From the NCBI GenBank assembly GCA_964658305.1, contig OZ210885.1, positions 14,570,001 to 14,634,000 on the forward strand: a stretch of 64,000 bases of DNA, read 5' to 3'. A model generated the notes under the pieces. The model ran no database searches. It was given only the letters and a program-made list of their open reading frames with translations, and was not told where the DNA came from. A program made the position numbers and the translations under genes. This DNA is from Leptogorgia sarmentosa (taxonomy: Eukaryota). This document shows positions 1 to 64,000 of the stretch, in pieces (the first letter of the stretch is position 1; the number at the start of each line of letters is the position of its first letter).

Positions 1-327
1 CATTTTTCCGGTAAGTTTGGAATGATATTGTTCGCAACTTATTACACCCTTGCCGAAAGCAATTGCTACAAAAAAGTTTGCTGTTTTCCCACCGCTCCCC
101 TCTTTTTTCCCTTTAGACGTATACACTAAACCCTCTCCAGCCTTTCGCCAATTTCGTGCTCCACTTGATCTGGCTTCATTGTGGGGATTCGTTTTGTGTA
201 CAAATCCAACACCGTCAAAGTAAAAGCTAATCCCTTCCGTCCAGAATTCCTCTTTAAGCTGTTTCAAAACTTTCTTTGCAAAATTTGCTCGTTTGTTTTT
301 ATCGGCTTCGGTAAGAAGACCCTTCTT
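1..327 (-). mobile_element. Tc1/mariner-superfamily transposase fragment (runs off the left edge of the window)
   Basis: The minus strand 327->1 is open for 109 codons: KKGLLTEADKNKRANFAKKVLKQLKEEFWTEGISFYFDGVGFVHKTNPHNEARSSGARNWRKAGEGLVYTSKGKKEGSGGKTANFFVAIAFGKGVISCEQYHSKLTGKM. This fits Tc1-type transposases (KKxLLT..R..FA linker, first catalytic Asp in ISFYFDG). It is not in the ORF track, and the frame breaks upstream of 327. Confidence 0.8.
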
Positions 328-1471
328 TATAACGTACATACTGATTTCAAGTTAAACCATTAACTTTACAACTGTTATGGACTTGGCTTGTTTCCTATCC
401 GATTATTTTAGTTATCCATGTGGAAATTTCCGGGGAAAATCTGACTGTGCACTCTGCTTAGACTAAGTATAACTGGCGGCGTATATGAACTCTCCCTTAC
501 TTCGTTCAATGTAGTTTGTATTTTCTTTAAATTTATAAGAATATGATTCGATTATGAGTTAGTGTCCTTATATATACAAATATTAAGAATATAATTTTCT
601 ATTCACATTAATTATTATATAACTACAATAAAATCAAAGTCAAAGACACTCGCGCAAACATTTGAGGCTAAACCATTTTGAAGCCATCCATCAGAAAACT
701 CGGTCAAAGCATCAGGATGCCCCGCTACCCACCTCCCTCCCCCCCCCCCAACTGCCAATGTCGATCAGTTCGAGATGTCTCCGATTGTTGTGGTTGCTTG
801 TTTTTATCTATTTCAAAAGATTGCTACGAAAAGAAAATAGCCACAGCACACTTGATACCTTAGGGGAAAACCCGCCTTTCTATCGACTGTAAATTCATTG
901 TTTCTTTGCTAATTGACAATAGTTGAATGTTATTTTATGTTCACAAGAGTGACTGCTTATGCTAAATAAACTACAACAATAAATATATTTGATAAAGTTT
1001 GATGAATATATCGAAAATATGTAGAATGATTTTCGTGATTGCAATTATACCATGATCGGGGACGCTGGTTTTATCTATTTCAAAAGACTGCTTGGAAAGG
1101 AAAAGAGCTGCATGCATGAAATATTGTTGTTTTTCTTTGCAAATACCAAATAGACATGATAAAATGTTTTAAACATATGATTTAAGTTGTTTGTTCAATG
1201 TCATAGTGAGACGATAGTTTCTAAGTACTAATTAATGTCGCGTCAAATTTGCAAATATTTCATTGAAATTTAGAGCGCATTGGATTGTGTCCCCAAAAAA
1301 AAAATTTTTCATTTGTTATATATTAGTTTCGAATGACCGAGATGCAGTATCGAGTTACATGTGTTCGTGAAACACGAGGCCAGTGTGAAGAACACATAGA
1401 ATTGTGTTCACATCATTCACAGTGAACAGATGTGTGCTTTTCCGCTCTGACAGAATTAAAGAGCATTTACA

Positions 1472-3329
1472 ATGGAGAATAAAGAGAAGACTGCGGGAAT
1501 TAGCCTGCTACATGGTCTAGGTATTAGTCATAAAGGAAAGATTGTATGGACTTCGTCATTCGAAGCGTTACAGAGTTTGTTCAGGGAAGCTTTAAATTTG
1601 TAAAACAGAGATTGGTCGGCGGGAGGGCAGGCGAGTTTTTATGAAAACAACGATGTAGCTCTTAGGTGGTACACAGATACTAAGTCAATCACACTTGGTG
1701 GCAAACTCGCGAAAGAATTGGAGAAGAAGCTCGATGGCTTCTATATCACAGAACTTAGTAAATGAAGGCATGCCTAATTCTGTCAACGAAGCTGCCAAAG
1801 GTATTCAAATTGCATCAAGCAAGTCTAAGGATCAAAATCTGCATACGGAAGACAATAATGCATTGTTTGAAAACGTAATTAACTCGAAAGCCACTCAATG
1901 CTCTCAAGAAGACAATGCCATCTCCAACTCTGATGATTTCAAACTTACCATAATGACCTGTGTCGAAAATATGAACAGTAAAATGGATTTTCTTATCAAC
2001 GAAGTGAGTGATAATAAACACAGAAGACTGAACGAACTAACAATGTTCGAGGAAGCTCTTGAAGGTTTAAACAAAGAAAACTTGAAAGTTATAAAAGAAA
2101 ATATTGACTTGCAGGAGAGGGATAAATATTTATCACTCATTATGTCCGATTTAAGCGTGGAATTAAAGGATCAAGAGCAGGAAATAAAACGTCTGATCAC
2201 TGCAATTAAGCTCCTCCAAGGTGACAATAAACAAAATAAACAAAATCAACAAGAGGATAGACAGACTACATCCTGGCATACCATACCACCACCTAAAGTG
2301 AAATCCAGAGCGGCGCCTGCACATTGGAAATATTGAAACAAGTAATCAATTCGAGCTGCTTAGTGATGACGAGAATGACGAAACCCGGTCTGATATATCC
2401 CTAGTGTCTCAAAACCAACGAAAACAACCAAAGTACACTTGTGATATGTATCAGAAGCAACCTCCATCCAACGCCAAAGGACCCCAACGTTCATCTCGTG
2501 ATCACCGATTAAGTCATGCCAAGGAAGCACCACGTCCAGACACAACAACCCCTTGGTGAACAAAGAGATATCCAGGCTCACCAACCCTCCAATATTAATC
2601 ATCAGGATGGTCGACAAAGAGACGTCCAGATACAACGACCCCCTAGTGAACAAAGAGAAATCCAGGCTCACCAACCCTCTAGTGGACAAGGTGTACCCAG
2701 GGCCGAACAACAACCCACCAGGGCTCATCATCAAGACAGAAATAGAGTTGTTATTTTGATAGGGGACTCTATAATAAAGCATATAGAACCAAGGAAATTG
2801 TCACGAAAGCGAGTGTATAAATATTCATTTCCAGGAAAAAAGGCCGAAGACATTGCAAAGGAAGTTTACACTATTACTGTGCCAGAAACCCATGATGTGT
2901 CTCGCGTAATAGTCCATGCTGGTACTAAACAATCTCCGAACTGATTCTGCCAATCAATGTGTACAAAACATAAAGAATTTGATAACCAGTGTGAAAGACA
3001 AGTTTCCTAGCGCCAAGATTGGAATCTCTGGCTTGATCATGAGGTATGATATTGAAGTCACGTCCAAAGTGCAAGAAGTGAATAAAGATCTCAGACAAAT
3101 ATGTAAGAACTATGATGCCCATTTCATAGACAATACTAATGTTGACACATCAGGATTAAATAACAGTAAGCTACACCTAAACCCAAAGGGATCTGCAGTG
3201 CTTGCTGTGCAAATAATTAAATTTTTGAGAGGAAGTAGATATACGTCCCAAAAACAGGATTTTCAGAAATCAGTTATAAGACAGATGGAGAATCTACTCA
3301 GGAGACTATCCAGACAGCCAGAACGGTGA
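1472..3329 (+). pseudogene. LINE ORF1 (N-terminal domain, coiled coil, Q/P-rich linker, SGNH/GDSL esterase), disrupted
   Basis: ATG at 1472 reads MENKEKTAGISLLHGLGISHKGKIVWTSSFEALQSLFREALNL*NRDWSAGG...LRWYTDTKSITLGG. A coiled-coil region follows (1695-2336 piece). The esterase blocks LIGDSIIKHI, VIVHAGT/NNL and SKLHLNPKGS are split across frames (2516-2944, 2916-3329). Confidence 0.8.
2531..2683 (+). repeat. Internal ~60-bp duplication with 90-bp period in LINE ORF1
   Basis: cacgtccagacacaacaaccccttggtgaacaaagagatatccaggctcaccaaccctc at 2531 recurs as gacgtccagatacaacgaccccctagtgaacaaagagaaatccaggctcaccaaccctc at 2620. Confidence 0.8.
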
Positions 3330-5985
3330 CTATAAAAGGGATATTGCCAAGTAATTTTAATCCTGGTCCAGTTTTTAATGATAAAGAAATTGCCGGGCGG
3401 GAGTATGAACCTGTGCTGTTGGGTGAAAACCGTAAGTGTGTTGATATTAATTATAAATCATTCAGTAAAGGTTTGGTGATGGCCTCACTAAACATTAATA
3501 GCCTTGTTGCTCATATTGATGAATTCTGAGTCTTTATGAAAGATTCCAATATTGATATTGTTTCAATTAACGAAACAAAACTTGATTCCTCAATTAATGA
3601 TAACGAGGTTTATATATCCGGTTATGAAATAGTAAGAAAAGATAGGAAAAAAAAAAAGACGACATGGAGGGGGTGTCTGTATCTATGTAAGATGCAATCT
3701 TAATTACAAAATTCGCGAGGAATTAAGCTCTGACGAATTAGAGTACTTAACTATCGAGATCACTAAACCCCGGACTAGATCACTAATAATCAGTACTTGA
3801 TACAGGCCTCCAGACTTGCCAGCGTACCACTTTGATTGCTTTGAAAAAATAGTAGGAAAAGTAGACACGACAAATCATGACTATTTTCTGCTCGGTGATA
3901 TAAATGTTGATCTTATGCCGGGTGTATCAGTCAACGCCACTAAATTAAATGATATCTTTGAAGTCTATGGCCTAAAACAACTTATTACAGATCCTACTAG
4001 AACAACACCATATTCTTCTACTTTAATTGATCTTCGTGAACTTTCTATAAGTGATCATGTATTAGTCTATATGACACACAAGGTTAACTACAAACAAACA
4101 GGTTCACGACTTGTTCAAATAAGAAACATGAAAAGTTTCAATAGAGGAAACTATATAAGAGATTTAGAACAACAAGTATGGACGGACGTGAACTTAAGCA
4201 ATGATCCCAATGAGATGTGGGCAAAATGGAAAAATATGTTAACAAATTGCATTGACAAGCATGCACCACTCAGATTAAAAAGAGTTGGGAAAAAGAATTC
4301 CCCCTGGATCACTAGTCAATTAAGGCAAACCATGCGTAACAGGGATTTCCTAAAAAAGAAAGCCAAACAGACTGGCGATCCATTAATATGGGAAAAATAT
4401 AAAGATGTACGAAATTGCACGAGTAATGAAATTAAAAAAGCAAAAAGTCAATATTTTACTAATAAGAAAAATCCAAGATCAACCTGGAAACTTATTAACA
4501 AATTAAATTCTCGCAATACTTCTAGTAACAAAACTATATCTAATATCAAACTGGATGATGAAATTCTAACTACACCCAAGGCATATTGCTGAGACATTTA
4601 ATTCTCACTTTGCTAGTGTGGGTCAGAAATTAGCGTTTGATATACCACCAACAACTGTAAGAATATGTTGTCCCAGCTCAAACTACATTTTCAATGATAT
4701 CCCCTACTGTAAATGCAGTCTTTAAGAAGTTAAAAGCAATCAATGAACGGAAAGCAACTGGTCCTGATAAAATACCTTGTAAGCTTCTCAAAATTGCAGC
4801 AGAGACCATTGCTCCATCGCTAACTCAAATATTTGATAAAAGTATAAGAACGAGTATATCCCCTCATGATTGGAATCTAGCGAGCAAAAAGGGTAAAAAA
4901 GATGATATGGACAATTATAGACCAATATCTGTTATTTCAGTTGTTGCAAAGATTTTTGAAAAGCTGATTTTTGAGCAGTTGTATGAGTATCTAAACAATA
5001 ACGATCTAATAGCAGCATCTCAGTCTGGGTTTCGGCAATTGCACAGCACATTAACTGCCCTAATGGAAGCCACAGATAAGTGGTCAATCAATATAGATAA
5101 TGGGCTTCTTAATGGAGTAATTTTTATTAACCTTAAAAAGGCATTTGATACTATTGATCACACCATACTCTTGGGGAAGTTGCAAATGTACGGTGTTGAC
5201 CAAAATGGTGTCAGGTTCTTTGAATCATACCTAAGTAATCGCAGTCAAAGATGTTGCGTTAATGGTTAATATCTGATGCTGTTAACATAACTTGTGGAAT
5301 ACCACAAGGTACAAATTTGGGACCCTTGTTATTTTTGATATATATATTAATGATCTACCTAATTGTCTTAAAAGAGCCTCTCCAAGAATGTTTGCAGATG
5401 ACACTAATATCAGTGTCGCTGCAAAATCCGTTGCAGAGCTTGAACTAATAATCAACTCAGAAATGAAAAATCTTCATCAATGGCTAATAACTAATAGATT
5501 GAGCCTTAACCTCGCAAAAACGGACTTTATGATAATCGGATCTTGCCAACGACTGCATATGCATAACGATCACATAAGCATAGAAATTGACGGGAAAGCA
5601 ATTGAGAGAGTTAACGAAACGAAATCTTTAGGCTTACAAATCGATGAACACCTTACATGGGCAAGACATGTAGAAAATACCTCCAAAAAGATTGCATCAG
5701 CTGTTGGAGCTCTTAAATGGGTTCGCCAATTTATAGATACAGACACTGCCCTGAAAATTTATATAGCACTGATTCAACCATACTTTCATTACTGTAGCGC
5801 AGTCTGGGATGGGCTAAATACCACTCTAAATGATAAGTTGCAAAAATTGCAAAACAGGGCGGCGAGGATCATCACCAAATCTCGACATGATACTAGCTCC
5901 AGCGAACTGTTTAGTAGACTGGGATGGGATAATCTTCTAATACGAAGAAAAAAGCACAAAGCTATATTGATGTTTAAAACAATTT
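3326..5985 (+). pseudogene. LINE ORF2 (APE endonuclease + reverse transcriptase), disrupted
   Basis: Endonuclease motifs ASLNINSL, INETKLD, GGGV(CIY), LLGDIN and SDH. RT motifs KATGPDKIP, NYRPIS, QSGFR..HST, KKAFDTIDH, GIPQGT.LGP (frameshifted), MFADDT, NRLSLN and LQKLQNRAARII. Confidence 0.92.
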
Positions 5986-5990
5986 CACAG

Positions 5991-6443
5991 AACATTTTAA
6001 AAATCTCAAGATGTATTTTCCATGGTGGATATCTTTGGATGACTACTCAGTCAGCAACGTCACAACTGGAGCCGCAAATCATGACTGCCATCCAGTCACA
6101 GGAACAAACGAGCGTTATAGCATGTACGACAGGTTCCATGAAAAAAACTCCAATAACCCAGATGATGTGCTTAGAAGGCTAGCGATATGCCCACAACTTT
6201 ACGCCAACGTCAATAGCGAGTCGCATGAGCAGCTACACAGTGTCCTGAATAAGGACAATTACTTTTTGAATATGGTGCAGCCTGCAACTCACATTTTCAT
6301 GAAAAGACTTCTGGTTAATCTACGAAATGAGAAATTAAACAATCAGGAAATTAAACGCCAACAGCAGATCTTACAAAAACATGGATTAGTAGGACACATT
6401 TCTACTGATTCATTAGGAAGAATCACAATAATCGGGGATGCAG
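5991..6443 (+). CDS. Exon encoding the C-terminal part of an HMGXB3-like / KDZ-superfamily transposase
   Basis: Acceptor tttcacag| at 5990 and donor |gtatgt at 6444. Translation HPVTGTNERYSMYDRFHEKNS...LRRLAICPQLYANVNSESHEQLHSVLNKDNYFLNMVQPATHIFMKRLLVNLRN...TDSLGRI carries KDZ-type D-x-F-H and NSxxxEQ motifs. It also has the HPVT / L.CP.L / ATH...RL pattern I recall from the HMGXB3 C-terminus. Confidence 0.72.
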
Positions 6444-9400
6444 GTATGTATGACAGAATATTTACGCGATAATTAAAATACAGCAGCTGTAGGGTTTGAG
6501 GGTGAATATGTTTGGCTTGATATTCCATTGGAAAAATTAAATTGTAATGTCAAAACAATATCAAATTCATACATAAAGAATCACATGCAGTATCCATTTT
6601 TTTAATTACACAAATCTGGTTTAGAATCATCTAATTCGAATGGTGCAACTGAGGACCTGGTTGGCTGCAGTCCAGATATAAGTCAGTTTATAATTAGCAA
6701 CACTGATGATAGAGAAAGATTGATCCAAGACTTTAACAAAGAGCTTGTGCCTCGCGTAAGTATACCTGACATAAAGAAAACCTTTACGACAACACAAGTG
6801 ATTTATATAGGAATACAATTAAAGACTTTTGATAATCAGAATCATGCTTCCATTTGGGGTTTTTTTACATGCTAAATTTATTACCTAATCAAGCGGAGTT
6901 GTAATTGGCTAGGTCGTTCCTCTCCCGTAATTGTAAATATGCTTGGAGGTGGTCGGTAATTGGCTAAATGCAAGAGCTAAGGAACATTTTCTGATTTTGT
7001 AAATTTGTATATTTTGGACAAGTTATGGCCAAGACTTGTGATTGTTTTCATCATGTTTTAACTTTATCAGCAACTGTTGGTCCATGCGTTTTGTAAATCT
7101 GAACAACTGATACTTCTTTTAAATATAGGGACTGCAAAATCTACCACAACAAAATCGTTGTTACATAAACAGTTTGCTGCAATGCCTCGCGTCATGTGTA
7201 TCTGTGGAAGCGACTGGCGGTACTGAACTTATGTGGTTGTTGTATTATCAGGCACGAACCGACATCAGCGTCAAACAGGAGGACATTTCCCAGAAATTGG
7301 AGTCTTGTTTTGAAACTAGGTGGTAATAATGAGGCCGATGACCCGGGCGATTTCCTTTATAGCCTTCTTCGCTACACCTCGTCGTTAGGAGAGGAAACAC
7401 TGCAAAAGTAATATAAACAAGTTATTTATAATAGTCATCTTTTTCGCAAAATTGCACCTCGTGCTAACCCGGAGCAAGTCGCATTTCCTATATGTTAATA
7501 AATATTATGTCCGCTGTTTAACTAATAGCAGAAACTGTGTTATTTGTATAATTTCAGTAAATGCTGTGGAATTGAAAGGGTACAGTTGGTATGTCACGTA
7601 TGTCACAACAAACGTCAAGAAATACCATTTACAATTTTCAATCTTCCAAGTAAACCAGAAGTTCTCCATGCAACGGTAGAGGAAATGTTGCTGCAGTATT
7701 TTGAACACGAAGACAAACAGTTGTGCGGAGCATTTTGGTAAGAATCGTGGACAAAAACAGTGCAATAGTAAATAGCATTAACTAGCATTAACATTTTTCT
7801 TCCTTGTCTATCTCTTCTGTGGTGTATATTCTGAATAGCCTTGTGCGCAAGTTTAATTGATAATGTTGATCCAATGAAATGTTATCCCAAAATGTCACTG
7901 TTAATTGGCAAAATATGTTAAAATAAGCAATAAATTAACTTTGGATTGACATACAGTTTTGAAAAATTATGAAAGTAGTAGTTGGCAGTTTCTGGGCTGC
8001 TCTTGTTTACAGTACTGTATGTTGGGGAAATAAAGGTCTTCGAAATTACTTGGATTTCAGAAGAAGCAAAATTTTAATGTACTTTCAAAAGCCCTGCATG
8101 TGAAATGTTCAATTTCAAAGAATGTTACACTTAAAATGTAGCTATTTTGGTTTATGCCAACATGGTTTCTATGCAGCTGGGAATTAGGCCGTAGGATGAG
8201 CATCGAAAAGATGCAGTTCCGTTGCACCCCTCGTGGAACTAAATCATTTTCACATGAATGAATAGATAAAAACTTACTTTATCAGAATCCGTTGCTCCCC
8301 AAACGAAACAGGTGCACAATTGGGAGAAATATCCACTCAAAGTTTACTATTTTCGTGCCTTAAAATAGACAAACCGCCATTGTTTTGGTGAAAATACGCA
8401 TGCGCATATCAGCTATACTCGCACTGCGCACGCGCAGATAGGATATACGGATTTTCCCTGTGGGTTTTCCCTAATTTTTTCAGTAAAAACAACATAGAAT
8501 GACAGAATAGACATCAAAACTTGTGATATTAACGAATAAAAAAGAACAAACACATAATCACAAACACATATATATATTCAGTGGCTACTGTTTCAAAATA
8601 TCGTTTTGATCATTTGATGTCAAATTCTACTTGTACATCCTAATTCAAGCAGTGAACAACGAAGCAGGGTAGCTCGCCGGCTCGCACCAGTGAAGGACCT
8701 TTAACTGTAAAAGAAGGTGCAGGCACCAACTGGAAAGCTGTTATGATGGATAATCATATATAAATTAGTCATTACTGAAAAAATCCCTCTTGTTGCATTC
8801 CGAGGGCCTAAGCTCAAAACCAAAATACATTATGTATTCTACAGAAAGCTATCTAGGCTTTTGTCTGGAAAATTTATATTTCTGTATATATTTGAACTAT
8901 TACATAATTAAGTTGTTATCTGGAATGCTGAGAAAGAAATGAATCTGAGACTTGAGCACCCTCAGTGGCCTAACGGAGGGGTGTCAGGGGCCGGTTGTAT
9001 AAAAACGTAGTTAAAGTTAACGACTATTTAACTACAAAAAGGCTAGTTAAAAAGTAGTTAAGAGCTTTATACAACCGGCCCCAGGGTGTCAAGTGACGGG
9101 GCTCCCAGCGTTAAGGGCCCCCGACAAAAATTACTATAAAAAAATTGACAGCACAATTCTAAGGAATTCAATTACGAAAAACAGGCAGATTGGAAGCTAG
9201 CTGTTGTTGAGTTGCTCATTAATAATGTTATTATGTTATAATTTCACGAAAAACCAAGCTGGCATGCAAAGTCAAACAAAAACGTGCAAAGACGCGCGAA
9301 TCCGAACTTTGCATAGGGTTTTCACAGTCCAAATTGACAAAGTCTGTACGAATGGGGATTTTAATATATTTCCAATAAAATGCAAATATTATTTGTGTTC

Positions 9401-12400
9401 AGGATCCTTCGGAAGCATAATCTCAACAATGTAATAGACCTTATTCTATAGCTATTAATATCTAAGTGTGGAGATTGCGATTGTGTAGACATAAGTTGTA
9501 GTAAATCCAGCCTATTTTGGTAGTTTTAGTGGAGCAAAGGGTGGAGCAAGGTGGCGTTACGCCACTGAGCACCCTTCACACCGACACACCTAAAACCCTG
9601 GCCAGCCCAGACCATATCTTCAGAGTATACATAATAGAAACAAGAACAGTATAATTATACTTTATCAATTGGATTCGCATTATCTATATTTACACGTATA
9701 TCTAGATCTCCTGTCATGGGCAGGTTTAGCAGTCATCGTGGAAGGTAAAACGCACCTGGCGCTAATACAGCCACAAATCTATAAGACAAGTAACTTCGGC
9801 ACGAAAAACCAGTATATGGATTTTGAAATAAAGAAATAAGGATTTGAGGATTTGAGCGTAGGCCTTTAACTAACAAGTAGAATCTTATTTAGGCGATACA
9901 TAGAAGGCATGATTTAAAAGAGCCAAACGTATCTTGCCTAGTTGTCAAATAATCATTGAAATTTTTTTTGAGACTTTCTTCTATTTTATAAATATCCTTT
10001 GAAAACGTTATTGTGCAAAGACACTTGTCATATCTTATCTATTTATGTACTTTATGAATGATTCAGTATAGTACCGCGTCATGTAGACTTACCAGCGTTA
10101 GCAGGTGGAGAAAGTCGAGAAACAGTGTTTTTTCAAATGTTTCTGAGTTTGGTAGAAAAAGTTTGGTTTTCCGGGAAACAAGGAAGAGGATTTGCAATAA
10201 GAGCCAGTATTTCCAGATGTGGGAGGCAAGGAAGAATAAAAGCATTTGAACAAACATTGAAAATCTCCTTGATTTTGTACATATACAGTGGGTCTACACA
10301 AAAAAGGCTACCCTTTGAATTCAACCGCTAGTGCCGCATTCTGTGTTATTTCAGCTGAACAAAAATCCACTGCTTTCTCATTTTAAGCTCATTAATAGGG
10401 AGTTAAAACCATTCCAATTAATAAGCAAAAATAAATTTTAAAATCAAATTCAAATTCAATTTTCGTTTCTTTTCATTGTAAAATCGGGGAAAACCACTGC
10501 GATGTACTAAGATAATATAACAGCTCAGTGGAAAAAAATAAGGGAAAACCCACAGGGGAAAACCATTTGTCTTGTGCGCCTGCGCAGTGCAAATTTGGCA
10601 GACGTGCGCATGCGTATTTGCTACCAAAACAATGGCGGTTCGAATATTTCAAAGCGCGGAATTAGCAAACTTTGGGAGCATTTTTCTCCCAATTGTGCAC
10701 CTGTTTCGTTTGGGGAGCAACGGGTTCTGATAAAGTAAGTTTTTATCTATTCATTCATGTGAAAATTATGTAGTTCCACGAGGGGTGCAACGGAATTCGT
10801 TTTCTAAGCATCTTTTGCCCGCTCATCCCACGGCCTAAATGCTTAACATGCAGAATGAGATTAAACATTTACTTTCATTTTGCCATTATTAGATATCGGC
10901 AGCATTTTGATAAAAATGGAAAATTGACACTGACTATATTGACAACAACTATCAGGACTTCAATTTTCTGTTAGAGTGACATTTTGGCAACTGTGTTGCA
11001 ACATATGATAACGAATTACAGACTATGTATCACTTTACCATAGCACCTGCAGGAAAAACGAAAAAGACGTCGTAGAGTTGCGACAGCCAACTGAACTGCC
11101 TCAAAATTTGATTTGCAACATCCTTCCAGTAGACAAGAGTGGAGAAAAAGTACGAAGTCGTGTTAAGCTACAAAGAAGCATTGGATTTCACGACGTTTTC
11201 GGCACAAGGCATTCATACGGAATATCTGCTTTTATGGTACGTTGCACATGATAGCACATACGTACAGCCAAATGGACCGTTCCTTCATTACGAACAAACT
11301 TCTGAATTAGGAAAATTAATTACTAATCCTCACCACAGCTGGACGTCTTAAGAGCATCCTAAATCTGGTAAATATGGTTGCAAAAATAACTACAGTCCAG
11401 TGAAGTTTGCAGGTTTTGTATATATTATACTTTGTTAAATATTAAATAATATATCTTTATATAGACACACTATGGGAATGATGCCAACGATGGTCACTTT
11501 AACTGTACGGTCCTCCTACGTAATAAGCAATGGTTTTTAATAGACGATAATCTAGTTGAACAGCGTCGGATGTGTGAAACAGATTGGTATGGAGACGTTT
11601 ACATGCTGTTTTACAGTGCAACAGGTTTGTCCGTAGTATACATATATAGTAATTTGCATTAAAAGATAATTACAGTTAAAAATAGTCTTTAACTCATTTA
11701 TAGGTGGTTTCAACGAGGAGATTGTGAACGATGAAAGTATATCAAAGCAAGGTAAAATAGGCCATTTTTCAACTTTGTAGAGTGGTAATTTAATATTGAA
11801 ACGTTGAAAATACTGTGAATATTACACGGAAAACTAAATGTTATATATCAAAATCTAAGTTAGTCCTTCGTAAAAATACAATGCTTCTTATTTTAGTGCA
11901 ATAGCTGTTATAGGTTTTACGTTGTATGATATCAAACAGGATATAGTTTTTTGGGGGACATCCGATATATAGTTCCTATGGCTTACTCACCATATCAGCA
12001 ACTCAACGTAACTTGCAGGTAGTGAAGACGTCGCGGTCCTGACGAGTCCGCCTCAAACATACCAGTCACAAGGATTGGAGGAAGAGGTTTGTTATTTTGT
12101 AACTCTTGCACTGAAATTTGAATGTTGGAGCCGAAACATAAGCAAGACCATGATTTATAACCATCCTTAACCCCTGCTAGGTTGAGACATATTGGAATTT
12201 TAAAGAGGAACAGCAGCTGGACCAGGTTGTGTTGCATATCAACGGAATGCCACTGAGGTTTTATTGTATACCACTGAGGTCGATTGTTGAAGGGAAGGTC
12301 GTCATCTTCGAATCCCAGAGGGAGTTAATTTTGAATAAGTTTAGCTGCAATTCTCAGAGGTGAAAGAATGCGTTTTTCACCGAGATTTTTCAACACGCTC

Positions 12401-14787
12401 GCGTTTGCCTGATTTTCTCCCATATTTTACAAGAAATATGTCATTCAACTGCTAAGACCTTGATCTTTATGACCATGCAAAAATCACGTTCGTACACCCA
12501 GTAATTAACGCACAATGGCATGCCAAAGTTGGATTACCTTTTTTTTGAGACACCCTGTATATGGTTCCCATTACTAACCAACTTTTCCCTTTATGGAATA
12601 TACAGTTAATAAACACCTTTCTGGTGGACCTAAGAAGGAGATCTCAAATAAAAGTAAGTAAACGTAAATTATTAGTACACTACATTACATAAAAAGAGAG
12701 ACATGTACATATAGAGTCTTCACGTGCTGGTAGTTACATTAAATCATTGAACTAAATCTTTAGAAAGATATTCAAATAGAAGTCATGAGCAGCTTCATGT
12801 ACACAAAACTGTGTAGATATGGTGTCCATTCTATGACCAAATGGTTTCAGAAGGTAATCATAATACAGTCGATCACATACAATTTATTTCATATCCAAAT
12901 AGCTAATATATCTATATTTTGATATGAAATAAATACCGTCAAAATGTTGATATCTTTTAATAATTACATTTTTTAGAAACTATTCTCTGAAAAAGATCTA
13001 TGTTTTATTCCATTAAACAGCCAGAATAACCACTGGAATCTTGGGGTAAGTGATTACATAGTAATTGATTAGTATAGATAAGACTTTAAAACAGTCGATA
13101 TTTATCTTTAAAGCTGATTTTTAAAGCTCATCCTTCATAGAATTTTTTTTATAAAACCTGATACTAATTTTGCATTCCTTATATAGGGAAATGACTTGGT
13201 ATTAATTAGCCAATAAATAGTGTGATTCATGCCGTTTTATATATGATGTAGCTAGCTTCTCGCAGAACTTTTATGAATGATTTTATTTTTTATCTGAAAA
13301 TTACTTATTCACTTACTAAACAGTAAACACTAGAAAAAACACGTTTTCGCACGGTTCGTTCCTTTTTTCGTATATTTCTCAATCACCAGAGGAAATGCCT
13401 TAATCTACTTATTCTCTCTCATGTTTTGAATCAGATATAGTCAAATCCTTAAGTTTAAACTCTGTACACAAATTAATACAATTAGGAATACCACAATAAT
13501 TCCATTTTATATTACAGGTGATCGACCTCAATTCATGTACAATCTTACTATACGACCCAATGCTAGTACCAGGAAAAACAGAAATCTTTCACAAAAAGAT
13601 AAGGTATCTATAATATATGGTAAGAAAACTTGCATTTTATAAGAATGCATTACTTACAAAATATCTAATTAATTTCTAGATCACTAATGGCGCACCTTCT
13701 ATCAGAGAGCCAAAACACATCTCTACCTGAAATGAAACATTTCAAAAATTCCACAATGGGAGAACCAAGACAACTTGATGGAAGTTCATGTGGGGTTTTT
13801 GTATGCATGGTGAGTTTACTGAAAATAATCACAATTAACCGAACTGTAGAGTACTGCTGGCAAACACCAAAAATCAGTTGATTTTAATTCCTTGAGAGTA
13901 TATATTGACCCTCACTGTTTTTTCTTAGTAATGCCTTCCCCGTGTTTACATTAAACAATACCCCACCAAAATGTTAATTTTGACAAAATTATCTCTAATT
14001 TTGTTACAAAGTACAACTACTAATTTTAAATGTCGACATGTATTACAGTCATCTATCTTACAGTCTCTAACTTTGAAATTCTTGAATTTAATAATTTATG
14101 AAAAGATATGATAATGAACGAAGGTGAAAATTCCAGAAAAAGAATCAAGTTTCCCAATGTTTCTTTCTTTGGATATACTGCTCCTTTTCTTGAGGTATTC
14201 ACTAACATGTTTCAGGGTTTAGGCTGCTGATTATTTGATGAATGGATTACAAGTTACATTCACTCAGGTAAAGTGATTAATTCAGTCTGCAATTATACAC
14301 AACAACCGGCCCTGTCAAATAGTACTGTTAAAGATATAGATGTATGGTGGTTTGTTACTTTATCAACAGTTGAACTGCTTTATTCTGTTTGAAATGCAGG
14401 ATGACATACCAATATTAAGAAAATATATGGCTTTCCAGCTGGCAAACCCTGCTACAGACCTTCAAATACCAAAGAGGTCAGTTATATACAATGAATAAAA
14501 TTATCTGGCTGGCCATTGTTTCAGAGTTGTAGTAGGTAATTATACCACAGTAGGAATTTAAATGACTAATATCCTACCTGAGAATAATTAGGTTTAGCAC
14601 TTAGTGTATTTTCCTCAGTATGTTAATAACTAATCAGCAAGCTGTTTGATTTTATAGACTTGCTGTGAAGAAACAAAAAAATGAACATGACCATGCTGCT
14701 TACACAGTCAAACTATCAAAAGCTGATAGTTTCAGAGTCCAGAGTGCAATAGTATTCGTACTATTAACTTTCTATTCAATAATGTGA
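5991..14787 (+). CDS. Multi-exon gene 1: HMGXB3-like/KDZ transposase C-terminus + USP (peptidase C19) + Ulp1/SENP (peptidase C48); 5' part missing, probably a damaged copy
   Basis: Hand-built GT-AG exons: 5991-6443, 6625-6755, 7129-7407, 7558-7737, 11044-11236, 11465-11624, 11704-11751, [gap], 12606-12653, 12764-12853, 12977-13045, 13518-13603, 13680-13809, 14223-14267, 14400-14476, 14658-14787(TGA). Intron phases are compatible throughout, with two exceptions: one +1 frameshift near 7310 and an unresolved link between 11751 and 12606. The last exon is less certain. Confidence 0.82.
6625..11624 (+). CDS. Ubiquitin-specific protease (USP/C19) domain over five exons
   Basis: Cys box LVPR|GLQNLPQQNRCYINSLLQCLA; QQD-box-like EADDPGDFLYSLL; Zn-finger Cys pairs CHVC...CGAFC/TC; LPQNLICNI; His box SYGISAFM|THYGNDANDGHFNCTV...WFLIDDNLV...VYMLFY. 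Catalytic Cys, His and Asp are all present. Confidence 0.88.
8963..9567. mobile_element. hAT-type MITE nested in the 8185-10837 element
   Basis: TIRs CAGTGGCCTAAC / GTTACGCCACTG, with a perfect 8-bp TSD AGCACCCT at 8955-8962 and 9568-9575. Confidence 0.88.
8988..9081. mobile_element. 94-bp PIF/Harbinger-group MITE (CWG target) nested in the hAT MITE
   Basis: Perfect 16-bp TIRs GGGCCGGTTGTATAAA / TTTATACAACCGGCCC, with TSD CAG at 8985-8987 and 9082-9084. Confidence 0.88.
11940..12559 (-). mobile_element. Truncated Tc1/mariner-like element end (single TIR + TA) between the USP and Ulp1 exons
   Basis: ttttttgagacaccctg|ta at 12541-12559 reads TA|CAGGGTGTCTCAAAAAA on the minus strand, a typical Tc1/mariner terminus. 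No partner TIR was found. A similarly oriented degenerate copy lies near 11947-11969. The left limit is uncertain. Confidence 0.5.
12606..14476 (+). CDS. Ulp1/SENP-family (C48) protease domain over seven small exons
   Basis: LINTFLVDL | VMSSFMYTKLCRYGVHSMTKW | LFSEKDLCFIPLNSQNNHWNLG | VIDLNSCTILLYDP | PRQLDGSSCGVFVCM | AADYLMNGLQVTFTQ | DDIPILRKYMAFQL. The His-Asp-Gln-Cys catalytic set is intact and the intron phases match. Confidence 0.9.
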
Positions 14788-15429
14788 CCATAATTAACCA
14801 ATCAAACGACCTGAATGTAATGAGGTATTATATAATATCAAATAACAGTTATTATAAACGAGAAAGGGAACCTGGCACGCAGTGGGTTAAATTATCTATG
14901 AAAAATATTATTAAGTAAAATATGTAATAATTGTTAATGTTGTTTAATTAAAAAAAATATTTTTGGAACTTGAAGAATCTTTACTTAACGTGAGAACCTG
15001 TGGCAGGTTTTATACTCCCTAATTGTCAGTGAATCAACCTGCACAATTAACCTGTCATAGTTTGAAAACAACTTACAATCTCTTCAAAATACACACAGTA
15101 AAACCTGTCCAGTCTGTTATTAAATCCAGTAAATGAATTTGGCATGGGAGGAATGTGACCACGTTTTCATTGGAATAAAAGAATGCAATGGCAAATTTTT
15201 GTATCACTTTATATCTACATATTTTAATACAGTCTCTGACTATTAATTTGCTTGGCTAATAAAGAACTACGCTGTCATTAGGACCAGGTGAATCAACCGA
15301 ATGAAACAGACAGTGACTCAGAAACTTCTAAGAGAACTTCGATTTGATATTGGGAAAGCAGTTGCCGAGGCATTTTGCAGATGATGATCAATTAATAATA
15401 TACAAATACTTACTAGTCGAATATGGGGA

Positions 15430-15980
15430 TGTCACGACTTCGCGTAGATGACATTTTCATTTTCCATGGCCAAAGACGCTATGAATGAGGGCGCATATAT
15501 AAACGCAAAATAAGCGCCATGAATTAAGGGCCATGAATTTAATCTGTGCGTCATCATAGAACAATCAATTGCAAGCATAATTCCATATATGGTACGAAGG
15601 GGTGCTCTCGCGTTTTGGGGTCTCCTCGTGTGGGTCTTCTTGCGTAATTGCACTGTCAAACCCTGCTCCGAAAACCAACAAGAATAACCAAGGCCAGGTC
15701 ACAAAGTAACCAGCTTGAGTCCGTGGCGTGGTGGCATTTGTGGGTCCTGGTGTCGAATTAAAATCCAAAATGGCTGCACAAGAAAGCGCCACATGAATAT
15801 TGATCATATTGATGAAGATATGAATATTCATCAGACAAGAACCAGTGAGGTAATTAACTATAGTAATATTCATGTAATAAATGTTACCGCATTGAAGTTA
15901 ATGGCATTATTCACAAAAAAATTGTTAAGATAGTTCGTTAATGAATTACTAAATAGCATGGTTCGTAAATGAATCATACA
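15430..15980. mobile_element. Candidate solo LTR (551 bp)
   Basis: Begins TGTCACG and ends TCATACA (TG...CA), flanked by a 4-bp direct repeat GGGA (15426-15429, 15981-15984). It is GC-richer than the flanks and has no convincing ORF. Confidence 0.5.
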
Positions 15981-15984
15981 GGGA

Positions 15985-16172
15985 CAGGTTGAGTCAGAAA
16001 TTAAAAATGACACACAAAAAATTCATATTAGGGCGGCCGAGACGAGAATCTGTTGACATGCTTCGTACCTAGTTTGTTCATGCCTGTGTTATTCAGACAC
16101 GTAGTTGCGATTAAATGATGAAGTGCAGGTAATTTGAATTTCAAACAATGTCAGTTTTTCTGACTCAGCCTG
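15985..16172. mobile_element. Small MITE-like inverted-repeat element (Tc1/mariner-like ends)
   Basis: CAGGTTGAGTCAGAAA (15985-16000) pairs with TTTCTGACTCAGCCTG (16157-16172) with 1 mismatch. TA is present on the right flank only. Confidence 0.55.
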
Positions 16173-17432
16173 TAGCAGAATGGGCCTGAATCACTGGGAT
16201 ATGGCTGTGTGCCTGTGCAATATGGCATTCTTGACGACGTAGCAAGATATATTTGAAATAACTGAATACAAAAATAAAGTTGTTCAGTGATAAAAACGCT
16301 TAAATTAACTTTCTAGTTAGAAAGGATTACCAAAGTACGACTAATCTTCATTAGTATTACTAATTATAATAAAATAATGTAGGTAGTGTCAAATCTGCAA
16401 CAATGCTAATGAGCGTGCATTCAAACAGTGTTATGCACACATCTATCTATTGAATTACAAATATACTAAAATAACATACATAAAGATGCTTGGCTTGTTT
16501 GCCTTTGCTCAGATAAAGGGAGATGTGTTGTTGTTTGGCAACATTTGAGAACACATGTTATTACATGTAAAAAGAATTGTAATTTTGATCTTAATAAAGT
16601 TGTTTGTTGCCGTAATATTCTCATATATTATGAAAGAAATCGTGCTAGTGTTATTTGGAATCTTCTGTGAATAGATTACTGCACATGTGGTAATTTTCAA
16701 TGATTGAAATACTTAGAGAGTGTATTTTTAGTGTTATTTTTTTAACTTTTTCAGTTCCTGAAGTGCATAACCATTGACATTAGCTATCTGAAAAGACCAG
16801 TATGATAAAGCTACTGCAATAAACATTGAGTCGGCTATTCTTATTGCAATTACTTCTGGCTGTCATTTATCCAAAGCATCCTCTATTTGTCAATGTACGT
16901 CTCAAGGCTACAGTTTTAATGAACTGGAACAGCTGTATATGAGCAGATAACTTTTGAATAGTTTCCAGATTCCCAGGACATCTGTATCTGTTTGTTGAAA
17001 ATTACATCCAATAAATCAGCTTAAAGAAGGTGATTTAATTTACATGGGGTTAAATTCAAGAAAGATACCATCAACCATGTGTCCAAGCAACAAGTCTGCA
17101 TTATTACCATTCAACTGAAGAGGCAAAGTGTTTGTCAGAGCAAAATTTCTTCACTGCTACTTTGGCCACACTTAGTTACCATACTGCTGACAACATGTAG
17201 GAATCCAGTCCATTTAATGATCATTTTATACAAGAATCTAGTTTAATATTGATCTTGCAAGGTATTATGAGTACTGCTTATTTGGAGCATTAAAGCTGAG
17301 TTTCAGATTGTACATAATCCCAATGATTCAATAGTTATACAGTGAATGTGTTACTTATATGCCATTATTATGCGATGGTTTCGTCGAAAAGCAAATATTC
17401 TCGAGTTTTAGGCACAAATGAGGACTTCCCAT

Positions 17433-17700
17433 TGTTGGGAATATGGCGGTGTGGGTGAATGTCTTTTGTATTGTGTATAATTGTATTACGTAATTGAATT
17501 CTGTTCTGTGGATGTATTGTTCTGTATTGTGTAATTAATTCAAGATGTATGTAAATGTAAATTAGCTTGTGTATATAAGGTTGAACTAGACAAACTTAGG
17601 TGTGATTTTTCTTGTGATATATCTGGAGTTGAGGAATATAAGTATTTAAGGAGCAGTTGGAGTCTTTCTTTTTCTTATGATATCGTGGCAGAACGCGACA
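17433..17700 (+). repeat. 5' LTR
   Basis: TG...CA, 268 bp. I count 6 substitutions relative to the 3' LTR. Confidence 0.96.
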
Positions 17701-17702
17701 TT

Positions 17703-17720
17703 TGGCGACCCAGACAGGAT
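17703..17720 (+). promoter_or_regulatory. Primer binding site (probably tRNA-Arg)
   Basis: TGGCGACCCAGACAGGAT lies 2 bp after the 5' LTR. TGG pairs with the tRNA CCA end, and the rest resembles the complement of tRNA-Arg 3' ends (from memory). Confidence 0.8.
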
Positions 17721-17755
17721 TCAGTTGAGCTATAATTTACTTGACTGATCGGAAA

Positions 17756-19188
17756 ATGCCTTTGACCCGAGCGCAAGCTGCTCAAGAAGAGAGAAACGGC
17801 AATGCAGACGAGTCAGAGAATAAAGAGGTGGACCTTGGACAAGCTCGCTCGCCGTTTGAAACAGAGTTACTGGCTACCGTGCAAGAACAGCGAGACCTGT
17901 TGAAGGAATATAAAGATCACGAAGACAGCAGAGTTTCCGAGGTGGTCACTATTTTGAACGGCACAATGCAAAACCTATCCGACGAATTTGCTCGTGTTTG
18001 TGACCAGAACAGACAGCTAAAGACTGTTGTTTTCCAGTTAAGCGATCGTGTGGACGCCCTTGAATCCGAAATGAAATTAAGCCAGGAACGATCAGAGAAA
18101 ATTAATGCCGGAGTGTTCGCTTCGTTACACCGATTAATTAAAAGCGAGCTTCAAGAAGAATTTGAATCGATGTTGGCGTCGCGTATGAAGTCAGTAAATG
18201 AAAGCTTGTCTACCTGGTTAAATGTAACGGGACGATGCTGATCACAATCTGGAAATGCGTCAACGCCATGTTGTCAGCTCGATAAAGAGAAACAACCAAC
18301 AGAGTGCAATGCTACGTCGACTTGTGGGGCAGATTCTTCGGCTGGTCGCCCGGTTCAGAAACCTGCAATGTTTGACGGACGTAGCTCTTGGGAGGCGTAT
18401 GTGACGCAGTTTAAAATTGTCGCCGAGATTAACCAGTGAGTTGGTCCAGATAAAGCTGCATTTTTGGCGACAAGTCTTAGAGGTCCAGTGCTGACGGTGT
18501 TATCAAATTGCCGGCCGAAAGTCATGTCCATTACCCATCGTTACTGGCTGCATTGGAAAGCCGCTTTGGAAACAAAAGGCAATCTGAGCTCCATAGAATG
18601 AAGCTACGGAATCGTGTTAGGCGTCGCGACGAAACTTTGCCAGAATTGGCGGCAGATATCGAAAGACTCGCTCGTCTCGCTTCCCCGGAAGCCCCTGTTG
18701 ATGTTCTCGAGACTTTAACAAAAGATCAGTTCATAGATGCTTTGTATGACGATGAAACGCGCTTAAGAATTGCTCAAGCAAGACCTACAACTCTAAGAGC
18801 CGCGCTGGGAATCGCTTTGGAAATTGAGTCGTTTAGCTTGGCTGCACGAAGAAGAGCTAGACCGGTGAGAACGGTGCACGAGACATCGAGTGACGCGAAC
18901 ACTGAATGCTTGGTGGACTGCCAGGAGGAAATAATCAAGACGAATAGCGAGTTTTTAGCCGAGTTGAAGAAAATGACCTCAGAGCTTCACCAAGTAGTCA
19001 AGAGTGTGAATGGAAGAGGAAGAGGAAGAAATCACGCTAGTTCACCGCCAAGAGGAAAAAGAAAGTGTTGGACATGTGGCTTGGAAGATCATCTCCAACG
19101 GGACTGTCGGCTGTATAACGCTGAGAAGGAACGTACTGAGTCGGGAAACGAGGAAATGTCGGGTCAGAGGGGTGGGGCCCGACAGTAA
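17756..19188 (+). pseudogene. Gypsy gag, disrupted
   Basis: ATG at 17756, a coiled coil, KPAMFDGRSSWEAYVTQF, LESRFG, DQFIDAL and the CCHC knuckle CWTCGLEDHLQRDC. Stops and frameshifts occur near 18240, 18438 and 18505. Confidence 0.9.
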
Positions 19189-19199
19189 GAGAAGACACC

Positions 19200-22100
19200 T
19201 CAAGTGGCCAGAGACTTTTACAAAGGACAGACGGCCTTTGTGTAGAAGGAAGACTCGAAGAAAAAACTATGCATATGGTTGTAGACACTGGAAGTAACAT
19301 CTCAATCGTCGCTCCTCAACTGTTGCAGAACATTGGAAAAGACTTGTCGTGTGTACAACCGGTTCCGAACTGCTTGAAATCTGTAACTGGGGAAAAGTTG
19401 GGGGCAGTTACGCTTAAATTTGATATCGGTAACCGAGAAATCCTACAGTCGTTTCATGTGGCAGAAATTAGTGAATCCTGTATTTTGGGGCTGGACTTCC
19501 TGCGGCAACAACGGTGTCACCTCGACATTACGAATGGAATGCTATTAATGGGAAATGTTCAAGTTTCTCTTCTGCATTCTTCGTCGGACGATTTGGAGAG
19601 GCTTTGTTATCGAGTGGTAGCTCTTGAAGACATGAATATTCAACCCCATACTGAGGCTGTTGTTCCTGCGAAAGTGGTTGACTATACTGGCAAGAGTGGG
19701 TGGGGAATCATTGAAGCAGCTGAAGAGGAATCTGTTCCTGGAGTCCTGATTGGTAAAGTTTTGACAAAATTAATGAACGAAACCCCAGTAGTTTTAGTGC
19801 AAATGGTTAATGTGACAGAAGAGAAAAGAAAAGTTTCAGCGGGAACTGACTTGGCAAAATGTGAGACTGTAAGTTTCGTTGTTCGTTCTGACTTGGAGAG
19901 TTGTCCTGGTGGTAGCGAAGAGTCCACAACGCTAAAAGAAATCCCAAAACATCTAGCTGAATTGTACGAGAGTAGTGCAAGAGATTTGGTCGATGAGGAG
20001 CAGAGAAATAAACTGTTCGGCTTATTATGGGAGAATGCTACTGTGTTCTCCAGTGACCCTTCGGATTTGGGAAGAACTGATATCGTGAAACATCAGATAA
20101 CAACTGGTTCAGCGAAGCCAATTAAACAGCCTCCGAGACGGTTACCTCTCGCGAAAAGAGATGTGGCTTGCCAAGCGGTGGACAAGATGCTGAAGGAAGG
20201 AGTTATTGAACCTTCAACGAGTCCTTGGTCCTCACCGGTGGTGTTGGTTGCAAAGAAGGACGGCAGCCTTCGGTTTTGCGTAGACTATCGCAAGCTCAAC
20301 GAGGTGACGGTTAAAGACTCTTACCCATTACCCAGAATTGATGACACCCTCGATGCCTTGAGTGGTTCAATGGTTTTCGACATTAGATCTCAAGTCGGGG
20401 TATTGGCAGGTTGCAATGGATCCTGCCACCAAGGAAAAGACAGCATTCAGCATTGGTGGGGGTTTATGGCATTTTCGGGTAATGCCATTTGGGTTATGCA
20501 ACGTCCCCGCCACATTCGAATGATTAATGGGTCATGTACTTGCAGGGTTACCATGGAACGTCTGTCTCGTGTATCTGGATGATATCATCGTCCATGGTAG
20601 ATCTTTCTCCGCGCAGCTAGAAAACTTGCAGAAAGTATTCTTGTGTTTGAGAAAAGCCAATCTGAAACTCTCCCCTGAGAAGTGTAATTTGTTCCGCCGT
20701 GAAGTCAAATACTTGGGTCATATCATCAGTTATAAGGGCGTAGCAACAGATCCCGCGAAGATCAACAGTAGAGACCTTAAGATTGGCGTATTTTTTTCAC
20801 CGCAAACGTCAAGAAGCCACGTGACGAGTGCTTGCGGTAAATTTTGCCGTTTGCGGTCCACGTTTCAACGTGAGGAGGTGCTTCCAGAGGTAAGTCGCTT
20901 ACTGCAAGTTTTTTTTGCTATTATCGCTGTCAAAATTCAGATAAAATGCTTAAAACGTATTTCCTAATTATATTAACAAATCAAATATTTGATTTATATC
21001 CTTTAAGCGTTTATTTTAAGTCATTTGTGAAGCAAAAACATACATATTGGGCCGCTACCATCTTGAATTTTTCACACTGCAGTAAACCCACAGATCTTAA
21101 TCTTCTAAAAATCGTATACCGCTGACGGCAACGCCAACGTACGACTGCGGTTCGCCGTAAACGCCAATCTTAAGGTCTCTAGTGTCAAGGATTGGCCTCG
21201 TCCAACGTGCCTGGCTGAATTGCGAAGTTTCTTGGGACTATGTTCCTACTACCGAAAGTTTATACGGAATTTCGCAGAAATTGCAAATTCACTCACTCGA
21301 CTAACACAGAAGGATGTGAAGTTCGCTTGGGAATCGGAAACTGAGAACGTGTTTCAACAATTAAAATGGTCTATGAAGGAACGTTGATATTAGACACAGA
21401 TGCGAGCGGTGTCGCTATCGGGGCTGTCTTGTCACAAAAACAAGGCTCCGAAGAAAAAGTCATCGCATATTTCAGTCGCTCACTTAATTGAACACAGCGC
21501 CAGTATTGTACAACAAGACGGGAATTACTAGCTGTGGTAAAATCACTGGCTCATTTCCACCCATATCTTTACGGAAGAAACTTTGTTGTGCGCACAGATC
21601 ATTCTTCTCTTCGGTGGTTGGTTAATTTTAAGTACGCAGAAGGTCAACTCGCACGCTGGTTGCAGAAAATTCAACAATACGATTTAAAGCTTGAACATCG
21701 AGCCGGAAAATATCATCTCAATGCCGATGCATTGTCCCGACGACCATGTCTTGAGGAACATTGCAAGAACTGCGATAGAGCCGAAGCAAAAGAACATTCG
21801 GCTAGAGAAGCTCATTGTGTAGATGAAAATCATAGATTGACCTTGGTAACCAACCGAGTGAGAAGGCATTCACCTGTTGAGGACCGAGATATTGGTGATT
21901 TGGTAGATGTTGACCTTATCAAAAATTTGGGACCGCAAGACATAGTAAAAGCCCAAGAAAAGGATCCCGACCTAGGACATGTACTGGAGTGGGTGAAGAG
22001 AGATAATGAAAGACCGCAGTGGTCCGAAGTCTCGGCTATTAGTGAAGTGATGAAGAATTGCTGGGCACAATGGCACAGTTTGTGTCTGCGGAATAATATT

Positions 22101-23242
22101 CTATATCGAAAATGGGAATCATCGGACGGTACGACAACCCGCCTTCAGCTGATGTTGCAAAGTCGTTACGAGAATAAGTTTTGACACATCTTCATAACCA
22201 TCCAACCGGGGCACATTTTGGAATCAAGAAGACGTTGGAAAGACTTAGGAAAAAATTTTACTGGCCTCGTTGTCGCGAAGATGTGACGCTCTGGTGTTCT
22301 ACTTGTTTAGAGTGTTCGTCGCGCAAAGGTCCAGTGACACGTACGAAAGCTCGGCTAGGAAAGTACGTGGTTGGTATGCCGATGGAGAGAGTTGCGATCG
22401 ATGTAACGGGTCCTTTGGTCCGGTCTACGAAAGGTAATCGTTACTTACTTGTGGTCATGGATTATTCTTTGAAGTGGCCAGAGGCATATGTTCTGCCAAA
22501 CCAGGAAGCAAAAACTGTGGCTACAGTTATAGTGAATGAGTTTGTATGCCGATTTGGAGTTCCACTTTAACTGCATTCTGATCAGGGAACGAATTTCGAG
22601 TCAGCCATTTTTCAAGAAATGTGTTCATTACTGGGCATTAACAAAACACGAACCACACCTTTGCATCCAGAATCGGACAGAATGGTTGAACGTTACAATA
22701 GAACATTAAAGACTCAGCTTTCCTTGTTTGTTGCTGAACATCAAAAAGATTGGGACAAGTATGTACCATTACTTCTCATGGCATATCGAACGGCAACTCA
22801 TGCTTCTACACATTTCACCCCTGCACGACTGATGGGTCAAGAAATTAGAACCCCAATTTATTTAGTTTATGAACGACCCCTGATCCGGAAGTTGTCGAAA
22901 GTTACTCTGACTATGTTCAGGAACTGCAGGAAGATTTGCAAGTGACACATGAGTTCGCGCGAAAGAATATTGAACAGAGTTTCGAGTCGATGAGGAAACG
23001 TTACGACGTGAACAGTGCGGCAGGTATATTTAACGAAGGCGATCGAGTATGGTTATAAGAAGAAAGAAGAAAGGAAGAAGTGTGAAATTGATGCAGCCTT
23101 GGGAAGGGCCATACATTTGAACGATCTTGTTTATAGAATTCAGCAAGGAAGGCATGGAAAACCAAAGGTGGTTCATTGGAATCGTTTATGGGTATATTGC
23201 GGTGATCAAGCAGAACTTTGCAATGAGGAGACGAGCAGTTAG
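19200..23242 (+). pseudogene. Gypsy pol (protease, RT, RNase H, integrase), disrupted
   Basis: Protease [32 protein letters not shown] and YLDD. RNase H DTDASG..IGAVLSQ, GQLARW, NADALSR. Integrase H..P...H...C..C, AIDVTGP, HSDQG.NFES, VERYNRTL. Multiple frameshifts, stops and a MITE insertion. The start is approximate. Confidence 0.93.
20770..21180. mobile_element. 411-bp MITE inserted in the Gypsy RT; 3-bp AGT TSD (Harbinger/PHIS group, Pangu-like ANT target)
   Basis: Perfect 20-bp TIRs AGAGACCTTAAGATTGGCGT / ACGCCAATCTTAAGGTCTCT, with AGT at 20767-20769 and 21181-21183. Removing the element restores DPAKINSVKDWPRPTCLAELRSFLGLCSYYRKFI. Confidence 0.93.
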
Positions 23243-23292
23243 GAATTGCATGCACCATCATTGGGACAATTTGATGGTTTAGTTGGGGGCAA

Positions 23293-23560
23293 TGTTGGGA
23301 ATATGGCCGTGTGGGTGAATGTCTTTTGTATTGTGTATAATTGTATTACATAATTGAATTCTGTTCAGTGGATGTATTGTTCTGTATTGTGTAATTAATT
23401 CAAGATGTATGTAAATGTAAATTAGCTTGTGTATATAAGGTCGAACTAGACAAACTTAGGTGTGATTTTTCTTGTGATATATCTGGAGTTGAGGAATATA
23501 AGTATTTAAGGAGCAGTTGGAGTCTTTCTTTTTCTTAGGATATCGCGGCAGAACGCGACA
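23293..23560 (+). repeat. 3' LTR (preceded by the purine-rich tract agttgggggcaa)
   Basis: 268-bp direct repeat of 17433-17700. Confidence 0.96.
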
Positions 23561-24658
23561 CCATCGTACCTTGCAAGCTCAGTGATATTGAGGTTTATGA
23601 CTTCAAAGGACAACCTTTTCTGTGCATATGATAAGTTTTGCTCAATGCTCACACAGTGTAAATACCCTTTCTGAGTGGGTGGAGTGTCTCCACAAACCTC
23701 ACAATGTGTAACCGTACGCCCTGTGCCCATGTTCAGTTGAGTTGCCATTATGGTACAATCGGAAGGGCACATTACTATACATTTTGTATAATATATGAGA
23801 AATAAATTTTCATATTTCTAAATATGGTTGAGCGATAAAACAGCTCTCGCCGTATACAGTCGCTATCAAGAAAGGTTTTTAGTGAAAAGATACAGTACAT
23901 ACATACTAGGTTAAATTGTTGCTTCACGCACTAAGTTTAGATGAAATCGTAGCAGTCTGATGTTCGAATTTTGGTTACGTTCATATAATATCATTCTCGC
24001 TATTGAGTATGCATACTTTACTTCTTTATGTTATATATTTTCGTATACTTGTACTAGAAAACCTGTTTGACAGCGACTACTTTTTCAACTTTTTCATATG
24101 TATGGTATGGTATTCCTCTAGGATGAAACAGGTTGTAATAGCAACTTTTTGGGCATATATACATATTAGACATATATTCATAGTTTTTGCCACAAGTATT
24201 TAATTAGTATCATTTTTCTGAACCAAAGTTATTCTACTACAGATGATATATAGTTATATACTGTTTGTTGAATCCTGAAATGAAATAAAAGTGTTTAAAA
24301 CAGTTTACGGAGTCTCTGTTGTTTAACTGCATGTATAATCAACTTCTTTATCATAAACTCGATGAACGACTTAGTTGCAGTGAAAGGTATGCAATTTCCC
24401 GTCCCTGCTGCAGTCGTCTGCTCATGTGATTTGTGAGTCAGTTGCCTGGATAACTGCTATCATATTAACAAGGATAATAATATCAACTGGTGCCAACTAA
24501 CCCTATTTCAAAGACTACGTACAATCATGACTGTGACGTTATTGTTTTAATGTAAAAATGGGAAATGCTGTACATGTCGACTACATACCAAACAGTCTAC
24601 AGAAGTTACAACCATCGTTCGTCTTACTTTTTCTGTACCCTTAAATTTGAATCTTCAG

Positions 24659-27600
24659 GATGCTGAGCATCAAGCAGAGAGAGAGCTACCAAGGAAAAAA
24701 TACAAAACCGGTTTTAAACAGAGAGTATCGGAGCGTCGTGCATATGACCGCAGTAACCTGAAAACGTTGAATAAAAAGGTAGACCCATATTAAGTGACGG
24801 TCCCGAAAAGCTCACTCTAATGTTTTTGAAATATTGATATGCCAAACCAACTAGGTATATGTCGGTTTTATCATCCAATTTAATGTTAAATAATCCAAAT
24901 AATTGCAGCTAAACGGATGGTATGAGCTAACAAAATGCCCTACAGTCGCACTGATGCTCATTGGTGATAAAATATATTATTCTGGTAGGTCATGATATAC
25001 AAGTTTACAAGATTTGTATGCTACCGTCTTTTTCATTTGTCCTGTCGGAAAGACAACTGCTCTTGCTCAGATTTTTGCCACATACATTTTTAAACATCAT
25101 GCAGTTATCTACAGTGTAAGACCTTCCGAAACAAAGCCTTGTTGTATGATGTTGCCTCAAGTGAGTTTAAGCTTGGTTAAAATTTTCATCCAACATTGTG
25201 CCATATTTGTTGGCCCGACAATGTTGCACGATGTTGGCTTTGTTTGAAGACAAACTCAAGGCAAATAATTGGCAGAAGATAATGGGAAATGTCAAATTTC
25301 GTTGTGCATGTTAAACCTATTCATACAATATATCTTCACTCGACAATCTTATATGTATGTTAGCTATGAGTCCGCTAGAATAAGGTCATGGGTCTTAACA
25401 TATCCGACTGTAAATTCATATTGTTCTAGGCCCCGAACAATTCAGAGAATTTGCAAACAATAGTTCCGTCAAACAGGTCTTTGGCTCTGTGGTGGTGAAT
25501 CCGACAATTAACGAAAACACTGGTACTATCAGCTTTTATTTACTCCAACTGAATAATTGACTTGTACAGTTATTGAAGACTTGTACTGTTATCTATAGGT
25601 CACACACAATGTTTTGCAAATGCCCAACTTTTCTAAACTTTTCATTTTATCAAGATGGTTCAGGTGACCAATGCCATAGAATTGTATTGCCCGATGATTG
25701 GAGGGAGTTTAATGTTTTTTCCAAACGCAAACTAGTAATTGCGTTGGTTACAGATAATGGTATGTCTAACTGGTTTATTATATAGCCAGCTCGTAAAATG
25801 CTTGCACAATACCATAATATACAACATGTAAATGCAGATTAAAGGAATTATAGAAAAAAAGTGTTTTTGATTTAAGGAACAAAAAGTGCTAACTGGCGAC
25901 AAACCATTAACCGTCCTGTGTGGTGGCCCAAAAATATACGTTTCGACGATCCGAACAACGGCAAACCTCGCTTATCATCCCAGGAGCTGCACAAAATTAT
26001 TGGGCCATACAGTTCACATTTTGTGTCTGTTGATGCGCAGGTAGTAGTGGATAGTGATCATGGTGACAAAGGTTCTGTGGAGATTGGTTCTGGGGAGGTG
26101 GGTTCTGGGGAGGTGGGTTCTGGGGAGATTGGTTCTGGGGAGATTGGTTCGGAAGATATCACTGTTGGTGATATTGGGGGTGTCGATGGCAGAGATATTG
26201 TGGACAACGGAGCGTCAAGGTCAACCGCTGGTGGGGAATATGAACAGGGAGTTGCCGGAATAAGGAGCCTGCTGAAAGTAAGTGTTGTGGCAAATACGTA
26301 AATACAAACAAACTTATGTAAAACCACAACTTATGTAGGAACAGAATGTATGCCGTCAGACGAAAAGTAGACAGTACTAGTACCTGTAGAGAAACTGGTA
26401 AAATGCATGTGTTTTATTCTCCCCAAAGTTAATATCGTACTACCAATTAATATATATTTTCAAGAAATGCCGCACAGTTTATGACGATGATGATGCGATG
26501 AGGATACTTCAGTTCCTCCGGCGTCTGACAAACTGGACAGATTTTGTCTCCAGTATGACGGAACTAGCACGGAAGAAAGGTCCACTACAGCCACACTCAA
26601 AGTTTGTAAAGCCACTTGATGAGCAGGAGTACACTCATATTTGGAATGTTCAGAAAAGGTGTTAATATGTGCTAAACATAATTTTTTTTTAAATATACGA
26701 AACCCGGGTAACATCATCATCTTTTACTGTAGTGCACGATGTGATGTGCCGAAACGAATCCTCAAAAATGGGTGGGAGCCGGTTAGTGTCACTGGAGATG
26801 GAAATTGTTTTTTTCGCTCGATCTCCAATGTACTAACCGGTAGTGAAGACTACTATCTTATGTACAAACTGGCCCTGATGCATCATGGCTGTTTGCATGA
26901 GCAGTGGTACAGAAAGAACGTTCTGGTATGTTGAAAGTTCAAAATTTTATTGTATCACAGTTACTGTGTCGCAGTGAGGATTTTAAGCATGCATAAAACA
27001 ATGCGCTTTGAGTCACAAAAAAGATACAGTCTAACTGGCGGTATCGGCAAACAAATTTATAATCCTGAAAATATAGAAAGAACATACTGAGAAGAATAAC
27101 GTTAACATCTCATATCAACTGAAGATACGTGGAAAAAAAGGAAAAATATTATGTACAATTAATTGAAAAAAAAACGTTGCTTGTTTCTCTATATTTTGAA
27201 TTAGAATTTGATCAACGATGACCTCGACCTCTTTTTGCAAACTATCACAGACGACGAGGTTTTGAGTGATGTAAATGCCGACTTGTCCGATGAGGATAAG
27301 TTTCTGGAGGTTTATAGGAGAGAAGTAATGAAAACTGCCATCGACGGCCGTTATTCAGGTTGTATTTACATGTAGTGAAAATTGAAAACGTAATAGTTTC
27401 CTACTAATTCTATTCACAGGGCGGTGTTTCATTAAAATTCAAGGATCATATAACATTACAATACTGAATTATTATAGGGCTGTTGTCACTGATCCTCATC
27501 TGTTAAATTAACAGGGTATCTTCAGGTTCTTCTAATGGCAGGAACGCTGCAGCGCAGAATTGTCCAGCACTGCACTTTTCCAGGCATGGATTTTTACAAT

Positions 27601-29052
27601 ACGGAGATAATCCCGATGAATTGCAGTGAAGAATGTGTCAGTTCACCTGCTATTAACATCTTGTGGTGTTCCTTAAGCGGTGGTGTGCGCAACCATATCG
27701 TGCCACTGAAAAAGTGTCGAGGCAGTGAAACTGGTAATAATGAGTAAAAAAATATTCATCACCTATAAATTTATTGTACACATCATTTTGAAATCTCCGC
27801 GCGTGTTAATTAAAGAAAGGAATTTACAATTCTTAACCACAATCTGTATTTTTTTGTCCTCGTACTTACATACGCACCTTGTTCCAAGTACTTATATACA
27901 CGACAGAGACACACGAACGATAGATATATAGTAATGAGACATTCTTATTAAAAAATATTAAAATTTAAATGAAATATGGTGAGCAACTGCCGGTTTTATT
28001 ACGAAATATATCCTCTAAGCAATTTCTTTGGTAACTATTTTTAGATTTTCAATTTTTCATAAAACTGTTTTAGCTAATGTATATCGTTCGTGACTGTCTT
28101 TCGTGAAGACAAGAAAGAAATACCAATGTTCATTTTCACCTGTGTCCCGTATTTCAGTAGAGTTATTATTTTTTTAACCAATCATATATCCATATATCCT
28201 GGTTAACTTAAGTCCGAATGTCTTCAAAAATTTTTGTAAAGAAAATAGCTTACAGGTAACTTCACTTTATGCACATATTGCAATTGGTATGTTGCCGCAG
28301 CACTTTCCATTATACTGTATATTTAAATATCTTGTATCATCCTTATTCCATAGTGAATTAAATATTTTAAATCTGATAGAGAAATTCTCACAAATTTATA
28401 CAGAAAGTAACATAGACGCAGGAAATATAATACTGTATGTAATACCTTAACACATTTCCCCACTTATTGTAGGCTTTTGTAAAGGATATGGTACGAGGGA
28501 AGATAAGAAGTCGTCGCATGGATTATATAAAAACTGGCTCATCTGCATCATTGAGACGGTCTACCGGACTTGTTCTCGACAACGACCAAACTGTACGTCT
28601 TGAAACCATTATTTCTATAATATCTCAATTGATTTAATGCAACATAGATTATCCTCGGCATCTAAAATTGTTATACCAAATTGATATTATGTGATGTAAC
28701 ACAGATTGAACTAATGATGGAGAAAATTGACGAAATCATCAAGGAAAGTGATTGTTGGCCTGAAAACCTTACACGTTCAAGAAGCAACATCGTCAATTTC
28801 AAGTTGGATGTGCTGATGCCGGAGGTATGAATACTTAAGATTCGCGTTGAACAGCGCACTGAAGCCATCATAATTTCACAAACATGAAACATGCATTCAA
28901 CCCAAACAGATGTTTTGTCTCGGATTATGTTTTTGCTTTGAATTACAGTGTAAATGACCACAATCTTATTGTTTTAGATTTCAATTTGGGTGATGTCTTC
29001 GTTTTCCAGTACTTCTAGATGCAGGGGTGACGAAGTTTTCAGTACATTTTAG
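24659..29052 (+). CDS. Multi-exon gene 2: NRF1/EWG-like PxWWP domain + vertnin-type OTU-like cysteine protease + PWWP3A/MUM1 C-terminal-like domain
   Basis: Phase-compatible core exons: 25430-25522, 25655-25759, 25877-26277, 26465-26658, 26733-26925, 27205-27358, 27515-27733 (or to stop 27747). Further open exons at 24659-24778, 28473-28592, 28705-28824 and 28978-29052(TAG). The links 24778->25430 and 27733->28473 and the start codon are unresolved. The core has no stops. Confidence 0.75.
26071..26160 (+). repeat. 15-bp coding minisatellite, ~6 copies (GSGEV/GSGEI)
   Basis: ggttctggggag(gtg/att) units at 26071, 26086, 26101, 26116 and 26131, with a degenerate unit at 26146. All lie inside exon 25877-26277. 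Confidence 0.92.
26733..27733 (+). CDS. OTU-like (vertnin-type) protease domain exons
   Basis: WEPVSVTGDGNCFFRSISNVLTGSEDYY (OTU Cys motif GDGNC) | YRREVMKTAIDGRYS|GYLQVLLMAGTLQRRIVQ...NTEIIP...INILW...NHIVPL (His motif). Confidence 0.85.
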
Positions 29053-29082
29053 AGGACAAGATGTCTTCGATTTCGATTTCTT

Positions 29083-32000
29083 CCCTTTATAACAGTAATT
29101 ATATGAAGAAGCAACCTTGTTTTTTATAGTCATGTGCCATGTAGCATAATTTATGAAGGTTGGTTAAATATGATGAAATTTTGCTATAATTTAACGAACT
29201 TCTCTTACACCGTTCATAACAGTGATATACGAAGAAGCAATCTTGTTTTTTTGAGTCATTGATGATGTGGCGTTTAATTTATCAAGGTTGGTTAAATGTG
29301 GTGAAATTTTCCTATATTTTAACCAACTTCTCTAACACCGTTCATAACAGTGATATACAAAGAAGCAATCTTGTTTTTTTGAGTCATTGACGATGTGGCG
29401 GTTAATTTATCTAGGTTGGTTAAATATGATGAAATTTTGCTATCATTTAACCAACTTCTCTAACACCCTTCATAACAGTGATATATGAAGAAGCAACCTT
29501 GTTTTTTTTAGTCATTGACGATGTGGCATTTAATTTATCAAGGTTGGTGAAATTTTGCTATAATTTAACTAACTTCTCTAACACCCTTCATAACAGTGAT
29601 ATATGAAGAAGCAACCTTGTTTTTTTTAGTCATTGACGATGTGGCGTTTAATTTATCAAGGTTGGTGAAATTTTGCTATAATTTAACTAACTTCTCTAAC
29701 ACCCTTCATAACAGTGATATATGAAGAAGCAACCTTGTTTTTTTTAGTCATTGACGATGTGGCGTTTAATTTATCAAGGTTGGTTAAATGTGGTGAAATT
29801 TTGCTATATTTTAACCAACTTCTCTAACACCCTTAATAAAGGTTATATATGAAGAAGCAACCTTGTTTTTTTTGAGTCATTGACGATGTGGCGTTTAATT
29901 TATCAAGGTTGGTTAAATGTGGTGAAATTTTGCTATATTTTAACCAACTTCTCTAACACCCTTCATGACAGTGATATATGAAGAAGTAATCTTGTTTTTT
30001 TGAGTCATTAACGATGTGGCGTTTAATTTATCAAGGTTGGTTAAATGTGGTGAAATTTTGCTATATTTTAACCAACTTCTCTAACACCCTTAATAAGAGT
30101 GATATATGAAGAAGCAAACTCGTTCTTTATAGTCATGTAGCGTAATTTATCAAGGTTGGTTAAATGTGGTGAAAGTTTGCTATATTTAAACCAACTTCTC
30201 TAACACCGTTCATAACAGTGATATACGAAGAAGCAATCTTGTTTTTTTGAGTCATTGACGATGTGGCGGATAATTTATCAAGGTTGGTTAAATATGGTGA
30301 AATTTTGCTATAATTTAACCAACTTCTCTAACACCGTTCATAACAGTGATATACGAAGAAGCAATCTTGTTTTTTTTGAGTCATTGACGATGTGGCGGTT
30401 AATTTATCTAGGTTGGTTAAATATGATGAAATTTTGCTATAATTTAACCAACTTCTCTAACACCGTTCATAACAGTGATATACGAAGAAGCAATGTTGTT
30501 TTTTTGAGTCATTGACGATGTGGCAGATAATTTATCAAGGTTGGTTAAATGTGGTGAAAGTTTGCTATATTTAAACCAACCTCTCTAACACCGTTCATAA
30601 CAGTGATATACGAAGAAGCAATCTTGTTTTTTTGAGTCATTGACGATGTGGCGGATAATTTATCAAGGTTGGTTAAATATGGTGAAATTTTGCTATAATT
30701 TAACCAACTTCTCTAACACCGTTCATAACAGTGATATACAAAGAATCAATCTTGTTTTTTTGAGTCATTGACGATGTGGCGGTTAATTTATCTAGGTTGG
30801 TTAAATATGATGAAATTTTGCTATAATTTAACCAACTTCTCTAACACCGTTCATAACAGTGATATACGAAGAAGCAATCTTGTTTTTTTGAGTCATTGAC
30901 GATGTGGCATTTAATTTATCAAGGTTCGTTAAATGTGGGGAAATTTTGCTATAATTTAACCAACTTCTCTAACACCCTTCATAACAGTGATATATGAAGA
31001 AGGAATCTTGTTTTTTTTAGTCATTGACGATGTGGCATTTAATTTATCAAGGTTGGTTACATTTGGTGAAAGTTTGCTATATTTAAACCAACTTCTCTAA
31101 CACCCTTCATGACAGTGATATATGAAGAAGCAATCTTGTTTTTTTGAGTCATTGACGATGTGGCGTTTAATTTATCAAGGTTGGTTAAATGTGGTGAAAT
31201 TTTGCTATAATTTAACTAACTTCTCTAACACCCTTCATAACAGTGATATATGAAGAAGCAAACTTGTTTTTTTTAGTCATTGACGATGTGGCGTTTAATT
31301 TATCAAGGTTGGTTAAATGTGGTGAAATTTTGCTATATTTTAACCAACTTCTCTAACACCCTTAATAAGAGTTATATATGAAGAACCAACCTTGTTTTTT
31401 TTGAGTCATTGACGATGTGGCGTTTAATTTATCAAGGTTGGTTAAATGTGGTGAAATTTTGCAATATTTTAACCAACTTCTCTAACACCCTTAATAAGAG
31501 TGATATATGAAGAAGCAAACTCGTTCTTTATAGTCATGTACCATGTAGCAAAATTTATCAAGGTTGGTTAAATATGGTGAAATTTTGCTATAATTTAACC
31601 AACTTCTCTAACACCGTTCATAACAGTGATATACGAAGAAGCAATCTTGTTTTTTTGAGTCATTGACGATGTGGCGGATAATTTAACTAGGTTGGTTAAA
31701 TATGATGAAATTTTGCTATAATTTAACCAACTTCTCTAAAACCCTTCATAACAGTGATATACGAAGAAGCAATCTTGTTTTTTTGAGTCATTGACGATGT
31801 GGCGGTTAATTTATCTAGGTTGGTTAAATTTTGCTATATTTAAACCAACTTCTCTAACACCCTTCATGACAGTAATATATGAAGAAGCAACCTTGTTTTT
31901 TTAAGTCATTGACGATGTGGTGTTTAATTTATGAAGGTTGGTTAAATGTGATGAAATTTTGCTATATTTTAAACAACTTCTCTAACACCCTTAATAAGAG

Positions 32001-35000
32001 TTATATATGAAGAAGCAACCTTGTTTTTTTTTAGTCATTGACGATGTGGCGTTTAATTTATCAAGGTTGGTTAAATGTGGTGAAATTTTGCTATATTTTA
32101 ACCAACTTCTCTAACACCCTTAATAAGAGTTATATATGAAGAAGCAACCTTGTTTTTTTTGAGTCATTGACAATGTGGCGTTTAATTTATCAAGGGTTGG
32201 TTAAATGTGGTGAAATTTTGCTATATTTTGACCAACTTCTCTAACACCCTTAATAAGAGTGATATATGAAGAAGCAAACTCGTTCTTTATAGTCATGTAC
32301 CATGGAGCGTAATTTATCAAGGTTGGTTAAATATGGTGAAATTTTCCTATAATTTAACCAACTTCTCTAACACCCTTCATAACAGTGATATACGAAGAAG
32401 AAATCTTGTTTTTTTTTAGTCATTGACAATGTGGCGTTTAATTTATCAAGGCTGGTTAAATGTGGTGTAATTTTGCTATCATTTAACCAACTTCTCTAAC
32501 ACCCTTCATAACAGTGATATATGAAGAAGCAACCTTGTTTTTTTTAGTCATTGACGATGTGGCATTTAATTTATTAAGGTTGGTTACATTTGGTGAAATT
32601 TTCCTATAATTTAACCAACTTCTCTAACACCCTTCATAACAGTGATATACGAAGAAGAAATCTTGTTTTTTTTGAGTCATTGACAATGTGGCGGATAATT
32701 TATCAAGGTTGGTTAAATATGGTGAAATTTTCCTATAATTTAACCAACTTCTCTAACACCCTTCATAACAGTGATATACGAAGAAGAAATCTTCTTTTTT
32801 TGAGTCATTGACAATGTGGCGTTTAATTTATCAAGGTTGGTTAAATGTGGTGTAATTTTGCTATCATTTAACCAACTTCTCTAACATCCTTCATAACAGT
32901 GATATACCAAGAAGAAATCTTGTTTTTTTTTAGTCATTGACGATGTGGCATTTAATTTATTAAGGTTGGTTACATTTGGTGAAATTTTGCTATAATTTAA
33001 CCAACTTCTCTAACACCCTTCATAAAAGTGATATACGAAGAAGAAATCTTGTTTTTTTTGAGTCATTGACAATGTGGCGGATAATTTATCAAGGTTGGTT
33101 AAATATGGTGAAATTTTCCTATAATTTAACCAACTTCTCTAACACCCTTCATAACAGTGATATACGAAGAAGAAATCTTCTTTTTTTGAGTCATTGACAA
33201 TGTGGCGGCGTTTAATTTATCAAGGTTGGTTAAATGTGGTGTAATTTTGCTATCATTTAACCAACTTCTCTAACACCCTTCATAACAGTGATATATGAAA
33301 AAGCAACCTTGTTTTTTTTAGTCATTGACGATGTGGCATTTAATTTATTAAGGTTGGTTAAATGTGGTGAAATTTTGCTATATTTTAACCAACTTCTCTA
33401 ACACCCTTCATGACAGTGATATATGAAGAAGTAATCTTGTTTTTTTGAGTCATTGACGATGTGGCGTTTAATTTATCAAGGTTGGTTAAATGTGGTGAAA
33501 TTTTGCTATATTTTAACCAACTTCTCTAACACCCTTAATAAGAGTGATATATGAAGAAGCAAACTCGTTCTTTATAGTCATGTACCATGTAGCGTAATTT
33601 ATCAAGGTTGGTTAAATGTGGTGAAAGTTTGCTATATTTAAACCAACTTCTCTAACACCGTTCATAACAGTGATATACGAAGAAGCAATCTTGTTTTTTT
33701 GAGTCATTGACGATGTGGCGGATAATTTATCAAGGTTGGTTAAATATGGTGAAATTTTGCTATAATTTAACCAACTTCTCTAACACCGTTCATAACAGCG
33801 ATATACGAAGAAGCAATCTTGTTTTTTTGAGTCATTGACAATGTGGCGTTTAATTTATCCAGGTTGGTTAAATGTGGTGTAATTTTGCTATCATTTAACC
33901 AACTTCTCTAACACCCTTCATAACAGTGATATATGAAGAAGCAATCTTGTTTTTTTGAGTCATTGACGATGTGGCATTTAATTTATCAAGGTTGGTTAAA
34001 TGTGGGGAAATTTTGCTATAATTTAACCAACTTCTCTAACACCCTTCATAACAGTGATATATGAAGAAGGAATCTTGTTTTCTTTAGTCATTGACGATGT
34101 GGCATTTAATTTATCAAGGTTGGTTACATTTGGTGAAAGTTTGCTATATTTAAACCAACTTCTCTAACACCCTTCATGACAGTGATATATGAAGAAGCAA
34201 TCTTGTTTTTTTGAGTCATTGACGATGTGGCGTTTAATTTATCAAGGTTGGTTAAATGTGGTGAAATTTTCCTATAATTTAACTAACTTCTCTAACACCC
34301 TTCATAACAGTGATATATGAAGAAGCAACCTTGTTTTTTTTAGTCATTGACGATGTGGCGTTTAATTTATCAAGGTTGGTTAAATGTGGTGAAATTTTGC
34401 TATATTTTAACCAACTTCTCTAACACCCTTAATAAGAGTTATATATGAAGAACCAACCTTGTTTTTTTTTAGTCATTGACGATGTGGCGTTTAATTTATC
34501 AAGGTTGGTTAAATGTGGTGAAATTTTGCTATATTTTAACCAACTTCTCTAACACCCTTAATAAGAGTGATATATGAAGAAGCAAACTCGTTCTTTATAG
34601 TCATGTACCGTAATTTATCAAGGTTGGTTAAATATGGTGAAATTTTGCTATAATTTAACCAACTTCTCTAACACCGTTCATAACAGTGATATACGAAGAA
34701 GCAATCTTGTTTTTTTGAGTCATTGACAATGTGGCGGTTAATTTAACTAGGTTGGTTAAATTTTGCTATAATTTAACCAACTTCTCTAACACCCTTCATA
34801 ACAGTGATATACGAAGAAGCAATCTTGTTTTTTTGAGTCATTGACGATGTGGCGGATAATTTATCAAGGTTGGTTAAATGTGGTGAAAGTTTGCTATATT
34901 TAAACCAACTTCTCTAACACCGTTCATAACAGTGATATACGAAGAAGCAATCTTGTTTTTTTGAGTCATTGACGATGTGGCGGTTAATTTATCTAGGTTG

Positions 35001-38000
35001 GTTAAATATGATGAAATTTTGCTATAATTTAACCAACTTCTCTACCACCGTTCATAACAGTGATATACGAAGAAGCAATCTTGTTTTTTTGAGTCATTGA
35101 CGATGTGGCGGATAATTTATCAAGGTTGGTTAAATGTGGTGTAATTTTGCTATCATTTAACCAACTTCTCTAACACCCTTCATAACAATGATATATGAAG
35201 AAGCAACTTTGTTTTTTTTAGTCATTGACGATGAGGCATTTAATTTATCAAGGTTGGTTAAATTTTGCTATATTTAAACCAACTTCTCTAACACCCTTCA
35301 TGACAGTGATATATGAAGAAGCAACCTTGTTTTTTTAAGTCATTGACGATGTGGTGTTTAATTTATGAAGGTTGGTTAAATGTGATGAAATTTTGCTATA
35401 TTTTAAACAACTTCTCTAACACCCTTAATAAGAGTTATATATGAAGAAGCAACCTTGTTTTTTTTTAGTCATTGACGATGTGGCGTTTAATTTATCAAGG
35501 TTGGTTAAATGTGGTGAAATTTTGCTATAATTTAACTAACTTCTCCAACACCCTTCATAACAGTGATATATAAAGAAGCAACCTTGTTTTTTTTAGTGAT
35601 TGACGATGTGGCGTTTAATTTATCAAGGTTGGTTAAATACGGTGAAATTTTGCAATATTTTAACCAACTTCTCTAACACCCTTAATAAGAGTTATATATG
35701 AAGCAACCTTGTTTTTTTTTTAGTCATTGACGATGTGGCGTTTAATTTATCAAGGTTGGTTAAATGTGGTGAAATTTTTCTATAATTTAACTAACTTCTC
35801 TAACACCCTTCATAACAGTGATATATGAAGAAGGAACCTTGTTTTTTTTAGTCATTGACGACATGGCATTTAATTTATCAAGGTTGGTTAAATTTCGTGA
35901 AATTTTGCTATATTTTAACCAACTTCTCTAACACCCTTAATAAGAGTGATATATGAAGAAGCAAACTCGTTCTTTATAGTCATGTACCACGTAGCGTAAT
36001 TTATCAAGGTTGGTTAAATGTGGTGAAAGTTTGCTATATTTAAACCAACTTCTCTAACACCGTTCATAACAGTGATATACGAAGAAGCAATCTTGTTTTT
36101 TTGAGTCATTGACGATGTGGCGGATAATTTATCAAGGTTGGTTAAATATGGTGAAATTTTGCTATAATTTAACCAACTTATCTAACACCGTTCATAACAG
36201 TGATATACGAAGAAGCAATCTTGTTTTTTTGAGTCATTGACGATGTGGCGTTTAATTTATCAAGGTTGGTTAAATGTGGTGAAATTTTGCTATAATTCAA
36301 CCAACTTCTCTAACACCGTTCATAACAGTGATATACAAAGAAGCAACTTTGTTTTTTTTAGTCATTGACGATGTGGCATTTAATTTATCAAGGTTGGTTA
36401 AATGTGGTGAAAGTTTGCTATATTTAAACCAACTTCTCTAACACCGTTCATAACAGTGATATACGAAGAAGCAATCTTGTTTTTTTGAGTCATTGACGAT
36501 GTGGCGGATAATTTATCAAGGTTGGTTAAATATGGTGAAATTTTGCTATAATTTAACCAACTTATCTAACACCGTTCATAACAGTGATATACGAAGAAGC
36601 AATCTTGTTTTTTTGAGTCATTGACGATGTGGCGTTTAATTTATCAAGGTTGGTTAAATGTGGTGAAATTTTGCTATAATTCAACCAACTTCTCTAACAC
36701 CCTTCATAACAGTGATATATGAAGAAGGAATCTTGTTTTTTTGACTCATTGACGATGTGGCGTTTATTTTATCATGGTTGGTTAAATATGGTGAAATTTT
36801 CCTATAATTTAACTAACTTCTCTAACACCCTTCATAACAGTGATATATGAAGAAGCAACCTTGTTTTTTTGAGTCATTGACGATGTGGCGTTTAATTTAT
36901 CAAGGTTGGTTAAATGTGGTGAAATTTTGCTATATTTAAACCAACTTCTCTAACACCGTTCATAACAGTGATATATAAAGAAGCAATCTTATTTTTTTGA
37001 GTCATTGACGATGTGGCGGTTAATTTATCTAGGTTGGTTGAATATGATGAAATTTTGCTATATTTTAACAAACTTCTCTAACACCCTTAATAAGAGTGAT
37101 ATATGAAGAAGCAAACTCGTTCTTTATAGTCATGTACCATGTAGCGTAATTTATCAAGGTTGGTTAGATATGGTGAAATTTTCCTATAATTTAACGAACT
37201 TCTCTAACACCCTTCATAACAGTGATATGCGAAGAAGAAATCTTGTTTTTTTTGAGACAATGTGGCGTTTAATTTATCAACGTTGGTTAAATGTGGTGTA
37301 ATTTTGCTATCATTTAACCAACTTCTCTAACACCCTTCATAACAGTGATATATGAAGAAGCAACCTTGTTTTTTTTAGTCATTGACGATGTGGCATTTAA
37401 TTTATCAAGGTTGGTTACATTTGGTGAAATTTTGCTATATTTAAACCAACTTCTCTAACACCCTTCATGACAGTGATATATGAAGAAGCAATCTTGTTTT
37501 TTTTAGTCATTCACTATGTGGCGTTTAATTTATCAAGGTTGGTTAAATGTGGGGAAATTTTGCTATAATTTAACCAACTTCTCTAACACCCTTCATAACA
37601 GTGATATATGAAGAAGGAATCTTGTTTTTTTGAGTCATTGACGATGTGGCGTTTAATTTATCAAGGTTCGTTAAATATGGTGAAATTTTGCTATAATTTA
37701 ACTAACTTCGCTAACACCCTTCATAACAGTGATATATAAAGAAGCAACCTTGTTTTTTTTAGTGATTGACGATGTGGCGTTTAATTTATCAAGGTTGGTT
37801 AAATGTGGTGAAATTTTGCTATATTTTAACCAACTTCTCTAACACCCTTAATAAGAGTTATATATGAAGAAGCAACCTTGTTTTTTTTGAGTCATTGAGG
37901 ATGTGGCGTTTAATTTTTCAAGGTAGGTGAAATTTTGCTATAATTTAACTAACTTCTCTAACACCCTTCATAACAGTGATATATGAAGAAGCAACCTTGT

Positions 38001-41000
38001 TTTTTTTAGTCATTGACGATGTGGCGTTTAATTTATCAAGGTTGGTTAAATGTGGTGAAATTTTGCTATATTTTAACCAACTTCTCTAACACCCTTAATA
38101 AGAGTTATATATGAAGAAGCAACCTTGTTTTTTTGGAGTCATTGACGATGTGGCGTTTAATTTATCAAGGTTGGTTAAATGTGGTGAAATTTTGCTATAT
38201 TTTAACCAACTTCTCTAACACCATTAATAAGAGTGATATATGAAGAAGCAAACTCGTTCTTTATAGTCATGTACCATGTCGCGTAATTTATCAAGGTTGG
38301 TTAAATGTGGTGAAAGTTTGCTATATTTAAACCAACTTCTCTAACACCGTTCATAACAGTGATATACGAAGAAGCAATCTTGTTTTTTTGAGTCATTGAC
38401 GATGTGGCGTTTAATTTATCAAGGTTCGTTAAATATGGTGAAATTTTGCTATAACTTAACTAACTTCTCTAACACCCTTCATAACAGTGATATATAAAGA
38501 AGCAACCTTGTTTTTTTTAGTGATTGACGATGTGGCGTTTAATTTATCAAGGTTGGTTAAATGTGGTGAAATTTTGCCATATTTTAACCAACTTTTCTAA
38601 CACCCTTAACAAGAGTTATATATGAAGAAGCAACCTTGTTTTTTTTGAGTCATTGAGGATGTGGCGTTTAATTTTTCAAGGTAGGTGAAATTTTTCTATA
38701 ATTTAACTAACTTCTCTAACACCCTTCATAACACTGATATATGAAGAAGCAACCTTGTTTTTTTTAGTCATTGACGATGTGGCGTTTAATTTATCAAGGT
38801 TGGTTAAATGTGGTGAAATTTTGCTATATTTTAACCAACTTCTCTAACACCCTTAATAAGAGTTATATATGAAGAAGCAACCTTGTTTTTTTGGAGTCAT
38901 TGACGATGTGGCGTTTAATTTATCAAGGTTGGTTAAATGTGGTGAAATTTTGCTATATTTTAACAAACTTCTCTAACACCCTTCATGACAGTGATATATG
39001 AAGAAGTAATCTTGTTTTTTTGAGTCATTAACGATGTGGCGTTTAATTTATCAAGGTTGGTTAAATGTGGTGAAATTTTGCTATATTTTAACCAACTTCT
39101 CTAACACCATTAATAAGAGTGATATATGAAGAAGCAAACTCGTTCTTTATAGTCATGTACCATGTCGCGTAATTTATCAAGGTTGGTTAAATGTGGTGAA
39201 AGTTTGCTATATTTAAACCAACTTCTCTAACACCGTTCATAACAGTGATATACGAAGAAGCAATCTTGTTTTTTTGAGTCATTGACGATGTGGCATTTAA
39301 TTTATCAAGGTTGGTTACATTTTGCTATATTTAAACCAACTTCTGTAACACCCTTCATAACAGTGATATATGAAGAAGCAACCTTGTTTTTTTTAGTCAT
39401 TGACGATGTGGCATTTAATTTATTAAGGTTGGTTACATTTGGTGAAATTTTGCTATAATTTAACCAACTTCTCTAACACCCTTCATAACAGTGATATACG
39501 AAGAAGAAATCTTGTTTTTTTTGAGTCATTGACAATGTGGCGGATAATTTATCAAGGTTGGTTAAATATGGTGAAATTTTCCTATAATTTAACCAACTTC
39601 TCTAACACCCTTCATAACAGTGATATACGAAGAAGAAATCTTCTTTTTTTGAGTCATTGACAATGTGGCGTTTAATTTATCAAGGTTGGTTAAATGTGGT
39701 GTAATTTTGCTATCATTTAACCAACTTCTCTAACACCCTTCATAACAGTGATATATGAAGAAGCAACCTTGTTTTTTTTAGTCATTGACGATGTGGCATT
39801 TAATTTATTAAGGTTGGTTACATTTGGTGAAATTTTGCTATAATTTAACCAACTTCTCTAACACCCTTCATAACAGTGATATACGAAGAAGAAATCTTGT
39901 TTTTTTTGAGTCATTGACAATGTGGCGGATAATTTATCAAGGTTGGTTAAATATGGTGAAATTTTCCTATAATTTAACCAACTTCTCTAACACCCTTCAT
40001 AACAGTGATATACGAAGAAGAAATCTTCTTTTTTTGAGTCATTGACAATGTGGCGTTTAATTTATCAAGGTTGGTTAAATGTGGTGTAATTTTGCTATCA
40101 TTTAACCAACTTCTCTAACATCCATCATAACAGTGATATATGAAAAAGCAACCTTGTTTTTTTTAGTCATTGACGATGTGGCATTTAATTTATCAAGGTT
40201 GGTTACATTTGGTGAAATTTTGCTATATTTAAACCAACTTCTCTAACACCCTTCATGACAGTGATATAGGAAGAAGCAATCTTGTTTTTTTTAGTCATTG
40301 ACGATGTGGCATTTAATTTATCAAGGTTGGTTAAATGTGGGGAAATTTTGCTATAATTTAACCAACTTCTCTAACACCCTTCATAACAGTGATATATGAA
40401 GAAGGAATCTTGTTTTTTTGAGTCATTGACGATGTGGCGTTTAATTTATCAAGGTTCGTTAAATATGGTGAAATTTTGCTATAATTTAACTAACTTCTCT
40501 AACACCCTTCATAACAGTGATATATAAAGAAGCAACCTTGTTTTTTTTAGTGATTGACGATGTGGCGTTTAATTTATCAAGGTTGGTTAAATGTGGTGAA
40601 ATTTTGCTATATTTTAACCAACTTCTCTAACACCCTTAATAAGAGTTATATATGAAGAAGCAACCTTGTTTTTTTTAGTCATTGACGATGTGGCGTTTAA
40701 TTTATCAAGGTTGGTGAAATTTTGCTATAATTTAACTGACTTCTCTAACACCCTTCATAACAGTGATATATGAAAAAGCAACCTTGTTTTTTTTAGTCAT
40801 TGACGATGTGGCGTTTAATTTATCAAAGTTGGTTAAATGTGGTGAAATTTTCCTATATTTTAACCAACTTCTCTAACACCCTTAATAAGAGTTATATATG
40901 AAGAAGCAACCTTGTTTTTTTTGAGTCATTGACGATGTGGCGTTTAATTTATCAAGGTTGGTTAAATGTGGTGAAATTTTGCTATATTTTAACCAACTTC

Positions 41001-44000
41001 TCTAACACCCTTCATGACAGTGATATATGAAGAAGTAATCTTGTTTTTTTGAGTCATTGACGATGTGGCGTTTAATTTATCAAGGTTGGTTAAATGTGGT
41101 GAAATTTTGCTATATTTTAACCAACTTCTCTAACACCCTTAATAAGAGTGATATATGAAGAAGCAAACTCGTTCTTTATAGTCATGTACCATGTAGCGTA
41201 ATTTATCAAGGTTGGTTAAATGTGGTGAAAGTTTGCTATATTTAAACCAACTTCTCTAACACCGTTCATAACAGTGATATACGAAGAAGCAATCTTGTTT
41301 TTTTGAGTCATTGACGATGTGGCGGATAATTTATCAAGGTTGGTTAAATATGGTGAAATTTTGCTATAATTTAACCAACTTCTCTAACACCGTTCATAAC
41401 AGCGATATACGAAGAAGCAATCTTGTTTTTTTGAGTCATTGACAATGTGGCGTTTAATTTATCAAGGTTGGTTAAATGTGGTGTAATTTTGCTATCATTT
41501 AACCAACTTCTCTAACACCCTTCATAACAGTGATATATGAAGAAGCAATCTTGTTTTTTTGAGTCATTGACGATGTGGCGTTTAATTTATCAAGGTTGGT
41601 TAAATGTGGTGAAATTTCCCTATAATTTAACTAACTTCTCTAACACCCTTCATAACAGTGATATATGAAGAAGCAACCTTGTTTTTTTTAGTCATTGACG
41701 ATGTGACGTTTAATTTATCAAGGTTGGTTAAATGTGGTGAAATTTTGCTATATTTTAACCAACTTCTCTAACACCCTTAATAAGAGTTATATATGAAGAA
41801 CCAACCTTGTTTTTTTTTAGTCATTGACGATGTGGCGTTTAATTTATCAAGGTTGGTGTAATGTGGTGAAATTTTGCTATATTTTAACCAACTTCTCTAA
41901 CACCCTTAATAAGAGTGATATATGAAGAAGCAAACTCGTTCTTTATAGTCATGTACCGTAATTTATCAAGGTTGGTTAAATATGGTGAAATTTTGCTATA
42001 ATTTAACCAACTTCTCTAACACCGTTCATAACAGTGATATACGAAGAAGCAATCTTGTTTTTTTGAGTCATTGACAATGTGGCGGTTAATTTAACTAGGT
42101 TGGTTAAATTTTGCTATAATTTAACCAACTTCTCTAACACCCTTCATAACAGTGATATACGAAGAAGCAATCTTGTTTTTTTGAGTCATTGACGATGTGG
42201 CGGATAATTTATCAAGGTTGGTTAAATGTGGTGAAAGTTTGCTATATTTAAACCAACTTCTCTAACACCGTTCATAACAGTGATATACGAAGAAGCAATC
42301 TTGTTTTTTTGAGTCATTGACGATGTGGCGGATAATTTATCAAGGTTGGTTAAATATGGTGAAATTTTGCTATAATTTAACCAACTTCTCTAACACCGTT
42401 CATAACAGTGATATACAAAGAAGCAATCTTGTTTTTTTGAGTCATTGACGATGTGGCGGTTAATTTATCTAGGTTGGTTAAATATGATGAAATTTTGCTA
42501 TAATTTAACCAACTTCTCTAACACCGTTCATAACAGTGATATACGAAGAAGCAATCTTGTTTTTTTGAGTCATTGACGATGTGGCGGATAATTTATCAAG
42601 GTTGGTTAAATGTGGTGTAATTTTGCTATCATTTAACCAACTTCTCTAACACCCTTCATAACAATGATATATGAAGAAGCAACTTTGTTTTTTTTAGTCA
42701 TTGACGATGCGGCATTTAATTTATCAAGGTTGGTTAAATTTTGCTATATTTAAACTAACTTCTCTAACACCCTTCATGACAGTGATATATGAAGAAGCAA
42801 CCTTGTTTTTTTAAGTCATTGACGATGTGGTGTTTAATTTATGAAGGTTGGTTAAATGTGATGAAATTTTGCTATATTTTAAACAACTTCTCTAACACCC
42901 TTAATAAGAGTTATATATGAAGAAGCAACCTTGTTTTTTTTTAGTCATTGACGATGTGGCGTTTAATTTATCAAGGTTGGTTAAATGTGGTGAAATTTTG
43001 CTATAATTTAACTAACTTCTCCAACACCCTTCATAACAGTGATATATAAAGAAGCAACCTTGTTTTTTTTAGTGATTGACGATGTGGCATTTAATTTATC
43101 AAGGTTGGTTAAATACGGTGAAATTTTGCAATATTTTAACCAACTTCTCTAACACCCTTAATAAGAGTTATATATGAAGCAACCTTGTTTTTTTTTTAGT
43201 CATTGACGATGTGGCATTTAATTTATCAAGGTTGGTTAAATGTGGTGAAATTTTTGTATAATTTAACTAACTTCTCTAACACCCTTCATAACAGTGATAT
43301 ATGAAGAAGCAACCTTGTTTTTTTTAGTCATTGACGATGTGGCGTTTAATTTATCAAGGTTGGTTAAATGTGGTGAAATTTTGCTGTAATTTAACCAACT
43401 TCTCTAACACCGTTCATAACAGTGATATACAAAGAAGCAATCTTGTTTTTTTGAGTCATTGACGATGTGGCATTTAATTTATCAAGGTTGGTTAAATGTG
43501 GGGAAATTTTGCTATAATTTAACCAACTTCTCTAACACCCTTCATAACAGTGATATATGAAGAAGAAATCTTGTTTTTTTTAGTCATTGACGATGTGGCA
43601 TTTAATTTATCAAGGTTGGTTACATTTGGTGAATGTTTGCTATATTTAAACCAACTTCTGTAACACCCTTCATGACAGTGATATATGAAGAAGCAATCTT
43701 GTTTTTTTGAGTCATTGACTATGTGGCGTTTAATTTATCAAGGTTGGTTAAATGTGGTGAAATTTTGCTATAATTTAACCAACTTCTCTAACACCGTTCA
43801 TAACAGTGATATATAAAGAAGCAATCTTGTTTTTTTTAGTGATTGACGATGTGGCGTTTAATTTATCAAGGTTGGTTAAATATGATGAAATTTTGCTATA
43901 ATTTAACCAACTTCTCTAACACCGTTCATAACAGTGATATACGAAGAAGCAATCTTGTTTTTTTGAGTCATTGACGATGTGGCGGATAATTTATCAAGGT

Positions 44001-47000
44001 TGGTTAAATGTGGTGTAATTTTGCTATCATTTAACCAACTTCTCTAACACCCTTCATAACAATGATATATGAAGAAGCAACTTTGTTTTTTTTAGTCATT
44101 GACGATGCGGCATTTAATTTATCAAGGTTGGTTAAATTTTGCTATATTTAAACCAACTTCTCTAACACCCTTCATGACAGTGATATATGAAGAAGCAACC
44201 TTGTTTTTTTAAGTCATTGACGATGTGGTGTTTAATTTATGAAGGTTGGTTAAATGTGATGAAATTTTGCTATATTTTAAACAACTTCTCTAACACCCTT
44301 AATAAGAGTTATATATGAAGAAGCAACCTTGTTTTTTTTTAGTCATTGACGATGTGGCGTTTAATTTATCAAGGTTGGTTAAATGTGGTGAAATTTTGCT
44401 ATAATTTAACTAACTTCTCCAACACCCTTCATAACAGTGATATATAAAGAAGCAACCTTGTTTTTTTTAGTGATTGACGATGTGGCGTTTAATTTATCAA
44501 GGTTGGTTAAATACGGTGAAATTTTGCAATATTTTAACCAACTTCTCTAACACCCTTAATAAGAGTTATATATGAAGCAACCTTGTTTTTTTTTTAGTCA
44601 TTGACGATGTGGCGTTTAATTTATCAAGGTTGGTTAAATGTGGTGAAATTTTTCTATAATTTAACTAACTTCTCTAACACCCTTCATAACAGTGATATAT
44701 GAAGAAGGAACCTTGTTTTTTTTAGTCATTGACGACATGGCATTTAATTTATCAAGGTTGGTTAAATTTCGTGAAATTTTGCTATATTTTAACCAACTTC
44801 TCTAACACCCTTAATAAGAGTGATATATGAAGAAGCAAACTCGTTCTTTATAGTCATGTACCACGTAGCGTAATTTATCAAGGTTGGTTAAATGTGGTGA
44901 AAGTTTGCTATATTTAAACCAACTTCTCTAACACCGTTCATAACAGTGATATACGAAGAAGCAATCTTGTTTTTTTGAGTCATTGACGATGTGGCGGATA
45001 ATTTATCAAGGTTGGTTAAATATGGTGAAATTTTGCTATAATTTAACCAACTTATCTAACACCGTTCATAACAGTGATATACGAAGAAGCAATCTTGTTT
45101 TTTTGAGTCATTGACGATGTGGCGTTTAATTTATCAAGGTTGGTTAAATGTGGTGAAATTTTGCTATAATTCAACCAACTTCTCTAACACCCTTCATAAC
45201 AGTGATATATGAAGAAGCAATCTTATTTTTTTGAGTCATTGACGATGTGGCGGTTAATTTATCTAGGTTGGTTGAATATGATGAAATTTTGCTATATTTT
45301 AACCAACTTCTCTAACACCCTTAATAAGAGTGATATATGAAGAAGCAAACTCGTTCTTTATAGTCATGTACCATGTAGCGTAATTTATCAAGGTTGGTTA
45401 GATATGGTGAAATTTTCCTATAATTTAACCAACTTCTCTAACACCCTTCATAACAGTGATATACGAAGAAGAAATCTTGTTTTTTTTTAGACAATGTGGC
45501 GTTTAATTTATCAACGTTGGTTAAATGTGGTGTAATTTTGCTATCATTTAACCAACTTCTCTAACACCCTTCATAACAGTGATATATGAAGAAGCAACCT
45601 TGTTTTTTTTAGTCATTGACGATGTGGCATTTAATTTATCAAGGTTGGTTACATTTGGTGAAATTTTGCTATATTTAAACCAACTTCTCTAACACCCTTA
45701 ATAAGAGTTATATATGAAGAACCAACCTTGTTTTTTTTTAGTCATTGACGATGTGGCGTTTAATTTATCAAGGTTGGTTAAATGTGGTGAAATTTTGCTA
45801 TATTTTAACCAACTTCTCTAACACCCTTAATAAGAGTGATATATGAAGAAGCAAACTCGTTCTTTATAGTCATGTACCGTAATTTATCAAGGTTGGTTAA
45901 ATATGGTGAAATTTTGCTATAATTTAACCAACTTCTCTAACACCGTTCATAACAGTGATATACGAAGAAGCAATCTTGTTTTTTTGAGTCATTGACAATG
46001 TGGCGGTTAATTTAACTAGGTTGGTTAAATTTTGCTATAATTTAACCAACTTCTCTAACACCCTTCATAACAGTGATATACGAAGAAGCAATCTTGTTTT
46101 TTTGAGTCATTGACGATGTGGCGGATAATTTATCAAGGTTGGTTAAATGTGGTGAAAGTTTGCTATATTTAAACCAACTTCTCTAACACCGTTCATAACA
46201 GTGATATACGAAGAAGCAATCTTGTTTTTTTGAGTCATTGACGATGTGGCGGATAATTTATCAAGGTTGGTTAAATATGGTGAAATTTTGCTATAATTTA
46301 ACCAACTTCTCTAACACCGTTCATAACAGTGATATACGAAGAAGCAATCTTGTTTTTTTGAGTCATTGACGATGTGGCGGATAATTTATCAAGGTTGGTT
46401 AAATGTGGTGTAATTTTGCTATCATTTAACCAACTTCTCTAACACCCTTCATAACAATGATATATGAAGAAGCAACTTTGTTTTTTTTAGTCATTGACGA
46501 TGCGGCATTTAATTTATCAAGGTTGGTTAAATTTTGCTATATTTAAACCAACTTCTCTAACACCCTTCATGACAGTGATATATGAAGAAGCAACCTTGTT
46601 TTTTTAAGTCATTGACGATGTGGTGTTTAATTTATGAAGGTTGGTTAAATGTGATGAAATTTTGCTATATTTTAAACAACTTCTCTAACACCCTTAATAA
46701 GAGTTATATATGAAGAAGCAACCTTGTTTTTTTTTAGTCATTGACGATGTGGCGTTTAATTTATCAAGGTTGGTTAAATGTGGTGAAATTTTGCTATAAT
46801 TTAACTAACTTCTCCAACACCCTTCATAACAGTGATATATAAAGAAGCAACCTTGTTTTTTTTAGTGATTGACGATGTGGCGTTTAATTTATCAAGGTTG
46901 GTTAAATACGGTGAAATTTTGCAATATTTTAACCAACTTCTCTAACACCCTTAATAAGAGTTATATATGAAGCAACCTTGTTTTTTTTTTAGTCATTGAC

Positions 47001-50000
47001 GATGTGGCGTTTAATTTATCAAGGTTGGTTAAATGTGGTGAAATTTTTCTATAATTTAACTAACTTCTCTAACACCCTTCATAACAGTGATATATGAAGA
47101 AGGAACCTTGTTTTTTTTAGTCATTGACGACATGGCATTTAATTTATCAAGGTTGGTTAAATTTCGTGAAATTTTGCTATATTTTAACCAACTTCTCTAA
47201 CACCCTTAATAAGAGTGATATATGAAGAAGCAAACTCGTTCTTTATAGTCATGTACCACGTAGCGTAATTTATCAAGGTTGGTTAAATGTGGTGAAAGTT
47301 TGCTATATTTAAACCAACTTCTCTAACACCGTTCATAACAGTGATATACGAAGAAGCAATCTTGTTTTTTTGAGTCATTGACGATGTGGCGGATAATTTA
47401 TCAAGGTTGGTTAAATATGGTGAAATTTTGCTATAATTTAACCAACTTATCTAACACCGTTCATAACAGTGATATACGAAGAAGCAATCTTGTTTTTTTG
47501 AGTCATTGACGATGTGGCGTTTAATTTATCAAGGTTGGTTAAATGTGGTGAAATTTTGCTATAATTCAACCAACTTCTCTAACACCCTTCATAACAGTGA
47601 TATATGAAGAAGCAATCTTATTTTTTTGAGTCATTGACGATGTGGCGGTTAATTTATCTAGGTTGGTTGAATATGATGAAATTTTGCTATATTTTAACCA
47701 ACTTCTCTAACACCCTTAATAAGAGTGATATATGAAGAAGCAAACTCGTTCTTTATAGTCATGTACCATGTAGCGTAATTTATCAAGGTTGGTTAGATAT
47801 GGTGAAATTTTCCTATAATTTAACCAACTTCTCTAACACCCTTCATAACAGTGATATACGAAGAAGAAATCTTGTTTTTTTTTAGACAATGTGGCGTTTA
47901 ATTTATCAAGGTTGGTTAAATGTGGTGTAATTTTGCTATCATTTAACCAACTTCTCTAACACCCTTCATAACAGTGATATATGAAGAAGCAACCTTGTTT
48001 TTTTTAGTCATTGACGATGTGGCATTTAATTTATCAAGGTTGGTTACATTTGGTGAAATTTTGCTATATTTAAACCAACTTCTCTAACACCCTTCATGAC
48101 AGTGATATATGAAGAAGCAATCTTGTTTTTTTGAGTCATTCACTATGTGGCGTTTAATTTATCAAGGTTGGTTAAATGTGGGGAAATTTTGCTATAATTT
48201 AACCAACTTCTCTAACACCCTTCATAACAGTGATATATGAAGAAGGAATCTTGTTTTTTTGAGTCATTGACGATGTGGCGTTTAATTTATCAAGGTTCGT
48301 TAAATATGGTGAAATTTTGCTATAATTTAACTAACTTCGCTAACACCCTTCATAACAGTGATATATAAAGAAGCAACCTTGTTTTTTTTAGTGATTGACG
48401 ATGTGGCGTTTAATTTATCAAGGTTGGTTAAATGTGGTGAAATTTTGCTATATTTTAACCAACTTCTCTAACACCCTTAATAAGAGTTATATATGAAGAA
48501 GCAACCTTGTTTTTTTTGAGTCATTGAGGATGTGGCGTTTAATTTTTCAAGGTAGGTGAAATTTTGCTATAATTTAACTAACTTCTCTAACACCCTTCAT
48601 AACAGTGATATATGAAGAAGCAACCTTGTTTTTTTTAGTCATTGACGATGTGGCGTTTAATTTATCAAGGTTGGTTAAATGTGGTGAAATTTTGCTATAT
48701 TTTAACCAACTTCTCTAACACCCTTAATAAGAGTTATATATGAAGAAGCAACCTTGTTTTTTTGGAGTCATTGACGATGTGGCGTTTAATTTATCAAGGT
48801 TGGTTAAATGTGGTGAAATTTTGCTATATTTTAACCAACTTCTCTAACACCATTAATAAGAGTGATATATGAAGAAGCAAACTCGTTCTTTATAGTCATG
48901 TACCATGTCGCGTAATTTATCAAGGTTGGTTAAATGTGGTGAAAGTTTGCTATATTTAAACCAACTTCTCTAACACCGTTCATAACAGTGATATACGAAG
49001 AAGCAATCTTGTTTTTTTGAGTCATTGACGATGTGGCGTTTAATTTATCAAGGTTCGTTAAATATGGTGAAATTTTGCTATAACTTAACTAACTTCTCTA
49101 ACACCCTTCATAACAGTGATATATAAAGAAGCAACCTTTTTTTTTTTAGTGATTGACGATGTGGCGTTTAATTTATCAAGGTTGGTTAAATGTGGTGAAA
49201 TTTTGCCATATTTTAACCAACTTTTCTAACACCCTTAATAAGAGTTATATATGAAGAAGCAACCTTGTTTTTTTTGAGTCATTGAGGATGTGGCGTTTAA
49301 TTTTTCAAGGTAGGTGAAATTTTGCTATAATTTAACTAACTTCTCTAACACCCTTCATAACAGTGATATATGAAGAAGCAACGTTGTTTTTTTTAGTCAT
49401 TGACGATGTGGCGTTTAATTTATCAAGGTTGGTTAAATGTGGTGAAATTTTGCTATATTTTAACCAACTTCTCTAACACCCTTAATAAGAGTTATATATG
49501 AAGAAGCAACCTTGTTTTTCTGGAGTCATTGACGATGTGGCGTTTAATTTATCAAGGTTGGTTAAATGTGGTGAAATTTTGCTATATTTTAACCAACTTC
49601 TCTAACACCCTTCATGACAGTGATATATGAAGAAGTAATCTTGTTTTTTTGAGTCATTAACGATGTGGCGTTTAATTTATCAAGGTTGGTTAAATGTGGT
49701 GAAATTTTGCTATATTTTAACCAACTTCTCTAACACCATTAATAAGAGTGATATATGAAGAAGCAAACTCGTTCTTTATAGTCATGTACCATGTCGCGTA
49801 ATTTATCAAGGTTGGTTAAATGTGGTGAAAGTTTGCTATATTTAAACCAACTTCTCTAACACCGTTCATAACAGTGATATACGAAGAAGCAATCTTGTTT
49901 TTTTGAGTCATTGACGATGTGGCGGATAATTTATCAAGGTTGGTTAAATATGGTGAAATTTTGCTGTAATTTAACCAACTTCTCTAACACCGTTCATAAC

Positions 50001-53000
50001 AGTGATATACAAAGAAGCAATCTTGTTTTTTTGAGTCATTGACGATGTGGCGGTTAATTTATCTAGGTTGGTTAAATATGATGAAATTTTGCTATAATTT
50101 AACCAACTTCTCTAACATCGTTCATAACAGTGATATACGAAGAAGCAATCTTGTTTTTTTGAGTCATTGACGATGTGGCGGATAATTTATCAAGGTTGGT
50201 TAAATGTGGTGAAATTTTCCTATATTTTAACCAACTGCTCTAACACCCTTCATAACAGTGATATACGAAGAAGAAATCTTGTTTTTTTGAGTCATTGACA
50301 ATGTGGCGTTTAATTTATCAAGGTTGGTTACATTTTGCTATATTTAAACCAACTTCTGTAACACCCTTCATAACAGTGATATATGAAGAAGCAACCTTGT
50401 TTTTTTTAGTCATTGACGATGTGGCATTTAATTTATTAAGGTTGGTTACATTTTACTATATTTAAACCAACTTCTCTAACACCCTTCATGACAGTGATAT
50501 ATGAAGAAGCAATCTTGTTTTTTTGAGTCATTGACGATGTGGCATTTAATTTATCAAGGTTGGTTAAATGTGGGGAAATTTTGCTATAATTTAACCAACT
50601 TCTCTAACACCCTTCATAACAGTGATATATGAAGAAGAAATCTTGTTTTTTTTAGTCATTGACGATGTGGCATTTAATTTATCAAGGTTGGTTACATTTG
50701 GTGAATGTTTGCTATATTTAAACCAACTTCTCTAACACCCTTCATGACAGTGATATATGAAGAAGCAATCTTGTTTTTTTGAGTCATTGACTATGTGGCG
50801 TTTAATTTATCAAGGTTGGTTAAATGTGGTGAAATTTTGCTATAATTTAACCAACTTCTCTAACACCGTTCATAACAGTGATATATGAAGAAGCAACCTT
50901 GTTTTTTTTAGTCATTGACGATGTGGCGTTTAATTTATCAAGGTTGGTTAAATGTGGTGAAATTTTGCTATATTTTAACCAACTTCTCTAACACCCTTAA
51001 TAAGAGTTATATATGAAGAACCAACCTTGTTTTTTTTGAGTCATTGACGATGTGGCGTTTAATTTATCAAGGTTGGTTAAATGTGGTGAAATTTTGCTAT
51101 ATTTTAACCAACTTCTCTAACACCGTTCATAACAGTGATATACGAAGAAGCAATCTTGTTTTTTTGAGTCATTGACGATGTGGCGGTTAATTTAACTAGG
51201 TTGGTTAAATTTTGCTATAATTTAACCAACTTCTCTAACACCCTTCATAACAGTGATAGACGAAGAAGCAATGTTGTTTTTTTGAGTCATTGACGATGTG
51301 GCGGATAATTTATCAAGGTTGGTTAAATGTGGTGAAAGTTTGCTATATTTAAACCAACTTCTCTAACACCGTTCATAACAGTGATATACGAAGAAGCAAT
51401 CTTGTTTTTTTGAGTCATTGACGATGTGGCGGATAATTTATCAAGGTTGGTTAAATATGGTGAAATTTTGCTATCATTTAACCAACTTCTCTAACACCCT
51501 TCATAACAGTGATATATGAAGAAGCAATCTTGTTTTTTTGAGTCATTGACGATGTGGCATTTAATTTATCAAGGTTGGTTAAATGTGGGGAAATTTTGCT
51601 ATAATTTAACCAACTTCTCTAACACCCTTCATAACAGTGATATATGAAGAAGGAATCTTGTTTTCTTTAGTCATTGACGATGTGGCATTTAATTTATCAA
51701 GGTTGGTTACATTTGGTGAAAGTTTGCTATATTTAAACCAACTTCTCTAACACCCTTCATGACAGTGATATATGAAGAAGCAATCTTGTTTTTTTGAGTC
51801 ATTGACGATGTGGCGTTTAATTTATCAAGGTTGGTTAAATGTGGTGAAATTTTCCTATAATTTAACTAACTTCTCTAACACCCTTCATAACAGTGATATA
51901 TGAAGAAGCAACCTTGTTTTTTTTAGTCATTGACGATGTGGCGTTTAATTTATCAAGGTTGGTTAAATGTGGTGAAATTTTGCTATATTTTAACCAACTT
52001 CTCTAACACCCTTAATAAGAGTTATATATGAAGAACCAACCTTGTTTTTTTTTAGTCATTGACGATGTGGCGTTTAATTTATCAAGGTTGGTTAAATGTG
52101 GTGAAATTTTGCTATATTTTAACCAACTTCTCTAACACCCTTAATAAGAGTGATATATGAAGAAGCAAACTCGTTCTTTATAGTCATGTACCGTAATTTA
52201 TCAAGGTTGGTTAAATATGGTGAAATTTTGCTATAATTTAACCAACTTCTCTAACACCGTTCATAACAGTGATATACGAAGAAGCAATCTTGTTTTTTTG
52301 AGTCATTGACAATGTGGCGGTTAATTTAACTAGGTTGGTTAAATTTTGCTATAATTTAACCAACTTCTCTAACACCCTTCATAACAGTGATATACGAAGA
52401 AGCAATCTTGTTTTTTTGAGTCATTGACGATGTGGCGGATAATTTATCAAGGTTGGTTAAATGTGGTGAAAGTTTGCTATATTTAAACCAACTTCTCTAA
52501 CACCGTTCATAACAGTGATATACGAAGAAGCAATCTTGTTTTTTTGAGTCATTGACAATGTGGCGGATAATTTATCAAGGTTGGTTAAATATGGTGAAAT
52601 TTTGCTATAATTTAACCAACTTCTCTAACACCGTTCATAACAGTGATATACAAAGAAGCAATCTTGTTTTTTTGAGTCATTGACGATGTGGCGGTTAATT
52701 TATCTAGGTTGGTTAAATATGATGAAATTTTGCTATATTTTAACCAACTTCTCTAACACCCTTAATAAGAGTGATATATGAAGAAGCAAACTCGTTCTTT
52801 ATAGTCATGTACCATGTAGCGTAATTTATCAAGGTTGGTTAGATATGGTGAAATTTTCCTATAATTTAACCAACTTCTCTAACACCCTTCATAACAGTGA
52901 TATACGAAGAAGAAATCTTGTTTTTTTTGAGACAATGTGGCGTTTAATTTATCAACGTTGGTTAAATGTGGTGTAATTTTGCTATAATTTAACCAACTTC

Positions 53001-56000
53001 TCTAACACCCTTCATAACAGTGATATATGAAGAAGCAACCTTGTTTTTTTTAGTCATTGACGATGTGGCATTTAATTTATCAAGGTTGGTTACATTTGGT
53101 GAAATTTTGCTATATTTAAACCAACTTCTCTAACACCCTTCATGACAGTGATATATGAAGAAGCAATCTTGTTTTTTTGAGTCATTCACTATGTGGCGTT
53201 TAATTTATCAAGGTTGGTTAAATGTGGGGAAATTTTGCTATAATTTAACCAACTTCTCTAACACCCTTCATAACAGTGATATATGAAGAAGGAATCTTGT
53301 TTTTTTGAGTCATTGACGATGTGGCGTTTAATTTATCAAGGTTCGTTAAATATGGTGAAATTTTGCTATAATTTAACTAACTTCGCTAACACCCTTCATA
53401 ACAGTGATATATAAAGAAGCAACCTTGTTTTTTTTAGTGATTGACGATGTGGCGTTTAATTTATCAAGGTTGGTTAAATGTGGTGAAATTTTGCTATATT
53501 TTAACCAACTTCTCTAACACCCTTAATAAGAGTTATATATGAAGAAGCAACCTTGTTTTTTTTGAGTCATTGAGGATGTGGCGTTTAATTTTTCAAGGTA
53601 GGTGAAATTTTGCTATAATTTAACTAACTTCTCTAACACCCTTCATAACAGTGATATATGAAGAAGCAACCTTGTTTTTTTTAGTCATTGACGATGTGGC
53701 GTTTAATTTATCAAGGTTGGTTAAATGTGGTGAAATTTTGCTATATTTTAACCAACTTCTCTAACACCCTTAATAAGAGTTATATATGAAGAAGCAACCT
53801 TGTTTTTTTGGAGTCATTGACGATGTGGCGTTTAATTTATCAAGGTTGGTTAAATGTGGTGAAATTTTGCTATATTTTAACCAACTTCTCTAACACCATT
53901 AATAAGAGTGATATATGAAGAAGCAAACTCGTTCTTTATATTCATGTACCATGTCGCGTAATTTATCAAGGTTGGTTAAATGTGGTGAAAGTTTGCTATA
54001 TTTAAACCAACTTCTCTAACACCGTTCATAACAGTGATATACGAAGAAGCAATCTTGTTTTTTTGAGTCATTGACGATGTGGCGTTTAATTTATCAAGGT
54101 TCGTTAAATATGGTGAAATTTTGCTATAACTTAACTAACTTCTCTAACACCCTTCATAACAGTGATATATAAAGAAGCAACCTTGTTTTTTTTAGTGATT
54201 GACGATGTGGCGTTTAATTTATCAAGGTTGGTTAAATGTGGTGAAATTTTGCCATATTTTAACCAACTTTTCTAACACCCTTAATAAGAGTTATATATGA
54301 AGAAGCAACCTTGTTTTTTTTGAGTCATTGAGGATGTGGCGTTTAATTTTTCAAGGTAGGTGAAATTTTGCTATAATTTAACTAACTTCTCTAACACCCT
54401 TCATAACACTGATATATGAAGAAGCAACCTTGTTTTTTTTTAGTCATTGACGATGTGGCGTTTAATTTATCAAGGTTGGTTAAATGTGGTGAAATTTTGC
54501 TATATTTTAACCAACTTCTCTAACACCCTTAATAAGAGTTATATATGAAGAAGCAACCTTGTTTTTTTGGAGTCATTGACGATGTGGCGTTTAATTTATC
54601 AAGGTTGGTTAAATGTGGTGAAATTTTGCTATATTTTAACAAACTTCTCTAACACCCTTCATGACAGTGATATATGAAGAAGTAATCTTGTTTTTTTGAG
54701 TCATTAACGATGTGGCGTTTAATTTATCAAGGTTGGTTAAATGTGGTGAAATTTTGCTATATTTTAACCAACTTCTCTAACACCATTAATAAGAGTGATA
54801 TATGAAGAAGCAAACTCGTTCTTTATAGTCATGTACCATGTCGCGTAATTTATCAAGGTTGGTTAAATGTGGTGAAAGTTTGCTATATTTAAACCAACTT
54901 CTCTAACACCGTTCATAACAGTGATATACGAAGAAGCAATCTTGTTTTTTTGAGTCATTGACGATGTGGCGGATAATTTATCAAGGTTGGTTAAATATGG
55001 TGAAATTTTGCTCTAATTTAACCAACTTCTCTAACACCGTTCATAACAGTGATATACAAAGAAGCAATCTTGTTTTTTTGAGTCATTGACGATGTGGCGG
55101 TTAATTTATCTAGGTTGGTTAAATATGATGAAATTTTGCTATAATTTAACCAACTTCTCTAACATCGTTCATAACAGTGATATACGAAGAAGCAATCTTG
55201 TTTTTTTGAGTCATTGACGATGTGGCGGATAATTTATCAAGGTTGGTTAAATGTGGTGAAATTTTCCTATATTTTAACCAACTGCTCTAACACCCTTCAT
55301 AACAGTGATATACGAAGAAGAAATCTTGTTTTTTTGAGTCATTGACAATGTGGCGTTTAATTTATCAAGGTTGGTTACATTTTGCTATATTTAAACCAAC
55401 TTCTGTAACACCCTTCATAACAGTGATATATGAAGAAGCAACCTTGTTTTTTTTAGTCATTGACGATGTGGCATTTAATTTATTAAGGTTGGTTACATTT
55501 GGTGAAATTTTGCTATAATTTAACCAACTTCTCTAACACCCTTCATAACAGTGAAATACGAAGAAGAAATCTTGTTTTTTTTGAGTCATTGACAATGTGG
55601 CGGATAATTTATCAAGGTTGGTTAAATATGGTGAAATTTTCCTATAATTTAACCAACTTCTCTAACACCCTTCATAACAGTGATATACGAAGAAGAAATC
55701 TTCTTTTTTTGAGTCATTGACAATGTGGCGTTTAATTTATCAAGGTTGGTTAAATGTGGTGTAATTTTGCTATCATTTAACCAACTTCTCTAACACCCTT
55801 CATAACAGTGATATATGAAGAAGCAACCTTGTTTTTTTTAGTCATTGACGATGTGGCATTTAATTTATTAAGGTTGGTTACATTTGGTGAAATTTTGCTA
55901 TAATTTAACCAACTTCTCTAACACCCTTCATAACAGTGATATACGAAGAAGAAATCTTGTTTTTTTTGAGTCATTGACAATGTGGCGGATAATTTATCAA

Positions 56001-59000
56001 GGTTGGTTAAATATGGTGAAATTTTCCTATAATTTAACCAACTTCTCTAACACCCTTCATAACAGTGATATACGAAGAAGAAATCTTCTTTTTTTGAGTC
56101 ATTGACAATGTGGCGTTTAATTTATCAAGGTTGGTTAAATGTGGTGTAATTTTGCTATCATTTAACCAACTTCTCTAACATCCATCATAACAGTGATATA
56201 TGAAAAAGCAACCTTGTTTTTTTTAGTCATTGACGATGTGGCATTTAATTTATCAAGGTTGGTTACATTTGGTGAAATTTTGCTATATTTAAACCAACTT
56301 CTCTAACACCCTTCATGACAGTGATATAGGAAGAAGCAATCTTGTTTTTTTTAGTCATTGACGATGTGGCATTTAATTTATCAAGGTTGGTTAAATGTGG
56401 GGAAATTTTGCTATAATTTAACCAACTTCTCTAACACCCTTCATAACAGTGATATATGAAGAAGGAATCTTGTTTTTTTGAGTCATTGACGATGTGGCGT
56501 TTAATTTATCAAGGTTCGTTAAATATGGTGAAATTTTGCTATAATTTAACTAACTTCTCTAACACCCTTCATAACAGTGATATATAAAGAAGCAACCTTG
56601 TTTTTTTTAGTGATTGACGATGTGGCGTTTAATTTATCAAGGTTGGTTAAATGTGGTGAAATTTTGCTATATTTTAACCAACTTCTCTAACACCCTTAAT
56701 AAGAGTTATATATGAAGAAGCAACCTTGTTTTTTTTAGTCATTGACGATGTGGCGTTTAATTTATCAAGGTTGGTGAAATTTTGCTATAATTTAACTGAC
56801 TTCTCTAACACCCTTCATAACAGTGATATATGAAAAAGCAACCTTGTTTTTTTTAGTCATTGACGATGTGGCGTTTAATTTATCAAAGTTGGTTAAATGT
56901 GGTGAAATTTTCCTATATTTTAACCAACTTCTCTAACACCCTTAATAAGAGTTATATATGAAGAAGCAACCTTGTTTTTTTTGAGTCATTGACGATGTGG
57001 CGTTTAATTTATCAAGGTTGGTTAAATGTGGTGAAATTTTGCTATATTTTAACCAACTTCTCTAACACCCTTCATGACAGTGATATATGAAGAAGTAATC
57101 TTGTTTTTTTGAGTCATTGACGATGTGGCGTTTAATTTATCAAGGTTGGTTAAATGTGGTGAAATTTTGCTATATTTTAACCAACTTCTCTAACACCCTT
57201 AATAAGAGTGATATATGAAGAAGCAAACTCGTTCTTTATAGTCATGTACCATGTAGCGTAATTTATCAAGGTTGGTTAAATGTGGTGAAAGTTTGCTATA
57301 TTTAAACCAACTTCTCTAACACCGTTCATAACAGTGATATATGAAGAAGCAATCTTGTTTTTTTGAGTCATTGACGATGTGGCGGATAATTTATCAAGGT
57401 TGGTTAAATATGGTGAAATTTTGCTATAATTTAACCAACTTCTCTAACACCGTTCATAACAGCGATATACGAAGAAGCAATCTTGTTTTTTTGAGTCATT
57501 GACAATGTGGCGTTTAATTTATCAAGGTTGGTTAAATGTGGTGTAATTTTGCTATCATTTAACCAACTTCTCTAACACCCTTCATAACAGTGATATATGA
57601 AGAAGCAATCTTGTTTTTTTGAGTCATTGACGATGTGGCATTTAATTTATCAAGGTTGGTTAAATGTGGGGAAATTTTGCTATAATTTAACCAACTTCTC
57701 TAACACCCTTCATAACAGTGATATATGAAGAAGGAATCTTGTTTTCTTTAGTCATTGACGATGTGGCATTTAATTTATCAAGGTTGGTTACATTTGGTGA
57801 AAGTTTGCTATATTTAAACCAACTTCTCTAACACCCTTCATGACAGTGATATATGAAGAAGCAATTTTGTTTTTTTGAGTCATTGACGATGTGGCGTTTA
57901 ATTTATCAAGGTTGGTTAAATGTGGTGAAATTTTCCTATAATTTAACTAACTTCTCTAACACCCTTCATAACAGTGATATATGAAGAAGCAACCTTGTTT
58001 TTTTTAGTCATTGACGATGTGGCGTTTAATTTATCAAGGTTGGTTAAATGTGGTGAAATTTTGCTATATTTTAACCAACTTCTCTAACACCCTTAATAAG
58101 AGTTATATATGAAGAACCAACCTTGTTTTTTTTTAGTCATTGACGATGTGGCGTTTAATTTATCAAGGTTGGTTAAATGTGGTGAAATTTTGCTATATTT
58201 TAACCAACTTCTCTAACACCCTTAATAAGAGTGATATATGAAGAAGCAAACTCGTTCTTTATAGTCATGTACCGTAATTTATCAAGGTTGGTTAAATATG
58301 GTGAAATTTTGCTATAATTTAACCAACTTCTCTAACACCGTTCATAACAGTGATTTACGAAGAAGCAATCTTGTTTTTTTGAGTCATTGACAATGTGGCG
58401 GTTAATTTAACTAGGTTGGTTAAATTTTGCTATAATTTAACCAACTTCTCTAACACCCTTCATAACAGTGATATACGAAGAAGCAATCTTGTTTTTTTGA
58501 GTCATTGACGATGTGGCGGATAATTTATCAAGGTTGGTTAAATGTGGTGAAAGTTTGCTATATTTAAACCAACTTCTCTAACACCGTTCATAACAGTGAT
58601 ATACGAAGAAGCAATCTTGTTTTTTTGAGTCATTGACGATGTGGCGGATAATTTATCAAGGTTGGTTAAATATGGTGAAATTTTGCTATAATTTAACCAA
58701 CTTCTCTAACACCGTTCATAACAGTGATATACAAAGAAGCAATCTTGTTTTTTTGAGTCATTGACGATGTGGCGGTTAATTTATCTAGGTTGGTTAAATA
58801 TGATGAAATTTTGCTATAATTTAACCAACTTCTCTAACACCGTTCATAACAGTGATATACGAAGAAGCAATCTTGTTTTTTTGAGTCATTGACGATGTGG
58901 CGGATAATTTATCAAGGTTGGTTAAATGTGGTGTAATTTTGCTATCATTTAACCAACTTCTCTAACACCCTTCATAACAATGATATATGAAGAAGCAACT

Positions 59001-62000
59001 TTGTTTTTTTTAGTCATTGACGATGCGGCATTTAATTTATCAAGGTTGGTTAAATTTTGCTATATTTAAACCAACTTCTCTAACACCCTTCATGACAGTG
59101 ATATATGAAGAAGCAACCTTGTTTTTTTAAGTCATTGACGATGTGGTGTTTAATTTATGAAGGTTGGTTAAATGTGATGAAATTTTGCTATATTTTAAAC
59201 AACTTCTCTAACACCCTTAATAAGAGTTATATATGAAGAAGCAACCTTGTTTTTTTTTAGTCATTGACGATGTGGCGTTTAATTTATCAAGGTTGGTTAA
59301 ATGTGGTGAAATTTTGCTATAATTTAACTAACTTCTCCAACACCCTTCATAACAGTGATATATAAAGAAGCAACCTTGTTTTTTTTAGTGATTGACGATG
59401 TGGCGTTTAATTTATCAAGGTTGGTTAAATACGGTGAAATTTTGCAATATTTTAACCAACTTCTCTAACACCCTTAATAAGAGTTATATATGAAGCAACC
59501 TTGTTTTTTTTTTAGTCATTGACGATGTGGCGTTTAATTTATCAAGGTTGGTTAAATGTGGTGAAATTTTTCTATAATTTAACTAACTTCTCTAACACCC
59601 TTCATAACAGTGATATATGAAGAAGGAACCTTGTTTTTTTTAGTCATTGACGACATGGCATTTAATTTATCAAGGTTGGTTAAATTTCGTGAAATTTTGC
59701 TATATTTTAACCAACTTCTCTAACACCCTTAATAAGAGTGATATATGAAGAAGCAAACTCGTTCTTTATAGTCATGTACCACGTAGCGTAATTTATCAAG
59801 GTTGGTTAAATGTGGTGAAAGTTTGCTATATTTAAACCAACTTCTCTAACACCGTTCATAACAGTGATATACGAAGAAGCAATCTTGTTTTTTTGAGTCA
59901 TTGACGATGTGGCGGATAATTTATCAAGGTTGGTTAAATATGGTGAAATTTTGCTATAATTTAACCAACTTATCTAACACCGTTCATAACAGTGATATAC
60001 GAAGAAGCAATCTTGTTTTTTTGAGTCATTGACGATGTGGCGTTTAATTTATCAAGGTTGGTTAAATGTGGTGAAATTTTGCTATAATTCAACCAACTTC
60101 TCTAACACCCTTCATAACAGTGATATATGAAGAAGCAATCTTATTTTTTTGAGTCATTGACGATGTGGCGGTTAATTTATCTAGGTTGGTTGAATATGAT
60201 GAAATTTTGCTATATTTTAACCAACTTCTCTAACACCCTTAATAAGAGTGATATATAAAGAAGCAAACTCGTTCTTTATAGTCATGTACCATGTAGCGTA
60301 ATTTATCAAGGTTGGTTAGATATGGTGAAATTTTCCTATAATTTAACCAACTTCTCTAACACCCTTCATAACAGTGATATACGAAGAAGAAATGTTGTTT
60401 TTTTTTAGACAATGTGGCGTTTAATTTATCAAGGTTGGTTAAATGTGGTGTAATTTTGCTATCATTTAACCAACTTCTCTAACACCCTTCATAACAGTGA
60501 TATATGAAGAAGCAACCTTGTTTTTTTTAGTCATTGACGATGTGGCATTTAATTTATCAAGGTTGGTTACATTTGGTGAAATTTTGCTATATTTAAACCA
60601 ACTTCTCTAACACCCTTCATGACAGTGATATATGAAGAAGCAATCTTGTTTTTTTGAGTCATTCACTATGTGGCGTTTAATTTATCAAGGTTGGTTAAAT
60701 GTGGGGAAATTTTGCTATAATTTAACCAACTTCTCTAACACCCTTCATAACAGTGATATATGAAGAAGGAATCTTGTTTTTTTGAGTCATTGACGATGTG
60801 GCGTTTAATTTATCAAGGTTCGTTAAATATGGTGAAATTTTGCTATAATTTAACTAACTTCGCTAACACCCTTCATAACAGTGATATATAAAGAAGCAAC
60901 CTTGTTTTTTTTAGTGATTGACGATGTGGCGTTTAATTTATCAAGGTTGGTTAAATGTGGTGAAATTTTGCTATATTTTAACCAACTTCTCTAACACCCT
61001 TAATAAGAGTTATATATGAAGAAGCAACCTTGTTTTTTTTTAGTCATTGAGGATGTGGCGTTTAATTTTTCAAGGTAGGTGAAATTTTGCTATAATTTAA
61101 CTAACTTCTCTAACACCCTTCATAACAGTGATATATGAAGAAGCAACCTTGTTTTTTTTAGTCATTGACGATGTGGCGTTTAATTTATCAAGGTTGGTTA
61201 AATGTGGTGAAATTTTGCTATATTTTAACCAACTTCTCTAACACCCTTAATAAGAGTTATATATGAAGAAGCAACCTTGTTTTTTTGGAGTCATTGACGA
61301 TGTGGCGTTTAATTTATCAAGGTTGGTTAAATGTGGTGAAATTTTGCTATATTTTAACCAACTTCTCTAACACCATTAATAAGAGTGATATATGAAGAAG
61401 CAAACTCGTTCTTTATAGTCATGTACCATGTCGCGTAATTTATCAAGGTTGGTTAAATGTGGTGAAAGTTTGCTATATTTAAACCAACTTCTCTAACACA
61501 GTTCATAACAGTGATATACGAAGAAGCAATCTTGTTTTTTTGAGTCATTGACGATGTGGCGTTTAATTTATCAAGGTTCGTTAAATATGGTGAAATTTTG
61601 CTATAACTTAACTAACTTCTCTAACACCCTTCATAACAGTGATATATAAAGAAGCAACCTTGTTTTTTTTAGTGATTGACGATGTGGCGTTTAATTTATC
61701 AAGGTTGGTTAAATGTGGTGAAATTTTGCCATATTTTAACCAACTTTTCTAACACCCTTAATAAGAGTTATATATGAAGAAGCAACCTTGTTTTTTTTGA
61801 GTCATTGAGGATGTGGCGTTTAATTTTTCAAGGTAGGTGAAATTTTGCTATAATTTAACTAACTTCTCTAACACCCTTCATAACAGTGATATATGAAGAA
61901 GCAACGTTGTTTTTTTTAGTCATTGACGATGTGGCGTTTAATTTATCAAGGTTGGTTAAATGTGGTGAAATTTTGCTATATTTTAACCAACTTCTCTAAC

Positions 62001-64000
62001 ACCCTTAATAAGAGTTATATATGAAGAAGCAACCTTGTTTTTTTGGAGTCATTGACGATGTGGCGTTTAATTTATCAAGGTTGGTTAAATGTGGTGAAAT
62101 TTTGCTATATTTTAACCAACTTCTCTAACACCCTTCATGACAGTGATATATGAAGAAGTAATCTTGTTTTTTTGAGTCATTAACGATGTGGCGTTTAATT
62201 TATCAAGGTTGGTTAAATGTGGTGAAATTTTGCTATATTTTAACCAACTTCTCTAACACCATTAATAAGAGTGATATATGAAGAAGAAATCTTGTTTTTT
62301 TGAGTCATTGACAATGTGGCGTTTAATTTATCAAGGTTGGTTACATTTTGCTATATTTAAACCAACTTCTGTAACACCCTTCATAACAGTGATATATGAA
62401 GGAGCAACCTTGTTTTTTTTAGTCATTGACGATGTGGCATTTAATTTATTAAGGTTGGTTACATTTTACTATATTTAAACCAACTTCTCTAACACCCTTC
62501 ATGACAGTGATATATGAAGAAGCAATCTTGTTTTTTTGAGTCATTGACGATGTGGCATTTAATTTATCAAGGTAGGTTAAATGTGGGGAAATTTTGCTAT
62601 AATTTAACCAACTTCTCTAACACCCTTCATAACAGTGATATAAGAAGAAGAAATCTTGTTTTTTTTAGTCATTGACGATGTGGCATTTAATTTATCAAGG
62701 TTGGTTACATTTGGTGAATGTTTGCTATATTTAAACCAACTTCTCTAACACCCTTCATGACAGTGATATATGAAGAAGCAATCTTGTTTTTTTGAGTCAT
62801 TGACTATGTGGCGTTTAATTTATCAAGGTTGGTTAAATGTGGTGAAATTTTGCTATAATTTAACCAACTTCTCTAACACCGTTCATAACAGTGATATATG
62901 AAGAAGCAACCTTGTTTTTTTTAGTCATTGACGATGTGGCGTTTAATTTATCAAGGTTGGTTAAATGTGGTGAAATTTTGCTATATTTTAACCAACTTCT
63001 CTAACACCCTTAATAAGAGTTATATATGAAGAACCAACCTTGTTTTTTTTGAGTCATTGACGATGTGGCGTTTAATTTATCAAGGTTGGTTAAATGTGGT
63101 GAAACTTTGCTATATTTTAACCAACTTCTCTAACACCGTTCATAACAGTGATATACGAAGAAGCAATCTTGTTTTTTTGAGTCATTGACGATGTGGCGGT
63201 TAATTTAACTAGGTTGGTTAAATTTTGCTATAATTTAACCAACTTCTCTAACACCCTTCATAACAGTGATATACGAAGAAGCAATGTTGTTTTTTTGAGT
63301 CATTGACGATGTGGCGGATAATTTATCAAGGTTGGTTAAATGTGGTGAAAGTTTGCTATATTTAAACCAACTTCTCTAACACCGTTCATAACAGTGATAT
63401 ACGAAGAAGCAATCTTGTTTTTTTGAGTCATTGACGATGTGGCGGATAATTTATCAAGGTTGGTTAAATATGGTGAAATTTTGCTATCATTTAACCAACT
63501 TCTCTAACACCCTTCATAACAGTGATATATGAAGCAGCAATCTTGTTTTTTTGAGTCATTGACGATGTGGCATTTAATTTATCAAGGTTGGTTAAATGTG
63601 GGGAAATTTTGCTATAATTTAACCAACTTCTCTAACACCCTTCATAACAGTGATATATGAAGAAGGAATCTTGTTTTCTTTAGTCATTGACGATGTGGCA
63701 TTTAATTTATCAAGGTTGGTTACATTTGGTGAAAGTTTGCTATATTTAAACCAACTTCTCTAACACCCTTCATGACAGTGATATATGAAGAAGCAATCTT
63801 GTTTTTTTGAGTCATTGACGATGTGGCGTTTAATTTATCAAGGTTGGTTAAATGTGGTGAAATTTTCCTATAATTTAACTAACTTCTCTAACACCCTTCA
63901 TAACAGTGATATATGAAGAAGCAACCTTGTTTTTTTTAATCATTGACGATGTGGCGTTTAATTTATCAAGGTTGGTTAAATGTGGTGAAATTTTGCTATA
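29083..64000. repeat. Satellite DNA array, ~128-bp monomer, roughly 270-280 copies, continuing past the window end
   Basis: Consensus GTCATTGACGATGTGGCGTTTAATTTATCAAGGTTGGTTAAATGTGGTGAAATTTTGCTATAATTTAACCAACTTCTCTAACACCCTTCATAACAGTGATATATGAAGAAGCAACCTTGTTTTTTTGA (128 nt). Monomers are head-to-tail in one orientation, and I saw no interrupting sequence. Variants of 118 bp and 129 bp recur. Confidence 0.98.

What the first reader, a model, noticed from the sequence alone, without database searches (positions are those of the whole stretch)
5991..14787. Spliced transposase-deubiquitinase-deSUMOylase fusion (KDZ/HMGXB3-like + USP + Ulp1)
Seen: the KDZ-like exon ends in phase 1 and joins a linker exon (6625-6755, phase 1->0). 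That exon splices to give LVPR|GLQNLPQQNRCYINSLLQCL, a USP Cys box. Three more exons complete the USP (GHF...WFLIDD...YMLFY), and seven small exons give a Ulp1 with intact H/D/Q/C. Known: Zisupton/KDZ elements are intron-rich and can carry a Ulp1-type SUMO protease. Inference: a catalytically complete USP between the transposase and Ulp1 in one polypeptide is not an architecture I know as described. It could remove both ubiquitin and SUMO from the transposase or target chromatin. The ORF track shows almost none of this.
Basis: partly seen in the sequence, partly recalled or inferred. Interest (0 to 1): 0.9.

Follow-up and report, generated by a model that had tools for sequence, protein, structure and literature searches.

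The report
Transposase with deubiquitinase and SUMO protease
This is a broken copy of an animal jumping-gene whose spliced gene joins a cut-and-paste transposase to a ubiquitin-protease domain and a SUMO-protease domain, a triple layout also annotated in lancelets, which likely lets the element strip both host tags from itself or its target DNA.

Summary
The fusion is real, but this copy is dead. Spliced contigs from public runs show 12 of my 16 exon joints exactly, and one contig runs from the transposase exon through the whole USP into the first Ulp1 exon. The transposase exon has 379 relatives; a folded relative is a DDE/RNase H transposase with a SAP domain. Lancelet proteins carry the same CxC4-transposase + USP + Ulp1 order with all catalytic residues, in near-identical copies on two scaffolds. 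Relatives put OTU + Ulp1 (abalone, 10 scaffolds), OTU, Josephin or Ulp1 alone in the same slot. The spliced contigs shown are also frame-broken. Proteases on transposases are known (Ulp1 or OTU on Ginger, C19 on a Trichomonas transposase); a deubiquitinase plus Ulp1 in tandem on a Zisupton-type transposase I did not find in print, but the two founding papers were not held. New variant of a known kind.

The parts
1659..5984 (+). Decayed LINE (esterase-like ORF1 piece, reverse transcriptase), cut at its 3' end; abuts the transposase gene and is not part of it. 5' limit approximate
   Evidence: GDSL-like E 3e-6 and RVT_1 E 5e-16; other LINE copies continue differently behind 5984
5985..6004 (.).
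   Evidence: loose ends at 5984 and 6005/6006 in 3 of 4 DNA-type runs; one contig of the fourth run (X14) spans 5800-6044
6005..6443 (+). Exon: C-terminal part of the DDE/RNase H transposase core (conserved D 6128, E 6227); 5'-truncated
   Evidence: 379 homologs at E<=0.001; conserved columns; fold of relative P0029; X8 contig has 1292 more bases upstream
6625..6755 (+). Linker exon; natural acceptor and first codons lost
   Evidence: 24-base gap against DNA contigs; spliced contigs enter at 6616
7129..7407 (+). USP exon 1: Cys box (Cys 7159) and Asp box (7340); frameshifted near 7300
   Evidence: UCH; joints 6755^7129 and 7407^7558; frame count
7558..7737 (+). USP exon 2: zinc-finger CxxC
   Evidence: joints; alignment
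8217..10795 (.). Non-coding element with long terminal inverted repeats inside the 3306-base intron
   Evidence: arms 8217-8389 and 10623-10795, 91% complementary; spliced out in contigs
11044..11236 (+). USP exon 3
   Evidence: joints 7737^11044 and 11236^11465
11465..11624 (+). USP exon 4: His box (His 11495, Asp 11543)
   Evidence: UCH E 7.6e-6; all 6 PDB hits are USPs, best E 0.022
11704..11751 (+). Linker exon between USP and Ulp1
   Evidence: joints
12019..12086 (+). Linker exon
   Evidence: joints
12181..12264 (+). First Ulp1 exon, 3' half missing
   Evidence: joint 12086^12181 and loose end at 12264 in X9; continuation absent from window; no GT at 12265
12265..12561 (.). Repeat insertion replacing the end of that exon; right end resembles a Tc1/mariner terminus (motif recalled). 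Limits approximate
   Evidence: high depth 12058-12819 and loose end at 12277; sequence
12606..12653 (+). Ulp1 exon
   Evidence: joint 12653^12764
12764..12853 (+). Ulp1 exon
   Evidence: joint 12853^12977
12977..13045 (+). Ulp1 exon with catalytic His 13031
13518..13603 (+). Ulp1 exon with catalytic Asp 13554
   Evidence: joint 13603^13680
13680..13809 (+). Ulp1 exon with Gln 13771 and Cys 13789
   Evidence: Peptidase_C48
14223..14267 (+). Ulp1 C-terminal exon (acceptor inferred from frame; the intron before it is retained in the contigs shown)
   Evidence: joint 14267^14400
14400..14535 (+). Last coding exon, stop at 14496-14498
   Evidence: joint 14535^14658; translation
14658..14787 (+). 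3' UTR exon in the isoform seen (coding only with an alternative donor that was not displayed)

Best explanation
The region is a 5'-truncated, frameshifted copy of a multi-exon Zisupton-type DNA transposon gene that splices a DDE transposase to a USP domain and then a Ulp1 domain, and whose intact form likely removes ubiquitin and SUMO from the transposase or from chromatin around it. Shown: exon structure and splicing, domain identity, catalytic residues, the same order in lancelet proteins, multi-copy relatives, decay of this copy. Inferred: that the intact protein is an active transposase (fold and copy number, no ends seen); that the USP cuts ubiquitin and the SENP1-like Ulp1 cuts SUMO (family knowledge, untested); that the purpose is to undo a host SUMO-then-ubiquitin relay that would silence the locus or pull the DNA-bound transposase off for degradation (my inference, about 0.45). 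The slot behind the transposase is interchangeable: relatives carry OTU + Ulp1, OTU, Josephin, Ulp1 or F-box there.
For: One 1305-base X9 contig carries the joints from the transposase exon to the Ulp1 exon at 12181. XP_066301003.1 (Branchiostoma lanceolatum, P0042) has CxC4 + UCH (E 1e-23) + C48 (E 4e-13); XP_078614543.1 (P0162) the same plus weak SAP. The window's read-through matches them over transposase tail, Cys box, His box and Ulp1 (E about 1e-37), with Cys/His/Asp and His/Asp/Gln/Cys aligned. Relative P0029 folds at pLDDT 87 and matches DDE enzymes (ISCth4 transposase Z 9.3, rmsd 3.8, 214 aligned; foamy virus integrase Z 8.0) plus SAP domains. Copies: lancelet hybrid models 98-99.6% alike on two scaffolds; abalone OTU + Ulp1 cluster on 10 scaffolds, 97.6-99.7% in the 4 of 10 other members compared. 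Of 63 hits of 300 aa or more (of 150 listed): UCH + C48 2, C48 alone 5, OTU 1, Josephin 6, CxC4 17, CxC7 2. The lancelet Ulp1 is closest to SENP1 (E 1e-15). Decay: 17 amino-acid-changing to 7 silent differences against the X8 copy among the 24 coding rows used.
Against: No contig shown encodes the intact triple protein in this organism's kin: X8, X9 and X12 have a 282-base Cys-box exon that puts a stop at the next joint; X8 and X13 include an extra exon with an in-frame stop between the Ulp1 His and Asp; the intron after 13809 is retained. Only one DNA contig (X2, 6861-7782) is in frame over USP exons 1-2. The runs are not on record as RNA; I read them as RNA from their GT..AG joints. The lancelet proteins are gene models, not tested proteins. 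Window and lancelet USPs are only 20% identical. Pfam's KDZ model hits 0 of 63 relatives. No terminal repeats or target duplications could be examined. DNA copies that lack the USP also exist, so the USP may be dispensable.
Confidence: 0.7

Rival explanations
1. The proteases mainly process the element's own polyprotein, cutting the transposase free of its tail, rather than editing host ubiquitin or SUMO marks.
For: Suggested for OTU on MULE transposases (PMC1702500, passage). A Thr-Gly-Gly follows the window's USP and a Gly-Gly precedes the USP in P0162.
Against: Neither Gly-Gly is shared by all three proteins; P0042 has none at either place. Four unrelated ubiquitin-family protease classes in one slot fit host-mark removal better than one self-cut site (inference).
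Confidence: 0.1
2. The USP is neutral cargo: captured host or viral exons that ride along and are lost freely, with no role in transposition.
For: DNA copies join intron 1 (6464) straight to sequence at about 11936, dropping the whole USP (protein P0161 reads through the same join), and such a form is spliced (6445 to 12190). The sibling copy is polymorphic for USP frameshifts. Only 2 of 63 long relatives carry UCH.
Against: USP catalytic residues are kept in two lancelet lineages at 66% identity and in the window at 20%, which neutral cargo would not do over that distance. A divergent copy of USP exon 2 in run X14 has 5 silent to 5 changing differences among the 10 of 26 shown (weak).
Confidence: 0.12
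3. It is a domesticated, transposase-derived host gene (like HMGXB3, recalled) that targets a dual deubiquitinase/deSUMOylase to chromatin, and the window holds a pseudogene of it.
For: Many introns, spliced contigs in 3 studies, low copy number: about three versions of the transposase exon and one USP-bearing version by contig depth in X2.
Against: Zisupton elements are multi-exonic by nature (PMC9297572, passages). The spliced copy is frame-broken, differences look neutral, and relatives are near-identical copies on several scaffolds.
Confidence: 0.08

Closest known systems
Zisupton / KDZ DNA transposons (Bohne et al. 2012; Iyer et al. 2014; neither held, known here through passages of PMC12062965, PMC12730594, PMC9297572)
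   Same: Multi-exon gene; transposase exon homologous to fish proteins with CxC7 + F-box and to CxC4 + SAP proteins; Ulp1 tail (that Zisupton carries Ulp1 is recalled).
   Different: A USP domain sits between transposase and Ulp1. Pfam KDZ (PF18758) is not hit by these relatives. Ends not seen.
Ginger1 transposases with OTU or Ulp1 (Bao, Kapitonov, Jurka 2010, PMC2836005; passages)
   Same: C-terminal ubiquitin/SUMO protease fused to a DDE transposase of marine invertebrates; the paper proposes a role of these pathways in transposition.
   Different: Different transposase family; the paper states that either OTU or Ulp1 is present, not both.
Trichomonas vaginalis XP_001314237.1, transposase + peptidase C19 (cited in PMC2836005)
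   Same: USP-class domain on a DNA transposase.
   Different: transposase_11 domain; no Ulp1 mentioned.
Helitron-like elements carrying OTU, UCH or Peptidase_C48 (PMC11417382; passages)
   Same: Same protease classes captured by a transposon.
   Different: Rolling-circle elements; the passages seen do not describe UCH and C48 in one protein.
Branchiostoma XP_066301003.1 and XP_078614543.1 (uncharacterized RefSeq models)
   Same: Same order: CxC4 transposase, USP, Ulp1, with catalytic residues.
   Different: Full-length and open; 35% identical in the transposase tail, 20% in USP, 26-28% in Ulp1.

Membership tests
Zisupton/KDZ transposons | Transposase homologous to Zisupton-type proteins with CxC zinc clusters and SAP | tested here: met
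   17 of 63 long hits carry CxC4, 2 carry CxC7 (defined on platyfish Zisupton per PMC12062965), several SAP. The window keeps only the C-terminal part.
Zisupton/KDZ transposons | Match to Pfam KDZ model PF18758 | tested here: inconclusive
   0 of 63 at E<=0.001, 0 of 9 at E<=1; the fish CxC7/F-box proteins, the positive controls, miss it too.
Zisupton/KDZ transposons | DDE/RNase H catalytic core | tested here: met
   Model of relative P0029 matches DDE transposases and integrases, top Z 9.3; Foldseek alone found nothing at E<=0.001. The window keeps H, D, H and E of the last conserved columns.
Zisupton/KDZ transposons | Terminal inverted repeats and 8-bp target site duplication | not testable with these tools
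   5' end is missing in the window and no genome is held.
Zisupton/KDZ transposons | Dispersed, near-identical copies | tested here: met
   Abalone cluster on 10 scaffolds, lancelet hybrid on 2; about three versions of the exon in DNA contigs. Not countable in the window's own genome.
Zisupton/KDZ transposons | Multi-exon gene | tested here: met
USP / peptidase C19 | Cys box, Asp box, His box with Cys-His-Asp triad | tested here: met
   full-length UCH match 2-254/254 in lancelet proteins
USP / peptidase C19 | Triad in one open frame in this copy | tested here: not met
   frameshift near 7300; so the window holds a pseudogene of a USP, not a working one
USP / peptidase C19 | Ubiquitin cleavage | not testable with these tools
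   needs an assay; the fold of P0032 was too poor to use (pLDDT 44)
Ulp1/SENP, peptidase C48 | His-Asp-Cys triad with oxyanion Gln | tested here: met
   SENP1 best PDB match of P0032
Ulp1/SENP, peptidase C48 | N-terminal WLND segment | tested here: not met
   lost with the 3' half of the exon at 12181 in the window; present in P0042
Ulp1/SENP, peptidase C48 | SUMO specificity (not NEDD8 or ubiquitin) | not testable with these tools
   needs an assay

The most novel reading that the evidence does not exclude
Animal Zisupton transposases have an exchangeable slot that has taken up four classes of ubiquitin-family protease (USP, OTU, Josephin, Ulp1) and has at least twice built a deubiquitinase + deSUMOylase tandem (USP-Ulp1, OTU-Ulp1). 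This marks a host SUMO-to-ubiquitin relay against DNA-bound transposases as a general anti-transposon defence, and the tandem as its dedicated counter-measure.
Probability: 0.3. Interest if true: 0.75.

Novelty: new variant of a known kind. Interest (0 to 1): 0.5.

Why it matters
Why so many transposases carry Ulp1 or OTU domains has been an open guess since 2006-2010. A family in which one transposase carries both a deubiquitinase and a SUMO protease, and close relatives swap the deubiquitinase class, gives a natural matched set for testing it. Young, open copies exist in lancelet and abalone genomes. It also flags compact, uncharacterized USP and Josephin domains that sit in databases as host genes. 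The window's own copy is only a pointer to that family.

Tried and rejected
No whole genome is held, so copy number, ends and empty sites could not be examined. Word-indexed search with the transposase exon for longer proteins found none; the full HMMER search did. No RNA holder was listed as such. Foldseek on the transposase model gave no match at E<=0.001; a profile search of PDB sequences gave only SAP and low-complexity hits. The fold of the USP-Ulp1 protein P0032 was low-confidence (pLDDT 44) and was not searched. USP exon 2 alone does not match the lancelet profile (probability 0.5%). Trees of the transposase tail leave the window and lancelet lineages in an open basal fork; one origin of the USP is neither shown nor rejected (44 rows; 24 rows, p-AU 0.385; close relatives of the window are fragments with unknown cargo; the other hits were left out). 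A custom USP profile found no further USP among the 169 proteins then held beyond those used to build it and their copy P0032. The ESM Atlas gave a 65-member cluster with C48 (100%) and UCH (83%) and viral compact USPs at score 0.82, a lead only; the query with the window's exon did not complete. A frame-saving donor after 7319 was rejected. Self-cleavage at Gly-Gly was considered and found unconserved. Complex prediction was not used. Literature searches without a description of this architecture: Zisupton + ubiquitin (8 papers, 6 listed); Zisupton (123, 40 listed); two of KDZ transposase/deubiquitin/Ulp1/Josephin/HMGXB3 (25 of 1005 listed); transposon + Ulp1 + ubiquitin-specific protease + transposase (0); (2); Kyakuja + peptidase (3 listed); (1, the Ginger paper); HMGXB3 + transpos (7); (0); Zisupton + Ulp1 (0). 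Bohne 2012, Iyer 2014 and Gladyshev 2009 were not held, nor is Repbase; their figures or supplements may already show this layout.
Full report
Setting. The window is eukaryotic, AT-rich and repeat-laden: a decayed LINE up to 5984, the finding at 6005-14787, an LTR element at about 17430-23560 and a 128-base satellite from 29083 to the end. No genome is held. The host is probably a marine invertebrate; that is inferred from the relatives, not shown.

Exons. My chain has 17 exons; 15 of 16 joints have GT..AG ends. Pfam, on 16 stretches, gives UCH for the exons at 7129 and 11465, Peptidase_C48 for the exon at 13680 and nothing for the transposase-like exon. All catalytic residues are present: USP Cys 7159, His 11495, Asp 11543; Ulp1 His 13031, Asp 13554, Gln 13771, Cys 13789.

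Splicing. Of 18 runs listed, none is on record as RNA, but the four I laid on 5200-16600 give contigs with GT..AG joints at the exon ends, so I read them as RNA. They show 12 of the 16 joints exactly; 10 more joints were not displayed. One X9 contig of 1305 bases carries the end of the transposase exon, the linker, all four USP exons and the first Ulp1 exon; the piece lengths add up to its length. The three domains therefore belong to one spliced gene in a sibling copy a few percent different from the window.

This copy is broken. (a) DNA contigs of three runs continue upstream of 6005 with more transposase and continue the LINE differently behind 5984; an X8 contig has 1292 more bases upstream. 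The window has lost most of the transposase, and the acceptor at 5991 lies in filler. One contig of a fourth run spans the junction, so it is not unique to this assembly. (b) 24 bases at the second acceptor are missing. (c) The Cys-box exon is 279 bases where the next exon needs phase 2; it stops at 7324. (d) The exon at 12181 ends at 12264 against a repeat; what follows it in X9 is not in the window. Differences from the X8 copy are 17 changing to 7 silent among the 24 coding rows I used from the 40 displayed, as expected without selection.

The sibling copy is decaying too. In X8, X9 and X12 the Cys-box exon is 282 bases, which puts a stop at the next joint; X8 and X13 include an extra small exon with an in-frame stop inside Ulp1; the intron after 13809 is retained. 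One DNA contig (X2, 6861-7782), whose 9 gap letters and 12 differences are all displayed, is in frame over USP exons 1-2. Other DNA copies join 6464 to about 11936 and so lack the whole USP; a spliced form of this kind is seen.

What the transposase is. The exon has 379 relatives at E<=0.001; 150 were listed. Of the 63 of 300 aa or more, 17 carry CxC4, 2 CxC7, several SAP, none Pfam's KDZ model. The CxC7 + F-box hits are fish proteins, and CxC7 was defined on platyfish Zisupton (PMC12062965, passages). A relative folded from a 60-row alignment (pLDDT 87) matches DDE transposases and integrases, best ISCth4 at Z 9.3, and SAP domains; Foldseek alone missed this. The window's exon corresponds to the last part of that core and keeps the final conserved D and E.

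The same layout elsewhere. XP_066301003.1 of Branchiostoma lanceolatum and XP_078614543.1 / XP_078612960.1 of a lancelet hybrid have transposase, UCH and C48 in this order, with triads intact; the hybrid's models are 98-99.6% alike on two scaffolds. The window's read-through, with X at the breaks, matches them at E about 1e-37, though the USPs are only 20% identical; both have an NRCY Cys box. Trees do not settle one origin or two. The slot is exchangeable: abalone has CxC4 + OTU + Ulp1 on 10 scaffolds; among the 63, six have Josephin (one from a nemertean), one OTU, five Ulp1 alone.

How it most likely works. Intact copies would make one protein of about 1400-1600 residues: DNA-binding zinc clusters and SAP, a DDE core that cuts and joins DNA, then two cysteine isopeptidases. 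By family knowledge the USP removes ubiquitin and the SENP1-like domain removes SUMO. Tethered to a transposase, their nearest substrates are the transposase and the chromatin it sits on. SUMO marking followed by SUMO-targeted ubiquitination clears proteins stuck on DNA, and SUMO takes part in transposon silencing (both recalled, no call). A tandem of both activities, built twice with different deubiquitinases, fits a counter to that relay. This step is inference; self-processing, neutral cargo and domestication are the rivals.

What is known. Bao et al. 2010 (PMC2836005, passages) report OTU or Ulp1, not both, on Ginger1, Ulp1 on Mutator, OTU on Helitrons and C19 on a Trichomonas transposase. 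PMC11417382 (passages) lists OTU, UCH and C48 in Helitrons. PMC1702500 (one passage) reports OTU on MULEs. PMC9297572 (passages) and PMC12730594 (passages and one section) describe Zisupton as multi-exonic with terminal repeats and 8-bp duplications and do not mention proteases. PMC3706591, PMC5718144, PMC3424704 and PMC10318531 (term searches) added nothing. Ten full-text searches found no description of a USP + Ulp1 or Josephin tail on Zisupton, but Bohne 2012 and Iyer 2014 were not held and may show it.

Verdict. Real architecture, dead copy, new variant of the known theme of protease-carrying transposases. Interest 0.5.

Noticed in passing
proteins P0120, P0123, P0134, P0136, P0143, P0149: Zisupton-type transposases with a C-terminal Josephin (ataxin-3 family) deubiquitinase domain, in two separate branches of the tree; one is from the nemertean Tubulanus polymorphus. 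I found no mention in the papers listed.
   Followed up: partly
P0168 cluster, Haliotis rufescens and H. cracherodii: Young multi-copy element with CxC4 transposase + OTU + Ulp1, a second deubiquitinase-deSUMOylase tandem.
   Followed up: partly
P0083: Relative ending in Ulp1 + PHD + SprT-like metalloprotease.
   Followed up: no
P0169, XP_066272006.1, Branchiostoma lanceolatum: Two tandem compact USP domains 41-46% identical to the transposon USP, without a transposase in the model.
   Followed up: partly
window 8217-10795: 2.6-kb non-coding element with long imperfect inverted ends inside a USP intron; also covered by low-depth contigs of X8 and X9, so shared with the sibling copy; holds a further high-copy repeat at about 8985-9085.
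   Followed up: partly
window 5800-6044 and 7604-7779, run X14: A run labelled as another organism spans the LINE/transposase junction at 98% identity but otherwise shows only an 85% copy of USP exon 2. Unexplained.
   Followed up: no
window 17430-23560: LTR retroelement (271-base direct repeat at 97%, zinc knuckle, protease, integrase), broken by frameshifts, with a 420-base insert bounded by inverted repeats at 20765-21185.
   Followed up: no
window 29083-64000: 128-base satellite array, about 276 copies, 89% matches; the transposon debris lies at its edge.
   Followed up: no
ESM Atlas: A 65-member cluster of about 780 aa with C48 (100%) and UCH (83%), and compact giant-virus USPs, as nearest look-alikes of the lancelet USP-Ulp1 region; score 0.82, lead only.
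   Followed up: no

Follow-up and report, generated by a model that had tools for sequence, protein, structure and literature searches.

A broken KDZ-type transposase gene with USP and Ulp1 domains, and a probably separate OTU gene beside it, in Leptogorgia sarmentosa

Do the three classes of ubiquitin and ubiquitin-like protease that lie close together in the genome of Leptogorgia sarmentosa belong to one giant DNA transposon? The window considered here is the whole stretch of 64,000 nucleotides that was analysed (contig OZ210885.1, positions 14,570,001 to 14,634,000). The first-pass annotation had assigned two genes of this window to a single KDZ-superfamily element, one with a transposase piece, USP and Ulp1 and the other with OTU-like, NRF1-like and PWWP3-C-like domains. 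We favor, with moderate confidence, a smaller unit: gene 1 is the damaged 3' remnant of a KDZ (Zisupton-like) cut-and-paste transposase with attached USP and Ulp1 domains, which likely deconjugated in cis, and gene 2 is probably separate.

Gene 1 and the insertions around it

The features of the window are listed below. X1, X5, X8, X9 and X12 are sequencing runs whose contigs were compared with the window, and L001 and L007 are loci that carry relatives of gene 1.

1659..5995, + strand: LINE of the endonuclease/RT type, 3'-truncated (RVT_1, E 5e-16 at 4661-5266); context, outside the element
5996..6443, + strand: gene 1, C-terminal third of the KDZ catalytic domain with DRFHE and NSESHEQ motifs (Atlas, family alignment, fold of a relative)
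6625..6755, + strand: gene 1, linker exon (AG/GT, open frame; joints 6444-6616 and 6752-7129 in X8)
7129..7737, + strand: gene 1, USP Cys box (QNRCY) and fingers exons (Pfam UCH; lancelet USP alignment)
8185..10837, no strand: non-coding TIR insert of 2.65 kb, 3-bp TSD AAT (TIR; joint 8181-10838 in X1)
11466..11623, + strand: gene 1, USP His box exon, GHF...IDD (Pfam UCH, E 8e-6; lancelet alignment)
12277..12596, no strand: high-copy repeat within the first Ulp1 exon (very high contig depth; loose ends at 12277 and 12596)
12597..14476, + strand: gene 1, Ulp1 domain, 7 exons, 184 aa, no stop (Pfam, L001 alignment, splice joints)
14657..14790, + strand: gene 1, probable last exon (joint 14474-14656 in X8)
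17430..23560, + strand: Gypsy LTR retrotransposon, a later insertion (271-bp LTRs 97% alike; Pfam; 4-bp TSD CCAT)
25430..27733, + strand: gene 2 core, 7 GT-AG exons, 452 aa, stop-free (splice sites, Pfam, Atlas)
25877-26040, + strand: gene 2, NRF1-like segment (Atlas 0.88), followed by a Gly/Ser repeat and the OTU domain (GDGNC ... NHIVP)
28473..29052, + strand: putative 3' exons of gene 2 with a PWP3A-B_C-like segment and a stop at 29052 (Pfam)
29089..64000, no strand: 128-bp satellite, starting about 40 bp past the gene 2 stop

Gene 1 spans 5996 to 14.8 kb. It begins within a CxC4-type KDZ/Zisupton-like transposase, of which only the 3' portion is present, and continues with USP and then Ulp1. 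The transposase piece (5996-6443) has no Pfam match. ESM Atlas places it with a PF18758 cluster (0.91; the cluster is 71% PF18758; low recognition score), and a search at E<=1e-3 yields 424 relatives, with CxC4 in 19 of the 58 long ones; the KDZ-like piece of the first-pass annotation is confirmed. Its placement in the KDZ superfamily also agrees with lancelet proteins of the same architecture, the DDE fold of a relative and a member of the same clade bounded by TIRs and an 8-bp TSD.

Both protease domains called in the first pass hold up. Pfam UCH matches at 7129-7323 (E 3e-4) and 11465-11659 (E 8e-6), and the Cys and His boxes of this peptidase C19 domain retain Asn, Cys, His and Asp. The Ulp1/SENP domain (peptidase C48) matches Pfam at 13669-13878 (a weak single-exon hit, E 1e-3), its joined exons are 40% identical to L001 over 124 aa (E 4e-15), and it shows the order His (NHW), Asp (YDP), Gln, Cys (QLDGSSCG). 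GT..AG joints of Ulp1 are seen in X8 and X12; both keep the intron 3' of the Cys exon. Run X8 reads ...GWLNDN where the window has the 12277-12596 repeat. A further joint, 6464-11936 in X1, X5 and X8 (short side 23-25 letters), connects the core directly with the stretch before Ulp1 and skips USP, a hint in the contigs of a second, USP-less form.

The window copy of gene 1 is dead. Its 5' two-thirds are missing behind the LINE, the USP frame is broken at 7324 by a frameshift with stops, and two inserts interrupt it. The upstream core, CxC4 and SAP are gone: the family profile finds no further exon in 1-29100, and neither the sequence before 5996 nor the interval between genes 1 and 2 holds a transposase exon. 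The LINE abuts the transposase exon directly, and its last ORF stops within the KDZ exon.

The gene pair is co-oriented and intron-rich, as first described, and measures 13.6 kb once 8014-10999, 12277-12596 and the Gypsy element are removed. Two of the three later insertions that had been proposed have empty sites in X1, the TIR insert and the Gypsy element (joint 17428-23561), the latter with its gag-pol split over several frames; the third, a solo LTR, could not be defined. The larger stretch 8014-10999 around the TIR insert is missing in other haplotypes (joint 8013-11000, X1 and X5). Contig depth, which is a hint and gives no copy number, is 70-75 in X1 for Gypsy pieces identical to the window, 234-291 for USP/Ulp1, 570-650 for core bins and about 100-165 for gene 2 pieces; as the same kind of hint, again giving no copy number, the values in X5 are about 5, 8-10, 23-30 and 4-8.

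Several features of the window had gone unremarked in the first pass: that the transposase is its last third only, joined to a 3'-truncated LINE, the USP frameshift, the high-copy repeat in the first Ulp1 exon and the 128-bp satellite after gene 2.

A transposase family with exchangeable protease tails

We surveyed the 58 long relatives among the 424, of which 36 have a tail of at least 200 aa. Seventeen of the 58, and hence 17 of the 36 with such a tail, carry a Ub/UBL protease (Ulp1 in 8, Josephin in 7, USP in 3 and OTU in 1). The other 19 long-tailed relatives have none at the cut-off, so the tail is not essential. Some relatives have an F-box, PHD or Myb/SANT domain behind the core. The Josephin residues Gln, Cys, His and Asp are kept in all seven aligned domains, and conservation of catalytic residues extends across lancelet, oyster and ribbon worm; relative P0033 matches SENP1 at E 1e-15 and a lancelet relative matches UCH at E 1e-23.

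Upstream of or within the core, some relatives have a CxC cluster and SAP. Pfam KDZ (PF18758) matches none of the 58 at 1e-3; P0186 gives E 0.042. The structural model of relative P0024 (pLDDT 82) resembles the ISCth4 transposase (Z 10.0, rmsd 3.5, 208 aligned) and also integrase cores; Foldseek alone gave nothing for it at E<=0.001. The window piece aligns with the C-terminal third of this model, whose fold is that of an RNase H-like DDE transposase core.

A Branchiostoma protein, XP_066301003 (P0030), and a cluster from three loci (P0033, P0175, P0176) repeat the order CxC4, core, USP, Ulp1, and the Cys box NRCY is common to the window and lancelet USP. XP_066301003.1, XP_078612960.1 and XP_078614543.1, annotated as 'uncharacterized', share the core-USP-Ulp1 arrangement and are 36% identical in the core piece, but they are full length, with CxC4 and SAP, and the core tree does not place them as sisters of the window sequence. 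The tree does not distinguish common origin from separate capture of USP (AU p 0.21), monophyly of USP-bearing cores being neither supported nor rejected. The window clade (98/97) includes L001, with OTU and Ulp1, and L007, with an F-box. L001 and the window have five Ulp1 splice sites in common, in the same phase. L007 is a whole 10.9-kb element with one gene, an F-box tail and TIR arms at 157-197 and 11019-11059 (41 nt, 93% alike), and an identical 8-mer lies 8 nt outside each arm as an 8-bp TSD. The intact element behind gene 1 would, by analogy with L007, have been a single-gene TIR transposon of about 11-15 kb with an 8-bp TSD.

The 17 protease-bearing relatives are spread over four classes, and L001 pairs OTU with an Ulp1 whose introns match those of the window; the position after the core is therefore swapped among USP, OTU, Josephin and Ulp1, and it can also hold an F-box. 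All three protease classes of the first-pass annotation do occur in the KDZ family, but on the transposase itself and in alternative members. The core piece found one relative in a word-index search and no match in viral contigs. One apparent core match in genome contigs (L008) was the wrong frame of a bacterial gene and was dropped, and an NGDC motif before the F-box of L007 was not counted as OTU given no Pfam match and a poor OTU alignment.

Gene 2 and the extent of the element

Gene 2 is a real gene. It has NRF1-like, OTU and PWP3-C-like parts and is largely open, with 452 aa across 7 exons, and an exon with identical ends, 75-78% identical, occurs in 13 proteins from another source. The OTU domain, which may be 'Vertnin-type', was correctly called: a weak single-exon match at 26623-26931 (E 0.012) comes with a DGNC motif and a C-terminal His; its Pfam values (E 0.006-0.012) fall short of the curated cut-off, and the motif alignment agrees. 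The PWWP3-C-like segment likewise stands, as a weak single-exon match to PWP3A-B_C at 28666-28827 (E 0.0025). The NRF1-like label is a lead only; Atlas relates the segment to an Nrf1_DNA-bind cluster (0.88), but close relatives reach only E 0.025 and 0.11 to PF10491, and it has no sequence match in PDB. Runs X8 and X9 give near-zero cover on gene 2, but since both were picked using gene 1 this says nothing about gene 2 expression. None of nine candidates for the OTU exon from a word-index search was confirmed, and the gene 2 alignment had no match in metagenome, genome or viral contigs in locus scans.

Does gene 2 belong to the same element as gene 1? Nothing observed ties it to that element, as the first-pass proposal would have it, and gene 2 is probably a separate neighbour. 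The gene 2 exons have no match in the seven fetched loci; L007 alone extends to both element ends and is the one informative case. Against the family proteins gene 2 aligns nowhere past an OTU motif of 30 residues (E 0.2). Searches of 1-29.2 kb turned up neither TIRs nor a TSD nor subterminal repeats of the window copy. Element ends had been noted as absent from view, and a TIR/TSD pair is not expected here, because the 5' part is deleted.

A single element of 18-20 kb or more, with gene 2 as a DNA-binding (NRF1-like) partner and third protease and the satellite as an expanded subterminal repeat of the right end, is nevertheless a credible minority reading. The two genes lie on one strand, 3.7 kb apart without the Gypsy element, with no end structure visible between them; their low contig depth is similar, and both Gypsy flanks are adjacent in another haplotype. 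The satellite starts about 40 bp downstream of the gene 2 stop, and relatives bear subterminal arrays (111-bp in L001, 15-bp in L007). The exon with the OTU His is absent in another haplotype (joint 27259-27725), as mobile cargo would be, and fungal KDZ elements carry separate genes, according to the portions of PMC12730594 available. However, the sole whole relative, L007, has one gene, albeit with a different tail, the gene 2 OTU is not close to the OTUs of KDZ proteins, and gene 2 is far better preserved than gene 1. The satellite unit has no match upstream or in the loci, and a profile scan covering 1-29 kb and L001-L007 gave neither a second site nor a degenerate copy. Moreover, the region is a stack of unrelated insertions, and therefore the adjacency of the two genes says little. 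The boldest version is a two-gene KDZ transposon of about 20 kb with three protease classes, an NRF1-like partner and a right subterminal repeat grown into the satellite of more than 35 kb, part of a four-class, virus-like counter-defence kit across animals; we regard it as speculative and rather unlikely.

Known systems and the role of the tails

Fish Zisupton has a SUMO-protease domain. Zisupton/KDZ elements resemble the gene 1 family in their multi-exon DDE transposase with CxC and SAP, TIRs and 8-bp TSD (here L007) and, in some, an F-box/CxC7 tail (excerpts of PMC12730594, PMC9297572, PMC12062965); the window branch differs in being CxC4-marked and missing Pfam KDZ, and the window copy in having no ends. 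In the sections of PMC2836005 at hand, the DDE transposase of Ginger1 ends in an Ulp1 or OTU domain at the C terminus, sometimes with PHD, and a role of this tail in transposition is proposed; also cited there are a single Trichomonas transposase that bears a USP (C19) domain and the Ulp1 domains of Mutator elements. Ginger1 differs by an integrase-type core and by carrying OTU or Ulp1, not both, in those sections, whereas the KDZ family has tandem pairs and four alternating classes. Helitrons likewise carry DUBs interchangeable between classes (VTD and OTU); zebrafish VTDs are active on K48/K63 chains, with protection from proteasomal degradation proposed. Helitrons, however, are rolling-circle elements with another DUB class, and no USP, Ulp1 or Josephin appears in the available part of PMC9741609, the source for these points. 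Ulp1 and OTU on transposases are thus already published, noted since 2010 without tested function. We found no description in the literature of USP+Ulp1, OTU+Ulp1 or Josephin on KDZ transposases, some of which Iyer 2014, Bohne 2012 or Repbase may already list. Our search returned nothing linking Zisupton with Ulp1, a KDZ transposase with a deubiquitinase, or Zisupton, SUMO protease and HMGXB3. In the portions available, its matches for Zisupton with SUMO look unrelated and the Josephin-transposase papers hold no KDZ-Josephin link; the main text of PMC6446971 mentions neither OTU nor Ulp1.

What might the tails do? A transposase clamped on its DNA ends may be marked with SUMO and ubiquitin for removal, and a USP plus Ulp1 tail would strip both from the transposase and its bound ends. 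The tail likely serves to shield the transposase from destruction. For a tethered eraser acting in cis any protease class would suffice, and the slot could therefore be exchanged often. An anti-silencing or anti-degradation role is plausible and has been suggested in print for other transposons.

Alternatively, the tails could act in trans on host silencing, with proteins of the piRNA pathway or of heterochromatin losing their SUMO or ubiquitin where the element's own chromatin lies. PHD and Myb/SANT domains in the tail would suit this role, as would the tie of SUMO to piRNA-guided silencing (bioRxiv 10.1101/533091) and the reading of TET/JBP cargo of fungal KDZ elements as such counter-silencing (PMC12730594), both from partial texts. 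We think it unlikely, given that the fusion puts the protease at transposase binding sites rather than at silenced promoters in general and that four interchangeable classes with different usual substrates would argue against a single host target. Ulp1-like proteases mature viral and Polinton proteins, and the tails might similarly cut their own long transposase polyprotein, or be neutral passengers from host genes. In favor, a Polinton Ulp1-like gene is listed in PMC10175614, more than half of the long-tailed relatives lack a detectable protease, and X8 and X12 keep the intron after the Ulp1 Cys exon. Catalytic residues are conserved in distant animals, however, and four unrelated Ub/UBL classes plus the F-box point to the ubiquitin system and not to any protease. 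USP and Josephin are not known to serve as maturation proteases, and we hold this reading to be improbable. Least probable is that gene 1 is a domesticated, HMGXB3-like host gene; an apparently low copy number would fit, as would the spliced contigs of X8 and X12, but the window haplotype shows truncation, a frameshift and inserts, a sibling form lacks USP, and the same clade holds a TIR/TSD-bounded member.

The dead copy in the window is a pointer only. A single transposase lineage in which four unrelated classes of protease alternate at one position, with tandem pairs in some members, amounts to a natural swap experiment, and the swapping would imply a need for de-conjugation as such and not for a single substrate. 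The family also adds compact, divergent USP and Josephin domains that lie outside the host repertoire, and intact proteins (the P0030, P0175 and P0135 clusters) and the whole element L007 are available for relating ubiquitin and SUMO turnover to transposition.

Gene 1 in the window

The window is animal DNA (GC 31-47%), and its first 29 kb are stacked mobile elements. A KDZ-like transposase piece, a USP and a Ulp1 were among the domains proposed for the two genes in the first-pass annotation, and we found all three in gene 1, as relatives of the core, USP boxes and Ulp1 residues. A 3'-truncated LINE (RVT_1 E 5e-16) continues straight into the first of these exons, 5996-6443. A Pfam search with this exon gave no match; a two-sequence profile found 424 relatives at E<=1e-3. 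Aligned to one of them, P0024, the exon is the C-terminal third of a transposase core, and the remaining core parts were not found in window 1-29.1 kb. The structure model of P0024 (pLDDT 82) superimposes on the ISCth4 DDE transposase (Z 10.0, rmsd 3.5, 208 residues), with integrase cores next; Foldseek alone on this model gave no match at E<=0.001.

Features of the window
8185-10837, non-coding TIR element, TAG...CTA ends, 3-bp TSD, polymorphic
11466-11623, USP His box of gene 1, downstream of a 3-kb insert
29089-64000, 128-bp satellite, starting ~40 bp past the gene 2 stop

Reading on from the core, the frame of gene 1 crosses a linker exon, enters the USP Cys box and, after a frameshift, meets a stop at 7324. 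The 3-kb insert before the USP His box is missing in other haplotypes. Ulp1 spans seven exons (184 aa without a stop) with His, Asp, Gln and Cys all present, and a high-copy repeat is located within its first exon. Contigs from the public sequencing run X8 omit six Ulp1-region introns at GT..AG, and those from X12 omit two of the six; neither run is registered as RNA. This is the pattern expected from spliced RNA, which makes gene 1 a genuine gene of the transcribed type. The intron after the Ulp1 Cys exon (13810-14222) is kept in contigs of both runs, its neighbours being spliced in X8; its retention would remove the last Ulp1 helices. The window copy of gene 1 is dead.

Several nearby insertions have features of their own. 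The ends of the TIR element, which encloses nested repeats (~8985-9140 and 8989-9550), are reminiscent of those of Academ elements. A domain resembling SGNH/GDSL esterases (Pfam E 3e-6) is encoded in the LINE ORF1 region (2913-3329).

Protease tails and the slot before Ulp1

Among the best 150 of the 424 relatives, 58 exceed 400 aa and 92 are shorter. Of these 58, 19 carry CxC4, the KDZ-transposase cysteine cluster. Within the same 150, a Ub/UBL protease lies behind the core in 17 of the 58 long relatives (E<=1e-3) and in 0 of the 92 shorter ones, and all 17 carriers fall within the 36 relatives with a tail of at least 200 aa; their classes are Ulp1 (8), Josephin (7), USP (3) and OTU (1), with USP and Ulp1 together in two. 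Lancelet proteins (P0030, from Branchiostoma; a three-locus cluster) have the complete order CxC4-SAP-core-USP-Ulp1. Tails of other relatives end in F-box/CxC7, PHD or Myb/SANT; P0069 has a KDZ core with a Ulp1, PHD and SprT-like tail.

Relatives and loci with notable tails
P0105, P0106, P0113, P0119, P0122, P0135, P0145: KDZ core with Josephin/ataxin-3-type domain (P0130 weak only)
L001:7899-12870, KDZ core with tandem OTU and Ulp1
L007:149-11067, complete element, 10.9 kb

Gln, Cys, His and Asp are kept in 7 of 7 Josephin domains, one of which matches ataxin-3 (E 0.002). Josephin-tail members include oyster XP_022316307.1 and ribbon worm XP_074660589.1, and the P0135 cluster has 34 members. 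Tail types are scattered over the core tree, and Josephin falls in two separate starred clades.

The window, L001 and L007 (the latter two fetched DNA loci) share one starred clade. L001 carries an OTU at the position of the window's USP, followed by a Ulp1 that is 40% identical to that of the window, with five splice sites in common; L002-L004 resemble L001 (~80% alike), and a 111-bp tandem array lies upstream of the L001 gene. In three runs of the window species, a joint links the core intron with the pre-Ulp1 region and omits the USP; its short side gives it moderate weight. Therefore, the slot between core and Ulp1 holds USP, OTU or nothing within a single clade. The core tree does not separate a common origin of the window USP and the lancelet USP from independent capture (AU p 0.21); NRCY is present in both.

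L007 has 41-nt inverted arms with 10.8 kb between them, 15-bp subterminal repeats, and an identical 8-mer 8 nt outside each arm, an 8-bp TSD as in the Zisupton rule (PMC12730594, in part). Its TIRs start 8 nt in from either end of the element. The single gene reads C2H2-CxC4-core-(NGDC motif domain)-F-box/CxC7, and L007 would serve well as the template in an activity test.

Gene 2 and the extent of the element

Gene 2 has seven consecutive GT-AG exons (25430-27733; 452 aa, stop-free) and three further exons, with a stop at 29052. Its OTU domain was identified by a weak Pfam match and a motif alignment, and its PWP3-C-like piece has E 0.0025. The NRF1-like segment is a lead only; relatives 75-78% identical to its exon occur on many contigs of other origin. 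Another haplotype lacks 27260-27724, including the OTU His exon.

The first-pass annotation had joined both genes in a single three-protease element. In favour of this, the genes lie on the same strand, 3.7 kb apart once the Gypsy insertion (17430-23560) is removed, and run X1 holds the Gypsy-free joint. No element end is visible between them, they have a theme in common, and a tandem array directly follows gene 2; such arrays are frequent at KDZ ends. However, a search around the genes in the window found no TIR or TSD. For copy tests we used protein relatives and seven fetched loci besides public contigs; gene 2 matched 0 of the 7 loci, which represent about four distinct sequences, only L007 reaching both ends. 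Moreover, the gene 2 OTU has no close kin among KDZ-borne OTUs, decay is much less advanced in gene 2 than in gene 1, and the region is a collector of unrelated insertions. We consider a single element somewhat doubtful.

An internal inverted repeat and variants of 118, 119 and 126 bp mark the satellite, which may represent either an element end that has expanded or an array of the centromere type. The Gypsy pol region itself holds a 0.4-kb element with 25-nt TIRs (20765-21185), for which X1 has the empty site (joint 20766-21181).

Possible role of the tails

Ulp1 or OTU on transposases is already known, and fish Zisupton has a SUMO protease. The part of PMC2836005 on which we draw gives Ginger1 Ulp1 or OTU, never both together, and cites one protist transposase with USP. 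In the passages of the literature covered, including those of PMC5751038, PMC9297572, PMC12062965, PMC6431247, PMC5718144, PMC10175614 and PMC6446971, we found no link of KDZ/Zisupton to USP, Josephin or tandem proteases.

Why carry such tails? We favour protection of the transposase in cis, for which its fusion to the tails, the retention of catalytic residues and swapping among classes whose only common ground is the ubiquitin system give indirect evidence. Comparable ideas were proposed for Ginger1 (PMC2836005, in part) and for Helitron DUBs, whose enzyme activity was demonstrated (PMC9741609, in part). Alternatively, the tails may act in trans, against silencing, or perform self-processing. 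Complexes tightly held on DNA ends receive SUMO and ubiquitin marks from the host for removal. Under protection in cis, a transposase tightly bound to DNA ends would be tagged with SUMO and ubiquitin in this way, and the protease tethered to it would wipe off these marks.
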